UHGV virus genome: UHGV-0267296
DNA length: 37,199 nt
From: a virus
Direction: 5' to 3' (one strand)
Shown: positions 1 to 37,199 of the stretch, piece after piece
Layout of the letters: the number at the start of each line of letters is the position of its first letter
How positions within the stretch are numbered: the stretch's first letter is position 1
Notes under the pieces: model-generated
What the model saw: only the letters and a program-made list of their open reading frames with translations
Told to the model about the DNA's origin: nothing
Databases searched by the model: none
Program-made: the position numbers and the translations under genes

Positions 1-1
1 C

Positions 2-139
2 GTGGGTGTACGGTGCGGATGCTTCTACGGGACGCTTGCACAGTTCCGGGATAAGATCCGGGAGACACATGGAGAAACAAAGAAGGCACAAGAATATTTA
101 ATGTTAGCGGACTTAATGAAACTTAGATTTGAAAAATAG
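2..139 (+). CDS. C-terminal fragment of hexapeptide-repeat protein (continuation of ORF 36721..37199 if the sequence is circular)
   Basis: Frame 2 is open from base 2 to TAG at 137-139. The first bases (cgtgggtgtacgg) resemble the 18-bp repeat unit of the ORF at the right end. Joining 37199 to 1 keeps the frame open (..FFRLKDG-G-VGVRCGCFYGTLAQF..EK*). No start codon at the left end. Confidence 0.4.
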   Translation: MGVRCGCFYGTLAQFRDKIRETHGETKKAQEYLMLADLMKLRFEK

Positions 140-186
140 CAAAATACTTTAAATGATGAAAGAAGAACTCTGTAAAAGTTTACAGA

Positions 187-247
187 ACAAAAGAGCGCCC
201 ATAAATGAGGCGGCAACCTCTGGGCGCATAGTTAAAAGATCAACTTT
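187..247. repeat. Direct repeat R1 (~58 bp) with nested hairpin GCGCCCA-taaat-GAGG-cggcaa-CCTC-TGGGCGC; second copy at 36640..36697
   Basis: aaaagagcgcccataaatgaggcggcaacctctgggcgcatagttaaaagatca is repeated with 3 mismatches at 36643-36697. Here the outer 7-bp stem is perfect; in R2 it is mutated. Confidence 0.7.
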
Positions 248-279
248 ATTTTAGACGAAAAAGAGGGATTTGTAAAGAA

Positions 280-639
280 ATGAAAACTGTAAAGGTAACA
301 ACTGACAATAAAGTGTCCATTATTGATGTGGATTTCTCTGATTTCAAGAGCATTCAGCAAGCAATTGGTGGTTCTTTTGAGACGGTCCATACTCAACTCA
401 TGGCGGATTATTTCAAAAATCCGTCCGTGATTATGCTAGTCGATGAAGAGGGGCTTGTTAAAGGACTTTCGGAGAATGCATTAGGGTGCGCATTGTATGG
501 AACGGCAAGGCATGGTTATCCTATTGTTGGGGACTTGATTTTTGGTATTGTGGTGGGAGAAGACATTGTCGGTCCGGAAAATCCAGAAGCAATGATAGAG
601 AGGCTGATTGGTACATTTATCGGATTAAAAAGGGTATGA
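280..639 (+). CDS. hypothetical phage protein
   Basis: 119-aa ORF with an RBS-like gagggatttgtaaagaa upstream; first gene of the + strand early block, tightly followed by DUF1351-like gene. Confidence 0.6.
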   Translation: MKTVKVTTDNKVSIIDVDFSDFKSIQQAIGGSFETVHTQLMADYFKNPSVIMLVDEEGLVKGLSENALGCALYGTARHGYPIVGDLIFGIVVGEDIVGPENPEAMIERLIGTFIGLKRV

Positions 640-656
640 AGTGAGAGGAGATTAAT

Positions 657-1616
657 ATGAACGAGTTGACATTAAATGTGAAGCAGAATCCAGGGGTTAT
701 CGAGTTGAATTTTGATGAGATCGAAAAAGCTCTGGATGCGAAACTGGCGGAGTATAAAGGTGCGGTATTTACCGAGGAAAGCAAGAGCATCGCAAAATCA
801 GAGGTAGCCAACCTCAGAAAGCTGAAAAAGGACTTTGAAGATGCGCGGAAGGGCGTAAAGAAAGAATGGATGAAACCCTATGAGGACTTCGAGGCGAAGA
901 TGAAGAACTTGACTGAGAAGATTGATGAACCCATCTGCCTGATTGATTCTCAGCTGAAGGACTTTGAACGGAAGAGAAGAGAGGAACGGCGTGAGAAGAT
1001 CAAGGAAATCTATCAGGAAATCATTGGTGACATGGAAGAGTACTGTGACCTTGGAAGAATTTACGACACAAAATGGGAGAATGCCACTACAACCATGAGA
1101 TCTATCAGGGAGAGCATAGCTACTGCTGTAGAGAGTGCCAGAATTGCAGTAAGCACTATTTCCGGGATGCAGTCAGATGCTGTGGAAAAAGCGCTTGAGA
1201 TTTATAAGGATTCTCAGGATATGGCTAAGGCAGTTGCCTACATAAACAATTATGAACAGCAGAAAGCTGAGATCATGCGCAGGGAAGAGGAGCGCAGACG
1301 TCAAGAGGAAGAAAGGAGGCGTCTTGCTGAGGAAAAACGGATCCGTGTAGCAGAAAGAGAAGCTATTGAGCGAGAAGCGAGGATCCGGGAGCAGGCGCGT
1401 CAGGAAGCAGAAGCAAGAGAATCCCAGGCCGCAAGACAGGAAGCGGCAGTTGCCCCGCTTGAGACCGAAAAGTCTGGTGGTGATGATGTGATGCCGTTTG
1501 TGCAGCCGGACACCCGGACTGTGTTTTATCATGTGGTGGCATCCGATGAAGATATCCAGGCTATTGATATGGCACTGGATAGCATTGGAGTTTATTACGA
1601 ACGGAGGGACGGATAA
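657..1616 (+). CDS. DUF1351-like phage protein (recombination-module accessory) with Arg/Glu-rich coiled-coil
   Basis: N-terminal sequence pattern typical of the siphovirus DUF1351 family that sits directly upstream of ERF/RecT genes. RBS gagaggag upstream of the start. ER-rich repeat EERRRQEEERRRLAEEKR. Confidence 0.6.
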   Translation: MNELTLNVKQNPGVIELNFDEIEKALDAKLAEYKGAVFTEESKSIAKSEVANLRKLKKDFEDARKGVKKEWMKPYEDFEAKMKNLTEKIDEPICLIDSQLKDFERKRREERREKIKEIYQEIIGDMEEYCDLGRIYDTKWENATTTMRSIRESIATAVESARIAVSTISGMQSDAVEKALEIYKDSQDMAKAVAYINNYEQQKAEIMRREEERRRQEEERRRLAEEKRIRVAEREAIEREARIREQARQEAEARESQAARQEAAVAPLETEKSGGDDVMPFVQPDTRTVFYHVVASDEDIQAIDMALDSIGVYYERRDG

Positions 1617-2416
1617 TGCAGGAAGGACAGGCAATGCTTCCAGGAGCACCGAAGATTTACGCGGCTATTGCAGGTGTGATCAATGACATCGGCGTGGTGT
1701 CCAAGGATAAGGTTAATAAGCAGCAGGGCTTTAAGTACAGGAGTGTGGACGACGTTTATAGCGTCCTGAATCCCGCTCTGGCAAAGAACAAAGTATTTAT
1801 TCTTCCGGAGATTTTGGACGAGACCCGGGAGATCGGAACGAGCAAAAGCGGAGGCAGGGTCACTTCTGTCATTCTTAAAATGAAATATACGGTATACGCG
1901 GAAGATGGATCCCATGTTGAGACCGTCCTCAAAGGTGAGGCTATGGATACAGGGGATAAGGCTATTAACAAAGCCATGGCGATCGCATATAAGTATCTGT
2001 GCTTCCAGCTCTTCTGCATTCCGGTTGAGGATATGGCGGATCCGGATGCGGAGATCCATGACATGGATGGGAAGACGACCCAGGAAAAGAATGCTGGAAA
2101 AGGTAAGACATCAGCACCCGCTGCAAAGAAGCAAGAATCGGCAAAAGCTCAGCCGGCCGAAAATAAAGAGGGCAATCCGGAGCAGAAGAGAGGTGCTGCG
2201 CAGGAAAGCGAAGACAGGAAGGTAACTGAGGTGATGGTGAATACGATCCGCGCTGAGCAGAAGCGGACCGGTGTGTCGGATAAAATGATCCTTGATCGGT
2301 TGCATTCAAAGGCAAAGAGCATCGAAGAAATGACTGTAGAGGAATTTAAGCAAGCCATGAAGATTTTTGAAGTAACAAAGGATTTAAAGCGGGAGGCATC
2401 AGATGAGCATAAATAG
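1616..2416 (+). CDS. ERF-family single-strand annealing protein
   Basis: Motif block KAINKAMAIAYKYLCFQLF and overall layout match ERF (essential recombination function) proteins; sits between DUF1351 and SSB. Low-complexity K/E/A-rich C-terminus. Confidence 0.7.
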   Translation: MQEGQAMLPGAPKIYAAIAGVINDIGVVSKDKVNKQQGFKYRSVDDVYSVLNPALAKNKVFILPEILDETREIGTSKSGGRVTSVILKMKYTVYAEDGSHVETVLKGEAMDTGDKAINKAMAIAYKYLCFQLFCIPVEDMADPDAEIHDMDGKTTQEKNAGKGKTSAPAAKKQESAKAQPAENKEGNPEQKRGAAQESEDRKVTEVMVNTIRAEQKRTGVSDKMILDRLHSKAKSIEEMTVEEFKQAMKIFEVTKDLKREASDEHK

Positions 2417-2837
2417 TGTGAATTTAACAGGCCGTCTCACCAGGGATCCGGATGTGCGGTACACGGATGGCGGGACAAGCATTGCGCGGTTTACCCTTGC
2501 GGTAGACCGCCGCTTTAAACAGGACGGCGGACCAACGGCAGACTTCCCCAGCTGTGTCGCTTTTGGAAGGACAGCGGAATTTATTGAGCGGTATTTCCGC
2601 CAGGGCATGAAGCTGGAGCTGACTGGCAGGATTCAGACTGGATCTTATACAAACAAGGACGGTGTAAAAGTATATACAACGGATGTGATCGCGGAGCAGG
2701 TCGGATTCGGGGAGAGCAAGAGTTCGTCGCAGGATTGTGGAGCCCATATGGAGTATGGCGGAGGCTTCGGACAAGAAGATGGAGACGGATTTATGAATAT
2801 CCCAGACGGGATTGACGAAAAACTGCCGTTTAATTGA
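2403..2837 (+). CDS. ssb: single-stranded DNA-binding protein
   Basis: Canonical SSB OB-fold N-terminus (VNLTGRLTRDPDVRYTDGGTSIARFTLAVDR..) and acidic C-terminal tail ending DGIDEKLPFN (DDIPF-like). Confidence 0.9.
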   Translation: MSINSVNLTGRLTRDPDVRYTDGGTSIARFTLAVDRRFKQDGGPTADFPSCVAFGRTAEFIERYFRQGMKLELTGRIQTGSYTNKDGVKVYTTDVIAEQVGFGESKSSSQDCGAHMEYGGGFGQEDGDGFMNIPDGIDEKLPFN

Positions 2838-2847
2838 GGTGATGTGA

Positions 2848-3348
2848 ATGATTATACAGATTGACAGCAGGGAAAAGGCGCGGGCGATCACGAAGATCGT
2901 GGCGGAGTTTGACCGACAGAATATTACGCATCCGGTATCAAAGCTGATGGTCGGGGATTACATGAACTATGATAATCCCCGGCTGATTATCGACAGAAAG
3001 CAGAACCTGTCAGAGCTGTGCAATAACGTCTGCAACGATCATGACCGGTTCCGAAGGGAGCTGATCCTTGCACAGAAAAATGAGATCCAGCTAGTGATCC
3101 TGGTGGAGCACGGGAAGGGGATTACCTGCCTGCAGGACGTGGCATGGTGGGATAATCCCCGCAGATGGAAGAGACAGCGAAATCGGGTCACTGGAAAGTG
3201 GGAGGATGTCGAAACAAAGGCTATGACAGGCGATGTATTGTATAAAATTCTCTGTACTCAGGAACAGAAGTATGGTTGCCGATTCCTTTTCTGTGATAAG
3301 GACGAGACGGGAAAAGAGATTATTCGGATTTTGATGGATGGACTATGA
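2848..3348 (+). CDS. putative ERCC4/Mus81-type nuclease (possible junction-resolving enzyme)
   Basis: Sequence GDYMNYDNPRLIIDRKQNLSELCNNVCND fits the GD..ERK...D ERCC4 nuclease signature (DRK variant). Position next to SSB/ERF supports a recombination role. Motif-level call only. Confidence 0.35.
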   Translation: MIIQIDSREKARAITKIVAEFDRQNITHPVSKLMVGDYMNYDNPRLIIDRKQNLSELCNNVCNDHDRFRRELILAQKNEIQLVILVEHGKGITCLQDVAWWDNPRRWKRQRNRVTGKWEDVETKAMTGDVLYKILCTQEQKYGCRFLFCDKDETGKEIIRILMDGL

Positions 3349-3830
3349 ACAGTGAAGAAATTAAGAAAACTTATAGCATGCGAGATATTTTAGGACGGTA
3401 TGGGATGCAACCGAACAGAGCTGGCTTCATCTGCTGCCCATTCCATAAAGAGAAAACCGCATCCATGAAGATCTATCAGGACAGCTATTATTGCTTCGGA
3501 TGTGGCGCACATGGGGATATTTTTGACTTTGTAAGCCAGATGGAAGATATCACATTCCGGGAAGCATTTTTCAATCTGGGCGGGACATACGAGCAGAAAA
3601 AAGAGACGTTCGGCGAACGAATGTCGCGGTATCACGCCCGGAAAGAGTGGGAGATGCAGCAAAGGCAGAAAGAGAATCTGGAAGAGCGGCGGAAAGTCAA
3701 TAGCGAGCTGATCGACATATATCGAGACTGTCTGATACTTACAGTGCCGCTTTCTGATCTCTGGACGGAAAGCTATAACAAGCTGCAGTATCAACTGTAT
3801 TTACACGAAGTTTTAAATGAACCGAGGTGA
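3345..3830 (+). CDS. CHC2 zinc-finger (DnaG-type primase zinc-binding domain) protein
   Basis: CCPFHKEKTASMKIY..YYCFGCGAHGDIFDFV is the classic CHC2 primase zinc finger. Only 161 aa, so no TOPRIM domain in this ORF. Confidence 0.75.
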   Translation: MNSEEIKKTYSMRDILGRYGMQPNRAGFICCPFHKEKTASMKIYQDSYYCFGCGAHGDIFDFVSQMEDITFREAFFNLGGTYEQKKETFGERMSRYHARKEWEMQQRQKENLEERRKVNSELIDIYRDCLILTVPLSDLWTESYNKLQYQLYLHEVLNEPR

Positions 3831-5698
3831 TAAGGAGCGATATGAAACCTTTAAACAGTTACGATAAAAAAGGAATCCTGGCAGAGGAAGTCTTTGTGGA
3901 AATCTTTGAGCAGGAGGATGCTATAAGACGGGCACAGATGCTCCTTTCCTTTCAGGATCGTGCAAAGGAGCTCGGAGTAAAAGGGCAGTTTGACACAATG
4001 GTGAAAGCATTCGAAAAAGCTGAGAAGGAAACTCAGCAGAAACAGCGGCAGAGTCAGACACTCATTGAAAACTGGACGAATTTTACTGGGAAGTACGACT
4101 CTATGAAGTGCGGATCCTGGCTTGCCGCAGACAATGGTATACGGACATTCAATAAGGATTATTCCAACGAGGTGATCGTCTGTTACCATCCAATCATGCC
4201 GATCGGAAGGATGCGGAACCTGGAGACAGGGGAAGAACAGATCCGGCTGGCGTATAAACGTAATCACCGCTGGACAGAGATTGCCGTCCCAAAAGATATT
4301 ATATCTTCGGCAAGCAAGATTGTCTCGTTGTCCAAGCTCGGTGTAGCAGTCACATCCGAAAATGCAAAATTGTTGGTGAAATATCTGTCGGACGTAGAAA
4401 ATATGAACGATGACGAGATCCCAATTCAAAGATCGAGCGCAAAACTAGGCTGGATCGGAGATGGTTTTCTGCCGTATGATACGGAGATTATTTTTGATGG
4501 GGATATGGCATTCGGACAAGTATACGAGAGTATCCGAGAGCATGGAAGCTGGCAGGAGTGGCTGGAGCATGTGAAGGCATTACGCAGGACAGGGCGGTTG
4601 GAGATCAAATTTTCTCTAGCAGCATCCTTTGCAAGTATTCTAGTCAACCGTTTAGGTGCTCTTCCGTTTATTGTTGATCTTTGGGGCGAGACGGAAGGGG
4701 GAAAATCTGTCTCCATGATGCTTGCGGCTTCGATTTGGGCGAATCCGGACAATAACCAGTACATAGGCGATTTCAAGACAACGGACACACAGTTGGAGAT
4801 TCGCGCGGACTTACTGAACCATCTTCCTTTGATGCTGGATGATACCAGCAAGACTAGCAGTCGGATCAGAGATAATTTCGAGGGCGTCGTGTATGATTTG
4901 TGTTCTGGGAAGGGCAAGAGTCGATCCAATAAAGAACTTGGAATCCGCCGGGAGAATCGATGGAAGAATACGATCCTTACAAACGGGGAGCGCCCATTGA
5001 CGTCCTATGTGTCGCAGGGTGGCGCGATTAACCGTATTCTTGAGATTGAATGTGGTGAAAAGGTATATCAGGACCCACAATATACAGCGGAGCTGCTCAA
5101 AAAGAACTATGGATTTGCCGGGAAACGGTTTGTGCAGGTCATAAAGAAGATGGGCGCGGAAGAACTCAGGGAGATACAGCAAAAGCTTCAAAAGGAGCTA
5201 TTCAGCGTTGATAAAATGCAGAAACAGAGCATAGCCATGTCGGTCCTGTTGCTGGCTGATCGGATAGCAACGGATCATATCTTTTATGATGGAGAATATA
5301 TCAGTGTACAGGAAGCTGAAAGCGTCCTTGTGGATAAGAGTGAGGTGTCAGAGCATGAGCGTTGTTACCACTATCTGCTTGACAAGATTAACATGAACCG
5401 GCAGCGTTTTGATGCCGCGGCAACGACGGAGCAATGGGGGATTATTAGCGAAGGATATGCAATCATGTACCCTCAGGCTGTGAAGGAGCTGTGCCGGCAG
5501 GGAGATTATTCCTACAAGGCATTCCTCAACTGGGCGGATAAGCAGGGAATTATCCAGACAGACGGCAAGAACCAGACAAAGCTGAAGAAGATCGACGGCA
5601 AGCCGGTTCGCTGCGTATTCTTGCAGCTGAACGAATTCCAAGACAAGGACGGATTCGAGCCGACGGATGTATCGCAGGAAGAGCTCCCGTTTAAATAA
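3827..5698 (+). CDS. primase/helicase-associated ATPase (DUF927/VirE/P4 primase C-terminal-like)
   Basis: 623 aa with Walker A-like DLWGETEGGKSVS and Walker B-like LPLMLDDTSK. Translationally coupled to the CHC2 ORF; followed by an iteron/palindrome region. Confidence 0.55.
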   Translation: MIRSDMKPLNSYDKKGILAEEVFVEIFEQEDAIRRAQMLLSFQDRAKELGVKGQFDTMVKAFEKAEKETQQKQRQSQTLIENWTNFTGKYDSMKCGSWLAADNGIRTFNKDYSNEVIVCYHPIMPIGRMRNLETGEEQIRLAYKRNHRWTEIAVPKDIISSASKIVSLSKLGVAVTSENAKLLVKYLSDVENMNDDEIPIQRSSAKLGWIGDGFLPYDTEIIFDGDMAFGQVYESIREHGSWQEWLEHVKALRRTGRLEIKFSLAASFASILVNRLGALPFIVDLWGETEGGKSVSMMLAASIWANPDNNQYIGDFKTTDTQLEIRADLLNHLPLMLDDTSKTSSRIRDNFEGVVYDLCSGKGKSRSNKELGIRRENRWKNTILTNGERPLTSYVSQGGAINRILEIECGEKVYQDPQYTAELLKKNYGFAGKRFVQVIKKMGAEELREIQQKLQKELFSVDKMQKQSIAMSVLLLADRIATDHIFYDGEYISVQEAESVLVDKSEVSEHERCYHYLLDKINMNRQRFDAAATTEQWGIISEGYAIMYPQAVKELCRQGDYSYKAFLNWADKQGIIQTDGKNQTKLKKIDGKPVRCVFLQLNEFQDKDGFEPTDVSQEELPFK

Positions 5699-5915
5699 CG
5701 GTAACAAAGTAACAGGGGTAACATTCGAAAACGCCTATATATATCTGAAATATATGTATATATATCGTTCCGCACCCTATAAGGGAAAAGAGGTGTTACT
5801 AATGTTACCGCTCGGAAAAGTGCTGATAAACCTAGTAAATACGCGGGTTTGCGTGGTAACAAATGCATTTGTTACTTTTTGAAATATCGTGTTACAAAAC
5901 AATGTTCTTGTTACT
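5699..5915. repeat. putative replication origin: GTAACA/TGTTAC iterons (>=8), AT-rich core, 20-bp perfect palindrome
   Basis: ggtaacaaagtaacaggggtaaca at 5699-5724; tatatatatctgaaatatatgtatatatat at 5736-5765; gttactaatgttac at 5795-5808; palindrome gtaacaaatgcatttgttac at 5856-5875; gttacaaaacaatgttcttgttac at 5891-5914. Confidence 0.45.
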
Positions 5916-5928
5916 TTTGGAGGTATTT

Positions 5929-6153
5929 ATGGATAAAAAAGTGAAAGACCTGCATGAGAAGATCACAGATGTGTATAACACCATGTGGGTAGCGTATAAA
6001 AAATATCTTGAAGATGGGTATGTGCGATATATCAATGATGCCGCCTCTGATTTAGAAAAGAAATATCAAGACGATCCAGTGATCATGCAGTTTATTTGGT
6101 ACCAAAAAGCATCATGGTCGGGACCAGTAGAGCAGATTAAGGAGTGGTCGTGA
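5929..6153 (+). CDS. hypothetical early protein (74 aa)
   Basis: ATG at 5929 preceded by ggaggtatttat. The ORF track begins at 5863, but that upstream part runs through the iteron region. Confidence 0.5.
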   Translation: MDKKVKDLHEKITDVYNTMWVAYKKYLEDGYVRYINDAASDLEKKYQDDPVIMQFIWYQKASWSGPVEQIKEWS

Positions 6154-6312
6154 TGAAAAAAAGAAAGAGGATGCAAAGCAGGTAAAGGCAGACGATGCAA
6201 AGATCTGCTACCTGTGCGGTGAGCTGATTGTCGGAGATTATGAATATGTTCGTACAAAACGTCGGACAGAGATGTATTTCCACAAAGGCATGAAATGCAG
6301 AAAGGGAAAATG

Positions 6313-6519
6313 ATGGACGAGACAAGAGAAACTAAAAGAAATGTAATCCGGAGTATCCGGAAAGGCTCTGTTCAGTGGAGCGAAGAAGACCGGCTTAAAG
6401 TTGCAACATTGCTTTTAAAGGCTGGGTATGCGGTAAAACTGAACAGACAGCCGATTCCAGGAAAAGCATCCGGAAAGACGCAGCAGATGGAATATGTGAT
6501 TGAATACTGGGAGGAATAG
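6313..6519 (+). CDS. hypothetical early protein
   Basis: ATG at 6313 with RBS agaaagggaaa; 68 aa, basic. Confidence 0.45.
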   Translation: MDETRETKRNVIRSIRKGSVQWSEEDRLKVATLLLKAGYAVKLNRQPIPGKASGKTQQMEYVIEYWEE

Positions 6520-6823
6520 GCGTGATAAAGAAGAAAGGCATGAACCCAGCGTTGGCACGAATGACGCAGATCCAGAAGGACAACATGCTGATCAGCTTAG
6601 GAAGATTTATTTTCCGATCGCAGAGTCCTGGAAGCTAATTCGGGAGTTCTGCGATGCGACAGGGACGCCCGTTGAGTGCTTCAAAGTGCACGAGCGGGCG
6701 CAGGATATATATGAGAGATCAGATAAGACGCAGTTCGCCACAGAGATTGTGTCAGCTACGGTGAATCTTATAGACCGTCTCATGAGAGAGAATGGAGGTA
6801 CAGCAAAAGAATGGAGAAAGTAA
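6500..6823 (+). CDS. hypothetical protein (start uncertain)
   Basis: 107-aa ORF. Its C-terminal two-thirds look protein-like. An overlapping 37-aa ORF in another frame (GTG at 6531) has a stronger RBS (gggaggaatag), so the true 5' end is ambiguous. Confidence 0.35.
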   Translation: MNTGRNRRDKEERHEPSVGTNDADPEGQHADQLRKIYFPIAESWKLIREFCDATGTPVECFKVHERAQDIYERSDKTQFATEIVSATVNLIDRLMRENGGTAKEWRK

Positions 6824-7404
6824 CGATTGATTATAATCGTCTCTGCCTAGAGTTGGAAAAACAGGGTAAGACAAAAGCAGATTTATCTAGGGACATGACG
6901 AAGAACAAGAACTTCGTCGGCTTGATGGAAAAGAATCCGGATCAGCCAGCGGAGGTAGAACGGCTTATGTGTTTGCTGCTCGGATTGGAACAGGGGAGTC
7001 TGATCAAGCAGGAGGAAGCAACTGGATCACAGGGAGAAATCAAGATACTGGAAAACCTGCACAAAGAAATGCGAGAAATCCATCAGGCTATTATAGAGTA
7101 CGGGGAGCTTATCGAGAAAATTTGGAGTAAAGTACATGCAAATACCCTTCAGCTTGAGAAAGTAAAGGAAGATGTTAAGGAATGTGCACAGGTGTTAAAG
7201 ATGACCGATTACGACAAAGCGGTTCGTTTTTTGAAAGAGACATTGGCAGGTGGTCGGATCGATGGCGCGGAGGTATTGAGGATGGCAGATGCTACAGGGA
7301 TCAAGAGAGCGGATCTCAATAAAGCAAAGAGAGATATCGGTGTAGACACAGCACAGACAGGATACGGTAAAAATCAAAAGACATGGTGGTTTTTGTCTGA
7401 GTAA
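6811..7404 (+). CDS. hypothetical protein, possible N-terminal HTH
   Basis: 197-aa ORF overlapping the previous stop. N-terminus (TKADLSRDMTKNKNFVGLME) is HTH-like. Confidence 0.5.
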   Translation: MEKVTIDYNRLCLELEKQGKTKADLSRDMTKNKNFVGLMEKNPDQPAEVERLMCLLLGLEQGSLIKQEEATGSQGEIKILENLHKEMREIHQAIIEYGELIEKIWSKVHANTLQLEKVKEDVKECAQVLKMTDYDKAVRFLKETLAGGRIDGAEVLRMADATGIKRADLNKAKRDIGVDTAQTGYGKNQKTWWFLSE

Positions 7405-7453
7405 AAAAAGAAAGGAGCCAGCCTCCGGCCGGGGCAATGGTATACCGGGCTTC

Positions 7454-8845
7454 TTGCGAGAGATGAAGAGAGATTTGATAATAGACTGCTTTGCCGGTGG
7501 AGGTGGGGCAAGCGTAGGAATTGAGATGGCGCTGGGGCGATCGGTCGATATTGCAATCAATCACGATCCGGATGCAATTCTGATGCATAAAACGAACCAT
7601 CCGAATACATTACATCTGACAGAAGATATTTTTAGGGTGGATCTGAAAAAATATGTGAAAGGTCGGCATGTGGCTCTTATGTGGGCATCGCCGGACTGTA
7701 CGAGCCATAGCAAGGCGAAAGGGGGGAAACCCCGTGAGAGAGGTCTAAGGATCCTTCCGTGGGCCGTGTATAAGCATACGAAGGCTATCCTACCGGATAT
7801 AATCCTGATGGAAAACGTGGAAGAGATTCAACAGTGGGGCCCGCTTGACGCAGACGGACATCCGATCAAGGAGCGCCGCGGAGAGGATTATCAGAAGTTC
7901 ATAACAGCCATGAAGTCTCTCGGATATGTATTTGACTGCCGGGAGCTTGTGGCAGCAGACTATGGAGCGCCTACAACACGGAAACGTTGGTACGCAATAT
8001 TCCGGCGGGATGGTCGGGAGATTGTCTGGCCGGCACCGACACATTTCAAGGATAGAGAACCACACTGGAAGGCATGCGGAGATTACATAGACTGGTCTGA
8101 TTTGGGACGGTCTATATTTGATAGACCGAAGCCACTGGCAGATGCGACTATGAAGCGAATTGCAAACGGAATTCGAAAATATATCATTGAAAATCCTGCA
8201 CCATATATTGTAAAGGATGGGGGAAAACTGTTTGTTTCATATTTGGACAAGGCATATGGCGGGAATTATGCAGGCTGTGGGAGCGACTTGAGTAATCCGT
8301 GTAGTACTATAACAACTGTGGATCATAACCGACTTGTAACTGCATTTTTGATCCAATACCACGGAGAGACAAAGGCAGGAGAGTCCCGTGGGCAACTTCT
8401 GACGGAGCCAATAAAGACCATAGATACCAGCAATCGGTACGGACTCGTAACCGCATTTATTACAAAGTTCTATAAAAGCGGGATCGGACAGGAATGCGAT
8501 GAACCGTTACACACCATTACAACATCGCCGGGGCATTTCGGACTGGTGAATGTAGTGTTGGATATTGAGGGGGGAAAGTATATCCTGAATGACATCTTCC
8601 TCAGGATGCTAAAACCGGAAGAACTGAAACTGATGCAGGGCTTTCCGAAGGATTACATCATTGACCGGGATTACAGGTGGAAATCATATCCGATTACAAA
8701 ACAGGTGGCACGGATTGGGAACAGTGTTGTGCCGATTATGGCACAGAAACTGGTAGGAGCAAATTGCCCGTATCTGAAGGTTGGAGAACGGTTGCCGAAC
8801 TTCCGAACAGAGGAAGAAGGGAGTGGGCAGATTAGGTTTGCTTAA
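7454..8845 (+). CDS. DNA (cytosine-5)-methyltransferase, orphan
   Basis: Motif I IIDCFAGGGGASVG; motif IV variant WASPDCTSHS (Cys present, PDC instead of PCQ); motif VI LMENVEEI; motif IX LKPEELKLMQGFPKDY; motif X ARIGNSVVPIMAQKL. No restriction endonuclease partner nearby. Confidence 0.85.
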   Translation: MREMKRDLIIDCFAGGGGASVGIEMALGRSVDIAINHDPDAILMHKTNHPNTLHLTEDIFRVDLKKYVKGRHVALMWASPDCTSHSKAKGGKPRERGLRILPWAVYKHTKAILPDIILMENVEEIQQWGPLDADGHPIKERRGEDYQKFITAMKSLGYVFDCRELVAADYGAPTTRKRWYAIFRRDGREIVWPAPTHFKDREPHWKACGDYIDWSDLGRSIFDRPKPLADATMKRIANGIRKYIIENPAPYIVKDGGKLFVSYLDKAYGGNYAGCGSDLSNPCSTITTVDHNRLVTAFLIQYHGETKAGESRGQLLTEPIKTIDTSNRYGLVTAFITKFYKSGIGQECDEPLHTITTSPGHFGLVNVVLDIEGGKYILNDIFLRMLKPEELKLMQGFPKDYIIDRDYRWKSYPITKQVARIGNSVVPIMAQKLVGANCPYLKVGERLPNFRTEEEGSGQIRFA

Positions 8846-8877
8846 GTCATTCACGAGTTGATCGAAAGGAGAGTGGA

Positions 8878-9033
8878 GATGAAAAATGAAACAAAAAGCA
8901 TAGTAACGATCATTGAAGAGGTTTGTGAGGACGTTTGCGAAAACTACTGTGAGTACAGAAATACGATAGACGACTACGGTGAGTGTGATGTGCAACGAGA
9001 GAGCGGCGAATGTCCGTTAGATCGGTTGAATTA
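8878..9033 (+). CDS. small Cys-rich protein (51 aa)
   Basis: ATG with RBS gaaaggagagtggag; MKNETKSIVTIIEEVCEDVCENYCEYRNTIDDYGECDVQRESGECPLDRLN, 8 Cys in CxxxC/CxxC spacing. Below the 60-aa cutoff of the ORF track. Confidence 0.4.
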
Positions 9034-9058
9034 AGTTGATTTTAATGGAGAGGTAAAA

Positions 9059-9277
9059 ATGGAAAGCGATGCGGGAAAAGACGAATCACGGAAACGAATG
9101 TACAGAAAGTGTTACGACGTAGAGAAACTGAAAAAATACGTGAATGAAGGAAAGTCGAACGTAGAAATAGCATATTTGTTAGACATATCAGTAGCAACGG
9201 TTATAGCTGGAGTGAAAGCGTATGGATTAAAAGGGATGCGGAAACGTGGCAGACCGAAAAAGGAGCTGATACATTGA
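9059..9277 (+). CDS. small HTH DNA-binding protein
   Basis: 72 aa; VEIAYLLDISVATVIAGVKAYGLKG is HTH-like; basic C-terminus RKRGRPKK. Confidence 0.5.
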   Translation: MESDAGKDESRKRMYRKCYDVEKLKKYVNEGKSNVEIAYLLDISVATVIAGVKAYGLKGMRKRGRPKKELIH

Positions 9278-9391
9278 GCAATACAAACGAACCTAGCGCT
9301 GCCGCGCTGATCCGGGCGCAGGGGCAGCAGATCCGGCGAGAGGCAGCGTGGGAATATTTACAGAGACGATGGGGATTAAGGGGTGATGCGG

Positions 9392-9817
9392 ATGGAGATA
9401 ACGAAGGAATTGCTCCAGGGATACCAGAGTAAAAAGGATGAGATTCTGGAGCTGGATTACATACTCAAAAACCGATGGAGAGATGAGGGGTTGATCGGGA
9501 ATGACGTAATCTTTGATTACAGCAAGGGATACCCCATGCCACAGGGCGTGGTAGGATTTGACAAGGAGAAGTATGATCGCCTTCAGTGTCGGGATCAGCG
9601 ACGGAAGGAGCAGCTGGAGCAGGAATGCGAGGAAATCGAGACTTTTATCGAAAATATTGATGAAAGCCTGACGAGACGGATATTCAGAATGTGCTTCGTA
9701 GATGGGCGCAGACAAAAGGATGTGGCTAAGGCAGTGCATTTAGACAGAAGTCGCATAAGCAGAAAAATAGATAGTTATCTCGAAAACGCACACAAAGCAC
9801 AAAACGCACATGTATAA
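9392..9817 (+). CDS. ArpU/RinA-like phage late-gene transcriptional activator
   Basis: ~140 aa with sigma-70 region-4-like HTH near the C-terminus (QKDVAKAVHLDRSRISRKID). Sits immediately upstream of the packaging module; RBS taaggggtgatgcgg before ATG 9392. Confidence 0.6.
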   Translation: MEITKELLQGYQSKKDEILELDYILKNRWRDEGLIGNDVIFDYSKGYPMPQGVVGFDKEKYDRLQCRDQRRKEQLEQECEEIETFIENIDESLTRRIFRMCFVDGRRQKDVAKAVHLDRSRISRKIDSYLENAHKAQNAHV

Positions 9818-9885
9818 TAATACTAGAGCCAAAAGGCAAAGCGCCTGCGGCTCTTCCCCCTACTCTTGCGTAAACCAAGTAAAGA

Positions 9886-9912
9886 CGCCCTGCATTTGCG
9901 GGACGTTTTTCT
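9886..9912 (+). terminator. rho-independent terminator after ArpU-like gene
   Basis: Hairpin cgccctgc-attt-gcgggacg followed by tttttctt. Confidence 0.5.
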
Positions 9913-9925
9913 TATGTCCATTTAA

Positions 9926-9995
9926 TGGAGTATATCATCAACGGCAGATGTGCAGGGTAGCGCCCTGTGTCCCGGTTCAATTCCGGGTGCTCCGC
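9926..9995 (+). other. tRNA-like element (acceptor stem plus canonical T-arm; anticodon/variable region non-canonical)
   Basis: tggagta..(7 bp with 2 G-U)..tgctccg acceptor pairing. D-stem catc/gatg with loop aacggca. Perfect T-arm cccgg-TTCAATT-ccggg. The anticodon arm folds only with a 5-nt loop, or with a 7-nt loop (anticodon AGC) and a 2-nt variable region. No CCA. Confidence 0.25.
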
Positions 9996-10047
9996 TTCAC
10001 CTCTTGAAATAATACCCACGATGTATTACAGAAAGAGGGTTGATAAA

Positions 10048-10797
10048 ATGAATAGCTTTATAAGCTGGATCGGTGGCAAGAAACTACTGAAAAGAAAGAT
10101 CATGGAACAGTTTCCAAAGAATTTTGACAGATACATTGAGGTATTTGGTGGAGCCGGATGGGTACTGTTCGACAAAGAAAAGCATGCGGACATGGAAGTA
10201 TACAACGATGTGAACGGAGAACTGGTGAATCTGTTCCGGTGTGTAAAATATCATCCAGATGCATTACAAAAAGAGCTGGACTGGACGCTGATATCCAGGG
10301 AACAGTTTTTCAACTGTGTTGCCCAAAATGAGATTCAGGGCATGACAGACATACAGAGAGCAGCGAGGTTCTACTGTCGAATAAAACTAAGTTTTGGTGC
10401 TGACCTTGATTCGTTTGGTGTGCGACCGAGGAATATGCAGAAAACAATCGCCTATTTGCAAGAAGCATCGAAGAGATTGAATAGAGTAGTAATTGAGAAT
10501 GTCGATTTTGAGCGTCTTATAAAAACGTATGACCGGGAGTCGGCATTATTTTATTGCGATCCGCCGTATTACGATGCAGAAAAATATTATCCAGACAAGT
10601 TTCAGCCGGAAGATCATGTGAGACTGAGGGATACGCTTTCCCGGATTAAAGGTAAGTTTATCCTGTCTTACAATGACTGTCAGGAGATCCGGGACTTGTA
10701 CGCAGGATATGATCTGATCGAAGTAGATCGGCAGGATAATCTTGTAACGAAAACTAACCCACGTCGTTACAGGGAGTTAATTATAAAAAATTATTAG
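10048..10797 (+). CDS. Dam-family N6-adenine DNA methyltransferase, orphan
   Basis: Starts MNSFISWIGGKKLL (typical Dam N-terminus); FGGAGWV SAM-binding motif; catalytic DPPY (YCDPPYYDAEKYY). RBS gagggttgataaa before ATG 10048. The ORF track extends artificially upstream to 9967. Confidence 0.85.
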   Translation: MNSFISWIGGKKLLKRKIMEQFPKNFDRYIEVFGGAGWVLFDKEKHADMEVYNDVNGELVNLFRCVKYHPDALQKELDWTLISREQFFNCVAQNEIQGMTDIQRAARFYCRIKLSFGADLDSFGVRPRNMQKTIAYLQEASKRLNRVVIENVDFERLIKTYDRESALFYCDPPYYDAEKYYPDKFQPEDHVRLRDTLSRIKGKFILSYNDCQEIRDLYAGYDLIEVDRQDNLVTKTNPRRYRELIIKNY

Positions 10798-10845
10798 AAA
10801 AAAGTGGGTATTATTTCGGAAGTGGATGAAAGGTGGTGAGCCCGG

Positions 10846-11331
10846 ATGACAAAAAAGCAGAAAAGATTTGTAGAAGAATATTTGATTGACCTGAATGCCA
10901 CTCAGGCAGCCATTCGGGCGGGGTATTCTCCGGCCACGGCAAAAGAGATCGGATGTGAAAACTTAACAAAACCTAACATTTCGGAAGCAATCGCGAAAGC
11001 AATGGCGGAACGTTCACGAAGGACAGGGGTTAATCAAGATCGCGTACTTCAGGAGTTGGCCAAAATTGCATTTGCAAAGATCACGGACGCAGTGGATCTG
11101 AAAACAGCAACCGTGAGGGAAGATGCCTCCGAAGATGATTTGGCATGTATTCAGTCGATTAAAATAAAACCGAATGAGTTCGGAACAGAAAGAGAAATCA
11201 AAATGTACGACAAAAGGTCTGCGTTAGTGGATCTTGGAAAACATCTTGGATTATTTAATTCCGATAAGGAACAAGAAAAGCCGATTCAGATCACTTTTGT
11301 GAAAGCGAGCGAGAAGCAAGATGGCGGATAA
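10846..11331 (+). CDS. terminase small subunit (Terminase_2/P27-type)
   Basis: [43 protein letters not shown] is the hallmark N-terminus of this TerS family. Confidence 0.85.
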
Positions 11332-12607
11332 TATTGATTTTGCATTAAATGATCACTTCTATGATTTTGTGGATGACTGGAACTATAAATTTTATTTTCT
11401 AGTCGGTGGATATGGCAGCTCCAAGAGTTATCATGTAGCCGTAAAACTGATTAAAAAATTGCTTGAAGAGAAACGAAAAGCTTTGGTTGTCCGAGAGGTT
11501 TTTGATACAATCAGAGACTCTTGTTATGACCTCCTACAGGAAGTCGCTGAAGCTATGGGTGTTGATGGCTATTTGACGTTTACATCATCGCCGATGCAGG
11601 TCAAGTTTAGTAATGGCAGCAGGATTATTTTTAAAGGGATGGACAAACCGGCAAAATTAAAATCTTTGAACGGTGTATCCATCGTATGGATTGAGGAGTG
11701 TTCAGAAGTGAAATACGCAGGATTCAAGGAGATACTCGGACGTTTGAGACATCCGACTCTAAGCAATCATATCATTCTATCAACAAACCCGGTCAGTAAA
11801 GGAAACTGGTGTTATAAATATTTCTTTCAGGACAAAAAGAAGAAAGTATTTGTTTTAGATGATGAGAAACTATATAAAGAGCGAACCGTAGTTGTCGGGA
11901 ACACGTACTACCATCATAGTACTGTTGACGACAATTTTTTTGTGCCTAAAGAGTATGTGGAGCAGTTGGATGACTTGCAGACACATGACCCGGATTTGTA
12001 CCGTGTGGCAAGGCAAGGGCGGTTCGGAGTAAATGGATCGCTCGTGTTCCCGCAGTTTGTTGTAGAGCCTGCAAATCAGGTTGAAAAGGAAATTAAAGCA
12101 ATTAGAACCCCACTTGAAAAGAATGGTATGGACTTCGGTTTTGTTACATCATACAATGCTGCGCTTCGGATGATTGTGGATCACGACGAAAAGATTTTAT
12201 ATATTTACCGAGAATATTACAGTCGGAATAAAACAGACCCGGAGATTGCGGAAGATATGAAAGACTGGAAGGATATTGTGATTAAAGCAGATTGCGCTGA
12301 ACCAAAGGCAATAAGATATTACAAACAGTCAGGCTTCCGAATGAAAGCGTGTAAGAAGTTCAAGGGCAGCAGGGCGATGTATACGAAGAAAGTAAAGCGA
12401 TTTAAAAAGATTGTATGCTCCGATGCCTGTCCGAATACGATCGATGAGCTTCAGGATTTGACCTTTGCGGTAGATAAAGATGACGAGATCATCGAAGATG
12501 AATTTAATATCGATCCGCATACATTATCGGCAATATGGTACGCTCTAGACGATTACGAGGTTTCGGACTTAAAAGGCGGCGGATTAAGAACACTTGGAAC
12601 GAGGTGA
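11321..12607 (+). CDS. terminase large subunit
   Basis: Walker [12 protein letters not shown]; size (428 aa) and position typical of PBSX/SPP1-type TerL. Overlaps terS stop. Confidence 0.88.
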
Positions 12608-14096
12608 CAAGGTGAAAATAAAAGAATTATGGAACAAAATCAGAAAGGGCGTGAAAGCGGGAATGGCAGCGGCAACAGAGAGCAACGTACTTACGGACAA
12701 CAGAGTTGTAAGTATGATAGAGAAATTTAAAGCTTCGGGAAAATATAAGTTGATGCAAGAGGGGGAACGGTACTATCAGGCGGATAACGATATTAAGAAC
12801 CGAAAAATTACAAGGAAAGTAGACGGGCATAAAGAGGAAGAGACATGGAGGGCGAACAATAAACTTGCCCATGCGAAGTATAAAATTCAGGTAGATGAGA
12901 AAATTGCATACTTGCTTACTAAGCCGGTTACATATAAAACAGACGGAACAGATAAAAACGACACTTATGTCGAAAAGGTCAAAGATGTGCTTGGGAAACA
13001 CTTTCAGTATCAACTTACACAACTCGGATATGAGGCGTCAAACAAAGGGATCGGATGGTTGCATGTATATCTTGATCCGGAAGGAGAGTTGAAAACAATC
13101 GTGATCCCGGCGGAGCAGTGCATTCCGTACTGGTCGGACAGAAGCCATACAGAACTGGATGCCATGATCCGGGTATACAATACGACGGTATGGCAGTATA
13201 ACCAAGAGAAAGAGATTACGAATGTAGAAATTTGGACAAAGGACGGCGTAAAATATTACCGTTTAGAAGGACAAATGCTCGTCTACGACAATGATAAAAG
13301 TATGGATGCAGGCGGACCCGTAGCGCATTATAAAAGTGTAGAGGAGTGGAAAACGTGGGGGAAGGTGCCATTCATTCCGTTTAAAAACAATCAGATCGAA
13401 ATGCCGGACATCAAATTTGTAAAGAGCTTAATTGATGGCTATGATTTAGGGCGCAGTGAAGCGGCGAACTATATGGATGAGGTCAAAAACCTGATATTTG
13501 TCTTAAAGGGGTATGGAGGTCAAAATCTATCAGATTTTATAAAACAGCTCAATGAAGACAGAGCAATTTTGATCGACGACGCAGAAGATGGAGGCGTCGA
13601 TACGCTTACGCCACAAATGGATATTACTGCATTGCGAGAGCACTACGAGCAGTTAAACCGCGATATTGTAGAGAGTGGGCAATCGGTAAATAAAGACTTG
13701 GACAAATTCGGATCAGCGCCGTCTGGCGTGGCTTTGAAATTCATGTACAGCAGTCTTGACCTTAAATGCAACCTTATGGAAACGGAGTTCAGCAGAGGGT
13801 TTGAAATGCTATTGTATTTTGTGGATCTGTATTTGCAGATTTCCGGACAGGGAGATTACGAAAAGATTGATGTAGAGTTGGTCTTTAACAGAGATATGGC
13901 GATAAACGAGGCGGAGCAGATTCAAAATTGCAGCAATTCCCAAGGAATCGTATCAGATGAAACACTGATCGCGCACCATCCTTTTGTGTCTGATGTGGAA
14001 GAAGAACTGGAAGCGTTGAAAAGGCAAAAGGAAGCATATAGTCCGTCGTGGGATCAAGCGCCGATTGTAAAGGATGAAGGAAATGGAGAAGAATAG
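12594..14096 (+). CDS. portal protein (SPP1 gp6-like)
   Basis: 500 aa directly after TerL, overlapping start of MuF gene; acidic C-terminus. Confidence 0.75.
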
Positions 14097-15549
14097 CGAA
14101 TACTGGGAAAAGAGACTTGCGTCGGAAACGTGGAAAACTTACAACTCACTGGAAGAAAAGAACCGGGAACTGTTGGAGTTTTATATCGATGCGAGCGAAA
14201 GCGTAAAAGATGAACTCTATCGGCTGGCAGAGAAGTACAGCAAGGATGGGGTTCTTTCTCTTTCTGATATGCATAAACAGAACCGTCTCACAGAATTGAA
14301 CGGAAAGTTTGAAAAGATCATAGAGGATCTTGGACATTCAACGGAAGCATTTGCAAAGAAAAACATGCAGGATGGATTCAAAAAAGTGTATGCGGATACC
14401 GCGGCAGGCATGGGAGATCTTGATTTTTCAATGCCGAATAAGAAACTGATGGAGAAGCTGATGGAAACACCGTGGCGAGGGGATAACTTTTCGGGAAGAC
14501 TCTGGAAGAATCAAAAGAAATTGGCAGTTAGTCTGAATGATATCCTGCTTACTGGATTGCAGCAGGGAAAAACGGCGGTTGAAATCGCGATCATGCTTCA
14601 TAACCGTATGGGGCAGGGATTTAATGAATGCCACAGGCTTGTCCGAACGGAAACGATGCATTATTTGAACGATGCGACCTTGCAGCGTTATAAAGACGCA
14701 GATGTTAAGTATGTGCAGATTTTAGCAGCAAAAGATGAAAGAACCTGCGATATCTGCGGTGGATATCACGAAAAGGTCTATCCGATCGAGGAGTGTGTTC
14801 ACGTTCCGCTGCATGCGAATTGCCGGTGTACGATCATTCCGGTTACGGATGAGAAATTGATTGCGGCATATGAGAAAAATCATCCTGACGAGTTAGAATC
14901 GGATATCGGACAGAAAATAGTAGAGCGTATTACTGGGATATCAAAACAGAGAAAGATGTTTGAACAGAAAGTTAAAAATATAAATGATATTCGTGTAAGA
15001 ACATTATTAACCCAATCGTTGGAAAGGACTACTATAAAAAGGGCAAAAGGAAGAAAGTCTAAATATTCGGCTAGTGAAAAGACAGTGTATCTAGCGAAAA
15101 ATGCAAAGGTTGATACATTAGCGCATGAACTATTCCATGAAATAGATGATGCTTATGGGTTAATTGAAAATGGATTGTTAAGTAAATCTGTTATATCTGA
15201 TTACAATAAGCTGCAGAACCTTGCGAAAGGTTATGGAAAATCCATTGAAGAAATGTTATACTCAAGGTATCCAAAAGCATTCAGGAAAGATACCGAGAAA
15301 TTGGCGTTGAAGGAAGAGTATCGAGGCATTTCGGATATTTTAAACGGAATGTCTAGCGGGGAAATAAATCTTGGATATTGGCACGATAAAGAATATTGGA
15401 AAAAGACTGGAAGAGTAGAAGCAGAAAGTTTCGCACAATTTGGGCGTGCTTTGTACGGGGGAAATCCAGAGGTTTTGGATATGTTTAAATCATTATTTCC
15501 GAATTCATACGATGAGGTGAGTGGAAGGATTGAAAGGTTGATAAAATAA
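14074..15549 (+). CDS. MuF/SPP1 gp7-family minor head protein with C-terminal HExxH (zincin-like) extension - MuF polymorphic-toxin architecture
   Basis: MuF domain end motif CDICGGYHEKVYPIEECVHVPLHANCRCTIIPV at ~aa 225-260, then ~230 extra aa containing LAHELFHEIDDAYG (HExxH). Confidence 0.75.
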   Translation: MKEMEKNSEYWEKRLASETWKTYNSLEEKNRELLEFYIDASESVKDELYRLAEKYSKDGVLSLSDMHKQNRLTELNGKFEKIIEDLGHSTEAFAKKNMQDGFKKVYADTAAGMGDLDFSMPNKKLMEKLMETPWRGDNFSGRLWKNQKKLAVSLNDILLTGLQQGKTAVEIAIMLHNRMGQGFNECHRLVRTETMHYLNDATLQRYKDADVKYVQILAAKDERTCDICGGYHEKVYPIEECVHVPLHANCRCTIIPVTDEKLIAAYEKNHPDELESDIGQKIVERITGISKQRKMFEQKVKNINDIRVRTLLTQSLERTTIKRAKGRKSKYSASEKTVYLAKNAKVDTLAHELFHEIDDAYGLIENGLLSKSVISDYNKLQNLAKGYGKSIEEMLYSRYPKAFRKDTEKLALKEEYRGISDILNGMSSGEINLGYWHDKEYWKKTGRVEAESFAQFGRALYGGNPEVLDMFKSLFPNSYDEVSGRIERLIK

Positions 15550-15731
15550 TGTGGTATGGAAAGACAACAGAGGAATTGAAAAAATTGAATGAAGAGTACT
15601 ATAAGTTGTTCGGTGGGTATCCATTCGGGCATATGGAGCTTGAATATGAAGCCGATGAGTACGATGAGTATGTAAGAGATATTAAAAAAGCAATCAGAAT
15701 CAAGAAACCATTAACAGAATTTGTAGATTAG
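15549..15731 (+). CDS. candidate immunity protein for MuF C-terminal domain (60 aa, acidic)
   Basis: Start ATG overlaps the MuF stop (ATAATG); MWYGKTTEELKKLNEEYYKLFGGYPFGHMELEYEADEYDEYVRDIKK.. Position and size match immunity genes of MuF toxins. Confidence 0.35.
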   Translation: MWYGKTTEELKKLNEEYYKLFGGYPFGHMELEYEADEYDEYVRDIKKAIRIKKPLTEFVD

Positions 15732-15796
15732 ATACCACCGGTCGAATACGATTGGTGGTCTTCTTATATTCAGAAAGCAGGAAAGGAGGAAGTGCT

Positions 15797-15976
15797 ATGA
15801 AAGCAGTATGTGTTAAAAGTTATTATGACAAGCAGCTGAAGAGGAAAGTCACAGTTGGAGATGAACTGGAGCTGACAGATGAACGGTTCAAAGAGTTGTC
15901 TACGCCAAGTAACGACGCAAAAATGGCGTTGGTAAAAGCGAAGCCTGCGAAAAAGGCGGTTGTAAAGAAAGGATAA
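15797..15976 (+). CDS. small basic protein (59 aa)
   Basis: ATG at 15797 with RBS aggaaaggaggaagtgct; Lys/Ala-rich C-terminus AKPAKKAVVKKG. Confidence 0.4.
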   Translation: MKAVCVKSYYDKQLKRKVTVGDELELTDERFKELSTPSNDAKMALVKAKPAKKAVVKKG

Positions 15977-16136
15977 GGTGATCCTGAATATCTCCCAGCT
16001 CCGGGTTACAGAGCACACGAAGCATCCGTAAGGGTGCTATTTTTCTACCCTTTTTTATAGGTTGCAGGGTATAAAGAACAACGGTACATCCCAGTACCGG
16101 GAGAGCCGGTATAAAAATCTATGGAGGTAAAGAAAA

Positions 16137-16730
16137 ATGGAGTGGTTACAGAAAATTTTATCAAATGCGGTTTATGCAGCAGACGGGAAGCTGGATGTGG
16201 AGGCTACCATGAAAAAGGTGAATGAGGAAGCGCCAAAGCATATCATTCCGAAAGAGCAGTATGACGGAAAGGTAAAGGAGCTTGAGACTGCAAATAAGAC
16301 AATCGGGGATCTGAAAAGGAACAATGCCGATAACAAGGAGCTTCAGAAGACGATCAAAACGCACGAAGGGACAATCAAGCAGTTAAAAGTTGACCATGAG
16401 AAAGAGATTAAAGGCATGAAGATCGATGCGGCAATCAATAAGGCGCTTGCGGATAACAATGCGAAACACGCGGAATTACTGGCAGGGAAAATTGACCGTG
16501 AAAAACTGATCGTTTCGGATGATGGAACAGTTTCAGGACTGGACGAGCAGATGAAAGGCTTGAAGGAAAGCTATAAGGATCTGTTTAATCCTGTTTTGTC
16601 AGGAAGAAATCCGGCAAACCCTGACGGAGGTGGTTCAGGGGTAACGGCATTTGATACACTTGTGCAAAACGCCGACAGCATGACAGCCGAAGAAGTGGCG
16701 GCACAGTTTGCGGCGATGGCGAAAGAATAA
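16137..16730 (+). CDS. scaffolding protein
   Basis: 197 aa, highly charged coiled-coil, immediately upstream of major capsid gene; RBS ggaggtaaagaaaa. Confidence 0.7.
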   Translation: MEWLQKILSNAVYAADGKLDVEATMKKVNEEAPKHIIPKEQYDGKVKELETANKTIGDLKRNNADNKELQKTIKTHEGTIKQLKVDHEKEIKGMKIDAAINKALADNNAKHAELLAGKIDREKLIVSDDGTVSGLDEQMKGLKESYKDLFNPVLSGRNPANPDGGGSGVTAFDTLVQNADSMTAEEVAAQFAAMAKE

Positions 16731-16752
16731 GAAAGAGAGAGGATGAAAGAAT

Positions 16753-17631
16753 ATGGCAGCAGATAATTTTAAACCTACCCTTTGGGAGGGAGCGCTTCTA
16801 GCGAACTTCCATTCCGTATCGATTGCGGATGTATTAGCAACAAAACCGGCAGAGATCAAAGGGCAGAAAGTCATTTTTAACCGAGTTGCAGGGGGGACAC
16901 TGAAAGATTACTCAGGAAGTGTGGACTGGGATGACATCGACACGACTCCGGTAGAAATGGCATTTGACAAGAAGAAATATTTTGCGTTTGCGTTGGACGA
17001 TGTGGATAAGGTGCAGTTAAAAGCAGATCTTTTGTCAGCGACAACGAAAGAACATGCGGCGGTCCTTGCGGAGACGTATGATAAAGACTTTTTCGCGGCG
17101 TTGTTGGCAGGGACAAAACTTCTGATCGGAAGTTCTTCCGCGAAGAAGAAAGTAACTGCGGCAAGCGCATATGATTACATCGTAGATCTTGGAACGATGC
17201 TCTCCAAGAAGAAAGTTCCGAAAGTCAACCGTTTCGTGACGGTAAATGCGGATTATCTTGGATTACTGTCCAAAGATAAGCGCTTCACGGCAAACCCGAA
17301 AGTGTTGGAAAATGGAGTGGTAGAGGGTCAGACGATCAATGGCATGCAGGTGATGTGTTCCGAGGAGCTTCCGGCAAATGTCATTATCGCAAACCATAAA
17401 TCCGCGATCGGTGCGGCGAAGCAGATCAATGAAGTGGAAGCGATGCGCTTACAGAATAAGTTCGCAGACGGAATTCGTGGACTTTGTGTGTACGGTGATA
17501 AAGTGCTCCGTGACGATGCGAGTGCGGCATTATACTTTGAAGTCGGAACAGCGGCGGATGCAGATCCGATCAACGTCAAGATCACAAACGATACAAAGAG
17601 TCCGGTAAACACAAAAGAGGTATCAGCCTAG
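16753..17631 (+). CDS. major capsid protein
   Basis: 292 aa after scaffold; RBS agagaggatgaaagaat; followed by strong terminator. Confidence 0.8.
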   Translation: MAADNFKPTLWEGALLANFHSVSIADVLATKPAEIKGQKVIFNRVAGGTLKDYSGSVDWDDIDTTPVEMAFDKKKYFAFALDDVDKVQLKADLLSATTKEHAAVLAETYDKDFFAALLAGTKLLIGSSSAKKKVTAASAYDYIVDLGTMLSKKKVPKVNRFVTVNADYLGLLSKDKRFTANPKVLENGVVEGQTINGMQVMCSEELPANVIIANHKSAIGAAKQINEVEAMRLQNKFADGIRGLCVYGDKVLRDDASAALYFEVGTAADADPINVKITNDTKSPVNTKEVSA

Positions 17632-17655
17632 AGGGGGAGCAATCCCTCTCTTTTT
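17630..17655 (+). terminator. rho-independent terminator after major capsid gene
   Basis: agaggg-ggagcaat-ccctct then cttttt. Confidence 0.7.
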
Positions 17656-17668
17656 GAGGTGATGAAGA

Positions 17669-17980
17669 ATGGAAGAAAAGATTTTAAATGAATTGTTGAA
17701 GCGTCCGGGAATGTCTGAACAAGACTGGGAGCTTTTGAAAGACATGATCCACGACAGCATCATCGACATGCGGAGCTGCTTAAATTATGAGGATGAAGAG
17801 TCGTTGCCGGAAGGGGTAATTCCGGCTGTAAAAGAACTGACGCTGATCCGTTTTAACAAAGACGGAGTTGAGGGAATTGCAAGCGAATCGCAAAGCTTCG
17901 GCGGAAGTACGACATATATGGACTCTCTGCCGGATCAGGTAAAGCGAACGATCAGAAGATATAGAAGATTACCGAGGTGA
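17669..17980 (+). CDS. head-tail connector (gp6-like) protein
   Basis: 103 aa, acidic, ends RTIRRYRRLPR; position after capsid gene. Confidence 0.55.
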   Translation: MEEKILNELLKRPGMSEQDWELLKDMIHDSIIDMRSCLNYEDEESLPEGVIPAVKELTLIRFNKDGVEGIASESQSFGGSTTYMDSLPDQVKRTIRRYRRLPR

Positions 17981-17985
17981 TAGAT

Positions 17986-18291
17986 ATGTCAATTAACAGA
18001 GATATGAAACCGTATCGGCTGCAGAAAGAAGAAACTGTCAGAACTCCATCCGGGGCAGAAAAACAGAAATGGATTGACATGGGCGGGGTAAAAGCTGCCG
18101 TTTACAAGAAAAATGATATGAAGGTGGCTGCATCTGCGACCTATTTGGAATCGACACATATAGGGCTGACGCGCTGTAAAAGTATCAAAGCAGAGGGATA
18201 CCGCCTTGTAAAAGACGACGTTGTCTATCGAATTATAGATTGTAATCCGCAGGGACGCATGACGAATCTTCTGTTGAAGGTGGTGGAGTGA
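17986..18291 (+). CDS. head closure / head-tail joining protein (SPP1 gp16-like)
   Basis: ~100 aa; ATG 17986 overlapping previous stop; order conserved. Confidence 0.5.
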   Translation: MSINRDMKPYRLQKEETVRTPSGAEKQKWIDMGGVKAAVYKKNDMKVAASATYLESTHIGLTRCKSIKAEGYRLVKDDVVYRIIDCNPQGRMTNLLLKVVE

Positions 18292-18701
18292 TGGCAGATA
18301 ATGACGATTTTGTTCAAAGTATCCGGGATGCAACGGCAAAGATTACTTTGGACATGGAGAAGAAAGTGTCGCAGGCGTGTCTTGTAGTGGAAGGTGAGGC
18401 GCGCCAGCTTTGTCCGGTCGATCAAGGTCATCTTAGGGCGTCGATTACAAGTGAGACGGAAATCACGGCAAGCGAAATTATCGGCAGGATTGGGAGTAAT
18501 TTGGAATATGCCCCCTATGTGCACAACGGCACAGGTATTTACGCTGTAAACGGAGACGGAAGAAAGACGCCGTGGGTGTATGAAGTGAAAGCAGGAAAAT
18601 ACAAAGGGATGCATTTTACGGTAGGACAGAGACCAAAACCGTTTTTGTCATACGCCATTATCTACAATGCGGCACAGATTGAGAAAATACTCGGAGGTTG
18701 A
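18288..18701 (+). CDS. HK97 gp10-family tail component
   Basis: Motif GSNLEYAPYVHNGTG typical of HK97 gp10 family. Confidence 0.6.
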   Translation: MMADNDDFVQSIRDATAKITLDMEKKVSQACLVVEGEARQLCPVDQGHLRASITSETEITASEIIGRIGSNLEYAPYVHNGTGIYAVNGDGRKTPWVYEVKAGKYKGMHFTVGQRPKPFLSYAIIYNAAQIEKILGG

Positions 18702-18702
18702 T

Positions 18703-19077
18703 ATGGAGATTAGCATTAAAAACTATATCGAAACGGAGATCCCGAAACTGTTGGGCAAATTATATCCGGTATTTACAACAGTGTTAGACGATGTAAGTGT
18801 AGTTTATACATTTACCCCGATATCCGGCGGACATGTAAAGCAGAGTCAGCTTGAGTTAAAGATCATGCACCGGGATTATGATACTTGCAAAGATACAGAA
18901 GTGAAATTGAAAGATCTGCTCGATATGGAAGAAGATGATCCTTATATTACAACCGGGAATATCCGTTTTCATTCTGGTATAGCAGGTGGAGGAACAATAT
19001 TTAATGATGGGTGTCAAATGTTTGAAGATACCCTGTATTTTATCATTGATTGGAGGAAACGTAATGAAAAACAATGA
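18703..19077 (+). CDS. tail completion/terminator-like protein
   Basis: ATG 18703 (MEISIKNYIETEIPK..), 124 aa, between gp10-like and major tail genes. Confidence 0.45.
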   Translation: MEISIKNYIETEIPKLLGKLYPVFTTVLDDVSVVYTFTPISGGHVKQSQLELKIMHRDYDTCKDTEVKLKDLLDMEEDDPYITTGNIRFHSGIAGGGTIFNDGCQMFEDTLYFIIDWRKRNEKQ

Positions 19078-19624
19078 CGAAATTTTAATCGGAGCGTGTG
19101 ATGTGTATATGTATGAATTTACCGGAACAGAGATCCCGGAACACGCGACCATTGAAACAGAAGAACATGATGTCGGGCATTGCTCTTCTGGGTTTACCGT
19201 AAATTATAAGCCGACAAAATACGATGTGAAAAATCAGTATGGACAGATTGTAAAGTCTGCGATCACAGAAGAGGCGATCTCGGCAAAGACGGGAGTTTTA
19301 TCGTGGAATCTTGCGAATATGTCTCTCTTATCCACCGGAGTCTACACGGAAGATAAGGCAGGAAAGAAAAAAGATCTGATTTTTACCGGGGATGGAAAGG
19401 CATTAAAAACAGTTTTGCTTAGGGCAGTACACACAAAGGAGAACGGGAAAAAGATTCGTTTTACGATGATCGGCCAGGGCGGATCGGGATTTGCAATCGC
19501 GTGGGAGAACAAAGAAGTAACGATCGATGCAGAATTAACGGCGATCAAGAAAGTAAAAGGTTTCCTTGCAAGTTTTGAAGAAGAACTTACGGACGAAGAA
19601 GCGGCGGCGATTGTCGCGGCATAG
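19064..19624 (+). CDS. major tail protein
   Basis: ATG 19064 (MKNNDEILIGACDVYMYEFTG..) overlapping previous stop; 186 aa; immediately upstream of G/GT chaperone genes. Confidence 0.6.
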   Translation: MKNNDEILIGACDVYMYEFTGTEIPEHATIETEEHDVGHCSSGFTVNYKPTKYDVKNQYGQIVKSAITEEAISAKTGVLSWNLANMSLLSTGVYTEDKAGKKKDLIFTGDGKALKTVLLRAVHTKENGKKIRFTMIGQGGSGFAIAWENKEVTIDAELTAIKKVKGFLASFEEELTDEEAAAIVAA

Positions 19625-19638
19625 GAGGGCGCAGTACG

Positions 19639-20025
19639 GTGTTAGATTTAGATCAATACATGAACAATTCCGTGAAAATAAAGCTGTTTGGGAAAGAATA
19701 TGATGTATTCGAGCCGACAGTCGGAATGATTTTAGAAATGGATCAGTTAGAGGCGGATCTGTCCGAAGACAATGTGTATGAAAAACGGATCGATGCATGC
19801 TTGCTCCTGATAAATCATAACAGGCAGGGCAGGGAGTTTACGGCGGATGAGATAAAAAAACTTCCGTTAGAAGCAGTTATCCGTTTGATTGCGGAAGTAT
19901 CAGCGCTGCGGCTGAAAGCAGATACAGACCCAAACTCCGAATCCCAGTTCCGGAAGGAGAAATCGGAAAAGCAATCTGCGAAAAGTATTTCCCGACAGAG
20001 AACTGGGAAAGAGCATACAGCCTAA
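19639..20025 (+). CDS. tail assembly chaperone (gpG-like); -1 frameshift product GT would extend to 20261
   Basis: Acidic ~110-aa core. Slippery heptamer A_AAA_AAA at 19854-19860. The -1 frame stays open from 19851 through 20261, overlapping the tape measure start. Confidence 0.6.
   Translation: MLDLDQYMNNSVKIKLFGKEYDVFEPTVGMILEMDQLEADLSEDNVYEKRIDACLLLINHNRQGREFTADEIKKLPLEAVIRLIAEVSALRLKADTDPNSESQFRKEKSEKQSAKSISRQRTGKEHTA
19854..19860 (+). promoter_or_regulatory. putative programmed -1 ribosomal frameshift slippery site (A AAA AAA) for G/GT
   Basis: Zero frame reads gag-ata-aaa-aaa-ctt; -1 frame continues open for 137 codons to TAA at 20259-20261. Confidence 0.45.
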
Positions 20026-20245
20026 AAACAGGAATTATAAAAAGAATAAGCCAGTATACCGGATTGAACTTTCGTGAGGTCTTGGAACTGCCTTATTCTT
20101 TTTATTTGTTATTAAATCGGGAAAGCTGGATCGCAAGCTATCAATCGTCCGAAGCCGGAAGAGAAATACTAAAGAATTTGTGGAGGCTGCAGCAGACCGA
20201 GGCGGATGAAGTCGCAATCCATAAATTCGCAGAAGGGAGACGAAA

Positions 20246-23200
20246 ATGGCAGGAGGCATAAAATTAGCACCTCTTTTAACAGAGATCAAAGTTGATATCG
20301 AAAACTTTAAAAGCGATATGGAGAAAGCGGCTGCAATCGGAACAAGTGAAGCAAAGCGGATCAGTCAGGAGATGGAAACGACGGCGAAAGTCGGAGAAAA
20401 ATTTTCTAAAGCAGGTGATCTGCTGACGAAAGGCTTGACACTTCCGATCGTGGGCGTAGGCGCCGCAACGACAAAAATGGCGGTTGATTTTGAGAGCAGC
20501 TTTGCAAAAGTAAGTACACTTCTGGATTCAAATGTCGTAGATTTTGCGCAGTACAAAAATGAGCTTCTTAATGCAAGTAGTGAAACGAAGGTGGCGGTGG
20601 ATGAATTTTCAGAAGCCGTTTACTCTTCTATTTCTGCCGGGGTGGATCAAAAAGAAGCGATCCAGTTCACGACGGATGCGATGAAACTTGCAAAAGGCGG
20701 TTTTACAGACGGGGCGAAAGCAGTAGACGTCCTCACGACGGCAATTAACGCGTATGGATTGCAAGCGAGTGACGCCACGAGAGTATCCGATTTATTGATC
20801 ACAACGCAGAATTTGGGTAAAACAACGGTGGACGAACTGGCGTCAAGCATGGGAACAGTGATCCCGGTTGCAAATGCGTCGAATTTCAGCATTGAGGAAT
20901 TGAGTGCATCTTATGCACAGCTTACGAAAAACGGTGTGGCAACAGCGGAATCTGGAACGTATTTAAAAGCAATGTTGTCAGAGTTGTCAAAAAGCGGAAG
21001 TATTGCGGACATAACGCTACGGGAGCTGACCGGAAAAGGTTTTGCAGATCTGAAAAAAGAGGGGACGTCTACAACAGAGATTTTGAGTCTGTTAAATGCA
21101 GAGGCGCAAAAGAACGATAAGACTTTGAAAGATATGTTCGGCTCGGTGGAAGCAGGATCGGCGGCGTTGGTGCTGTATAAAAACAGCGGCGAAGAATACA
21201 ACGAAATGCTGCGGGGAATGGAGACAAGCGCAGGGGCGACACAAAAGGCGTTTGAAAAAATAGATGCGACTCCGGCAGAACAGTTAAAAGGCGCATTGAA
21301 TGAACTTCGGAACGAAGGAGTACGTTTTGGTGCAGCGTTTGTTCCGGTAATCGAGAAAGCGTCTGATATATTAGGGGATGTGGCAGAAGCATTTTCCGAA
21401 TTAACAGATGAGCAGAAAGAGAATGTGGTGCAGTGGGGAATCACTCTTGCGGCAGCAGGACCGGCGTTAAAACTAATCGGCGGTGGGATTCAAACCTATA
21501 CCAAGTTAAAGACAGGAATAGGAGCAGTCACAAAAGCGCTTAGTGCTTTCGGTAGCGCACAAGAGGCAGCAGGAATAGGAGGATCTGTACTTGCAAAAAG
21601 CTTTACAGGTGTTTTGGGAACATGTGCACCCCTTGCGGCAGGTTTAGCAGTGGTTGGCGCCGGAGTATATACACTCCACGAGCAAAGCGATGTATTGAAT
21701 TCCACAGTCCTTAAATCGCGAGAGGAAATGTCATGGCTGGAAGAAGCGCTGGCAGACCTGCAAGGAGTTACGAGGTACACGAAAGAAGAACTGGAAGAAA
21801 TGGGGTATGTTCATAAGGAATTCAGCGATGAGTTAAGCCCTGAATTTCAGGAAGCCGTGGAAGAATCTACGAAAAAGGTACAAGAATTCAGCGTGTACTT
21901 GCACGAGATCGGATTTGACGGAATCATGACACAGGAGGAAACCGATGGGTTTACGAAACGGGTCAATGACATGTGTAGCGAAGTGATCTCGACGATCGAA
22001 AGCAGAAAAGAGGAGGCACAAAGCGGACTGAAAGATCTGTTCATCGCAGATGATCAGGTGATTGATGAAAGCGAACAGAAAGTACTGGAACTGTTGTCGC
22101 AATCAAGTGATGCGCAGATCAGTGAAGTACAGACGTTACAAGATGAAATTCTTGCGATCCAGCAAAATGCAGCGAATGAAAAACGACAGTTGAATGAGCA
22201 GGAAATCGCAGACATCCAAAATTATAATGAACAGATACGTCAGATTGAACTGGAAGCCCTGGGAGGAACAGAGCAGGAGATTCTTTATGCAAAAAATGAG
22301 TTTGCTGCTCGAGTGCGAACGATGGATCTGGAAAGTGCATCGGAACTTTTACAAGAGAAAGCGAAGATCCGAGATGATGAGATCGTACAGATACAAGCAG
22401 CTTACGATACAGAAATTCAGTTGCTGCAAAGTAAACTTAGCACATGCAAGGAAGAAGATCGGGCGTATTATGAAGAACAGATCGCAAATTTAGAGCAGGA
22501 CAAGCAGAAAAAGATTACAGAACAGCGTGACCTTTACGATGAATACCTCAGCATTATCGAAGAATATAACCCGAAATTACTGGATGGAATCAGCGACTTG
22601 AATGGTCAGATCCTCACAGGAGAGGAGGAAAGGAATGCTGAATATCTGCAAAAGGTACAGGAAAGGTATGCGGGGTTAGAGCAAATTACAGAGTCAGGAT
22701 GTTATACCCTATATAACATGGAAAAAGGCACGAATGAAGATATCGTGGTCAATTATGATCAGGCAACAGGGAAGATCGTCGGTCTCTACCACGAAGCGTC
22801 TTCAACACTCGTCGGATATTCCAAGGAAATCCAAGGCGCGACGGTGGAAATGGCGCTGAACGGAAAAGGGTCTTTTGAGATGCTGGGAACATCCTTAGAT
22901 GGACTGAAAGAGAAGAACGGTGAACTCGTCAATGCGAATGGGGATGTTGTGAGCTCCTTGTCGGACATTAAAAAGTCTGCAGACGGCACGCGGGAAGGAA
23001 TTGCGATTTTAAACGGAACACCTTGTGAGGTAAAGGTTAATAAAGACGGAACAATCGCAGATTTACGGGCGATTGATGAGGAGGCGAACAACGCCACGAG
23101 AGCGAGGACACTGTCGATCACATTAGCAACGAACGCAATAACAAGTGGCATTAACGCTGCGATTTCAGCAGCGCAGGGATATTCTCACTATAACGGACTT

Positions 23201-23419
23201 GATAACGTACCTTACGACGGATATCAGGCAGTGTTGCACAAAGGAGAGCGTGTCCTGACAGCAGAGGAGAACAAGGCGTATAGTAACGATCCGGGGATTG
23301 ATTACAATAAGATGGAAAAGTGTATGAAATCTGCGGTCAGGGAACTTACTTTATCAGTGGGCAGCAGGGAACTCGGCAGAATTATGGATGAGCATTTGCG
23401 AGAAAGGGGGATTCTGTAA
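20246..23419 (+). CDS. tail tape measure protein
   Basis: 1057 aa, Ala/Gly-rich N-terminus, long coiled-coil middle, position after G/GT. Confidence 0.9.
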   Translation: MAGGIKLAPLLTEIKVDIENFKSDMEKAAAIGTSEAKRISQEMETTAKVGEKFSKAGDLLTKGLTLPIVGVGAATTKMAVDFESSFAKVSTLLDSNVVDFAQYKNELLNASSETKVAVDEFSEAVYSSISAGVDQKEAIQFTTDAMKLAKGGFTDGAKAVDVLTTAINAYGLQASDATRVSDLLITTQNLGKTTVDELASSMGTVIPVANASNFSIEELSASYAQLTKNGVATAESGTYLKAMLSELSKSGSIADITLRELTGKGFADLKKEGTSTTEILSLLNAEAQKNDKTLKDMFGSVEAGSAALVLYKNSGEEYNEMLRGMETSAGATQKAFEKIDATPAEQLKGALNELRNEGVRFGAAFVPVIEKASDILGDVAEAFSELTDEQKENVVQWGITLAAAGPALKLIGGGIQTYTKLKTGIGAVTKALSAFGSAQEAAGIGGSVLAKSFTGVLGTCAPLAAGLAVVGAGVYTLHEQSDVLNSTVLKSREEMSWLEEALADLQGVTRYTKEELEEMGYVHKEFSDELSPEFQEAVEESTKKVQEFSVYLHEIGFDGIMTQEETDGFTKRVNDMCSEVISTIESRKEEAQSGLKDLFIADDQVIDESEQKVLELLSQSSDAQISEVQTLQDEILAIQQNAANEKRQLNEQEIADIQNYNEQIRQIELEALGGTEQEILYAKNEFAARVRTMDLESASELLQEKAKIRDDEIVQIQAAYDTEIQLLQSKLSTCKEEDRAYYEEQIANLEQDKQKKITEQRDLYDEYLSIIEEYNPKLLDGISDLNGQILTGEEERNAEYLQKVQERYAGLEQITESGCYTLYNMEKGTNEDIVVNYDQATGKIVGLYHEASSTLVGYSKEIQGATVEMALNGKGSFEMLGTSLDGLKEKNGELVNANGDVVSSLSDIKKSADGTREGIAILNGTPCEVKVNKDGTIADLRAIDEEANNATRARTLSITLATNAITSGINAAISAAQGYSHYNGLDNVPYDGYQAVLHKGERVLTAEENKAYSNDPGIDYNKMEKCMKSAVRELTLSVGSRELGRIMDEHLRERGIL

Positions 23420-24256
23420 ATGGATGTGTATTACATTAATCATTTAAACGAAAAGATTCTCCTCGACTCTGAAAATGTGATTCTGAAGTATCAAGAGTTA
23501 TTCAACTATTCATGGGATGCAGATACAGATAATGGGAAAATAACGTCATTTACAAGAGAAATGGCCACATATCCCATTACGGTTACTGTAACCGCGGATT
23601 CAGATGAGGAATTTGCGGACATCCTGAATAATTTCCACAGCATCGTTGTAAAAGACATCATAAACCACAAACCGGGGCGGCTGTATATTGGAGATCAGTA
23701 TTTGTCCTGCTATATATCCGGCGATATAAAAACGGATGCGTTTATGGGTGTTCCGATACAGGTTAAAAATCTTACCGTTGTGACGGATCATCCGTTTTGG
23801 ATTCACGAGGTATCAAGATCTTTCCAGCAGATTATATCGGGGGATGATCCAGAGGGGCATTTAGATTATGAGTATGATTTTAACTATGATTACACAATGC
23901 CATATGGCAGTGATTTGATTTGGACAGTAGATCATTTTGCCCCCTGCGAATTTCTTCTGACGGTTTTCGGGCCTGTGACAGATCCGATGATCTTAATTAA
24001 TGGACATCCGTATCAAGTTTATACATCTCTGGACGAGAATGATTACATGCAGATCAATAGCCGGAATAATACGATTGTTAAATATAGGTCGGATGGAGTC
24101 CGACAGGATATTTATGATTCCCGAGCAAAGCAACAGTCAGTATTCGATCTGATTGCGCCGGGAAATATCCGTGTTGTTTGGCCAGGAAGTTTCGGCTTCG
24201 ATCTTAAATTATACTGCGAAAGGAGCGAGCCGAAATGCAAGACGAAAGGCAGTTGA
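23420..24256 (+). CDS. distal tail protein (Dit-like)
   Basis: 278 aa immediately after TMP. Confidence 0.6.
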   Translation: MDVYYINHLNEKILLDSENVILKYQELFNYSWDADTDNGKITSFTREMATYPITVTVTADSDEEFADILNNFHSIVVKDIINHKPGRLYIGDQYLSCYISGDIKTDAFMGVPIQVKNLTVVTDHPFWIHEVSRSFQQIISGDDPEGHLDYEYDFNYDYTMPYGSDLIWTVDHFAPCEFLLTVFGPVTDPMILINGHPYQVYTSLDENDYMQINSRNNTIVKYRSDGVRQDIYDSRAKQQSVFDLIAPGNIRVVWPGSFGFDLKLYCERSEPKCKTKGS

Positions 24257-25239
24257 TCCTTGCGGATCAGAATTTCCGGGATATCCGTCCAGTGATGGGA
24301 GCGGAAATTGATATGGCGATTGGATCGGATGAAAACGACTATGAAATCAAGATTCGGCGCGATCAGTGGGATGACCGATATAAGTATGGGAATGTGTTTT
24401 ACATCAATGATACAGAGTTTGGCGGTATTATCGGGAGGAAGAAGATAAACACGACAGACAGCACAATATCTTTATTTGGCAGGACGTGGAGAGGAATGTT
24501 GGAAAAGAAAATCATTCGTCCACCCGGCGGGCAGGATTATAAGAAAGTATCCGGTGAACTGAATACAGTGTTAGATGGTCTGATCACAGACTGTTTCGGT
24601 GATTATTTTGTTGTATCTCGAAGCGATACGGGAATATTTGTAACTGATTATCAATTTGATAGGTACTGTACTTTACTGGCAGGTCTTACAAAGATGTTAA
24701 AAAGTGTCGGGCATCGGTTACAGATACGGTATGTACAGCAGGAGAGAGGGCAACCCGGATACGTGGAATTGTCGGCAGTACCGATTGAGGACTACTCGGA
24801 AAAAATTGAACTGTCACAGGACAGCCGGCTGAACTTTACATTTGATGAAAATAAAAACGGGATCAATCATTTGATTTGTCTTGGAAAAGGTGAATTGCAG
24901 GATCGGCAGGTGATTGATCTGTATGTCCAGGAGGACGGCAGTATTGGCAGAGATTTGTTTTATACAGGAATCAGGGAAGTTTGTGGAGTATATGAAAATA
25001 CGTCAGCAGAGCGTGATGAGCTGGAAGAAAAAGGAAGAGAAAAGCTGGCGAAGCTTATGAACAGAACTATTTTTGAAATGAATGTTGAGCAGTTAAAAAT
25101 GAATGTTGAGATTGGGGATATTATCGGCGGGCGTGATTACGACACTGGGATGTATGCGGCAAAGCCGATTGCAAAAAAGATTTACCGGGTAGCGGGAGGA
25201 AAGACCTCTCTTGAATATAAAGTAGAAGGAGATGATTAA
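24235..25239 (+). CDS. tail-associated protein (Tal/prophage tail endopeptidase N-domain-like)
   Basis: 334 aa following Dit; order conserved in siphoviruses. Confidence 0.45.
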   Translation: MQDERQLILADQNFRDIRPVMGAEIDMAIGSDENDYEIKIRRDQWDDRYKYGNVFYINDTEFGGIIGRKKINTTDSTISLFGRTWRGMLEKKIIRPPGGQDYKKVSGELNTVLDGLITDCFGDYFVVSRSDTGIFVTDYQFDRYCTLLAGLTKMLKSVGHRLQIRYVQQERGQPGYVELSAVPIEDYSEKIELSQDSRLNFTFDENKNGINHLICLGKGELQDRQVIDLYVQEDGSIGRDLFYTGIREVCGVYENTSAERDELEEKGREKLAKLMNRTIFEMNVEQLKMNVEIGDIIGGRDYDTGMYAAKPIAKKIYRVAGGKTSLEYKVEGDD

Positions 25240-25241
25240 TT

Positions 25242-26114
25242 ATGGAATTAGTAACAGGAAGATCGGGGAAGCCGCACATCACATCACAGCAGGTTCGGCA
25301 GCTTCAACAGGGTATTTTTGGGGCGAATGCCTGTATCCTTAATACGGGAAGTATGCTGACACCGGAAGTGCAGAGCTCAAATAAAATCCGTATCAAAGAT
25401 GGCGCGCTGATGTTTCAGGGTGCTCTCTTTACTGTTAAAGTTGGGGGTTACGATGAGGTAACTATCAACAATGGTAATCAAGGAATGAAGAGAAAAGATG
25501 TGATTGCAGTCAAATATACATATGACTCGTCACGAAACATTGAGTCAGGAGAATGGGCGGTTGTGCAGGGTACGCCAGCGGCAAGTAATCCGGCAGTGCC
25601 TAGTATGCCAGTAACGGATGGAGATATTCAGGCGGGTGATGCAGAAGTGTATTGTCCGGTATTTGTAATTAATTTGGATGGGATAAATGTTACGGGCGTC
25701 GATATCATACCTCCGATGATGGATGATATGTCTACGATAAATAAATATTTGTCGGAGTTGCAGTCGTATCACGATAAAAAGACGCTCACACCAACCGATC
25801 TGGGAATAAGAGCAGGAGTGTGGACAGCCATAGCAAACAACTCGTATAAAATCGGTAAAACGATACACCTAAATATGGAAATTTATACAACTGCCACAAT
25901 AGTCGCGAATAATGTGTACGACAATGTTTTTACGATACCGTCACAGTATCGCCCGTTAAATGATACTGTTGTAAATGTGACAGCGTCAGATGGGTCATAT
26001 AAAAATCCGGTGGCCTGCACATCTATGGCAAGGACAAACGGAAATTTGTTTGTCTGCATCCCAAAAGCTACAAATAATTATCTTTTTATCGATGCGGAGT
26101 GGGAAGTCGGATAG
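25242..26114 (+). CDS. putative receptor-binding tail protein; the C-terminal ~118 aa lie inside an invertible segment
   Basis: 290 aa. A 21-bp inverted repeat at 25739-25759 encodes INKYLSEL inside this ORF; the C-terminus downstream of it is beta-rich (G/S/T/N/Y). Confidence 0.55.
   Translation: MELVTGRSGKPHITSQQVRQLQQGIFGANACILNTGSMLTPEVQSSNKIRIKDGALMFQGALFTVKVGGYDEVTINNGNQGMKRKDVIAVKYTYDSSRNIESGEWAVVQGTPAASNPAVPSMPVTDGDIQAGDAEVYCPVFVINLDGINVTGVDIIPPMMDDMSTINKYLSELQSYHDKKTLTPTDLGIRAGVWTAIANNSYKIGKTIHLNMEIYTTATIVANNVYDNVFTIPSQYRPLNDTVVNVTASDGSYKNPVACTSMARTNGNLFVCIPKATNNYLFIDAEWEVG
25739..25759. repeat. IR-L of putative tail-fibre inversion switch (aaataaatatttgtcggagtt)
   Basis: Perfect reverse complement of 26485-26505; both copies are coding and encode N-K-Y-L-S-E-L in their respective ORFs. 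Confidence 0.8.
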
Positions 26115-26120
26115 ATCTAA

Positions 26121-26597
26121 TCACTTCCAGGTACCTCGAGCATAGTAAGATAAATCAAAACTTGCTACATTCCAGGTCACAGCAGAAAGCAGATGGTATG
26201 AAAAGCTTGATTTGTAGCCATTTGCAGATCCGTACACCTTGCCCCATATCGCGCCGCCAGCTCCTATTGTGAGCACGATATTACATTTTGTTTTTGATGC
26301 AACCGGGAAGTTTAATGTAAATTGTCCGCTTGTGTAAATGCTACCGGCTTTTGTTCCGATCGCGCATGTAAACGGCGAATTGAACCACATTTCGAGAGTC
26401 CCGTCGCTCCATTTGCGATATTTACCGTTGGAGTTGCTACCTTCTTCAACGATGTAGTTTTTTATTTTTGTAAAATCAGATGATAACTCCGACAAATATT
26501 TATTTTTCCAAAAGATTAAGATAAGAAAGGACTGATATTTATGAAGCTTATTTTTAATGATGCAACCGAGATTGTTGTTCAGCAGGTTGAATCCCAC
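26121..26597 (-). CDS. alternative C-terminal cassette (Sv-prime-like) for the receptor-binding protein, encoded on the opposite strand
   Basis: Minus-strand 158-aa open frame convergent with the 25242..26114 ORF (stops 6 bp apart). It contains KNKYLSEL encoded by IR-R. The 121 codons between IR-R and the stop parallel the 118 codons after IR-L on the + gene. Gly/Ser/Thr/Tyr/Trp-rich beta-type composition. The region 5' of IR-R is AT-rich and lacks a convincing RBS. Confidence 0.5.
   Translation of the reverse strand: MGFNLLNNNLGCIIKNKLHKYQSFLILIFWKNKYLSELSSDFTKIKNYIVEEGSNSNGKYRKWSDGTLEMWFNSPFTCAIGTKAGSIYTSGQFTLNFPVASKTKCNIVLTIGAGGAIWGKVYGSANGYKSSFSYHLLSAVTWNVASFDLSYYARGTWK
26485..26505. repeat. 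IR-R of putative tail-fibre inversion switch (aactccgacaaatatttattt)
   Basis: Reverse complement of 25739-25759; 21/21 identical, plus 2 of 3 flanking bases. Confidence 0.8.
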
Positions 26598-27239
26598 GGG
26601 GATTACCTGCGAATACTGACGGTTGGAAATACTCCGGAACAGTTAAAGGTGCTGTTTACTGACTCTAGTCGGACAGCCCGCATGATTGTACAGGAGCGAG
26701 GGCAGACCGTAGCTGCGTATGAGGGATATACAGCATTTTACAGGACGGAGATTTATACCGGGAAGATTTACGGCGTGGTGATGTACAAGCAGGAAACCCT
26801 TCCGGAAACGCAATCGCAGATGATTCAGGCCGCTATGCTGGTTGCACAGATGCAGGCACAGACATTTGATGATGAGCGGGCGCAGGCAGTCAAAATACTC
26901 TATCCGCAGTGGCAAGATGTAATAGGGCAGACTGTTGAGAAGAAAGGGTATAAGTTTGTGTATGAGGATGTGCTGTATAAGACAATTCAAGATAACTTAC
27001 TAATCCAAGAGCAGTATATTCCAGGCGATGGAACAGAGAGCATGTATGTTGTTATTGATGAGACTCATGCCGGCACGCAGGAGAATCCGATTCCGTATGC
27101 GGGCAATATGGAGTTGGAAAAGGGCAAATATTACATCCAGGATGGAGTAATCTATCTGTGTAATAGAGATACAGAAAACCCAGTGTATCATAATTTAAGA
27201 GATTTGATCGGGTTGTATGTAGAGAAGGTGGCAGAATAA
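26541..27239 (+). CDS. hypothetical tail-associated protein (possible fibre assembly/accessory)
   Basis: 232 aa; RBS aagaaaggactgatattt; starts just beyond IR-R. Confidence 0.5.
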   Translation: MKLIFNDATEIVVQQVESHGDYLRILTVGNTPEQLKVLFTDSSRTARMIVQERGQTVAAYEGYTAFYRTEIYTGKIYGVVMYKQETLPETQSQMIQAAMLVAQMQAQTFDDERAQAVKILYPQWQDVIGQTVEKKGYKFVYEDVLYKTIQDNLLIQEQYIPGDGTESMYVVIDETHAGTQENPIPYAGNMELEKGKYYIQDGVIYLCNRDTENPVYHNLRDLIGLYVEKVAE

Positions 27240-27255
27240 GAAAGGCGGGTAGTAT

Positions 27256-27405
27256 ATGGCAGAAATCAAGGAAGTAAAGACGGAAAAAATAACCGTAAAT
27301 ACTGGGGAACGTATCAAGATCAGTTTTGAGTTTTGGTATGAGCAGGATTGCCCTTACGACTATCCACAAGACTACCCGATAGCGAGCGAAAGAAAGTGAG
27401 GAACT
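27256..27405 (+). CDS. small hypothetical protein (49 aa)
   Basis: ATG with RBS agaaaggcgggtag; MAEIKEVKTEKITVNTGERIKISFEFWYEQDCPYDYPQDYPIASERK. Confidence 0.3.
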
Positions 27406-27411
27406 ACTAAT

Positions 27412-28320
27412 ATGAGTGAAATAACAAGAGCTTATGCCGTATATAAAGGACAACAGTATAATGCGTCATACGATTCTGGAACACAGTTATGGGATGTAGA
27501 TATCCCATCAGGATCAGAGTCGTCTTATGGGCAGGTGAATCATACATATCCGATTGAGCTACATGCCTTTGATGCAGCTAACAATGAGACAATCATGTAT
27601 GCCACCGATTCCAAGTATGGAGATCAGTTAAACATCCGTGTACTTGAAAAAACGAAACCGACTGCATCGATTATATCCCCGACACAAGGATCGGTTCTTG
27701 GATCGGCAACGCAGGATATAAAGATGGAGCTTCAAGATGCAGGTGGATCCGGTCTTAACATGACGTCTGTAATCTTCAAAGTTAATAGTGTTCAGGTTAC
27801 ACAGGGCGTGTCATGGACAGATCAGGGCGGCAAGAAAGTATGTACCTATCGTGCAGCCAACTTGTCCGATGGTTCTAATAGCGTTAGTCTGCAGGTAACG
27901 GATAATGATGGCAATATATCCGATGTCGCGACTGTGGCCTTTGTGATTAGTACTTCAGCGCCAACACTGAATGTAACGAGTCCAACCGAAGGGTTATTGA
28001 CGAACAGCAATAGGGTTACCGTAGCTGGTACTGCTGCGGCTGGATCTGATGCGGTAACGCTTACAAGCGTTAAGATTAACGGAGAAGTCGTGTCCTTTGG
28101 ATCAGGTGGGGCGTTTAGTAAGGAGATTACGCTTAGAGAAGGCGAGAATGAAATCACAGTAGTTGCAGAGGACAGCATCGGAAAGACTACATCTGTTACG
28201 AGACATGTCACAGTTGATACCAAAGCGCCGATTATATCTGACGTCGAAGCAGAAGCGACCACGGTAAACGCAAATGGTATGATTCGCTTATCCTTTAAGA
28301 TTGTAGATCCGGCAGATTGA
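27412..28320 (+). CDS. Ig-like (Big-type) domain structural protein
   Basis: 302 aa, Thr/Ser/Val-rich beta-strand repeats (TVAGTAAAGSDAVTLTSVKINGEVV.. ITVVAEDSIGKTTSVTRHVTVDTKAP) typical of bacterial Ig-like folds on tail/virion surface proteins. Confidence 0.5.
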   Translation: MSEITRAYAVYKGQQYNASYDSGTQLWDVDIPSGSESSYGQVNHTYPIELHAFDAANNETIMYATDSKYGDQLNIRVLEKTKPTASIISPTQGSVLGSATQDIKMELQDAGGSGLNMTSVIFKVNSVQVTQGVSWTDQGGKKVCTYRAANLSDGSNSVSLQVTDNDGNISDVATVAFVISTSAPTLNVTSPTEGLLTNSNRVTVAGTAAAGSDAVTLTSVKINGEVVSFGSGGAFSKEITLREGENEITVVAEDSIGKTTSVTRHVTVDTKAPIISDVEAEATTVNANGMIRLSFKIVDPAD

Positions 28321-28321
28321 T

Positions 28322-28687
28322 ATGATTATCAGAGTATGGGGCATTGTAAACTCTACAGAAGTGGAGTTTACGCCCATCCCGGACCGTCCCGGGTACTGGG
28401 AGGGATATGCCCCGCGACTGCCGGGACTGCAGGAAATAGAGGTGTGGGCAGAATCTGACAGCGGACTTAGAGGACATCTGTATTGCACTGTGACGCTTGA
28501 TTATCACGCGCATACAGAGGCGCGGTTACTGGGAGATCGGACGGAGGCAAGATTGATTGATATGGGCGGCAAGGTGCGCTTGTTACTGCTTCCGTGGGTG
28601 GCACAGCTGGTCACGTTCAGAGATGTAAATGTTCTGCAGGAAAATTATATTGCGAAACTGAAAGGTTGCAGAAAGGCGGTGGTATAA
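28322..28687 (+). CDS. hypothetical protein
   Basis: 121-aa ORF overlapping previous stop. Confidence 0.45.
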   Translation: MIIRVWGIVNSTEVEFTPIPDRPGYWEGYAPRLPGLQEIEVWAESDSGLRGHLYCTVTLDYHAHTEARLLGDRTEARLIDMGGKVRLLLLPWVAQLVTFRDVNVLQENYIAKLKGCRKAVV

Positions 28688-28975
28688 TTGCTGGAAAAAG
28701 TCGGATTTGAACTCGGCGAGAAAAAATATGTTTGTATCAGTGTGCGGAGCACAAATGGAAAGCCGTTTGATGTGACATCAGCAAAGTATGTCTTACGGAA
28801 TGGGGAACAGGAAGAGAATCTAGGTACATGTGAAATCATGCAGAAAAGCGATACAGAAACCCTCTTATCTGCACTGATCCAACCGATGATCAAAGGTGGA
28901 TCATACACGCTGGAATTTACATATGAGATTCCGCCGGAGATTCTGAAGCATGAGGTGCGAATATATGTATCATAA
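28688..28975 (+). CDS. hypothetical protein (TTG start in track; start uncertain)
   Basis: 95-aa ORF, last + ORF before terminator at 29003. Confidence 0.35.
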   Translation: MLEKVGFELGEKKYVCISVRSTNGKPFDVTSAKYVLRNGEQEENLGTCEIMQKSDTETLLSALIQPMIKGGSYTLEFTYEIPPEILKHEVRIYVS

Positions 28976-29002
28976 GAGATATGACCACATAGAAATCAGA
29001 GC

Positions 29003-29026
29003 AAGACCGTAACAGGTCTTATTTTT
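29003..29026 (+). terminator. rho-independent terminator ending the structural operon
   Basis: aagacc-gtaaca-ggtctt followed by attttt. Confidence 0.7.
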
Positions 29027-29055
29027 ATGTATAAATTAAAAGAAGGGAGACTTAT

Positions 29056-29268
29056 ATGCCAGACACAGTTGTAGTCGCTGTTTTGTCCTTGCTCGGTACA
29101 CTGATCGGAAGCTTCGGGGGTACACAACTTATCAAATATAGGATTGAGCAGCTTGAAAAGAAAGTAGAAAAACATAACTCTGTTGTAGAGCGGACGTATT
29201 TGTTGGAAGAAAAAATAAAAGTAGCGAATCATCGCATTGATGATTTAGAAAGGGAGGCGAAAGAATGA
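29056..29268 (+). CDS. XhlA-like lysis-associated membrane protein
   Basis: 70 aa: N-terminal TM (VVVAVLSLLGTLIGSFGG) then coiled coil, immediately upstream of holin; RBS aagaagggagac. Confidence 0.55.
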   Translation: MPDTVVVAVLSLLGTLIGSFGGTQLIKYRIEQLEKKVEKHNSVVERTYLLEEKIKVANHRIDDLEREAKE

Positions 29269-29591
29269 ACATGGAACTTTTGATGCAGTATGTAACTTAT
29301 TTACTTATGGCGATTGGAGTATTGGCGTTTTTGACCAGTGTTATCACACAGGTAATAAAAGAGATGCCGGGGTTGAAAAAAATCCAGACAAATGCAGTGG
29401 CACTTGTGGTGGCCTTGATCTTGTGCCCGTTGGCGGTTGTGATTCTATGTATATACTTTAGCATTCAGATAATTTGGTATTATATTGTTGGGGCCATGAT
29501 AGCAGCATTTATAGTATATTTAGTGGCAACCGGTGGCTGGGAAAAAGTCGCAGAGATGTGGCAGCGGACGAAATTTAATAAACACAAATAA
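29265..29591 (+). CDS. holin
   Basis: 108 aa with 2-3 predicted TM helices (LLMAIGVLAFLTSVITQVI; VALVVALILCPLAVVILCIYF; IVGAMIAAFIVYLVA) and basic C-terminus. Confidence 0.7.
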   Translation: MNMELLMQYVTYLLMAIGVLAFLTSVITQVIKEMPGLKKIQTNAVALVVALILCPLAVVILCIYFSIQIIWYYIVGAMIAAFIVYLVATGGWEKVAEMWQRTKFNKHK

Positions 29592-29644
29592 TACGTAAAG
29601 ATACGTGGAAAAAGATTGACATACGTAATGATACGTGATATAAT
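29591..29644 (+). promoter_or_regulatory. consensus sigma70 promoter (TTGACA-17-TATAAT) embedded in two 18-bp direct repeats atacgtaa[a/t]gatacgtg; likely HicB-autoregulated operator
   Basis: -35 at 29616-29621, -10 at 29639-29644; repeats at 29591-29608 and 29621-29638 (ATACGT x4). Confidence 0.6.
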
Positions 29645-29675
29645 ACAATCATGATAAGGAAAGGAGATACAAAAG

Positions 29676-29864
29676 ATGCCAATGACACCGAGAGAGATGA
29701 TAAAACATCTCAAGAAAAACGGGTTTGAGGAAATCAGTCAAAATGGTTCTCATGTAAAACTCAAGAATCAGACGACAGGGATAACAGTTATTGTTCCTTA
29801 TCACTCCAAAGCCATGAAAAAGGGGTTGGAGCAGGCAATATTAAAACAAGCGGGGCTTAAATAG
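29676..29864 (+). CDS. hicA: HicA-family toxin (mRNA interferase)
   Basis: 62 aa; REMIKHLKKNGFEEISQNGSHVKLKN..TVIVPYHSK matches the HicA/YcfA fold signature (catalytic His in GSHVK). Confidence 0.8.
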   Translation: MPMTPREMIKHLKKNGFEEISQNGSHVKLKNQTTGITVIVPYHSKAMKKGLEQAILKQAGLK

Positions 29865-29899
29865 CCCTGCGCCTGAAAAAGAAAGCGGAGGTATTACGT

Positions 29900-30298
29900 A
29901 TGGAAAAATTATTTTATCCTGCAATTTTTCACGAGGCGGAAGAAGGCGGTTTTTGGGTATCCTTTCCGGATTTACCGGAATGCTTAACAGAGGGAGATGA
30001 TATGCAGCAGGCTTATGAGATGGCAGTAGATGCGCTGGGAATCTCTCTTACAAGCAGGAAAGCAGAAGGCGAACTGATTCCAAAACCGACAGAAATAAAT
30101 AAAGTAGATGCGGAAGACGGAATTTTAGCGGTCGTAGAGTTTGATATGATGGAATATCAGAAGAAACACAATTCACGTGCAATCAAGAAGACGCTTAGTA
30201 TTCCGGAATGGCTGAACGAAGAAGCGGTTGCCAGAGGAGTTAATTTCTCACAGGTATTGCAGGAAGCACTGATGCTGAAACTAAATATAGGAAGATAG
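29900..30298 (+). CDS. hicB: HicB-family antitoxin with C-terminal ribbon-helix-helix
   Basis: N-terminus MEKLFYPAIFHEAEEGGFWVSFPDLPECLTEGDDMQQAYEMAVDAL is the HicB/UPF0150 signature; C-terminus LSIPEWLNEEAVARGVNFSQVLQEAL is an RHH DNA-binding domain. Confidence 0.8.
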   Translation: MEKLFYPAIFHEAEEGGFWVSFPDLPECLTEGDDMQQAYEMAVDALGISLTSRKAEGELIPKPTEINKVDAEDGILAVVEFDMMEYQKKHNSRAIKKTLSIPEWLNEEAVARGVNFSQVLQEALMLKLNIGR

Positions 30299-30306
30299 AA
30301 TAATTT

Positions 30307-30337
30307 AGAGAGCTTGGAGGCAGGCTCTCTTTTTTTG
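30307..30337 (+). terminator. rho-independent terminator after hicB
   Basis: agagagc-ttggaggcag-gctctct followed by ttttttt. Confidence 0.75.
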
Positions 30338-30371
30338 CGCCGGTGCAAATGCCGGAAGAAAGGAGAAGAAC

Positions 30372-31346
30372 ATGAGTATTTGTAGAGGAGTAGCAGGACT
30401 TAGAGGTGGAAATCCGAGAGGAATTTTTATTCACAACGATGCAGGATCACAAAATGCAAATGCGGCGTTTTACAGAAAATGGCTGCAAACACATCCGTTA
30501 GAAAACGGATTTGCTCACGCTTATGTAGCTAGTGACGGGATCTTGTATGCGGAAGATGATGCCTACGCAGCATGGCACTGCGGGCAGACAGACGGAAACC
30601 GGAACTATTATTCGATTGAGGTCTGTCAGAGTACGGGGGATTTGGAAATCTTTAAGAAAAATGAAGAGAATGCGTTGAAGTTGGCGGCGCAGAAGTGTAA
30701 GCAGTACGGTATCGTTCCAAGCTCGAATACAATCCGGCTGCACAAGGAGGTATTCGCGACAGCGTGCCCGCACAGATCCGTAGAGATTCACGGAGGGGAT
30801 TCCGGATGTAAGACATACTTTATTAATAAAATCCGTGAGTATATGGGAATGGACAAGCTGCCGGATGCTCCGGTTGTCAGTGGAGGCGGAAGCAGTGCAG
30901 CATCCGGTGATCCTGGCATTGTGTTTACTTATGGTGTTATGCTGACAGATGGAACAATCCTGCCCTTTGTGAATAACCTGTCTGATTTTGCAGGACTTCC
31001 GGGTCGTACAATCGCCGGTATCGCGATAAAGGTTAATAAAGGTACTGTAAAATACCGCGTGCATGTAAAGGGCAAAGGATGGTTACCTTATGTAACCGGA
31101 TGTAACTGGTCTGACGCAAACAACGGCTATGCTGGATATCCGGGAGCTGTGATCGATGCCGTAGAGGTATATTATGATACTCCGGCGGACATTGTTGCAA
31201 AATACGGTTATCAGAAAGCGCAGTATAGAGTTGCTCCGATCGGCGGTGGCTACTATCCTTGGCAGTTCGATAATGAAGTAGGAAATGGACAGGATGGATA
31301 TGCCGGATGTTTCGGCATTGCGTTTGATAAATTTCAGCTGTACTAA
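30372..31346 (+). CDS. endolysin, N-acetylmuramoyl-L-alanine amidase (Amidase_2/PGRP) with C-terminal cell-wall-binding region
   Basis: Amidase_2 motifs: IFIHNDAG, AHAYVASDGILYAEDDAYAAWHCG, SIEVCQS, TACPHRS; ~150-aa C-terminal domain; follows holin cassette. Confidence 0.85.
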   Translation: MSICRGVAGLRGGNPRGIFIHNDAGSQNANAAFYRKWLQTHPLENGFAHAYVASDGILYAEDDAYAAWHCGQTDGNRNYYSIEVCQSTGDLEIFKKNEENALKLAAQKCKQYGIVPSSNTIRLHKEVFATACPHRSVEIHGGDSGCKTYFINKIREYMGMDKLPDAPVVSGGGSSAASGDPGIVFTYGVMLTDGTILPFVNNLSDFAGLPGRTIAGIAIKVNKGTVKYRVHVKGKGWLPYVTGCNWSDANNGYAGYPGAVIDAVEVYYDTPADIVAKYGYQKAQYRVAPIGGGYYPWQFDNEVGNGQDGYAGCFGIAFDKFQLY

Positions 31347-31352
31347 AAACAT

Positions 31353-31376
31353 TCCCCGGAGTATCTGCTCCGGGGA
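31353..31376. terminator. 9-bp-stem hairpin between convergent endolysin and integrase genes (bidirectional terminator candidate)
   Basis: tccccggag-tatctg-ctccgggga; T-run on the minus-strand side (aatgttttta). Confidence 0.6.
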
Positions 31377-31531
31377 GAAATATTGTATCATCTTCATACA
31401 TTATATAAAGAAGTAACAGTTGTAGGTTTTTACGTTAAGGATACCTTATAGAGATATAAAATGATTTGTATGTTGTTACGAAAAGGTTGACCCTTTTGTT
31501 ATAACCTACAAAACTGCGAAAACCCTTGATT

Positions 31532-33013
31532 TTACTGGGATTCCGGCGCATAGTAGTAATAAACTTTCAGCTCATCTTTTGAGCGATCATATATAATCTT
31601 TTCTATCACGCTCTTTAGGATTTCATTTTTGGTTACGGGGTCCACAGAGTCAGATTCTATGATTTCATATACATTTCTTACTTTTTCCAACATAGCGATT
31701 TTAGAAGTATCAATAGTAGGTTCTGCTGGTTTTATGTCTGCAAGCTGCTTTTCCAGCATCTCTTTTTCTTCCTGAACCATGCGCTTATTTTCTTTATATT
31801 CGTCAAGTGTATCTACTCCATTACGGTACGCTTCTCTGATGCGGTCAAATTTTTCCGCATTCTTTCTTAACTGCTCCGTAATAATGACGTTTAGATCCAC
31901 AGAAGTTTCCGGCACCGGTTCAACGTGCCTGTAGATGATGTTGCCACTGTCCAGAACTTCTTTTATGGATGCAAGTACCGCCGGTTCTAACCTTAACGAG
32001 CTTACAGATGTTTTTGCAAGGCATTTTCCTTTTGAGTACCCATAGCATGTAAAATAGCAGTATGATTTTTGGTTACTTACTGTTTTGGCAATCATGGTTC
32101 TTCCGCATACAGGGCACTTCATAAGACCTGATAGCCAATGTTTGTATGTAGAGGAAGGTCTGGCGCCGGAAGGTTTGTATTCGCTTTTGTAACGGATCTG
32201 CGCTTTGTCAAATAATTCTTTAGATATAATAGCAGGTTGCTGACCATCAGAGACAATCCATTCTGATTCCGGTCGGATTTCATTTGTTTCGCTTACGGTA
32301 CGGTTCCATCGGATCATACCGCAGTAAGTTGGGTTCTGTAAGATGTATTCAATAGATCTGCGTTCAAATGGTTTATTGTGAGATGTTTTGAACCCACATG
32401 AATTTAGATAGCGTGCTATGTCGAATATTCCGGTATGTTCATTTACATATTTATCAAATATGATTTTAATTATTTCAGCTTCTTCCGGTACAATAACGGG
32501 AGGCTTTCCACGTTCTTGGATTTTATATCCAAGCGGAGGACGCGCCTGATAGCCGCCGCGTTTTGCCTTTTCTGTCATACCTCGTGTCACTTCGCCGGAA
32601 AGACGGACGGAATAGTACTCGTCCATCCATTCAATGATGCGCTCGATCAAAGAGCCGAACGGACCGTCTACAAGCGGCTCGGAAACGCTTAAAACGTCCA
32701 CATTATGCTTTTTTTTAAGAAGGGACTTATAAACGATAGATTCTTCCTGGTTTCTGGCAAAACGGCTGAATTTCCATACGATGATACAATCGACAGGATG
32801 TTTGTCTGATTTGGCAAGAGCAATCATTTTTTGAAATTCCGGACGTTTATCAGCTTTCCGACCGGAAATACCGAGCTCATAAAAGATTTGCAGGACAATC
32901 ATATCGTTCTTTTTAGCAAAGTCTTTCAACAGTTTTGCCTGCGAATCAGGAGAGAGCTCTTCTTGGCCGGATGTGGATACCCTAACATAACCATAACAAT
33001 ATTTAGTTTTCAT
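31532..33013 (-). CDS. int: large serine recombinase (phage integrase)
   Basis: N-terminal resolvase catalytic domain YGYVRVSTSGQEELSPDSQ (nucleophile Ser), recombinase domain, Cys-rich zinc-ribbon segment (CPVCGRTM..CYFTCYGYSKGKC), coiled-coil C-terminus; 493 aa. Confidence 0.9.
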   Translation of the reverse strand: MKTKYCYGYVRVSTSGQEELSPDSQAKLLKDFAKKNDMIVLQIFYELGISGRKADKRPEFQKMIALAKSDKHPVDCIIVWKFSRFARNQEESIVYKSLLKKKHNVDVLSVSEPLVDGPFGSLIERIIEWMDEYYSVRLSGEVTRGMTEKAKRGGYQARPPLGYKIQERGKPPVIVPEEAEIIKIIFDKYVNEHTGIFDIARYLNSCGFKTSHNKPFERRSIEYILQNPTYCGMIRWNRTVSETNEIRPESEWIVSDGQQPAIISKELFDKAQIRYKSEYKPSGARPSSTYKHWLSGLMKCPVCGRTMIAKTVSNQKSYCYFTCYGYSKGKCLAKTSVSSLRLEPAVLASIKEVLDSGNIIYRHVEPVPETSVDLNVIITEQLRKNAEKFDRIREAYRNGVDTLDEYKENKRMVQEEKEMLEKQLADIKPAEPTIDTSKIAMLEKVRNVYEIIESDSVDPVTKNEILKSVIEKIIYDRSKDELKVYYYYAPESQ

Positions 33014-33198
33014 GACATCACCTCGGTTGATTCATTCTATTCCTGACAGAGCAGAAAAATGAGTATAAAAATAACAGCTATCAAGAAACAAATGTTCTGA
33101 TTGCGATAGCTGACCGAAGATGATACAATATTTTCGTTGATTAGGTGTATATCTTCGGATATATTCCAGAGCCGTTCCTGTTGGCGCAGGGGCGGTTC

Positions 33199-33226
33199 TT
33201 GACATTTATGGTACATTTGCTATAAT
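33199..33226 (+). promoter_or_regulatory. near-consensus sigma70 promoter (TTGACA-16-TATAAT) driving a short + strand transcript with no ORF
   Basis: cttgacatttatggtacatttgctataatg; no + strand coding sequence until 35282. Confidence 0.5.
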
Positions 33227-33233
33227 GTACTTA

Positions 33234-33336
33234 ACAGGATAGCCGGAAGGTGACTGCACCTCACCCGCTCCGGTGCAACTTAAAAAACTATAAGAAATAG
33301 TCGTCAGCTTTGTCAGGGCAGGACGGCTATTTTTTA
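33234..33336 (+). ncRNA. candidate antisense sRNA (type I antitoxin-like) ending in T-run overlapping the 3' end of minus-strand peptide gene
   Basis: ~100 nt from predicted TSS to ctatttttt at 33327-33336; internal stems ggtgactgcacc and ccgg..ccgg; 3' end overlaps stop codon region of the 33327..33410 peptide ORF. Confidence 0.3.
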
Positions 33337-33410
33337 TGCGTATAATTCAGAATGGCTACAACCAAAAGCGCAATGCTTATGATCAAACTGAGTTCTTCAT
33401 ATGTACTCAT
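33327..33410 (-). CDS. 27-aa hydrophobic peptide, type I toxin-like (MSTYEELSLIISIALLVVAILNYTHKK)
   Basis: ATG preceded by strong SD ggagggggggtgg; single TM helix plus basic C-terminus; convergent with and overlapping the promoter-driven + strand RNA. Confidence 0.4.
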   Translation of the reverse strand: MSTYEELSLIISIALLVVAILNYTHKK

Positions 33411-33543
33411 AATTACCACCCCCCCTCCACAGGATTCTCGGAATGGGTGGAAGCTCGTCCTCCGGCTACCCTGGTAAATACATTTTCCTTCGTATATGCT
33501 CCGGCGACTTTGGGAGTGTCGGGTATATTTCGTATAACGTAAA

Positions 33544-33567
33544 AGACCCCGTATTACTACGGGGTCT
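33544..33567 (-). terminator. terminator of the minus-strand PemK/MazF-like operon
   Basis: agaccccgta-ttac-tacggggtct; on the minus strand followed by ttttac. Confidence 0.65.
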
Positions 33568-33674
33568 AAGTTGTGCAGGTAAACTGCATTGTCCTAATGT
33601 TATACACGCTAAGGTGTTTTGTTCTATAACATTATATGTTGGTATGCCCCAAAAGTCAATACTTTATACTATAA

Positions 33675-34421
33675 TTATTTACCAATATATAATTCGCAGA
33701 TTTTTTTATCTATTATATTTAAACTTTCATCGCTTAATTTTATACCTGCAAAAGCATCGGAATAATGCAAAGGTTTTGTTATTCGTATTTTGCTAATTGT
33801 TGTGATTTGAGAAACTAAGCCAATGCTTCCAGTTTTCATTAAATCAATTTCTTTTTGCACCTTATCGGCTTCCGTTGTATCTACTGTAAAAGCTATCGTT
33901 ATTTTCTCTCCGGCATACACCGGATTTGGCGATACTTTCACATCTTGAATTGAATTATTGAATTTTTGCATATACTTTTGATGGAGCTTATCATATATTT
34001 CGTTTCCCAAATCAATAGTGAATTTATTAGGTGTGGTATATTCTTTTTTAGATGAAAGAGGAAGTACGGTTAATATATCGGAATAAGGGGAGTCTTTTTT
34101 ATTTAAAACAACCGCATAATGCAATCCGCCTTCTTCATGACCAATACGAAAGCCTAGGTCAACTTGAATAATTTCACCTCTTTTGTATACTTTATTTTTT
34201 GAAGCATCAAATGTTTTTTCTTTTTTAATAAATCTACAATATGTATTGATCCAATACGAAAGCAGATTTACTTTTTTGAGATGGGAATCGTTTTCTGTTG
34301 TGCTGTCTTCAGGTGCTTTTTTAATGTGTGCTTCAAGCAGCTCATTAAGGGTTTTTATAGCTCTTTTTTTATTTCCGATGACCTCATTTTTATCGAAAAA
34401 ATATTTTTCTTTTTGTTTCAT
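33675..34421 (-). CDS. atypically long PemK/MazF-fold protein (249 aa) - toxin/abortive-infection candidate
   Basis: KRGEIIQVDLGFRIGHEEGGLHYAVVLNKKDSPYSDILTVLPLSS matches the MazF/PemK core (RGdIv.vdf..g.E..g.RPalVls). Second conserved block LVSQITTISKIRI ~70 aa later implies an insertion. ATG at 34421 with RBS gagggaag; N-terminal 90-aa extension. Confidence 0.55.
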   Translation of the reverse strand: MKQKEKYFFDKNEVIGNKKRAIKTLNELLEAHIKKAPEDSTTENDSHLKKVNLLSYWINTYCRFIKKEKTFDASKNKVYKRGEIIQVDLGFRIGHEEGGLHYAVVLNKKDSPYSDILTVLPLSSKKEYTTPNKFTIDLGNEIYDKLHQKYMQKFNNSIQDVKVSPNPVYAGEKITIAFTVDTTEADKVQKEIDLMKTGSIGLVSQITTISKIRITKPLHYSDAFAGIKLSDESLNIIDKKICELYIGK

Positions 34422-34500
34422 AGCGTTTTTACTTCCCTCTCTTTCTTTTGTCCCCTGTTCCTTTAACACCACTTTATATAATCGCCGTAGCGGTTATACC

Positions 34501-34713
34501 TTATTTATGCGCAGACATTTCGATTTTCTGTACATCTATTTTCTCAAAATCACGCTCCTTTATATGCCTAATCGCATGGTTAATTGCCTTTAACCGTTTG
34601 CTTTCACATAAATTTGCGTTTATAAAAATAGTGAATGAATTATCTTCATTCTCGGTTATTACTTCATTAACGGTCATTCCGTCCATGAAAAAAATTTGAT
34701 AATCAAAACTCAT
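34501..34713 (-). CDS. small protein upstream of MazF-like gene (candidate antitoxin), 70 aa
   Basis: Co-directional, immediately 5' of the MazF-like gene, overlaps repressor stop; acidic N-half, basic C-half (KRLKAINHAIRHIKERDFEK). Confidence 0.35.
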   Translation of the reverse strand: MSFDYQIFFMDGMTVNEVITENEDNSFTIFINANLCESKRLKAINHAIRHIKERDFEKIDVQKIEMSAHK

Positions 34714-35080
34714 TATTATCACGTTCCTTTTTCTTTAATGCCATAAGCATGTCATATGTTGTTTTCAAATCTTCCGGAGTAGCATCTTTTGCAGCATCGA
34801 ATAAGACACGCAAATCTTTGTTTTCAAATAGTTTTTGTGCCATCTCAGCGGTTTCTTCGTTTAAATAGTACTTCTCACCGCCTTCCTTTTCTTCGCCAGT
34901 ACGAATATACTCTACTGATACTCCAAACAAGTCAGCAATTTTTTGTAGTTTTGCATCTTTGGGGTTGCTTCTTCCATTCTTCCAGTCGGAGAAAGTTGAC
35001 TTGGTAATCCCAGTTTCCCTTGCAACGTCAGCGTCTTTCATGCCTTTGGCATCTCTTAACTTGCAATAAATTTCATACAT
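34703..35080 (-). CDS. CI-like repressor (XRE-family HTH plus C-terminal domain)
   Basis: ATG 35080 with SD gaggtg; HTH DADVARETGITKSTFSDWKNGRSNPKDAKLQKIADLFGVSVEYI; divergent from cro-like gene. The ORF track extends further 5' to 35176 through the operator region. Confidence 0.8.
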   Translation of the reverse strand: MYEIYCKLRDAKGMKDADVARETGITKSTFSDWKNGRSNPKDAKLQKIADLFGVSVEYIRTGEEKEGGEKYYLNEETAEMAQKLFENKDLRVLFDAAKDATPEDLKTTYDMLMALKKKERDNNEF

Positions 35081-35281
35081 AATACACCTCACAAAAAAAA
35101 TTCTGAAATCAGTACAAAAGCTATTGACAAGTTCTGATATCCGCACTATAATAAAGCTACAAAGTTCGGAAATCAAAACAGAATTGTAACTTAATTCTTT
35201 GTCAATGTATCTGGTAAATATATTGTATCTGATTTCCGAACTAAAATCAATAGGAAAGTTCGGAAATGAGGTGATTATTTA
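35081..35281. promoter_or_regulatory. divergent CI/Cro control region: consensus PR (TTGACA-17-TATAAT at 35124-35152) and repeated operator half-sites AGTTCGGAAAT
   Basis: agttcggaaatc at 35163-35174, gatttccgaact (inverted) at 35231-35242, agttcggaaatg at 35258-35269, related ttctgaaatc at 35101-35110. Confidence 0.6.
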
Positions 35282-35491
35282 ATGTATGAAAAATATGTAG
35301 AAATCAGGGATTCAAGAAAACTGACAGATTATCGTGTGTCAGAAGATACTGGAATAACTAAATCTACATTTTCTGATTGGAAGTCAGGAAGAAGTAAGCC
35401 AAAGATGGAAAAGCTCAAAATCCTCGCCGACTACTTCGGAGTATCTATTGAGTACTTCCTAGAGGAGTGTAACAGGAAAGGTGTTCGATAA
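35282..35491 (+). CDS. Cro-like XRE-family HTH regulator
   Basis: 69 aa; HTH TDYRVSEDTGITKSTFSDWKSGRSKPKMEKLKILADYFGVSIEYF, nearly the same recognition helix region as the CI-like protein. Confidence 0.75.
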   Translation: MYEKYVEIRDSRKLTDYRVSEDTGITKSTFSDWKSGRSKPKMEKLKILADYFGVSIEYFLEECNRKGVR

Positions 35492-35620
35492 ACATGACTT
35501 TGAACCAGAGGAGGAAGTGTGAAAACAAAAGAACTGCAAGGAGGGCCATTCCCTACAGTTTTTCGCCAAATTTGTTTACCCTATGTACTTTGCAGATGAT
35601 TCAGAGAAAGGAGGAAACCG

Positions 35621-35755
35621 ATGGAGATCGCTATTACGCTAGCGTGCTTTTCTACTCTTATGAATAGCGTCTCGCTAATTTGTATTTGTGTGTCGCTGTT
35701 ATTAAAAAAGAGGAATGACAATTCCGATGATAGTTCCAATAGCGGCAATTACTGA
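35621..35755 (+). CDS. 44-aa hydrophobic peptide (MEIAITLACFSTLMNSVSLICICVSLLLKKRNDNSDDSSNSGNY)
   Basis: Strong RBS agaaaggaggaaaccg before ATG; one TM helix; 3' end overlaps convergent minus-strand gene 35702..35938 by 54 bp. Confidence 0.35.
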   Translation: MEIAITLACFSTLMNSVSLICICVSLLLKKRNDNSDDSSNSGNY

Positions 35756-35938
35756 TGAAATTGTACCGATGACTAGCCACTTTTTATCTTTTGATGAAGC
35801 TTTTTCCATTTGATTTAGAAGTTTTGCTTGATCTTGTTGAACTATTTTAATCTCATTTAACAGATCAATCTGCTTTTGTGAATAGTCATTTTGCACACGT
35901 TCAAATGAAGGTGGCTCGGGAATGTTGAAAAAATCCAT
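35702..35938 (-). CDS. 78-aa coiled-coil protein with C-terminal TM anchor
   Basis: RBS aaaggagaag before ATG 35938; C-terminus WLVIGTISSVIAAIGTIIGIVIPLF. Confidence 0.45.
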   Translation of the reverse strand: MDFFNIPEPPSFERVQNDYSQKQIDLLNEIKIVQQDQAKLLNQMEKASSKDKKWLVIGTISSVIAAIGTIIGIVIPLF

Positions 35939-36059
35939 AAATAATCTTCTCCTTTCATAATTATTCCGACTGGTACTCGGTAATTAAAGTATAGGAGATT
36001 TTAAAGGACAACGCAACAAGTACAAACAGTGATTCATAAGCTTTAGAGAGGTGGTGTAA

Positions 36060-36197
36060 ATGATCATAAAAAACATTGTAGTAATTGACGGAAAAGAAGT
36101 AGAGGTTAAGGAACTGGAAGATAAAGAGGCATTTGCAGAAAGTGTTAACCAAAGGGTTCTTTTTGACAGAAACTACATAATAGAGAAAACCGCGTAA
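36060..36197 (+). CDS. small hypothetical protein (45 aa)
   Basis: RBS agagaggtggtgtaa before ATG; MIIKNIVVIDGKEVEVKELEDKEAFAESVNQRVLFDRNYIIEKTA. Confidence 0.3.
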   Translation: MIIKNIVVIDGKEVEVKELEDKEAFAESVNQRVLFDRNYIIEKTA

Positions 36198-36219
36198 GCG
36201 GTAGAAAGGAAGGACAAGC

Positions 36220-36444
36220 ATGGAAAAAATGAAATTACCGGCAGTGCCGGAGCTGGCACTGATCCCGATCGAACGGAGAAGCTTGCCGGAAGCGGATCAC
36301 AAGCAGGAGAGCCGAAAGATCCGGAGCAAAAGAAAAGAAAGAGACAGCGCTGCAAGAGGACTGATCGCGGTAACAGTCGCAAGCATGATGTTAAATGCGG
36401 TGATGGCTGTGATTATTTATATCTTGCAGGCAGGACCGATCTAA
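36220..36444 (+). CDS. hypothetical protein with C-terminal TM helix
   Basis: RBS gaaaggaaggacaagc before ATG; C-terminus LIAVTVASMMLNAVMAVIIYIL. Confidence 0.45.
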   Translation: MEKMKLPAVPELALIPIERRSLPEADHKQESRKIRSKRKERDSAARGLIAVTVASMMLNAVMAVIIYILQAGPI

Positions 36445-36460
36445 GGAGGTGAACAAAGAA

Positions 36461-36652
36461 ATGGACGAAGAGGTAAAGAAAGATGCCGAAGAAGAAATGA
36501 ACTGCATCTTAGAACTGCTTGAAGAATGGTGTCTGAAATACGATCAGGATTATGCAAACGCGGTTGTGCTTGTGAAACATAATCAGATCACATCATGGGG
36601 AAGTATAGGAAATCACGAAGACCTCGTTTGCAGAATAAAAGAGCGCCCATAA
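36461..36652 (+). CDS. acidic hypothetical protein (63 aa)
   Basis: ATG 36461 with RBS aaggaggtgaacaaaga. The ORF track begins at GTG 36449. The stop lies inside direct repeat R2. Confidence 0.45.
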   Translation: MDEEVKKDAEEEMNCILELLEEWCLKYDQDYANAVVLVKHNQITSWGSIGNHEDLVCRIKERP

Positions 36653-36697
36653 ATGAGGCGGCAACCTCTAGGACGCATAGTTAAAAAATCATTTTTA
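36640..36697. repeat. Direct repeat R2 (copy of R1 at 187..247; outer hairpin stem degraded)
   Basis: aaaagagcgcccataaatgaggcggcaacctctaggacgcatagttaaaaaatca; 55/58 identical to R1. Confidence 0.7.
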
Positions 36698-36720
36698 TTA
36701 TAACAGAAAGGGTGAAGAAA

Positions 36721-37199
36721 GTGAAGAAATTTGAATTAACAAATGAATTTATTACAAATATGTTCGGGACAAAGCTGTTCCGCATCCGTGCCCTTGTTGA
36801 GTTCGGCGATGTGGAAGCCGGAGAACTTGGCGGGTATGTGGAGAAGGAATCAAACCTTGGTCATGACGACAATGCGTGGGTGTACGACAATGCGTGGGTG
36901 TACGGCAATGCGCTGGTGTGCGGCAATGCGCGGGTGTGCGGCGATGCGCGGGTGTGCGGCAATGCGCTGGTGTGCGGCAATGCGCTGGTGTACGACAATG
37001 CGTGGGTGTACGGCAATGCGCGGGTGTGCGGCAATGCGCTGGTGTACGACAATGCGTGGGTGTACGGCAATGCGCGGGTGTGCGGCGATGCGCGGGTGTG
37101 CGGCGATGCGCGGGTGTGCGGCAATGGGGACTATGCATACGCTCACGGTTTCGGATCTGTCAACCGTACAACGACCTTCTTCCGTCTCAAAGATGGTGG
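36721..37199 (+). CDS. hexapeptide-repeat (N-A-x-V-x-G/D) protein, N-terminal part; runs off the right end and plausibly continues at 2..139
   Basis: GTG start with SD aaaggg; after a 48-aa leader, ~14 consecutive 6-aa repeats NAWVYD/NALVCG/NARVCG/DARVCG then GNGDYAYAHGFGSVNRTTTFFRLKDG; no stop before the window end. Confidence 0.6.
   Translation, partial: MKKFELTNEFITNMFGTKLFRIRALVEFGDVEAGELGGYVEKESNLGHDDNAWVYDNAWVYGNALVCGNARVCGDARVCGNALVCGNALVYDNAWVYGNARVCGNALVYDNAWVYGNARVCGDARVCGDARVCGNGDYAYAHGFGSVNRTTTFFRLKDG
36865..37126. repeat. tandem array of ~14.5 imperfect 18-bp units (consensus gacaatgcgtgggtgtac / ggcaatgcgcgggtgtgc)
   Basis: Directly visible periodicity; causes all six frames to be open locally (minus-strand ORFs 36752..37138, 36850..37146, 36861..37124 are repeat artefacts). 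Confidence 0.9.

Follow-up and report, generated by a model that had tools for sequence, protein, structure and literature searches.

The ends of the window and their join

The window analysed here, a stretch of 37,199 nucleotides, begins and ends inside a single open reading frame, and this raises the question of whether it is a closed phage genome, a prophage cut from a bacterial contig, or the product of a false join. We conclude that it is very probably the whole unit genome, 37.2 kb long, of a temperate phage of the siphovirus type that infects [Ruminococcus]/Mediterraneibacter torques. The genome is in its non-integrated form, and headful packaging is proposed for it. The linear string is opened at an arbitrary point within an accessory beta-solenoid gene, whose parts are these:

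36721..37199, plus strand: 5' part of the hexapeptide-repeat gene, 159 codons plus 2 bases, of the YdcK-type beta-solenoid kind
1..139, plus strand: 3' part of the same gene, with GGC completed by base 1 and frame 2 running to TAG at 137-139
36870..37126, plus strand: tandem array, 18-bp period, 14.3 copies, 89% matches

A break inside the repeat array was considered and rejected, since the array ends at 37126, 73 nt before the end of the window.

A preliminary description had placed both ends in one ORF with the frame continuous from 37199 to 1, and this is confirmed from the sequence and from independent assemblies. The final complete codon of the right-end ORF lies at 37195-37197 and leaves two spare bases, GG, to which the first base of the window adds the C of a glycine codon; the joined product has a C-terminus reading ...THGETKKAQEYLMLADLMKLRFEK*. 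Its size, previously given as about 215 aa, is 205 aa from the GTG at 36721 or 208 aa from an alternative in-frame GTG upstream, at 36712. An open frame by itself is weak evidence of circularity, the prior for a frame match being 1 in 3, and frame 3 of the left end is likewise open, to TAA at 99-101. The terminal overlap suggested earlier as a check is absent: no direct repeat of 8 nt or more is common to the two ends, and the window by itself is therefore not enough to establish circularity.

The join recurs in other assemblies. A 30-mer across it is found, exact and internal, in 13 IMG/VR contigs, and the last 73 nt of the window stand directly upstream of window positions 1-39, with 0-2 mismatches, in all 48 of the contigs that hold those positions (13 viral and 35 metagenomic). 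Over a span that starts within the repeat gene and extends 4.1-7.1 kb beyond the junction, contigs L002, L121, L125 and L128 show 99.3-99.5% identity; two of them, L002 and L121, have separate aligned segments further upstream as well, in the lysogeny region, where L002 reaches the integrase. Neither the viral nor the metagenome collections yielded a contig beginning at window base 1, as the source contig would. At the protein level, the joined product recurs with the identical junction peptide FFRLKDGG|VGVRCGCFYGT, the C-terminus following this shared junction is itself shared by L002, L007, L012 and L013, and phrog_20532 aligns unbroken to residues 114-204 of the joined protein, spanning the join between residues 160 and 161. 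Neither the V-initial nor the M-initial form of the 205-aa protein was found by exact look-up in a collection of 15 billion proteins, and the repeat count of its array as read here is for this reason provisional.

These contigs bear on the possibility that the circularity is an assembly artefact, in which a false join was made through the 18-bp array or through a 14-nt match at the left end, or in which bases are missing. Such an error would draw on an exact internal repeat of 64 nt in the array, on the fact that six of 13 related IMG/VR contigs stop inside the array, and on the sequence common to the left end and the repeat unit. The left end had been called repeat-like; its likeness to the 18-bp unit amounts to 13-14 nt (GCGTGGGTGTACGG) and nothing more, and these are read in another frame. 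The break, however, sits 73 nt beyond the array, the sequence over the join is identical in 48 independent contigs from other samples, in four of these identity stays above 99% for the next 4-7 kb, and an R. torques prophage joins both end regions too. We regard an artefact as effectively refuted and its probability as very slight. These alignments show the two window ends to be contiguous in nature, with no bases missing at the join. The earlier caveat about mis-assembly is apt only in part: it applies to the array, whose copy number varies between assemblies, and not to the join. Because a circle, or permuted linear DNA that assembles as a circle, has no natural ends, the position of the break is biologically meaningless.

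The attachment site and integrated relatives

Whether the window could instead be an integrated prophage is decided at the phage attachment site, around which the following features are arranged:

30372..31346, plus strand: endolysin (Amidase_2), the final gene ahead of attP
31470..31512, no strand: attP, with core TGAC at 31488-31491 in the dyad AAAAGG-TTGAC-CCTTTT
31532..33013, minus strand: large serine recombinase (integrase), 493 aa, with Pfam Resolvase, Recombinase and Zn_ribbon_recom domains
34703..35491, no strand: divergent HTH repressor pair, CI-like at 34703-35176 (minus) and Cro-like at 35282-35491 (plus)

This order agrees with the earlier placement of the integrase between the lysis module and CI/Cro. 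Integrated relatives part from the window at precisely this site. On the lysis side, homology stops at 31491 in L094, and all eight prophage loci examined (L094-L101) match the window to that position, beyond which lie a PG_binding_1 ORF, leuS and a sialidase gene; exact copies of the endolysin adjoin host genes in eight prophage loci. On the integrase side, homology begins at 31488 in the prophage of R. torques ATCC 27756 (L014), the match stopping at about 31488, beside the integrase, with the ATCC 27756 chromosome beyond. The integrase is 99% identical to a gene of this strain, and its prophage, at 97-99.7% identity, runs from window positions 6167..195 directly into 36702..35941. Two further loci, L102 and L103, carry the lysis-attP-integrase arrangement uninterrupted and are independent attP forms. 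An exact 35-mer over attP was not found in viral contigs, because a SNP adjoins the core, and a 25-mer with one N over attP retrieved these same two contigs from them.

Near-identical prophages are common in host chromosomes, and from this it could be argued that the window is an integrated prophage cut from a bacterial contig, its frame continuity a coincidence. Integrated copies, though, end at 31488-31491 with host DNA after, whereas the window reads through these positions as attP and its own ends lie well inside the prophage map. As had been noted at the outset, host-like genes do not flank the phage modules: the window holds no sleC, leuS or sialidase sequence, and no host gene block was seen in it, the small ORFs having been scanned in part. 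We consider a prophage cut from its host highly improbable. Because its attP is intact and its integrated relatives break there into host DNA, the window is read as the excised circular unit genome. It is a circular permutation of the prophage map, shifted by 5,708 nt; that map begins at 31492, and the start coordinate of the window is without biological meaning. The host, M. torques, and the integration site are both assigned.

The serine integrase would recombine attP, through the TGAC core at 31488-31491, with attB in a host sleC-like gene. On induction, the prophage would excise to a circle, restoring attP, and the circle would replicate through its own ERF, SSB and DUF927 primase-helicase module. 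Genes for lysogeny, replication, methylase, packaging, head, tail and lysis were all identified (small ORFs scanned in part), and the window can be used as a closed and complete phage genome. That a temperate phage assembles as a circle is routine, and the result is of little scientific interest in itself; specialist interest attaches to the sleC integration, the repeat-flanked hypervariable beta-solenoid cassette and the tail-fibre inversion without an invertase.

Packaging

Excision accounts for the circle, and the form of the virion DNA depends on the packaging module:

10846..14096, plus strand: packaging module of TerS, TerL and portal
10846-11331, plus strand: TerS (Terminase_2)
11321-12607, plus strand: TerL (PBSX family), TIGR01547 at 277.9 bits against a cut-off of 105
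12594-14096, plus strand: SPP1-type portal

A gp7/Mu F-like protein accompanies these three. The closest large terminases are those of phiCp-D (63% identity) and of the defective PBSX-like phage PBP180 (62%), and the sole PDB relative is Sf6 gp2, a headful terminase; the TIGR01547 score, the identity to PBP180 and the relation to Sf6 gp2 place TerL in the headful clade. This set of four, in which a gp7/Mu F-like protein joins a PBSX-family TerL, a Terminase_2 TerS and an SPP1-type portal, is typical of pac phages. Family membership of the TerL, TerS and portal therefore suggests headful packaging, in which the terminase would cut concatemers by the headful and leave virion DNA terminally redundant and circularly permuted. 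Headful packaging is known to yield permuted, terminally redundant DNA (PMC12946183).

A genome that is complete and circular as assembled might nonetheless have fixed virion ends, either cos or a short DTR. The sequence holds nothing that demonstrates permutation, and ligated cos ends or excised circles also give a circular assembly. Against fixed ends stand the assignment of TerL to the PBSX family, its likeness to the TerL of the PBP180 particle, and the pac-typical proteins encoded alongside it. We think fixed ends unlikely and favour headful packaging.

The split repeat gene and its cassette

The gene that spans the ends of the window lies between two copies of a direct repeat:

36626..36709, plus strand: direct repeat of about 83 bp, upstream copy flanking the cassette
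178..260, plus strand: downstream copy of the same repeat

The prophage of ATCC 27756 has a single copy of the element and no hexapeptide gene, and the split gene, with the direct repeats on either side, forms an accessory cassette. Rfam at gathering thresholds gave no matches across the whole window, and the element is for this reason not a known RNA family; consensus scans of it yielded only a weak, terminator-like hairpin on the minus strand.

The array codes for hexapeptides of the form (N/D)A(W/L/R)V(Y/C)(G/D). YdcK beta-solenoid repeats are indicated by Pfam PF18836, at 68.9 bits (cut-off 30), and phrog_7964 and phrog_5070 also match; the model for full-length YdcK equivalogs, NF040481, reaches 76.7 bits against a cut-off of 350, and the protein is not one of these. 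Only weak matches came from a 'distant' blastn search with the junction gene: gp34 of R. gnavus phiRM10 and repeat proteins from unrelated phages. Because the longest exact repeat in the array recurs at an offset of 54 nt, the array as assembled may have lost or gained units in multiples of three, a change that would leave the reading frame as it is. Complete genes in related contigs hold 13-28 repeat units, the number varying between assemblies, and the copy number in the window is a candidate value. In annotation, the end-spanning gene is best given one product of 205 aa.

An invertible segment in a putative tail-fibre gene

A separate observation concerns the tail region, where inversion of a segment gives a putative tail fibre a different C-terminus:

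25736-26508: invertible segment, 773 bp, bounded by 24-nt inverted repeats

The segment is found in either orientation at 100% identity, and on inversion the last 117 or 120 aa of the protein are replaced by an end unrelated in sequence. The segment lies within the gene that follows Dit and a minor tail protein, and it is from this position that the tail-fibre identity is taken. The 3' end is thus found in two orientations, and a cognate adjacent invertase is missing: no small serine invertase of the Gin/Cin/Pin type was found beside the segment or elsewhere in the genome, the neighbouring ORFs have no recombinase domain, and the only recombinase found is the integrase of 493 aa, at a distance of about 5 kb. 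Inversion would need the large serine integrase or a host enzyme as catalyst. A resemblance of the inversion sites to attP was considered and rejected by eye, the two having no AAAAGG/TGAC motif in common. To our knowledge, the inversion repeats are also unlike gix or hix sites. We found no description of this inversion in the literature.

The sleC-like insertion site

The prophage interrupts a gene for a sleC-like spore cortex-lytic enzyme. Joining the host flanks gives a 438-aa ORF that matches PDB 9h68, 'spore cortex-lytic enzyme pre-pro-form', with E = 2.8e-136, and that shares 100% identity, along its full length, with the uninterrupted natural protein P0001. Insertion is therefore within coding sequence, and precise excision restores the protein. 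No description of sleC as a prophage target was found in the literature.

It is conceivable, and in our judgement rather doubtful, that the phage acts as a reversible switch of the sleC-like gene, as SPbeta and skin do for theirs, making germination competence dependent on excision, and that it adds diversification by inversion of its RBP without an invertase. If this were true, the germination competence of a common gut Lachnospiraceae would hinge on the excision of a prophage.

Comparison with known systems

No description of this phage was found in the literature, and a megablast of 25 kb against deposited phages gave only matches of about 60-70 nt and no close relative. The nearest known element is the prophage of [Ruminococcus] torques ATCC 27756 (NZ_DS264349.1), in which the 97-99.7% identity covers the integrase, early and replication regions and which shares the integration point. 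In contrast to the window, it has no hexapeptide-repeat gene and a single element of about 83 bp where the window has two, it has diverged in part of its immunity region, and it is integrated, the window being excised.

Among characterized phages, the closest in kind are temperate pac-type siphoviruses of the Bacillota that have PBSX-family terminases and portals of the SPP1 type. The TerL of the window shows 57-63% identity to those of Clostridium phage phiCp-D, Bacillus PBP180/PBSX, Anoxybacillus A403 and Bacillus PM1; TerS, portal and the Mu F-like head module are held in common, the genome is of about 37 kb, and the order is lysogeny, replication, packaging, head, tail and lysis. The window phage differs in having no DNA-level match beyond about 70 nt among deposited phages, in its gut Lachnospiraceae host, and in that the permutation of its virion DNA is a prediction.

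Like the Mu G and P1 C segments, the invertible segment is bounded by inverted repeats and exchanges the 3' end of a putative tail-fibre gene, but the window phage lacks a dedicated invertase of the Gin/Cin/Pin type.

Prophages that intervene in sporulation genes include SPbeta in spsM and skin in sigK of B. subtilis, and yin in yabG of C. botulinum. As in these, a large serine recombinase adjoins the att site, the window phage inserts in the coding sequence of a spore-related (SleC-like) gene, and its precise excision restores the protein; unlike them, the window element is a complete and apparently functional phage.

Gene layout and reading frame at the ends

The genome was annotated with Pfam, PHROGs and NCBIfam scans, and the gene layout is that of a complete temperate siphovirus. 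The domain scans recognized replication and early genes (DUF3846, DUF1351, ERF, SSB, an ERCC4-type nuclease, a CHC2 primase zinc finger and a DUF927 primase-helicase), packaging and head genes (TerS of the Terminase_2 family, TerL, an SPP1-type portal, a Mu F-like protein and a capsid protein) and tail genes (tape measure, Dit and minor tail protein).

Located features of the window
7454-8845 and 9967-10797: C5-cytosine DNA methyltransferase and D12-class N6-adenine methyltransferase, between the replication and packaging modules
25736-26508: invertible segment, 773 bp, with 24-nt inverted repeats at 25736-25759 and 26485-26508; both orientations found
30372-31346: endolysin (Amidase_2)
31470-31512, no strand: attP, core TGAC 31488-31491 in the dyad AAAAGG-TTGAC-CCTTTT
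31532-33013, minus strand: large serine recombinase (integrase), 493 aa
34703-35176, minus strand: CI-like HTH
35282-35491, plus strand: Cro-like HTH
36870-37126, plus strand: 18-bp tandem array, 14.3 copies, 89% matches, within the split gene

The integrase lies between the lysis module and CI/Cro, as the preliminary description stated. Toxin-antitoxin-like genes are present at 29676-30298 and 33675-34472: a HicA/HicB pair just ahead of the endolysin, and, in the interval from the integrase to the CI-like repressor, a minus-strand MazEF-like gene whose 265-aa product has matches of both MazE-like and PemK/MazF-like type.

The hexapeptide-repeat (YdcK-type beta-solenoid) gene divided by the window ends starts on the plus strand at GTG 36721, for which the Shine-Dalgarno spacing is better than for the alternative in-frame GTG 36712, and runs off the right end. 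The 479 nt from 36721 to 37199 make 159 codons with GG left over; the C at base 1 turns this into a GGC codon, and frame 2 is then open until TAG 137-139. The sequence thus agrees with the earlier account of one ORF with two bases left over, but the joined product, ending in ...THGETKKAQEYLMLADLMKLRFEK, has 205 aa rather than about 215. The left end had also been called repeat-like; it does match the repeat unit over 13-14 nt (GCGTGGGTGTACGG), but in another frame. Because frame 3 of the left end is open too, until TAA 99-101, and the prior for a chance frame match across the ends is one in three, frame continuity taken alone is only suggestive. End-to-end comparison found no terminal direct overlap shared by the two ends.

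Independent assemblies across the junction

A 30-mer spanning the junction, with 15 bases from each end, has exact and internal matches in 13 IMG/VR contigs that derive from other samples. The left-end 39-mer is found in the same 13 and in 35 human-gut metagenome contigs, with the window's last 73 nt directly upstream in 48 of 48 (0-2 mismatches). Every contig encodes the junction peptide ...FFRLKDGG/VGVRCGCFYGTLAQFRDKIRETHGE... (slash, junction), and phrog_20532 (PHROG) matches the joined protein in a single alignment spanning the join (residues 114-204). Four contigs (L002, L121, L125 and L128) align with the window at 99.3-99.5% identity over a stretch that begins within the repeat gene and extends 4.1-7.1 kb past the junction; upstream, in the lysogeny region, L002 and L121 align too, as separate segments, L002 extending to the integrase. 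The 37199-to-1 join is real and without missing bases. The junction contigs, together with an intact attP, support the original interpretation of a circular or circularly permuted genome, and, as far as other assemblies allow, neither host genes beyond the ends nor a differing end sequence was found.

Repeat array and cassette

The earlier caution that the tandem repeats might have corrupted the junction holds only for the array itself, which is a weak spot for assembly; the break lies outside it, the array proper stopping 73 nt short of the window end. Its copy number is uncertain because six of the 13 IMG/VR contigs end inside it, complete genes of closely related phages (L001-L013) have 13 to 28 hexapeptide (18-bp) units, the window's array contains an exact 64-nt repeat at a 54-nt offset, and exact look-up in the protein collection found the 205-aa protein nowhere else. 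The count of 14.3 is as assembled, and the variation in unit number may reflect either biology or assembly; a miscount would come in steps of 18 nt, leaving the frame argument unaffected. Two alternative C-terminal tails of the repeat protein occur, ...THGETKKAQEYLMLADLMKLRFEK and ...THGESAIAEEYLDLAALMEKRFRRTGNEQKTEEES, the switch point being near window position 76, inside the split gene.

The split gene appears to be an accessory cassette. It is bounded by direct repeats of ~83 bp (178-260 and 36626-36709; 92-94% identity across the first ~65 nt), as is the hexapeptide gene in L002, L004 and L013, and the prophage of [Ruminococcus] torques ATCC 27756 has a single copy of the repeat and no hexapeptide gene. 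The ~83-bp element contains a hairpin (GCGCCCA...TGGGCGC), its two copies are read in different frames, and it has no match in Rfam; it may be a cassette boundary, a recombination site or a terminator.

Packaging and an invertible segment in a probable tail-fibre gene

The large terminase, TerL, belongs to the PBSX family (TIGR01547, 277.9 bits, cut-off 105). Its identity is 63% with the TerL of Clostridium phage phiCp-D and 62% with the one from PBP180, a defective PBSX-like phage; in the PDB, gp2 of Sf6, a headful terminase, is the sole relative. Alongside TerL the genome encodes a small subunit of the Terminase_2 family, an SPP1-type portal and a gp7/Mu F-like protein. DNA packaged by the headful is terminally redundant and circularly permuted, and PBSX is a headful packager (PMC12946183). 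These gene families make headful packaging quite likely, with some room left for cos or DTR packaging; in either mode a circular assembly results, and the place where it was cut open is arbitrary.

The invertible segment sits inside ORF 25242-26114, whose product is probably a receptor-binding or tail-fibre protein because the gene follows Dit and the minor tail protein. When the prophage loci and attP-form contig L094, L098 and L102 were compared with the prophage loci L095-L097 and L099-L101, the inner 725 bp was 100% identical throughout, six loci having it oriented as in the window and three the other way round. Inversion swaps the C-terminal 117 aa for an unrelated 120 aa (290-aa versus 293-aa protein). 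Pfam, PHROG and NCBIfam scans found no small (Gin/Cin-type) invertase in the genome, the sole recombinase being the 493-aa serine integrase.

Excised form and host target

A temperate phage assembled as a circle is routine, and this is a well-known type of phage. At the DNA level the genome is unlike any deposited phage; reference strain ATCC 27756 carries a near-identical prophage, and the index of the assembly collection lists the endolysin in about a thousand blocks. Within the first 25 kb, R. gnavus phages share only a stretch of ~60-70 nt at 7400-7473 (89-96% identity).

The integrase has 99% identity to a gene in ATCC 27756 (scaffold NZ_DS264349.1). The prophage there matches, in order, window 6167..195, 36702..36630, 36459..35941, 35517..35283 and 33482..31479, where similarity stops; it passes from 6167..195 to 36702, which places the two window ends side by side in the integrated form as well. 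On the lysis side, eight chromosomal loci whose endolysin is identical follow the window as far as 31491, beyond which come a PG_binding_1 ORF, leuS and a sialidase. The crossover lies within TGAC (31488-31491). The window is uninterrupted through these bases and therefore carries attP, and the same uninterrupted lysis-attP-integrase order is present in two further contigs (L102 and L103). Because attP is intact where integrated relatives break, the window is best read as one genome unit in excised form. Relative to the prophage, whose map would be 31492..37199 followed by 1..31491, it is circularly permuted.

Host flanks joined in silico at TGAC give a single 438-aa ORF that matches PDB 9h68, 'spore cortex-lytic enzyme pre-pro-form' (E = 2.8e-136), and is identical along its entire length (100%) to P0001, a SleC-like protein belonging to a 90%-identity cluster of 1,239 sequences. 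Since the joined flanks equal a natural uninterrupted protein, the phage integrates precisely into the sleC-like gene. Just downstream of this gene are leuS and the large sialidase. Integration in a sleC-like gene parallels the sporulation-gene intervening elements SPbeta/spsM, skin/sigK and yin/yabG (PMC4191935, PMC10747680).

Follow-up and report, generated by a model that had tools for sequence, protein, structure and literature searches.

Phage inversion switches that alter host range are classic in the coliphages Mu and P1, and in actinobacterial prophages they take the form of the Rin shufflon. To our knowledge, the invertase is carried by the phage itself in every well-studied case of this kind. 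The locus described here raises the question of how two alternative ends of a receptor-binding protein (RBP) gene, bounded by inverted repeats, could be exchanged in a phage that has no invertase gene next to the segment. It lies in a stretch of 37,199 nucleotides (UHGV-0267296), which we refer to as a whole as the window and which is a complete 37-kb temperate siphovirus genome. A megablast comparison of the locus with deposited phages gave no match.

Architecture of the switch locus

The locus is built around a 21-bp sequence, AAATAAATATTTGTCGGAGTT, of which the window holds two exact copies, IR-L at 25739..25759 on the plus strand and IR-R at 26485..26505 on the minus strand, in agreement with the perfect inverted repeat reported in the first-pass annotation. 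No further copy was found in the window with up to three mismatches tolerated, and no match to the 21-mer arose in 100 dinucleotide-preserving shuffles. The repeat can be extended to 24 nt at 96% identity. IR-L is coding within a plus-strand open reading frame of 290 aa (25242..26114) and IR-R lies within a minus-strand open frame (26121..26597). As had also been noted, these frames are convergent, their stop codons are separated by a spacer of 6 bp (26115..26120), and both read the repeat as the same peptide, NKYLSEL. A 15-bp core, AAATAAATATTTGTC, occupies 25739-25753 in IR-L and 26491-26505 in IR-R.

Upstream of IR-L, the constant part of the RBP gene (Sc, 25242..25738, plus strand) comprises 166 codons for an N-terminal shoulder domain and the start of a linker helix. 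IR-L is followed by cassette SvA (25760..26114, plus strand; 117 aa and a stop), the head domain expressed in the window orientation, and beyond the spacer lies cassette SvB (26121..26484, minus strand; 120 aa and a stop), the silent head domain expressed after inversion. The in-frame fusion of one constant part to either cassette is as originally proposed, but the sizes given then (172 aa, with cassettes of 118 and 121 aa) are corrected to 166 aa plus a 7-aa linker, 117 aa for SvA and 120 aa for SvB. The minus-strand frame is indeed open along its length, but its part upstream of IR-R is a non-coding spacer that reads open, not a separate gene. On the plus strand this spacer (26506..26540) carries the ribosome-binding site of the next gene, and in its minus-strand reading it is the outer flank of IR-R, which is never translated and is conserved among lineages. 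The next gene (26541..27239, plus strand) encodes a 232-aa product of the tail module with no assigned function and flanks the switch without being a part of it. It had been described as abutting IR-R; it starts 35 nt past the repeat and does not abut it, because the gap holds its ribosome-binding site. No Rfam families were found in the window.

Fold searches with an AF2 model of the protein gave a match to the RBPs of lactococcal phages p2 and 1358, which bears out its initial description as a receptor-binding tail protein with beta-rich heads. The protein models as a shoulder, a helical linker holding the crossover site and a lectin-like head. SvB, which forms the C-terminal beta domain in the AF2 model (residues 184-293), matches the C-terminal end of PHROG 2712, 'tail fiber protein' (E 6.5e-15), and searches with the whole model also returned the C-terminal parts of R-pyocin fibres and H-type lectins. 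The SvA and SvB heads putatively confer different receptor or host specificity.

Both orientations in near-identical phages

Among independent assemblies of phages that are all but identical, both orientations of the segment are frequent, which upholds the claim of a two-cassette C-terminal switch with ongoing recombination. One viral contig (L009) equals the window with 25760-26484 reverse-complemented, with a single mismatch over 25502-29845 (4.3 kb), and another (L005) equals the window as it stands. The flipped fusion protein, Sc joined to SvB, has an exact counterpart (P0001, 100% identity and coverage) on 494 contigs, among them an isolate entered as 'bacterium MSK18_59'; a protein 99% identical to it (P0029) bears the name [Ruminococcus] torques. 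Of the collection blocks, 621 list the flipped form and 662 the window state, and in public assemblies the two orientations are about equally frequent.

Orientation is scattered across the phylogeny of the flanks. A flipped and a window-state representative (L028 and L039) show 0 differences in 12.1 kb of flanking sequence, and the nearest neighbour of the window (L034), which is flipped, differs from it at 14 positions in 12 kb of flanks. Both states have exact junctions and an identical segment of 725 bp between the repeats. Additional examples of both states were obtained in a metagenome scan, with some contigs starting or ending at the repeat; breaks of this kind suggest that both states are present inside a single culture or sample.

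In the mechanism that we propose, conservative recombination between the two inverted copies of a short site would flip a 746-bp unit (25739-26484) made up of one repeat copy and the 725 bp between the repeats, and shoulder residues 1-166 would be joined via the helical linker to SvA in the window state or to SvB in the flipped state. Transcription of the late operon would pass through the silent cassette in antisense and on to the next tail gene. The locus is almost certainly an active two-state inversion switch in the RBP gene of a temperate siphovirus whose host, [Ruminococcus] torques, lives in the human gut.

Other lineages with the switch

The flipping pattern is common to three lineages. 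In lineage 2, one contig (L016) is the flipped form of another (L014), with one mismatch in 8.6 kb; the arms of this lineage share an identical stretch of only 15 bp, and the next 6 nt inward move with the cassette. In the L184 lineage, whose shoulder is 45% identical, the repeat is a different 21-bp sequence, AAATAAGGATTTGTCCAATAA, and three contigs are found in one orientation and three in the other, all at 100% identity. Lineages with imperfect arms, represented by 17 contigs (L147-L163), were found in a single orientation throughout. As an observation on the recombinases of these phages, the large serine enzymes are related (65% identical) in both clearly flipping lineages in which they could be checked, the window's and that of L184.

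The cassettes and the site are also found in other contexts. In L123, SvB and SvA stand behind a different shoulder, together with a tyrosine integrase; neither a large serine recombinase nor the 232-aa open reading frame was found there in 10 kb of flank on each side. The SvA cassette family is also attached to other N-terminal types, and the exact 21-mer is joined to at least five unrelated shoulder types and retained while shoulders diverge to less than 40% identity.

The recombination site

The functional core of the site is approximately 15-18 bp long and has the form G-N-N-AAAT-N4-ATTT-N-N-C, an 18-bp frame that begins at 25736 in the window. In the lineage-2 pair (L014/L016), the crossover is confined to the 15-bp core. 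All 14 arms, from seven lineages, retain G at -3 and C at +15, including where these bases fall in an outer flank that is never translated or at the third position of a codon. Within a genome the two arms share their central bases, although these vary from lineage to lineage; L019 has a Tyr-to-Cys change in each of its arms. A pattern of this kind would be expected from a site-specific recombinase whose crossover region depends on homology. The reaction is probably site-specific rather than homology-driven, and against this counts that the conserved site bases overlap in part with conserved codons (Asn, Leu, Ser).

Comparison by eye with dif/Xer sites and with the site of recombinase-bearing relatives gave AT-rich partial matches that are not significant, and a 19-mer scan of species-representative genomes returned single chance hits in unrelated taxa, none of them informative. 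Deletions of the whole segment (L012, L018 and P0059) were considered as products of a symmetric crossover at the AAATATTT palindrome, but their junctions are 4 nt shorter than this predicts; they fit a 5-nt microhomology (TATTT / AAATA). A loss of 4 nt in P0057/L211 was likewise considered as half of a reciprocal misaligned exchange; because the other arm is normal, we regard it as a simple slip in the AAATAAAT tandem.

Recombinase content of the genome

Pfam and PHROG scans, or precomputed Pfam assignments, covered every plausible open reading frame of at least 90 aa. Within this scope, the only recombinase in the 37-kb window is a large serine recombinase of 493 aa, the integrase (31532..33013, minus strand; Pfam Resolvase, Recombinase and Zn_ribbon_recom), which confirms the earlier statement that no invertase gene lies nearby and that this integrase is the sole recombinase. 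It sits 5 kb from the segment, and the window holds no second Resolvase-domain protein and no PF00589 protein. A tblastn search with the tyrosine recombinase of the relatives gave no hit in the window, nor in any locus of the window type, and no reverse transcriptase appeared in any scan of the window. The attP of the integrase, near 31485-31492 (..GTTACGAAAAGGTTGAC|CCTTTTGTTATAAC..), is a typical long imperfect palindrome, TGTATGTTGTTACGAAAAGG TTGAC CCTTTTGTTATAACCTACA; a kinship between attP and the repeat was considered and dropped, the two showing no likeness by inspection. The 232-aa product has no Pfam match, its PHROG matches (30034, 12931 and 27545) are all of unassigned function, and its AF2 model (pLDDT 50) consists mostly of beta strands with one helical stretch.

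Alternative explanations of the inversion

As the sole recombinase of the 37-kb genome, with an N-terminal domain that matches a PHROG 'DNA invertase' family and a 65%-identical counterpart on the clearly flipping L184-type contigs, the integrase might double as the invertase and use the repeat as a second site pair. We consider this improbable. Large serine integrases pair an unlike attP and attB and require only a matching central dinucleotide, and for this reason such an enzyme explains neither the identical arms nor the matched central bases; its attP, moreover, is unlike the repeat. L123 combines the site and the cassettes of the window with a tyrosine integrase. In three prophages in the flipped state (L027, L029 and L034), the match to the window ends about 100 bp short of the attP crossover point, and these prophages lie at other host loci. 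Close relatives of the L184 lineage, on contigs with the same recombinase family, have no repeat at the linker. The 232-aa product, which the first-pass annotation had offered as a hidden recombinase, is a highly improbable candidate for the flipping enzyme. Its gene begins 35 nt from IR-R, is without an assigned function and is conserved beside the switch in the window lineage, but neither its family matches nor its low-confidence, mostly beta model points to a recombinase. The L184 lineage flips with only a 115-aa homologue of its N-domain. In relatives with a tyrosine invertase of their own, this N-domain also comes after the variable region, and in L123 the gene is missing from the 10 kb of flank on each side of the cassettes.

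Inversion might also be driven by homology with no dedicated enzyme, through host RecA, through the Erf-like annealing protein of the phage (1616..2416) with its SSB, or by template switching during replication. The phage genome has genes for Erf, SSB and an ERCC4-type nuclease, the region also undergoes the microhomology deletions and the 4-nt slip, and arms that are identical within a genome and different between lineages would also be maintained by exchange or gene conversion; the imperfect-arm lineages, moreover, are all in one orientation. On the evidence of the site itself, however, this route is unlikely. An identity of 15 bp is enough, whereas RecA-type exchange at useful rates needs identity far longer than that. 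The two states are about equally common and differ between prophages with zero flank differences, and both the G at -3 and the untranslated outer flank are conserved across lineages, neither of which pure homology requires; the exact 21-mer, too, is kept while the shoulders fall below 40% identity. A frozen relic had been among the options first listed; on such a reading, the two orientations would be artefacts of assembly or lineages that became fixed long ago. This reading can appeal to the fact that the evidence for both states comes from separate assemblies and not from the reads of one sample, but it is scarcely credible and is refuted by opposite states between near-identical prophages: these differ at 0-14 positions in 12 kb, across many samples, assemblers and isolate genomes, with exact junctions, an identical segment in both states and the same pattern in three lineages.

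Origin of the recombinase

The analysis establishes the anatomy of the locus, the joining of either cassette in frame to the shoulder, the RBP fold, an exact inversion at the repeats and, for three lineages, recurrent flipping in the recent past. Taken together, these findings are likely best explained by the inversion mechanism proposed above. We infer both the site-specific character of the reaction and its operation in trans, and on balance we lean toward an enzyme supplied from outside this phage genome. The most likely candidate is an invertase that is encoded by the host or by a co-resident element and acts in trans, possibly of the Xer/Rin-like tyrosine type, by analogy with the enzyme that relatives carry in cis. 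More tentatively, a recombinase of the Lachnospiraceae chromosome or of a co-resident element may recognise the 18-bp frame and set the receptor of the progeny, with the site serving as a universal joint that moves head pairs between at least five unrelated backbones.

The switch belongs to a highly prevalent temperate phage of a gut Firmicute that degrades mucin, and this phage swaps its receptor-binding head at a high rate with no invertase of its own. If the enzyme does act in trans, the tropism of a gut phage would hang on a gene outside the phage, with a bearing on host-range prediction from phage genomes and on strain-level phage-host dynamics. The switch also affects how such phages are represented, as short-read assemblers break or collapse at the locus and gene callers give either of two proteins, or truncated forms, for one phage.

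Comparison with other inversion systems

Thirteen loci with RBPs 34-46% identical to that of the window encode an armless tyrosine recombinase of 329 aa inside a four-site shufflon. A homologue search with this recombinase returned about 1900 gut-metagenome proteins, without organism assignment. The window's shoulder is 30.6% identical to an RBP-like protein of Bifidobacterium phage PMBT6, which has a tyrosine recombinase in its tail module. In Bifidobacterium and Eggerthella lenta prophages, the Rin shufflon acts on a siphovirus RBP whose constant N-terminal part is related to the RBP of lactococcal phage 1358, and each of its short, promoterless, C-terminal, lectin-like cassettes is directly preceded by a short site at which inversion takes place (Mavrich et al. 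2018, PMC6109161; PMC8778435). The window phage resembles this system in its constant shoulder of the 1358/p2 type, its short lectin-like variable cassettes and a crossover site of 15-21 bp at the 5' end of both cassettes. The sequence of the site, however, is unlike rix, with AAATAAATATTTGTC in the window, TTCCCTAACCC in the bifidophages and CTGAAYTAARTAGCAA in the recombinase-bearing relatives. The window phage also has no rin gene or armless tyrosine recombinase anywhere in its 37 kb, two cassettes (SvA and SvB) between a single site pair instead of several, and a Lachnospiraceae Firmicute rather than an actinobacterium as its host. Because distant relatives of its RBP carry an Xer-like tyrosine invertase in the variable region, we regard it as a rin-less, two-cassette relative. 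An IS200-type transposase beside the RBP of Clostridium phage phiCs5676-1 was rejected as a part of a switch; with a flanking repeat of its own, it has the appearance of an ordinary insertion.

The logic of the Mu G and P1 C segments (Sc plus Sv or Sv'), to which the locus was originally likened, does apply, in that a constant part is fused in frame to alternative C-terminal parts. In Mu G, P1 C, e14 P and p15B Min, a serine invertase of approximately 190 aa (Gin, Cin, Pin or Min) is encoded beside the segment, and segments of the Mu/P1 type have 26-bp gix/cix-type sites, a Fis-dependent enhancer and fibre-assembly genes (U/U') inside. The window segment, in contrast, has no such invertase beside it and no U/U' genes within it, and its protein is a siphovirus RBP unrelated to the Mu/P1 fibres. 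The gix/hix-like 26-bp site is of the TTATCNAAAACC-NN-GGTTTTNGATAA type, with which the window site, GATAAATAAATATTTGTC, shares by inspection only an AT-rich, imperfectly palindromic character. The locus is also unlike a diversity-generating retroelement, as it has no reverse transcriptase and the inverted 21-mer is its only repeat.

Invertases that act in trans have been described in gut bacteria. RecV of Clostridioides difficile is such an enzyme, with one protein serving many loci, and Mpi of Bacteroides fragilis is a global invertase that flips invertons in trans (cited in PMC6109161). Like the invertons of Mpi and RecV, the window segment flips at short inverted repeats with no adjacent recombinase gene, whereas the targets of these enzymes are host promoter or gene switches and the target here is a phage structural gene. 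In prophages, a segment of about 500 bp, which spans a small gene in opposed orientation and the 3' end of a gene of the tail region, was found inverted between two prophages at an 8-bp repeat; no recombinase flanks it, and an invertase acting in trans was proposed by the authors (2018, PMC6109161). The window switch likewise inverts with no flanking recombinase. The earlier example concerned one prophage pair and genes with no identified function, whereas here the RBP is identified by its fold, and three lineages and numerous independent assemblies show flipping at a defined site.

The RBPs of lactococcal phages p2, TP901-1 and 1358 consist of a shoulder, a linker (neck) and a small beta-sandwich head that binds a cell-wall saccharide. 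By its fold matches, the window RBP has the same overall build, and lactococcal heads also swap between phages at the linker; there, however, the heads are exchanged by evolution or engineering, and in the window RBP by a built-in inversion switch. With its site of 15-18 bp and its small cassettes, the locus forms a compact natural scaffold for the swapping of RBP heads.

The inverted repeat brackets two alternative head cassettes

The 21-mer AAATAAATATTTGTCGGAGTT occurs exactly twice in the window, at 25739–25759 on the plus strand and at 26485–26505 on the minus strand. Further copies with up to three mismatches are absent from the window and from 100 shuffles, and the repeat lengthens to 24 nt if one mismatch is allowed. 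The two copies lie in convergent frames with stops 6 bp apart: the receptor-binding protein (RBP) gene at 25242..26114, assigned to the plus strand by the first-pass annotation and encoding 290 aa, and an opposed open frame on the minus strand at 26121..26597. Both frames translate the repeat as NKYLSEL, which bears out the earlier claim of a perfect 21-bp inverted repeat within two convergent frames. The RBP is composed of a constant part of 166 aa, a 7-aa linker, and a cassette; SvA (117 aa) is expressed in the window, and SvB (120 aa) is silent.

An AF2 model of the constant shoulder (Sc) fused to SvB (pLDDT 81) displays two beta domains with a helix between them at residues 163–179, residues 166–173 of which are encoded by the repeat. 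Fold searches with this model also matched the C-terminal parts of R-type pyocin fibres, gp53 of phage AP22, and H-type lectins, and SvB matched the C-terminal end of a PHROG tail-fibre family. The two heads presumably bind different receptors. At least eight cassette families are found behind the same linker, and near-identical SvB or SvA cassettes sit on at least five unrelated N-terminal types in different phage backbones; the linker site thus also serves as a joint for the exchange of heads between phages.

Both orientations are common in nature

Scanning IMG/VR with the 21-mer, we identified one contig identical to the window (L005) and another (L009) that corresponds to the window with 25760–26484 reverse-complemented, with 1 mismatch across 25502–29845. 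The predicted flipped product, Sc+SvB of 293 aa, is matched at 100% identity and coverage in the protein collection, on 494 contigs, so that the in-frame fusion to the second cassette proposed in the first-pass annotation does exist. Exact-sequence look-up of collection blocks returned 621 for the flipped form and 662 for the window form, and the 16 prophage loci, mostly at one common host site, divide into eight per state.

Orientation is scattered over a tree of 12.1 kb of flanking sequence: the flipped L028 and the window-state L039 have 0 differences in these flanks, and the window's nearest neighbour, L034, is flipped at 14 differences. Flipping is therefore recent and has occurred many times over, and the ongoing recombination suggested earlier is substantiated by these opposite states at 0–14 flank differences. 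A metagenome scan added more cases from lineages 1 and 2, again in both states, with some contigs starting or stopping at the repeat, as they should where an assembly encounters a mixture of orientations. The window switch is well documented as active and is unusually prevalent.

Other lineages narrow the crossover point

Lineage 2 carries cassettes with 87% and 68% DNA identity to those of the window, and one of its contigs (L016) is another (L014) flipped, with 1 mismatch in 8.6 kb. Identity between its two arms is limited to a 15-bp core, AAATAAATATTTGTC, and the six bases beyond this core (ACAATT versus GGAGTT) travel with the cassette, which places the exchange inside the core. In lineage 3 (L184), the shoulder shares only 45% identity, the cassettes are different, and the repeat reads AAATAAGGATTTGTCCAATAA; three of its contigs are in one state and three in the other, all at 100% identity.

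In an alignment of both arms of seven lineages, the frame G-N-N-AAAT-N4-ATTT-N-N-C is kept in all 14 arms. Its G at −3 occupies a third codon position in the coding arm and falls in never-translated sequence in the silent arm. The central bases vary by lineage (AAAT, AAGG, GCGG, GCAT) and are equal in both arms of one genome, and both arms of one contig (L019) carry a Tyr-to-Cys change. In the window lineage, the 18 bp of the frame form a 16/18 palindrome centred on AA. Recombinase core sites usually consist of conserved arms flanking a variable but matched centre, the layout seen in this alignment. As evidence, this counts for less than it seems to, since some of the conserved bases fall in conserved codons for Asn, Leu, and Ser.

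Phage genome and integration site

The window covers all or nearly all of a temperate siphovirus genome. It encodes an Erf-like annealing protein, SSB, an ERCC4-type nuclease, a primase-helicase, two DNA methyltransferases, terminase, portal, capsid, tape measure, and Dit, with a 334-aa minor tail protein at the usual siphovirus position of the tail-associated lysin (Tal). Behind the switch gene come a 232-aa ORF and the gene of an Ig-domain protein, and the genome also carries holin-like genes, HicAB, and genes for an amidase, a PemK-like protein, and a repressor. The HicA/HicB toxin–antitoxin pair (29676–30298) lies between the holin-like genes and the endolysin, and the 265-aa protein with the PemK/MazF-like domain (33675–34472) adjoins the integrase; both are probably accessory genes expressed by the lysogen. 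Near the window end, in the early region, 36870–37126 consists of a G+C-rich 18-bp unit, CAATGCGCGGGTGTGCGG, repeated in tandem 14.3 times with 89% matches. The opening bases of the window resemble this unit, and the array may continue across the window cut; it could represent origin iterons or a repetitive coding stretch.

In long contigs, the prophage copies stop shortly past the amidase gene, which places the attP crossover near 31485–31492. The hosts named in the records are [Ruminococcus] torques and "bacterium MSK18_59". Most prophages adjoin a PG_binding_1 gene, leuS, and a sialidase gene (L028 and others, ~16244). Three near-identical phages (L027, L029, and L034; ~16140–16150) part from the window already at ~31381–31389 and reside elsewhere in the host, next to a GH95 gene or a gene for a Na/H exchanger, which indicates that their integration module has been swapped.

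Candidate sources of the flipping enzyme

At 13 loci with RBPs 34–46% identical to that of the window, the variable region encodes a tyrosine recombinase of 329 aa, in which PF00589 is combined with a SAM-like N-domain and an arm-binding domain is lacking. These relatives have four sites with the consensus CTGAAYTAARTAGCAA, and at L202 a 57-bp inverted repeat encloses the recombinase gene itself. The enzyme is absent from the available flanks of all loci with window-type sites and from the whole window genome, in which a large serine recombinase of 493 aa, encoded on the minus strand, is the sole recombinase, in agreement with the earlier statement that no invertase gene lies nearby. The suggestion of a hidden recombinase in the 232-aa ORF (26541..27239) is not credible.

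We lean toward an enzyme supplied in trans by the host or a co-resident element. Flipping by the phage's own large serine integrase would be in line with the 65%-identical homologue in the L184 lineage, but enzymes of this type pair unlike sites, and attP is an imperfect palindrome without relation to the repeat. Moreover, L123, a phage with the same cassettes behind a different shoulder, carries a tyrosine integrase, and the flipped L027, L029, and L034, at their other host loci, part from the window ~100 bp before the attP crossover point, making this role of the integrase distinctly improbable. Inversion driven by homology, with no dedicated enzyme, is also unlikely: a 15-bp arm is enough, the two states occur at about the same frequency, and conservation extends to bases beyond the identical core, even if the matched-arm pattern and the single orientation of 17 contigs with imperfect arms are compatible with it. 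Unknown phage factors or mixtures take up the remaining probability.

Relation to known inversion systems

The window switch operates on the same principle as the Mu G and P1 C segments. These and the Rin families are defined by a cognate invertase in cis, which the window switch lacks. Rin shufflons have been described in Bifidobacterium and Eggerthella prophages, and their architecture is that of the 13 recombinase-bearing relatives (PMC6109161, PMC8778435). Bifidobacterium phage PMBT6 has both a shoulder homologue at 30.6% identity and a Rin-like tyrosine recombinase. The window switch is an evolutionary relative of Rin shufflons, and its nearest published parallel is a second inverted locus in two bifidoprophages, which has no recombinase and was proposed to depend on an invertase acting in trans (PMC6109161). 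Tail-fibre genes appear among the targets of programmed inversion in systematic surveys (PMC9881135); an earlier description of this Lachnospiraceae phage switch was not found in the literature searched.

Firmicute gut phages contain a Rin-like four-site RBP shufflon with the recombinase gene within the invertible unit (L202 8318–9574, L169 7509–10170), and further such shufflons are found at L166, L168, L170, L176, L178, L179, L181, L182, L199, L205, and L207. The L169 contig contains an N and a duplicated stretch from the beginning of the cassette precisely at its shufflon site (7640–7660), probably a scaffolding artefact from mixed orientations. Homologues of the 329-aa recombinase are very abundant in gut metagenomes, many on ~1.2–2-kb contigs, as assemblies broken at flanking repeats would give. 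At L200 (7914–8306) and L204 (3947–4339), only the C-terminal 131 residues of the recombinase are detectable, adjoining an RBP gene without a repeat; these loci may be decaying shufflons, a possible intermediate toward recombinase-less forms. The isolated [Clostridium] scindens phage phiCs5676-1, whose RBP shoulder is 35% identical to that of the window, has an IS200-type Y1 transposase gene (OR574845.1 14128–14556, equivalent to L212 6248–6676) that is flanked by a 12-bp inverted repeat of its own and is inserted immediately behind the RBP gene and a short ORF of opposite direction.

Variants at the locus

Two otherwise near-identical phages (L012 and L018, both 10498–10520) have lost the whole invertible segment, equivalent to deletion of window 25752–26505, leaving a truncated 175-aa RBP without a head domain. 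Their junction, GATAAATAAATATTT joined to TTCC, fits a deletion between 5-nt direct repeats at the two arms, TATTT, or the mirror AAATA in the headless RBP P0059. P0059 represents 37 member sequences; headless variants thus recur or circulate.

One AAAT unit of the AAATAAAT tandem is missing, in IR-L only, from the flipped-state phage L211 (3495–3500, equivalent to window 25739–25746) and from protein P0057, whose cluster has 35 member sequences. In L211 the loss frameshifts the RBP to 178 aa; it may reflect simple slippage or may serve as an extra OFF state. Finally, a close relative with a 99%-identical integrase on the same contig (L145) carries a 36-bp inverted repeat (2840–2875 and 3615–3650) that takes in, on either side, the outer flank that is normally non-coding, as though neither cassette were in the expressed configuration; the contig cuts the locus at the repeat.

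Follow-up and report, generated by a model that had tools for sequence, protein, structure and literature searches.

A probable TxpA/BsrG-class type I toxin-antitoxin cassette among the lysogeny genes of a temperate phage

Does a consensus promoter with no gene behind it, pointing at a minus-strand ORF of 27 codons, form a unit with that ORF, or do the two lie close to each other by chance, next to a phage integrase gene? The question is raised by the gap between a large serine recombinase gene and a PemK/MazF-domain gene in a 37,199-nt stretch of viral DNA, analyzed here at its full length (the window), which is the genome of a temperate phage or a prophage presented in phage order. The original prediction placed a type I toxin-antitoxin-like module between positions 33199 and 33410 of this DNA. 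Besides the putative cassette, the phage carries HicAB and a MazF-like gene. Features discussed below are listed in Table 1.

To our knowledge, type I systems have been studied experimentally in Bacillus, Enterococcus, Staphylococcus and C. difficile, and hardly in the dominant gut Lachnospiraceae or in the phages of the latter. A 2019 review gives, among Clostridia outside C. difficile, just a TxpA-like sequence in C. bolteae as known (PMC6563280), and our search of the literature for such modules in Ruminococcus or Lachnospiraceae phages found none.

Table 1. Annotated and predicted features of the cassette and its surroundings (positions in the window)
Feature	Position	Strand	Remarks
Endolysin gene	30372-31346	+	
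Large serine recombinase (integrase) gene	31532-33013	-	Borders the gap
Gap holding the module			660 bp, between the serine recombinase and PemK/MazF-domain genes
Whole cassette	33199-33490		Conserved unit, 99-100% identical in 21 IMG/VR contigs
Predicted antitoxin RNA promoter	33199-33226	+	-35 TTGACA at 33199-33204, 16-nt spacer, extended -10 TGcTATAAT at 33218-33226
Predicted antitoxin RNA	33233-33338	+	About 105 nt, noncoding; 5' hairpin, A/U-rich linker, terminator hairpin
P1-like helix, 3' arm (predicted)	33235-33277	-	Toxin-sense copy of the region encoding the antitoxin 5' hairpin
Antitoxin 5' hairpin (predicted)	33242-33274	+	
Antitoxin terminator hairpin (predicted)	33289-33338	+	U-tract at 33330-33335
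Putative toxin ORF	33327-33410	-	27 aa plus stop, MSTYEELSLIISIALLVVAILNYTHKK; Hol_Tox / TxpA-BsrG family
Translation-initiation hairpin (predicted)	33416-33450	-	SD GGAGGGGGGGUGG (33428..33416) paired with anti-SD CCACCC (33450..33445), inner hairpin between them
P1-like helix, 5' arm (predicted)	33439-33473	-	In the toxin 5'UTR; pairs with 33235-33277
Candidate toxin -10 box	33482-33487	-	GAAAAT, weak, without -35; predicted TSS near 33475-33479
PemK/MazF-domain gene	33675-34472	-	265 aa
Small ImmA-like ORF			Between the PemK/MazF-domain gene and the XRE repressor gene
XRE repressor gene	34703-35176	-	
cro-like gene	35282-35491	+	Divergent from the XRE repressor gene

Limits and neighborhood of the cassette

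The limits of the module were read from an alignment of the 21 IMG/VR contigs that carry an exact 23-mer of the toxin gene. Identity holds at 99-100% from the -35 hexamer of the plus-strand promoter (33199) to approximately 33487-33490, beyond which the flanking sequence changes abruptly on either side, with three or more different contexts. Since the edge of conservation falls exactly at the -35 hexamer, with diverging sequences beyond it, the promoter is part of a discrete cassette of about 290 bp. The end at 33410 originally assigned to the module falls short; the cassette extends to about 33490. The proximity to a prophage integrase holds here: each of the 21 near-identical copies is part of a phage lysogeny region and has a serine recombinase for a neighbor. 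In 14 of these contigs the toxin ATG is preceded, at 267 bp, by the end of the PemK/MazF-domain gene. We found no close relative of the window among deposited phages, and a blastn search of INPHARED phages with the cassette returned nothing meaningful.

Lying 186-400 bp upstream of the integrase start, the region might be viewed as the attP site or regulatory region of the serine integrase, with the promoter and the ORF as incidental features. This alternative had been raised along with the original prediction, and a conserved noncoding element common to other integrases does occupy positions 33056-33200. We consider such an explanation extremely improbable, however, because the element shared among integrases stops at 33198, exactly where the cassette starts, and because the 99-100% identical cassette stands beside serine recombinases of two unrelated types (23% identity), at distances of about 400 bp or about 1450 bp. 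Furthermore, modules of the same family occur in bacterial chromosomes, some of them as tandem arrays with no integrase, and the purifying selection on the ORF and the covariation in the RNA (see below) also speak against it.

The putative toxin and its convergent RNA

The minus-strand ORF starts with ATG at 33410 and ends with TAG at 33329..33327. Its product is short and, as first described, combines a single TM helix with a basic C-terminus; the latter ends in a Lys-Lys tail and the N-terminus carries the motif M-[ST]-[TV]-Y-E. The strong SD that had been noticed (GGAGGGGGGGTGG, 33428..33416) precedes the ATG by 5 nt. An alternative in-frame GTG at 33419, which would lengthen the peptide to 30 aa, falls within this SD. 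When compared to the PF16935 (Hol_Tox) model, the peptide scores 28.3 bits (E = 1.6e-6), exceeding the gathering threshold of 23.3; the same model gives 34.5 bits for BsrG and 31.3 bits for TxpA (the BsrG query matches the SPbeta genome at 100%). The peptide also matches PHROG 9488, a phage family of unknown function. No NCBIfam model was found for it, and tblastn against INPHARED phages gave no match. The exact peptide is present in NCBI on 55 contigs under the name 'putative holin-like toxin [[Ruminococcus] torques]', a label from which the host is probably [Ruminococcus] torques.

Homologous peptide genes, a search for which had been suggested at the outset, turned out to be numerous. Degenerate DNA scans of viral and genome collections yielded 158 short ORFs encoding 102 distinct peptides of 22-38 aa, which have the N-terminal motif in common; their main sources are Lachnospiraceae and other Clostridia, Negativicutes and Bacillaceae. 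Among the family members of 27 codons, dN/dS is 0.13 in the peptide frame versus 0.34-2.7 in the other five frames; by this measure the ORF is under purifying selection. Altogether, these comparisons support the assignment of the peptide to the TxpA/BsrG family of toxins, as a putative membrane peptide.

When catalogued in 2010, the TxpA family had 118 members, including sequences from Clostridiales, Lactobacillales and one staphylococcal phage (PMC2887945). TxpA is toxic in B. subtilis and not in E. coli (PMC2887945); toxicity is therefore host-dependent and cannot be assumed for the peptide studied here. The only family members that have proved toxic when overexpressed in a Firmicute are TxpA, BsrG and EF3263 of E. 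faecalis; in the last case an antisense RNA of about 110 nt was shown as well (PMC2887945).

The 'holin-like' wording of the Pfam name, the single TM helix, the carriage by a phage and the match to a phage protein family of unknown function could also be taken to mean that the peptide serves in phage lysis or superinfection exclusion (as a holin or antiholin), the antisense RNA just timing its expression. We find this very unlikely. The ORF belongs to the lysogeny module and is not adjacent to the endolysin gene, the lysis genes being encoded by the other strand, and with its 27 residues the peptide is far shorter than known holins. The occurrence of the same modules in bacterial chromosomes, at times in arrays, is a further argument against a lysis function, as is the fact that the characterized relatives TxpA, BsrG and EF3263 act as type I toxins.

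On the opposite strand, the near-perfect sigma70 promoter proved to be as good as had been claimed: it matches the consensus at 12 of 12 positions, with the -10 hexamer at 33221-33226, and its spacer ends in TGC, making for an extended -10. Exact TTGACA-N16-18-TATAAT sequences occur three times in the 37-kb window, as opposed to 0.02 expected from shuffles. The claim that no ORF follows the promoter also stood, none of at least 20 aa being present on the plus strand in the 33233-33340 interval. A 16-codon GUG ORF inside the RNA was considered and rejected, as it has no spacing from an SD-like motif and is not conserved.

The convergent promoter is a family trait. We scored as positive any sigma70 match of at least 10/12 on the antisense strand whose -10 ends 70-150 nt past the toxin stop. 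Such a promoter is found in 101 of 125 distinct family modules, versus 3.3 expected from shuffles, and the same criterion applied to the sense strand gives 5; as the modules share phylogeny and are not independent, these and the other shuffle-based statistics overstate significance. Within the subfamily that includes the window, 29 of 30 modules have the convergent promoter, mostly at 12/12, with the hexamers kept and the spacer sequence varying.

Folding of the 33233-33340 segment (-39.6 kcal/mol, z = -4.58) predicts a 5' hairpin and a long terminator hairpin. The same two hairpins are recovered from an alignment of 17 antitoxin RNAs of the subfamily, in which RNAalifold detects compensatory changes in 13 of 22 pairs. 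Pairing is possible in 96.8% of the cells of this alignment, compared to 38-53% in slid controls, and none of 500 shuffles reaches the observed values. Moreover, G·U combinations exceed A·C combinations (34 vs 7), most strongly in the terminator (27 vs 4), an excess that assigns the structure to the plus-strand RNA. Consistent with this, the terminator hairpin pairs in 98.0% of the cells when read on the plus strand versus 86.8% on the other strand. The T-run where transcription had been predicted to end (33327-33336) was essentially right, if slightly wide: the T-run proper covers 33330-33335, and 33327-33329 is the complement of the TAG stop. The six U's thus correspond to the complement of two Lys codons; that is, the antitoxin terminator abuts the toxin stop so that its U-tract is templated by Lys codons.

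A covariance model built on the antitoxin RNA (R1), to which the window sequence scores 105 bits, was run on 1.2 Mb of fetched loci. It gave 73 matches, 66 of which abut an opposite-strand Hol_Tox-like ORF; through two others we came upon divergent MVTYSDL... peptides overlooked by the peptide pattern. No match to the RNA was obtained in Rfam at E values up to 10, beyond chance-level hits to eukaryotic families (miRNA, snoRNA); the predicted RNA is a family absent from Rfam. R1 found no match in SPbeta, which carries the SR4 locus, indicating that the window-type antitoxin RNA and SR4 are not detectably homologous.

Structure and extent of the toxin mRNA

In the toxin mRNA, the SD is predicted to be held in the translation-initiation hairpin. 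It is sequestered in each of 18 subfamily mRNAs folded by MFE and partition function, its unpaired probability ranging between 0.08 and 0.42, and the SD and anti-SD arms co-vary between members (CCACCC/GGGUGG, CCGUCU/AGGCGG, CCAUCU/AGGUGG, UUCCC/GGGAA). Per-sequence folds were used here since indels in the G-run make the MAFFT/RNAalifold consensus of the 5'UTR poor.

A second pairing involves the two ends of the mRNA. Complementarity exists between the toxin 5'UTR (-70 to -18) and the antitoxin 5' hairpin sequence as transcribed in the toxin sense, and folding of the 33481->33233 segment (-85.3 kcal/mol, z = -3.66) produces a 31-bp interrupted closing helix. In a set of 88 non-redundant modules, duplexes between the 5'UTR and the distal 3'UTR average -39.7 kcal/mol for cognate and -23.4 kcal/mol for non-cognate partners (z = -2.42), with 81% of the cognate duplexes in the best decile. 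When the two strands are compared, 74 of the 88 modules have a toxin-sense duplex that is more stable than its antitoxin-sense counterpart (p = 1e-10). In the subfamily alignment (A4), 84% of the cells of the closing helix are paired, versus 40-51% in slid controls, and 14 pairs show double changes, a result not reached in any of 500 shuffles. The excess of G·U over A·C combinations (86 vs 24) points to a toxin-sense RNA. Two further pairings were considered and set aside: that between the toxin 5'UTR and the proximal 3'UTR (first 50 nt past the stop), where cognate specificity is weak (z = -0.28) and the distal helix is preferred, and direct base pairing between the SD/start region and the antitoxin's 5' domain, for which the signal is weak and non-discriminating (z = -0.29).

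A conserved and covarying closing helix implies that the toxin mRNA must reach to about 33235 and, as a consequence, that the overlap between the two RNAs is not limited to the T-run. The convergent 3' overlap foreseen by the original prediction is therefore supported, but probably involves the entire antitoxin: as modeled, the toxin mRNA probably spans the whole antitoxin gene, so that every part of the antitoxin (about 105 nt) would have its complement in the toxin 3'UTR. No canonical toxin-sense terminator was seen past the 3' arm of the closing helix in the window subfamily, unlike in L025, L028, L031 and bsrG, where one is present. Terminator counts in the larger set (20-31 of 88) are lower bounds, because the simple scanner used overlooked terminators with large loops, that of the window included.

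In the DNA, the two arms of the P1-like helix correspond to an inverted repeat, within which lie the two -10 boxes and the starts of the two transcripts. One could imagine that the ends of the cassette are, as such, an imperfect inverted repeat of 30-45 bp, with both -10 boxes and both 5' ends inside, and that the cassette is a self-contained mobile unit. To this idea we give little credence. If it were true, the repeat would double as the closing helix of the RNA and as recombination or hairpin-forming DNA ends that move the cassette between lysogeny modules, and the toxin gene, having no terminator of its own, would have its transcription reach the strong antitoxin promoter and be limited by it (transcriptional interference).

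The orientation of the repeats also bears on the class to which the module belongs. The original prediction had cited TxpA/RatA, BsrG/SR4 and Fst/RNAII as models; the former two are appropriate, the third is not. The par locus of pAD1 (Fst/RNAII) resembles the window cassette in having convergent small genes, a small hydrophobic toxin and control of translation through mRNA structure, and the hairpin beside the stop codon, flanked by an A-tract and a U-tract, could suggest a shared bidirectional terminator, with the RNAs pairing via 5' direct repeats over the translation start. Nevertheless, a par-type system is highly improbable. In Pfam, the peptide matches Hol_Tox only and not the Fst family. 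The par terminator is truly bidirectional, whereas the window hairpin is tuned to the plus strand by the pairing and G·U figures given above, and formation of the closing helix needs read-through of this hairpin on the toxin strand. Finally, the direct repeats of par make its RNAs complementary at their 5' ends, whereas the window repeats are inverted; the RNAs thus share one and the same sequence there instead of being complementary to each other, and the repeats go into an intramolecular helix.

A peculiarity of the window copy is its toxin promoter. In the family, the sense -10 usually ends 50-70 nt upstream of the ATG, and GAAAAT aligns with the TATAAT or AATAAT of subfamily members. No minus-strand promoter of at least 9/12 is found between 33544 and 33430; an 11/12 promoter is located at 33659..33631 (minus strand), followed at 33567..33544 by a moderate terminator. 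With so poor a promoter, expression of this copy may be low or may depend on transcripts reading through from 33659..33631, or the copy may be partly disabled. A more radical possibility is that the copy is decaying or silenced, the antitoxin still being made and the toxin no longer transcribed after recombination replaced the upstream half of its promoter. The cassette boundary does cut the toxin promoter, and the window and 13 sibling contigs have GAAAAT without -35 where other contexts have AATAAT or TATAAT. However, the ORF, the SD hairpin and the closing helix are all intact, with 100% conservation in the different contexts; toxin promoters of this class are usually weak, the SR4 promoter being much stronger than that of bsrG; and the 11/12 promoter could feed transcripts reading past the moderate terminator. 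We thus regard silencing as unlikely.

Relation to known systems and likely mode of action

We conclude that the cassette is very probably a type I toxin-antitoxin system of the TxpA/BsrG class, an accessory gene ('moron') that a temperate [Ruminococcus] torques phage has in its lysogeny region. What argues for this reading is the family membership of the peptide, the conservation of the convergent promoter, the covariation in the antitoxin RNA, the selection on the ORF and a feature-by-feature match with bsrG/SR4, an experimentally characterized locus of the B. subtilis prophage SPbeta.

As a positive control, the same scripts were applied to SPbeta and gave back the bsrG/SR4 arrangement known from publications: the bsrG ATG is preceded, at 67 nt, by a -10 box; the SD is in a CCCC/GGGG hairpin; SR4 has its terminator right beside the stop codon, with a U-tract templated by Lys codons; the 5'UTR and 3'UTR form a duplex of -43 kcal/mol; and the distance from the stop to the SR4 promoter is 180 nt. 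The window cassette shares with bsrG/SR4 the PF16935 toxin, the location in a prophage, a sense -10 some 67 nt upstream of the ATG, the SD within a C-rich/G-rich hairpin, the antitoxin terminator that abuts the stop and draws its U-tract from C-terminal Lys codons, and a convergent antitoxin promoter stronger than the toxin promoter. The differences lie in the length of the toxin (27 aa, versus 38 aa for BsrG) and of the antitoxin (about 105 nt, versus about 180 nt for SR4), in the lack of a non-complementary 5' stem-loop in the window RNA, in the coincidence of the P1 3' arm with the antitoxin 5' hairpin, and in a separate toxin terminator not being visible in the window. SR4 and bsrG mRNA overlap by 123 nt. 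The long helix between 5'UTR and 3'UTR is a further likeness, computational in the window cassette; in bsrG mRNA the corresponding helix P1, between nt 1-35 and 232-262, was established by probing (PMC3834814). Binding of SR4 opens P1 and lengthens the SD helix from 4 to 8 bp (PMC3834814).

Similar parallels can be drawn with txpA/RatA from the skin element of B. subtilis, where the toxin is of the same family and the SD is sequestered. There, the 3' overlap of the RNAs amounts to about 120 nt, comparable to the window antitoxin of about 105 nt, and the toxin mRNA measures about 270 nt, comparable to the minimum of 245 nt deduced for the window. The two systems differ in that TxpA has 59 aa, RatA has about 222 nt and each RNA has its own terminator; the window RNA has no Rfam match. 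Control by RatA depends on RNase III. The window cassette is a compact relative of bsrG/SR4 and txpA/RatA rather than a new kind of element, and the concept of type I systems is unchanged by it.

From these parallels we infer how the cassette would be transcribed, the pathway of RNA-RNA interaction, the involvement of RNase III, the toxicity and the biological role. On the toxin side (minus strand), a weak promoter would give rise to an mRNA of at least about 245 nt, whose 5'UTR would conceal the SD in the anti-SD hairpin and whose first 35 nt or so would pair with the far end of the 3'UTR in the long closing helix. Its product would be a membrane peptide of 27 residues with a single helix and a Lys-Lys tail. 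On the antitoxin side (plus strand), the consensus promoter would drive synthesis of an abundant RNA, about 105 nt long, that is complementary to the toxin 3'UTR throughout. If SR4 and RatA are a guide, this RNA would pair with the 3'UTR from the complementary terminator loops onward, opening the closing helix while keeping or tightening the hairpin that sequesters the SD; the resulting duplex would be a substrate for RNase III. Translation may be repressed further: in the model, antitoxin binding lowers SD accessibility from 0.285 to 0.249 (p = 0.002), a shift too small to establish a translational effect of the antitoxin. Toxin would be produced only once the supply of the short-lived antitoxin ceases, the likely benefit being that the prophage is retained, or that cells in which it is lost or perturbed are killed.

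With a toxin of 27 aa and an antitoxin of about 105 nt, the cassette is a very compact example of this architecture, whose non-redundant modules number at least 88 in our count, spread over Clostridia, Negativicutes and Bacilli. It is of value for annotation, for the family-wide evidence on a P1-type helix and for the experimental entry point that it offers in gut commensals. Small genes and sRNAs in gut phage genomes could be better annotated, and the stabilization of prophages in commensals better understood. bsrG/SR4 and C. difficile modules have already been turned into tools for counter-selection or repression; the window cassette might possibly lend itself to counter-selection or RNA-guided repression in genetically difficult Lachnospiraceae.

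A last parallel concerns the neighboring genes. In E. faecalis, EF3263 (txpA-like)/ratA by mazEF combines a short TxpA-family toxin with an antisense RNA of about 110 nt over the 3'UTR, and adjoins a MazF-family gene, just as the window cassette lies near the PemK/MazF-domain gene in two thirds of the contigs (14/21). The window neighbor differs in being a fused protein of 265 aa with no obvious MazE partner, and the cassette is also found without that gene.

Noncoding element and inverted repeat beside the integrase gene

A conserved noncoding element separates the start of the integrase gene from the type I toxin-antitoxin cassette (see the table). Within it, GAAGATGATACAATATT is invariant and corresponds to an extended -10, with TTGCGA at 33101 as the -35. 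Further 3', a small hairpin at 33147-33160 carries a UUCG-type loop, its arms covarying between contigs, and is followed by a + strand terminator (33172-33197) containing many U·G pairs. The element occurs upstream of three different integrase types with ~77% identity, among them tyrosine integrases from R. gnavus phages. An Rfam search with this element returned no match. The element looks like a gene for a ~60-nt sRNA, divergent from int.

The integrase gene is also flanked by a perfect 18-nt inverted repeat, both copies of which face outward. A hairpin-terminator (31376..31353, - strand) lies directly after the left copy. By a rough estimate, the chance expectation for such a repeat is ~3e-5. 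The repeat may indicate outward promoters under common regulation or, alternatively, a boundary of module exchange.

Features of the window and of two related loci
Feature	Position	Strand	Remarks
Predicted tRNA-Ala, anticodon AGC	9927-9995	+	ARAGORN; inside structural-gene region
Third perfect promoter, TTGACA-N17-TATAAT	29616-29644	+	Upstream of HicA-like ORF
HicA-like ORF	29676-29864	+	62 aa
HicB-like ORF	29900-30298	+	132 aa; just ahead of endolysin
Perfect 18-nt inverted repeat GAAGATGATACAATATTT	31378-31395 and 33116-33133		Either side of integrase gene
Conserved noncoding element	33056-33200	+	Between integrase start and cassette
Promoter TTGACT-17-TATAAT	33659..33631	-	11/12 match; within 33538-33659
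MazF-like protein	33675-34472	-	265 aa; PemK/MazF toxin domain, residues 97-158
18-bp tandem repeat CAATGCGCGGGTGTGCGG	36870-37126		14.3 copies, 89% matches
Second, divergent module (L137)	1015-1113		Beside main module
Second, divergent module (L151)	7135-7230		Beside main module

Other toxin-like genes of the phage

The product of the MazF-like gene, which is located 267 bp upstream from the type I toxin gene, matches PHROG 1412 over the full length. No obvious MazE partner was found for it. In E. faecalis, txpA-ratA adjoins mazEF, and there is cross-regulation between both systems. Between the MazF-like gene and the 5'UTR of the toxin is a - strand segment (33538-33659) that, together with the MazF-like gene, is 100% conserved in 14 contigs. 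Downstream of the promoter in this segment, a stretch of ~85 nt folds into three hairpins, including a terminator (33567..33544; z = -4.9). The segment could specify a separate sRNA or act as a leader/attenuator feeding the toxin gene.

With the HicA- and HicB-like ORFs found behind the third perfect promoter, the phage carries three toxin-antitoxin-like accessory genes ("morons").

Towards the end of the window, three reading frames contain long, repetitive "PAHRRT" ORFs that stem from the CAATGCGCGGGTGTGCGG tandem repeat. The repeat itself may represent an array resembling iterons or an origin.

Related modules at other loci

Two of the loci fetched for the family, L137 and L151, harbor a second module whose toxin is 28-29 aa long and has the N-terminus MVTYSDL... 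Since these modules were detected only through the covariance model of the antitoxin RNA, their toxins suggest a further subfamily with the same type of RNA as partner.

Tandem arrays of Hol_Tox modules, with 2-3 copies spaced 350-500 bp apart, are present in chromosomes of Hungatella hathewayi, Enterocloster lavalensis and Clostridium sp. MCC353 (L052, L106, L065 and L091). At these four loci, every copy in the array has its own antisense RNA match to the covariance model.

Follow-up and report, generated by a model that had tools for sequence, protein, structure and literature searches.

Gene content between repressor and integrase

The window, i.e. the whole 37,199-nucleotide stretch of the virus genome UHGV-0267296, carries in succession a divergent cro-like HTH gene facing away from the repressor operon (35282-35491, plus strand), an XRE/cI-like repressor of 125 aa that opens a leftward lysogeny operon (34703..35080, minus strand; Pfam HTH_3 at 6.8e-13 and Phage_CI_repr at 9.7e-5), a 70-aa ORF (34501..34713, minus strand), a long gene of the PemK/MazF type (33675..34421, minus strand), a terminator, and a large serine recombinase of 493 aa, the prophage integrase (31532..33013, minus strand). 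This order agrees with the original prediction, which placed the PemK gene in a slot expressed in the lysogen, between integrase and repressor. A 9-bp inverted repeat (34477..34498) lies in the 79 nt that separate the PemK gene from the 70-aa ORF; it is not a terminator of the operon, because the minus strand has no T-run there.

The longest reading of the PemK gene begins at a GTG (33675-34472, minus strand, 265 aa). The probable start is the ATG at 34421, preceded by a GAGGGA ribosome-binding site, which yields 248 aa plus the stop; the close homologues have 248 aa as well, so that the length of 249 aa given at first has to be corrected. The residue numbers proposed with it fit the 265-aa reading and do not hold in the 248-aa numbering, which is used hereafter.

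The 70-aa ORF, announced as lying upstream of PemK in the same operon, does exist there and encodes a conserved protein family (68 clusters). It matches phrog_20886 at 1.4e-39 and, weakly, the metalloprotease phrog_87 (0.037). The motif HAxxH is present in 26/27 members of the family alignment, together with conserved E65 and H69, and a 72-aa relative with HELQH scores 20.9 bits with Peptidase_M78 (3.2e-4), for a cut-off of 22. A Pfam search of the 70-aa protein itself gave no match, and the protein does not conform to HEXXH; its model has a beta-beta-beta-alpha-alpha topology, for which neither Foldseek nor a profile search of PDB sequences returned anything significant. The likeness is to the ImmR/ImmA modules: the ORF and the end of the repressor gene share 11 nt, i.e. 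it lies directly downstream of an XRE repressor and is coupled to it, its family follows the pattern 'tIfiN..L....rl.a..H.xxH', and in close relatives of the PemK locus a full Peptidase_M78 gene occupies its slot. It differs from these modules by its shortness, by an Ala in place of the catalytic Glu in nearly all members, and by a score below the Pfam threshold with no structural match. On these sequence features it is probably a degenerate mini ImmA/IrrE-like zincin. A homologue (P0172) is always found after a 125-aa XRE gene and before a cargo other than PemK; the cargo neighbours of the family include Phage_Mu_F, without any PemK, and ORFs resembling the 70-aa ORF number only 6 across 83 PemK loci. 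The 70-aa ORF thus belongs to the repressor module, being translationally coupled to the repressor, and is not the partner of PemK that the original prediction had supposed.

A separate, type I toxin-like module is apparent further downstream. It consists of a 27-aa hydrophobic peptide, MSTYEELSLIISIALLVVAILNYTHKK (33327..33410, minus strand), with a GGAGG ribosome-binding site, and of a perfect sigma-70 promoter with an extended TG (12/12 matches; 33199..33226, plus strand), which is convergent on the peptide gene, has its -10 about 100 nt past the peptide stop, and is putatively that of an antisense RNA. The amino acids of the peptide are conserved in some 20 loci while the DNA has diverged, and most peptide-carrying loci have the convergent promoter 98-106 nt from the peptide stop. 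A small hydrophobic peptide combined with a convergent promoter is what characterises type I toxin-antitoxin systems, hence this putative assignment from sequence; the leader of the peptide mRNA folds no more stably than its shuffles (z 0.7).

A long protein of MazF fold and its family

The MazF/PemK fold put forward in the original prediction is upheld by Pfam, by the family profile and by structure comparison, which all agree. The Pfam family PemK_toxin (PF02452) is matched at 42.5 bits for a cut-off of 23.1, over positions 1-62 of the 109 of the profile; the family profile compared with PDB sequences aligns with MazF/EndoA/PemK chains in two separate blocks, and so recovers the second half. 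The AlphaFold2 model has a pLDDT of 92.8. Searched against the PDB with Foldseek, its best 50 of 354 matches (E<=10) are all MazF-family chains, i.e. MazF, YdcE/EndoA, MoxT and mRNA interferase (best E 6.7e-7), and 46 of the 354 are at E<=0.001, with target TM-scores of 0.75-0.85; at the top stand the MazF proteins of S. aureus, B. subtilis and M. tuberculosis (TM ~0.8). The match is far beyond chance.

Two additions distinguish the protein from the canonical MazF/PemK/EndoA toxins of type II, of which it has twice the length. The first is the N-terminal extension, estimated at about 90 aa in the original prediction and of 79 aa here (aa 1-79; 34185..34421, minus strand). It displays long helices at aa 11-35 and 46-68, an invariant W57 and near-invariant Y61, E68 and F71. 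The second, also foreseen, is the large insertion that takes the place of a short loop within the core. This insertion is real, since the first MazF block, KRGEIIQVDLGFRIGHEEGGLHYAVVLNKKDSPYSDILTVLPLSS, covers residues 80-124 and the second, LVSQITTISKIRI, comes only at residues 202-214. It spans aa 141-197 (33831..34001, minus strand), 57 aa in the window protein and 52-107 aa in the family, and it is the most variable part, with a column entropy of 2.78 against 1.4 in both core halves. A helix, a beta-hairpin and a helix are predicted there in the window protein; most relatives have a longer helical stretch at this site. The insertion also gives a weak Pfam BatD match (E 0.029, below threshold).

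The core itself is well kept. Its first half (aa 80-140; 34002..34184, minus strand) contains the GxE96-GG-x-H101-Y loop, equivalent to the G-x-E-x-G-G substrate loop of canonical MazF, and the motif P121-L-[ST]123-S124; its second half (aa 198-248; 33678..33830, minus strand) has invariant G198, Q205, S210, K211 and R213. In the barrel and the substrate loop E96, H101, S/T123, S124, K211 and R213 are invariant or nearly so. E96 aligns with E24 of EcMazF, H101 with R29 and S/T123 with T52, and the catalytic residues, whose conservation bears on the toxin proposal, give a mixed picture: the E24 equivalent is invariant and the Thr position (T52/T48) is Ser or Thr in 105/109 aligned members, whereas the catalytic Arg (R29 of EcMazF, R25 of BsMazF) is a His in 109/109. 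Because of this replacement in all members, RNase activity is not assured, even if His might substitute chemically for Arg.

The protein is not as "atypical" as first described. The family counts 601 homologues at E<=1e-3 and about 420 clusters at 50% identity (E<=1e-30), and is matched in 110 phage records; the cluster of the window protein alone has 392 member sequences. All this corresponds to a single PHROG, 1412, which the window protein matches at 1.6e-54 (coverage 30-247 of 248) and which is typically met in the lysogeny modules of prophages and satellites from Firmicutes. The PHROG label of this family, 'antitoxin mazE-like', has to be corrected, since the fold belongs to the toxin. 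The order repressor, ImmA, PemK and integrase is also found in Staphylococcus and Streptococcus phages, and the integrase is the first sizeable same-strand gene downstream in 41/78 PemK loci; some genes of the family have no integrase downstream. Close relatives adjoin Ltp and Uma2 genes. Among the 62-83 loci examined we found no conserved protein neighbour of the PemK gene, upstream or downstream, and no adjacent MazE/PemI-type antitoxin, another difference from the canonical type II systems. The direct upstream neighbour, in 62 loci, belongs to an XRE cluster in 12 cases, is ImmA-like in 5 and is a singleton in 39. PADLOC has no model matching the PemK protein or the 70-aa ORF, and an NCBIfam search returned nothing useful.

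A predicted small transcription unit downstream of the PemK gene

Eighteen nt past the stop of the PemK gene begins a sigma-70-type promoter, TTGACT-17-TATAAT (11/12 matches; 33631..33659, minus strand). This position is a family feature: a perfect TTGAC[AT]-N16-18-TAnAAT occurs at most 80 nt past the stop in 52% of 86 PemK loci, whereas shuffles give 0.0%, the reverse strand 0% and the region upstream 2%, and the promoter sits at a median of 11 nt beyond the stop codon. It is followed by a predicted small RNA of about 85 nt (33537..33625, minus strand), composed of hairpin 1 (33618-33605, minus strand), hairpin 2 (33589-33575, minus strand) and a GNRA-capped terminator with its T-run (33567-33544, minus strand). 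The 10-bp stem of this terminator, with 6 GC pairs, bears out the "strong terminator" announced at the end of the operon; it is in fact the end of the predicted small-RNA unit, which the original prediction had missed.

The predicted RNA of the window folds at an MFE of -26.8 kcal/mol (z = -4.05) and scores 68.7 bits with the covariance model R1 (E 6e-11). Across the family 91.7% of the cells are paired, against 72% in shuffles, and the double-change cells number 88 against 28.5, a value that 0/500 shuffles equalled. Such RNAs were predicted in 71/87 PemK loci, with a median of 97 nt. The covariance-model search returned 67 matches, a single one at each locus concerned, directly 3' of the PemK gene in every case and on its strand, and none elsewhere in 817 kb. 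A predicted RNA of some 85-100 nt is therefore present in at least 67/87 PemK loci, and the existence of this small transcription unit, its covariation and its linkage to PemK are established computationally. In a two-hairpin subtype (alignment A4) two near-invariant unpaired ACA triplets stand 5' of the hairpins. Rfam has no family matching the RNA of the window or those of 11 related loci, and we could find no earlier description of the unit in Rfam or in the literature.

The Bacilli loci display a similar layout, by eye in 10/10, with tandem repeat units that are near-identical within a locus and show compensatory differences between them. Staphylococcus homologues of PemK, of phage or SaPI, have tandem hairpin units too, e.g. 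ACAAGCCGCTGAAATATTTGCGGCA twice; these loci are beyond the reach of the covariance model, and their resemblance, seen by eye only, is weakest in SaPIpT1028.

How specific is the unit to PemK? A reciprocal search with the terminator sequence alone led, in 45/58 viral contigs, to a long PemK gene ending 95-158 nt upstream; in the other 13/58 the unit follows other genes (DUF4429+SHOCT, RNase_T exonuclease, PBECR3 nuclease). The type-A hairpin core taken by itself was rejected as a mark of PemK loci, which make up only 11/92 of its occurrences, so that the claim of specificity is limited to the complete promoter-hairpins-terminator unit. Likewise the single hairpin motif GCCTATAGGGCATnAAnnAAGA has 95 occurrences in viral contigs, mostly behind structural genes and in most cases without promoter or terminator, from which the hairpin could perhaps be a general phage RNA or a REP-like element. 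Among the loci to which the isolated hairpin motif had led, nearly all full-length matches to the model (8/10) are at PemK loci.

A MazF-related protein next to a short structured RNA of tandem repeats and a terminator recalls ToxN and AbiQ, MazF homologues of anti-phage function that are neutralised by tandem-repeat RNAs, AbiQ having only 2.8 repeats (PMC7781912). The repeat unit is of similar size, 34-36 nt in ToxIN/AbiQ and about 33 nt here, with only two repeats here. The arrangement differs: the type III order is promoter, repeats, terminator, toxin, and here it is toxin, promoter, repeats, terminator, the RNA being downstream of the toxin-fold gene with a promoter of its own; moreover similar units also follow non-PemK genes. 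In the protein no Pfam family of the ToxN/AbiQ, CptN or TenpN type was matched at E<=1, only PemK_toxin.

Relation to Sma and possible function

The closest functional precedent is Sma, an anti-phage system of a staphylococcal island, expressed in the lysogenic state and named a single-protein system in the literature. This homologue of the window protein is reported to protect against phages, and a gene of the family is also placed by the literature in a chromosomal defence island adjoining hsdMS. In the SaPIpT1028 record (AY954948) the sole MazF-like ORF is ORF005 (265 aa), beside the integrase, and we infer that it is the sma gene. Between ORF005 and the window protein an alignment over residues 45-245 has 28% identity (E 7e-16), and to the family HMM ORF005 scores 94 bits; by these comparisons the two proteins are homologous over their full length. 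They share a helical N-terminus with a YW motif, the GGxH[YF] loop, PLSS, a helical insertion and a C-terminal ISK, a gene placed beside a lysogenic element's integrase with no protein partner, and a hairpin and terminator region behind the gene. The window protein differs in having a shorter insertion with a beta-hairpin tip, the core positions Q205 and R213 are not the same in the staphylococcal branch, the host is of the Lachnospiraceae type, a gut bacterium and not a Staphylococcus, and the gene lies between repressor and integrase, while in SaPIpT1028 it is found past the integrase, at a distance from the repressor Stl. The PemK gene of the window is, like a Sma-type gene, a stand-alone gene in a lysogeny or accessory region next to a phage or satellite integrase, and the protein is a distant gut-Clostridia branch of this already known defence family. 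The suggestion of an abortive-infection gene thus gains support from the homology to ORF005 and from the context of the locus, and we consider the reading as a Sma-like defence effector likely. The homologue from which the defence role is deduced has 28% identity.

Taken as a whole, the locus is best explained as a prophage-borne, Sma-like MazF-fold defence gene without protein partner, accompanied downstream by a small RNA unit; we would give this explanation a probability of about 0.6. In the lysogen the repressor, the mini-ImmA-like ORF and PemK would be transcribed together as one operon with PemK at its end, as suggested by the gene order, the overlap, the spacing and the single terminator. 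Its product, most likely an endoribonuclease, would halt translation when triggered by a superinfecting phage, with abortive infection or exclusion as the outcome and protection of the lysogen population; the basis for this step is the fold, together with the residues kept in the family and the phenotype reported for the staphylococcal homologue. Candidates for regulation or sensing are the family-specific N-terminal helices and the inserted helical arm, which is hypervariable. The 70-aa ORF, which by its co-occurrence goes with the repressor, is not the antitoxin, and the missing neutraliser might be the small RNA, acting as a type III-like antitoxin or as a pseudo-substrate, which its own strong promoter would supply in surplus and which would disappear upon the shut-off of host transcription during infection. 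The RNA does not seem to act as an antisense of the PemK 5' region, with which no excess complementarity was found (mean z -0.18, 71 loci). A comparable logic is offered by Tha/Ith, where a defence gene of S. aureus prophages lies in the cI operon and has a safeguard at the RNA level (PMC11087260): there too the lysogen transcribes the effector along with cI, and its expression is affected by an additional promoter of the module. However Tha belongs to the HEPN proteins and is safeguarded by an antisense protein-coding unit, whereas the extra unit here is same-strand, non-coding and downstream.

The neutralising step by itself, whether by a type III-like antitoxin or by a decoy, is a tentative hypothesis that we find somewhat doubtful. 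Against it stand the name of Sma in the literature, the downstream position of the RNA with its own promoter, at variance with ToxIN and AbiQ, the similar units behind other genes, the many solitary copies of the hairpin motif, and the failure of the covariance model to extend to the Staphylococcus loci. A wider formulation, rather unlikely in our opinion, would make the entire Sma-like family a two-component protein-RNA module, i.e. a type III-like system in reverse order, in which a dedicated two-hairpin RNA, transcribed from its own strong promoter just downstream, would restrain a MazF-fold RNase; the solitary hairpin copies in the genomes of other phages might then serve as antitoxin mimics for escape.

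The explanation that best withstands the data besides this one, although we also judge it unlikely, is a truly single-protein defence toxin. Its MazF core would be kept inactive by the N-terminal helices, the inserted arm or both, as by an antitoxin in cis, until a phage protein binds, and the RNA unit would be no partner at all, only a terminator-plus-insulator, a stabiliser of the 3' end, a REP-like element or an independent prophage sRNA. The published designation of Sma, the conserved W57, E68 and F71 of the extension, the variability of the insertion, as expected of a sensor, and the hairpin motif behind unrelated phage genes would all suit such a toxin. On the other hand the promoter, the two covarying hairpins and the terminator are kept across Clostridia, Streptococcus and Staphylococcus, and the unit persists while the protein drops to 25-30% identity, which is hard to understand for an unrelated element; the full-length matches obtained from the isolated hairpin, nearly all at PemK loci, point the same way.

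It is improbable that the gene has no defence function and encodes an RNA-binding or processing factor of the prophage itself, perhaps non-catalytic owing to the Arg to His change, with the adjacent RNA as its target and, e.g., the control of integrase expression or of the lysis-lysogeny switch as its role. The invariance of that change, the dedicated structured RNA adjoining the gene and the position directly upstream of the integrase in about half of the loci would agree with it; but the gene also exists where no integrase follows, in satellites and, according to the literature, in the island by hsdMS, its homologue is reported as phage-protective, and the neighbours of its relatives in the slot are of the exclusion or defence type (Ltp, Uma2). 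Least of all can we retain a classical type II pair with the 70-aa ORF or the XRE repressor as protein antitoxin: the shared operon, the small ORF just upstream, the existence of XRE antitoxins in some systems and the XRE gene directly upstream in 12/62 loci are outweighed by the coupling of the 70-aa family to the repressor and its non-PemK cargo, by its rarity at PemK loci, by the heterogeneity of the upstream neighbours, by the remoteness of the SaPIpT1028 gene from Stl, and by the nature of the 70-aa protein, zincin-like and not MazE/AbrB.

A defence family so far known from one staphylococcal island thus gains a gut-Clostridia branch, and the Sma-like genes appear as a standard cargo of the repressor-integrase slot in Firmicutes prophages and satellites. 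For the annotation of human-gut prophages this is of direct use, given the size of the protein cluster to which the window protein belongs; the 70-aa ORF is also reassigned to the repressor module and the mazE-like label corrected. If the downstream RNA is indeed a neutraliser or a regulator, a system published as "single-protein" would have a hidden RNA component, a new RNA family would be defined, and RNA-based control would be common to two branches of one fold, MazF and ToxN.

The long PemK-fold protein and its family

We place the start of the PemK gene (33675-34421, minus strand) at the ATG at 34421, which follows a GAGGGA ribosome-binding site. The resulting protein of 248 aa is as long as its closest homologues; the 249 aa and the residue numbering of the original prediction are thus slightly off, even though all the elements it described are present. 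A GTG-start version of the ORF (33675-34472, minus strand) would encode 265 aa.

The proposed MazF/PemK fold is borne out. The match to Pfam PemK_toxin exceeds the threshold, although it covers only positions 1-62 of this profile's 109. The profile of the family (109 members) aligns with solved MazF, EndoA and PemK chains in two blocks, positions 69-121 with MazF 4-57 and positions 203-238 with MazF 71-106, which implies that the insertion replaces a short loop of canonical MazF. In the window protein the MazF blocks occupy residues 80-124 and 202-214, and the announced peculiarities are both found: an insertion of 57 aa between the blocks and an N-terminal extension of 79 aa. The AlphaFold2 model, built on the 109-member family alignment, is confident (pLDDT 92.8, pTM 0.83); beside the MazF strands it contains a pair of long helices at the N-terminus and, as the insertion, a helix/beta-hairpin/helix element. 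With Foldseek, the 50 best PDB matches listed are exclusively MazF-family chains (target TM-scores 0.75-0.85); among viral models PemK-like proteins are found, one of them matching over the full length (TM 0.64).

Column entropy is about 1.4 in the two core halves, 2.2 in the N-terminal extension, where W57 is invariant and Y61, E68 and F71 nearly so, and 2.8 in the insertion, whose length varies from 52 to 107 residues across the family. Alignment to the E. coli and B. subtilis MazF indicates that catalytic residues are conserved in part: E96, equivalent to EcMazF E24, is invariant, and position 123, equivalent to the catalytic T52/T48, is Ser or Thr in 105 of the 109 members; however the catalytic Arg (R29/R25) is replaced by His101 in 109/109. 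The active-site region, as read from the alignment, is strongly conserved and chemically altered, which would be compatible with a His-using RNase rather than proof of one.

The protein is not atypical, contrary to what had been supposed: a large protein collection holds 601 homologues, 420 clusters at 50% identity were obtained at E<=1e-30 (library of 1.84 billion representatives), and a match is present in 110 phage records, which come without exception from Staphylococcus or Streptococcus. These are annotated as hypothetical, PemK-like, “mazE-like” or “pathogenicity island SaPIn2” proteins, and a truncated protein annotated in [Ruminococcus] torques is 98% identical to that of the window. 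PADLOC 2.0 has no model for the PemK protein. PHROG 1412 matches it over the full length (1.6e-54) under the label “antitoxin mazE-like”, which has spread through phage annotations (records H15-H32). As the fold and the Pfam match are those of a MazF/PemK toxin, this label is probably a misnomer, and looks like a systematic mis-annotation.

Reports on Sma, a staphylococcal MazF-type anti-phage protein, describe a “single-protein” system expressed in the lysogenic state and protecting from non-helper phages, and mention a copy in S. aureus RN4220, where it adjoins hsdMS in the vSa-alpha island (PMC12409344, PMC12829572). In the staphylococcal island SaPIpT1028 (AY954948), the sole MazF-like ORF is ORF005, of 265 aa, which adjoins the integrase; it aligns with residues 45-245 of the window protein (28% identity, E 7e-16), scores 94 bits with the family model and has the same architecture. 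On these grounds, i.e. homology, architecture and the lack of any other MazF-like ORF on the island, we assign the window gene, as a new and distant member, to the Sma-like group, through the putative equation of ORF005 with Sma.

The repressor-integrase interval and the 70-aa ORF

The window is a siphovirus-type temperate phage genome with a Lachnospiraceae-like host. Its gene order is cro-like gene, XRE repressor (125 aa, 34703-35080), 70-aa ORF (34501-34713), PemK gene, terminator and serine integrase (31532-33013), the repressor, the 70-aa ORF and the integrase being, like the PemK gene, on the minus strand. This order and the family context confirm the classical slot for lysogen-expressed morons, and the strong terminator noted at the operon end is indeed a good intrinsic one (33567-33544, minus strand). 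The first sizeable same-strand downstream gene is an integrase, of tyrosine or serine type, in 41 of 78 genome loci; in the Staphylococcus and Streptococcus phage records the order is repressor, (ImmA-like gene), PemK-family gene, integrase. In prophages whose PemK is 61-63% identical, the slot is shared with an Ltp-type lipoprotein or Uma2-family nuclease-like gene (L092 3129-3944; L093 1450-1995), Ltp being a known superinfection-exclusion family. The presence of such genes in the same slot of close relatives shows the interval to be a place where exclusion and defence cargo is exchanged.

The small upstream ORF of 70 aa is present as described; its role as partner of PemK, on the other hand, is rejected on account of its coupling to the repressor, of cargo contexts devoid of PemK and of its scarcity at PemK loci. 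This conserved protein (phrog_20886, 1.4e-39; 68 clusters in the family) overlaps the stop of the 125-aa XRE gene, and its homologue P0172 lies, in six independent contexts, again behind a 125-aa XRE with the same overlap, followed by quite different cargo, e.g. a 421-aa Phage_Mu_F-domain protein, the PemK gene being absent there. Across 83 PemK loci, only 6 ORFs resemble it; directly upstream of PemK the neighbours are diverse, among them members of an XRE cluster (12 loci), ImmA-like proteins (5) and singletons (39 of 62).

The pattern conserved in the 70-aa family, TIFVNxNL...RLxAxxHAxxHI...DF...IE..AH, resembles the HEXXH region of ImmA/IrrE, with HAxxH in its place. A 72-aa relative with HELQH matches Peptidase_M78 slightly under the cut-off (E 3.2e-4), the phrog_87 metalloprotease matches the 70-aa ORF weakly, and close relatives of the locus carry a full-length Peptidase_M78 gene in the same slot. 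The predicted model follows a beta-beta-beta-alpha-alpha order as in a minimal zincin; no structural match for it was found. In our reading, this ORF is a degenerate, miniature module that belongs to the repressor, resembles an anti-repressor and lacks the catalytic Glu; its product may be a mini anti-repressor protease that has lost catalysis. The gap between it and the PemK gene contains a 9-bp inverted repeat (34477-34498; TATAACCGC-TACG-GCGATTATA on the minus strand), which might mark a junction between modules or a site of RNA processing.

Between the terminator and the integrase, a gene with a strong GGAGG ribosome-binding site (33327-33410, minus strand) encodes a hydrophobic 27-aa peptide, MSTYEELSLIISIALLVVAILNYTHKK, and a perfect sigma-70 promoter converges on it (33199-33226, plus strand) from some 100 nt past its stop. 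Peptide and promoter, conserved alike in about 20 related loci, are arranged as in a type I toxin-antitoxin module, apparently independent of PemK.

Elsewhere, in the early region, an 18-nt unit (CAATGCGCGGGTGTGCGG) is repeated 14.3 times in tandem at 36870-37126, with 89% matches; this array is GC-rich beyond the norm of this phage and open in several frames, and could be an origin/iteron-like repeat or a repeat protein. Within the phage sequence, a tRNA-Ala with the anticodon AGC is also predicted by ARAGORN (9927-9995, plus strand); Rfam does not report it at its gathering threshold.

A conserved RNA unit 3' of the PemK gene

Comparison of the 660-nt stretch from the PemK stop to the integrase with related loci revealed a hairpin of 33-35 nt, invariably about 100-135 nt past the stop codon, more than 90% identical between loci whose PemK proteins are only 35-40% identical. 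Alignment places it in a complete small transcription unit comprising a promoter (-35 TTGAC(T/A), 17-nt spacer, TATAAT) that begins a median of 11 nt past the stop, a body of about 65-80 nt with two short hairpins, and a terminator with a 9-bp stem capped by a GNRA loop (GACCYCGTA-GNAA-TACGRGGTC) then TTTTACG. A perfect promoter motif occurs within 80 nt of the PemK stop in 52% of 86 loci, the corresponding figures being 0.0% for shuffles, 0% for the opposite strand and 2% for the region upstream of the gene. The predicted RNA could be delimited in 71 of 87 loci (median 97 nt); in the window it spans 33537-33625 (minus strand; 68.7 bits with the covariance model, folding z = -4.05), behind a promoter at 33659-33631 of the same strand, and ends at the intrinsic terminator already described.

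An alignment of 26 sequences, two Streptococcus phages among them, folds into three hairpins with RNAalifold. In hairpin 1 every pair is intact and double changes are numerous (at one position CG 11, GC 10, UA 3, AU 2); paired cells reach 91.7% versus 72% in shuffles, double-change cells 88 versus 28.5 (0/500 shuffles as high), and slid registers all collapse. At E<=0.01, the covariance model matches 67 times in 817 kb, exactly once per locus, in every case on the same strand just 3' of the PemK gene, and none elsewhere; the six loci with the 70-aa ORF and no PemK give none. The two hairpins repeat, in tandem, a unit of about 33 nt whose copies resemble each other more within a locus than across loci (p ~0.006). 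In the two-hairpin subtype, near-invariance among unpaired bases is limited to two ACA-containing stretches on the 5' side of the hairpins. By eye, the same layout is found in 10/10 Bacilli loci examined, several of them with near-identical tandem units and compensatory changes (e.g. GCCGC...GCGGC vs GTCGC...GCGAC), and SaPIpT1028 has a weaker version. No family of Rfam 15 matches this unit, which appears undescribed.

The linkage to PemK is tight, not exclusive. Searching viral contigs with the terminator alone gave 58 loci, in 45 of which a long PemK ORF ends 95-158 nt upstream; the 13 others have other genes there, e.g. a DUF4429+SHOCT protein, an RNase_T-type exonuclease or a PBECR3 nuclease, and the units of L110 and L133, with no PemK ORF upstream at all, are apparent remnants. 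The same promoter-hairpin-terminator unit lies behind DUF4429(PH)+SHOCT genes (L095, L096, L100, L109, L112, L128) or an RNase_T-type gene (L151) whose product has a zinc-ribbon-like N-terminal region; the stop-to-hairpin distance is 113 nt in 4 of 6 DUF4429+SHOCT loci, inside the 95-158 nt range of PemK loci. These proteins may be alternative effectors with the same RNA. We also observe a skipping-rope RNA (RF02924, 65.9 bits) between the PBECR3 gene and a shortened copy of the hairpin-plus-terminator unit (L101, ~4635-4713 oriented; also L144, L119, L137), a hint that nuclease toxins may have further orphan RNA motifs as partners.

The hairpin alone is a wider phage motif. Of 95 copies of the subtype GCCTATAGGGCATnAAnnAAGA in viral contigs, only 11 follow a PemK gene; most sit after two genes, structural or cell-wall, from abundant phage lineages, and lack both promoter and terminator. 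The motif aUaUC-GCCUAUAGGGC-AUUAAAGAAGA is found just past the stops of unrelated phage genes (L158, L159-L162, L179, L215; L249, L204): one of 136 aa, judged structural by sequence alone, one of 131 aa that by sequence looks like a 3D-domain protein, and, as a tandem pair, a BRO-like gene. The copies after these 136-aa, 131-aa and BRO-like genes have neither promoter nor terminator; the dispersed hairpin appears to be a phage RNA or REP-like element. By contrast, among loci found by the hairpin motif, 8 of the 10 full-model matches are behind PemK.

Control of a putative defence effector

We estimate at roughly two chances in three (0.65-0.7) that the window protein is expressed in the lysogen as a Sma-like effector of defence or abortive infection whose MazF-type core targets RNA. 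The adjacent RNA might act as its RNA antitoxin or pseudo-substrate, neutralising it in the uninfected lysogen, a reading to which we grant slightly less than even chances; its own strong promoter would keep the RNA in excess. ToxN and AbiQ are MazF homologues neutralised by tandem-repeat RNAs of 34-36 nt, with only 2.8 repeats for AbiQ (PMC7781912), close to the ~33-nt tandem unit of the present family. This parallel, the lack of a protein partner, the promoter and the persistence of the unit while PemK diverged to 25-30% identity favour such an option. Against it count the publication of Sma as a single protein, the reversed gene order and the presence of the unit after genes other than PemK. 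The other option is a true single-protein system, self-inhibited by the N-terminal helices or the insertion. Type I-like antisense control is disfavoured, the RNA having no excess complementarity to the PemK 5' region.

If the RNA is an antitoxin, the solitary hairpin copies of other phages could be antitoxin mimics, by analogy with pseudo-ToxI. It is the RNA unit that makes this locus worth following up.
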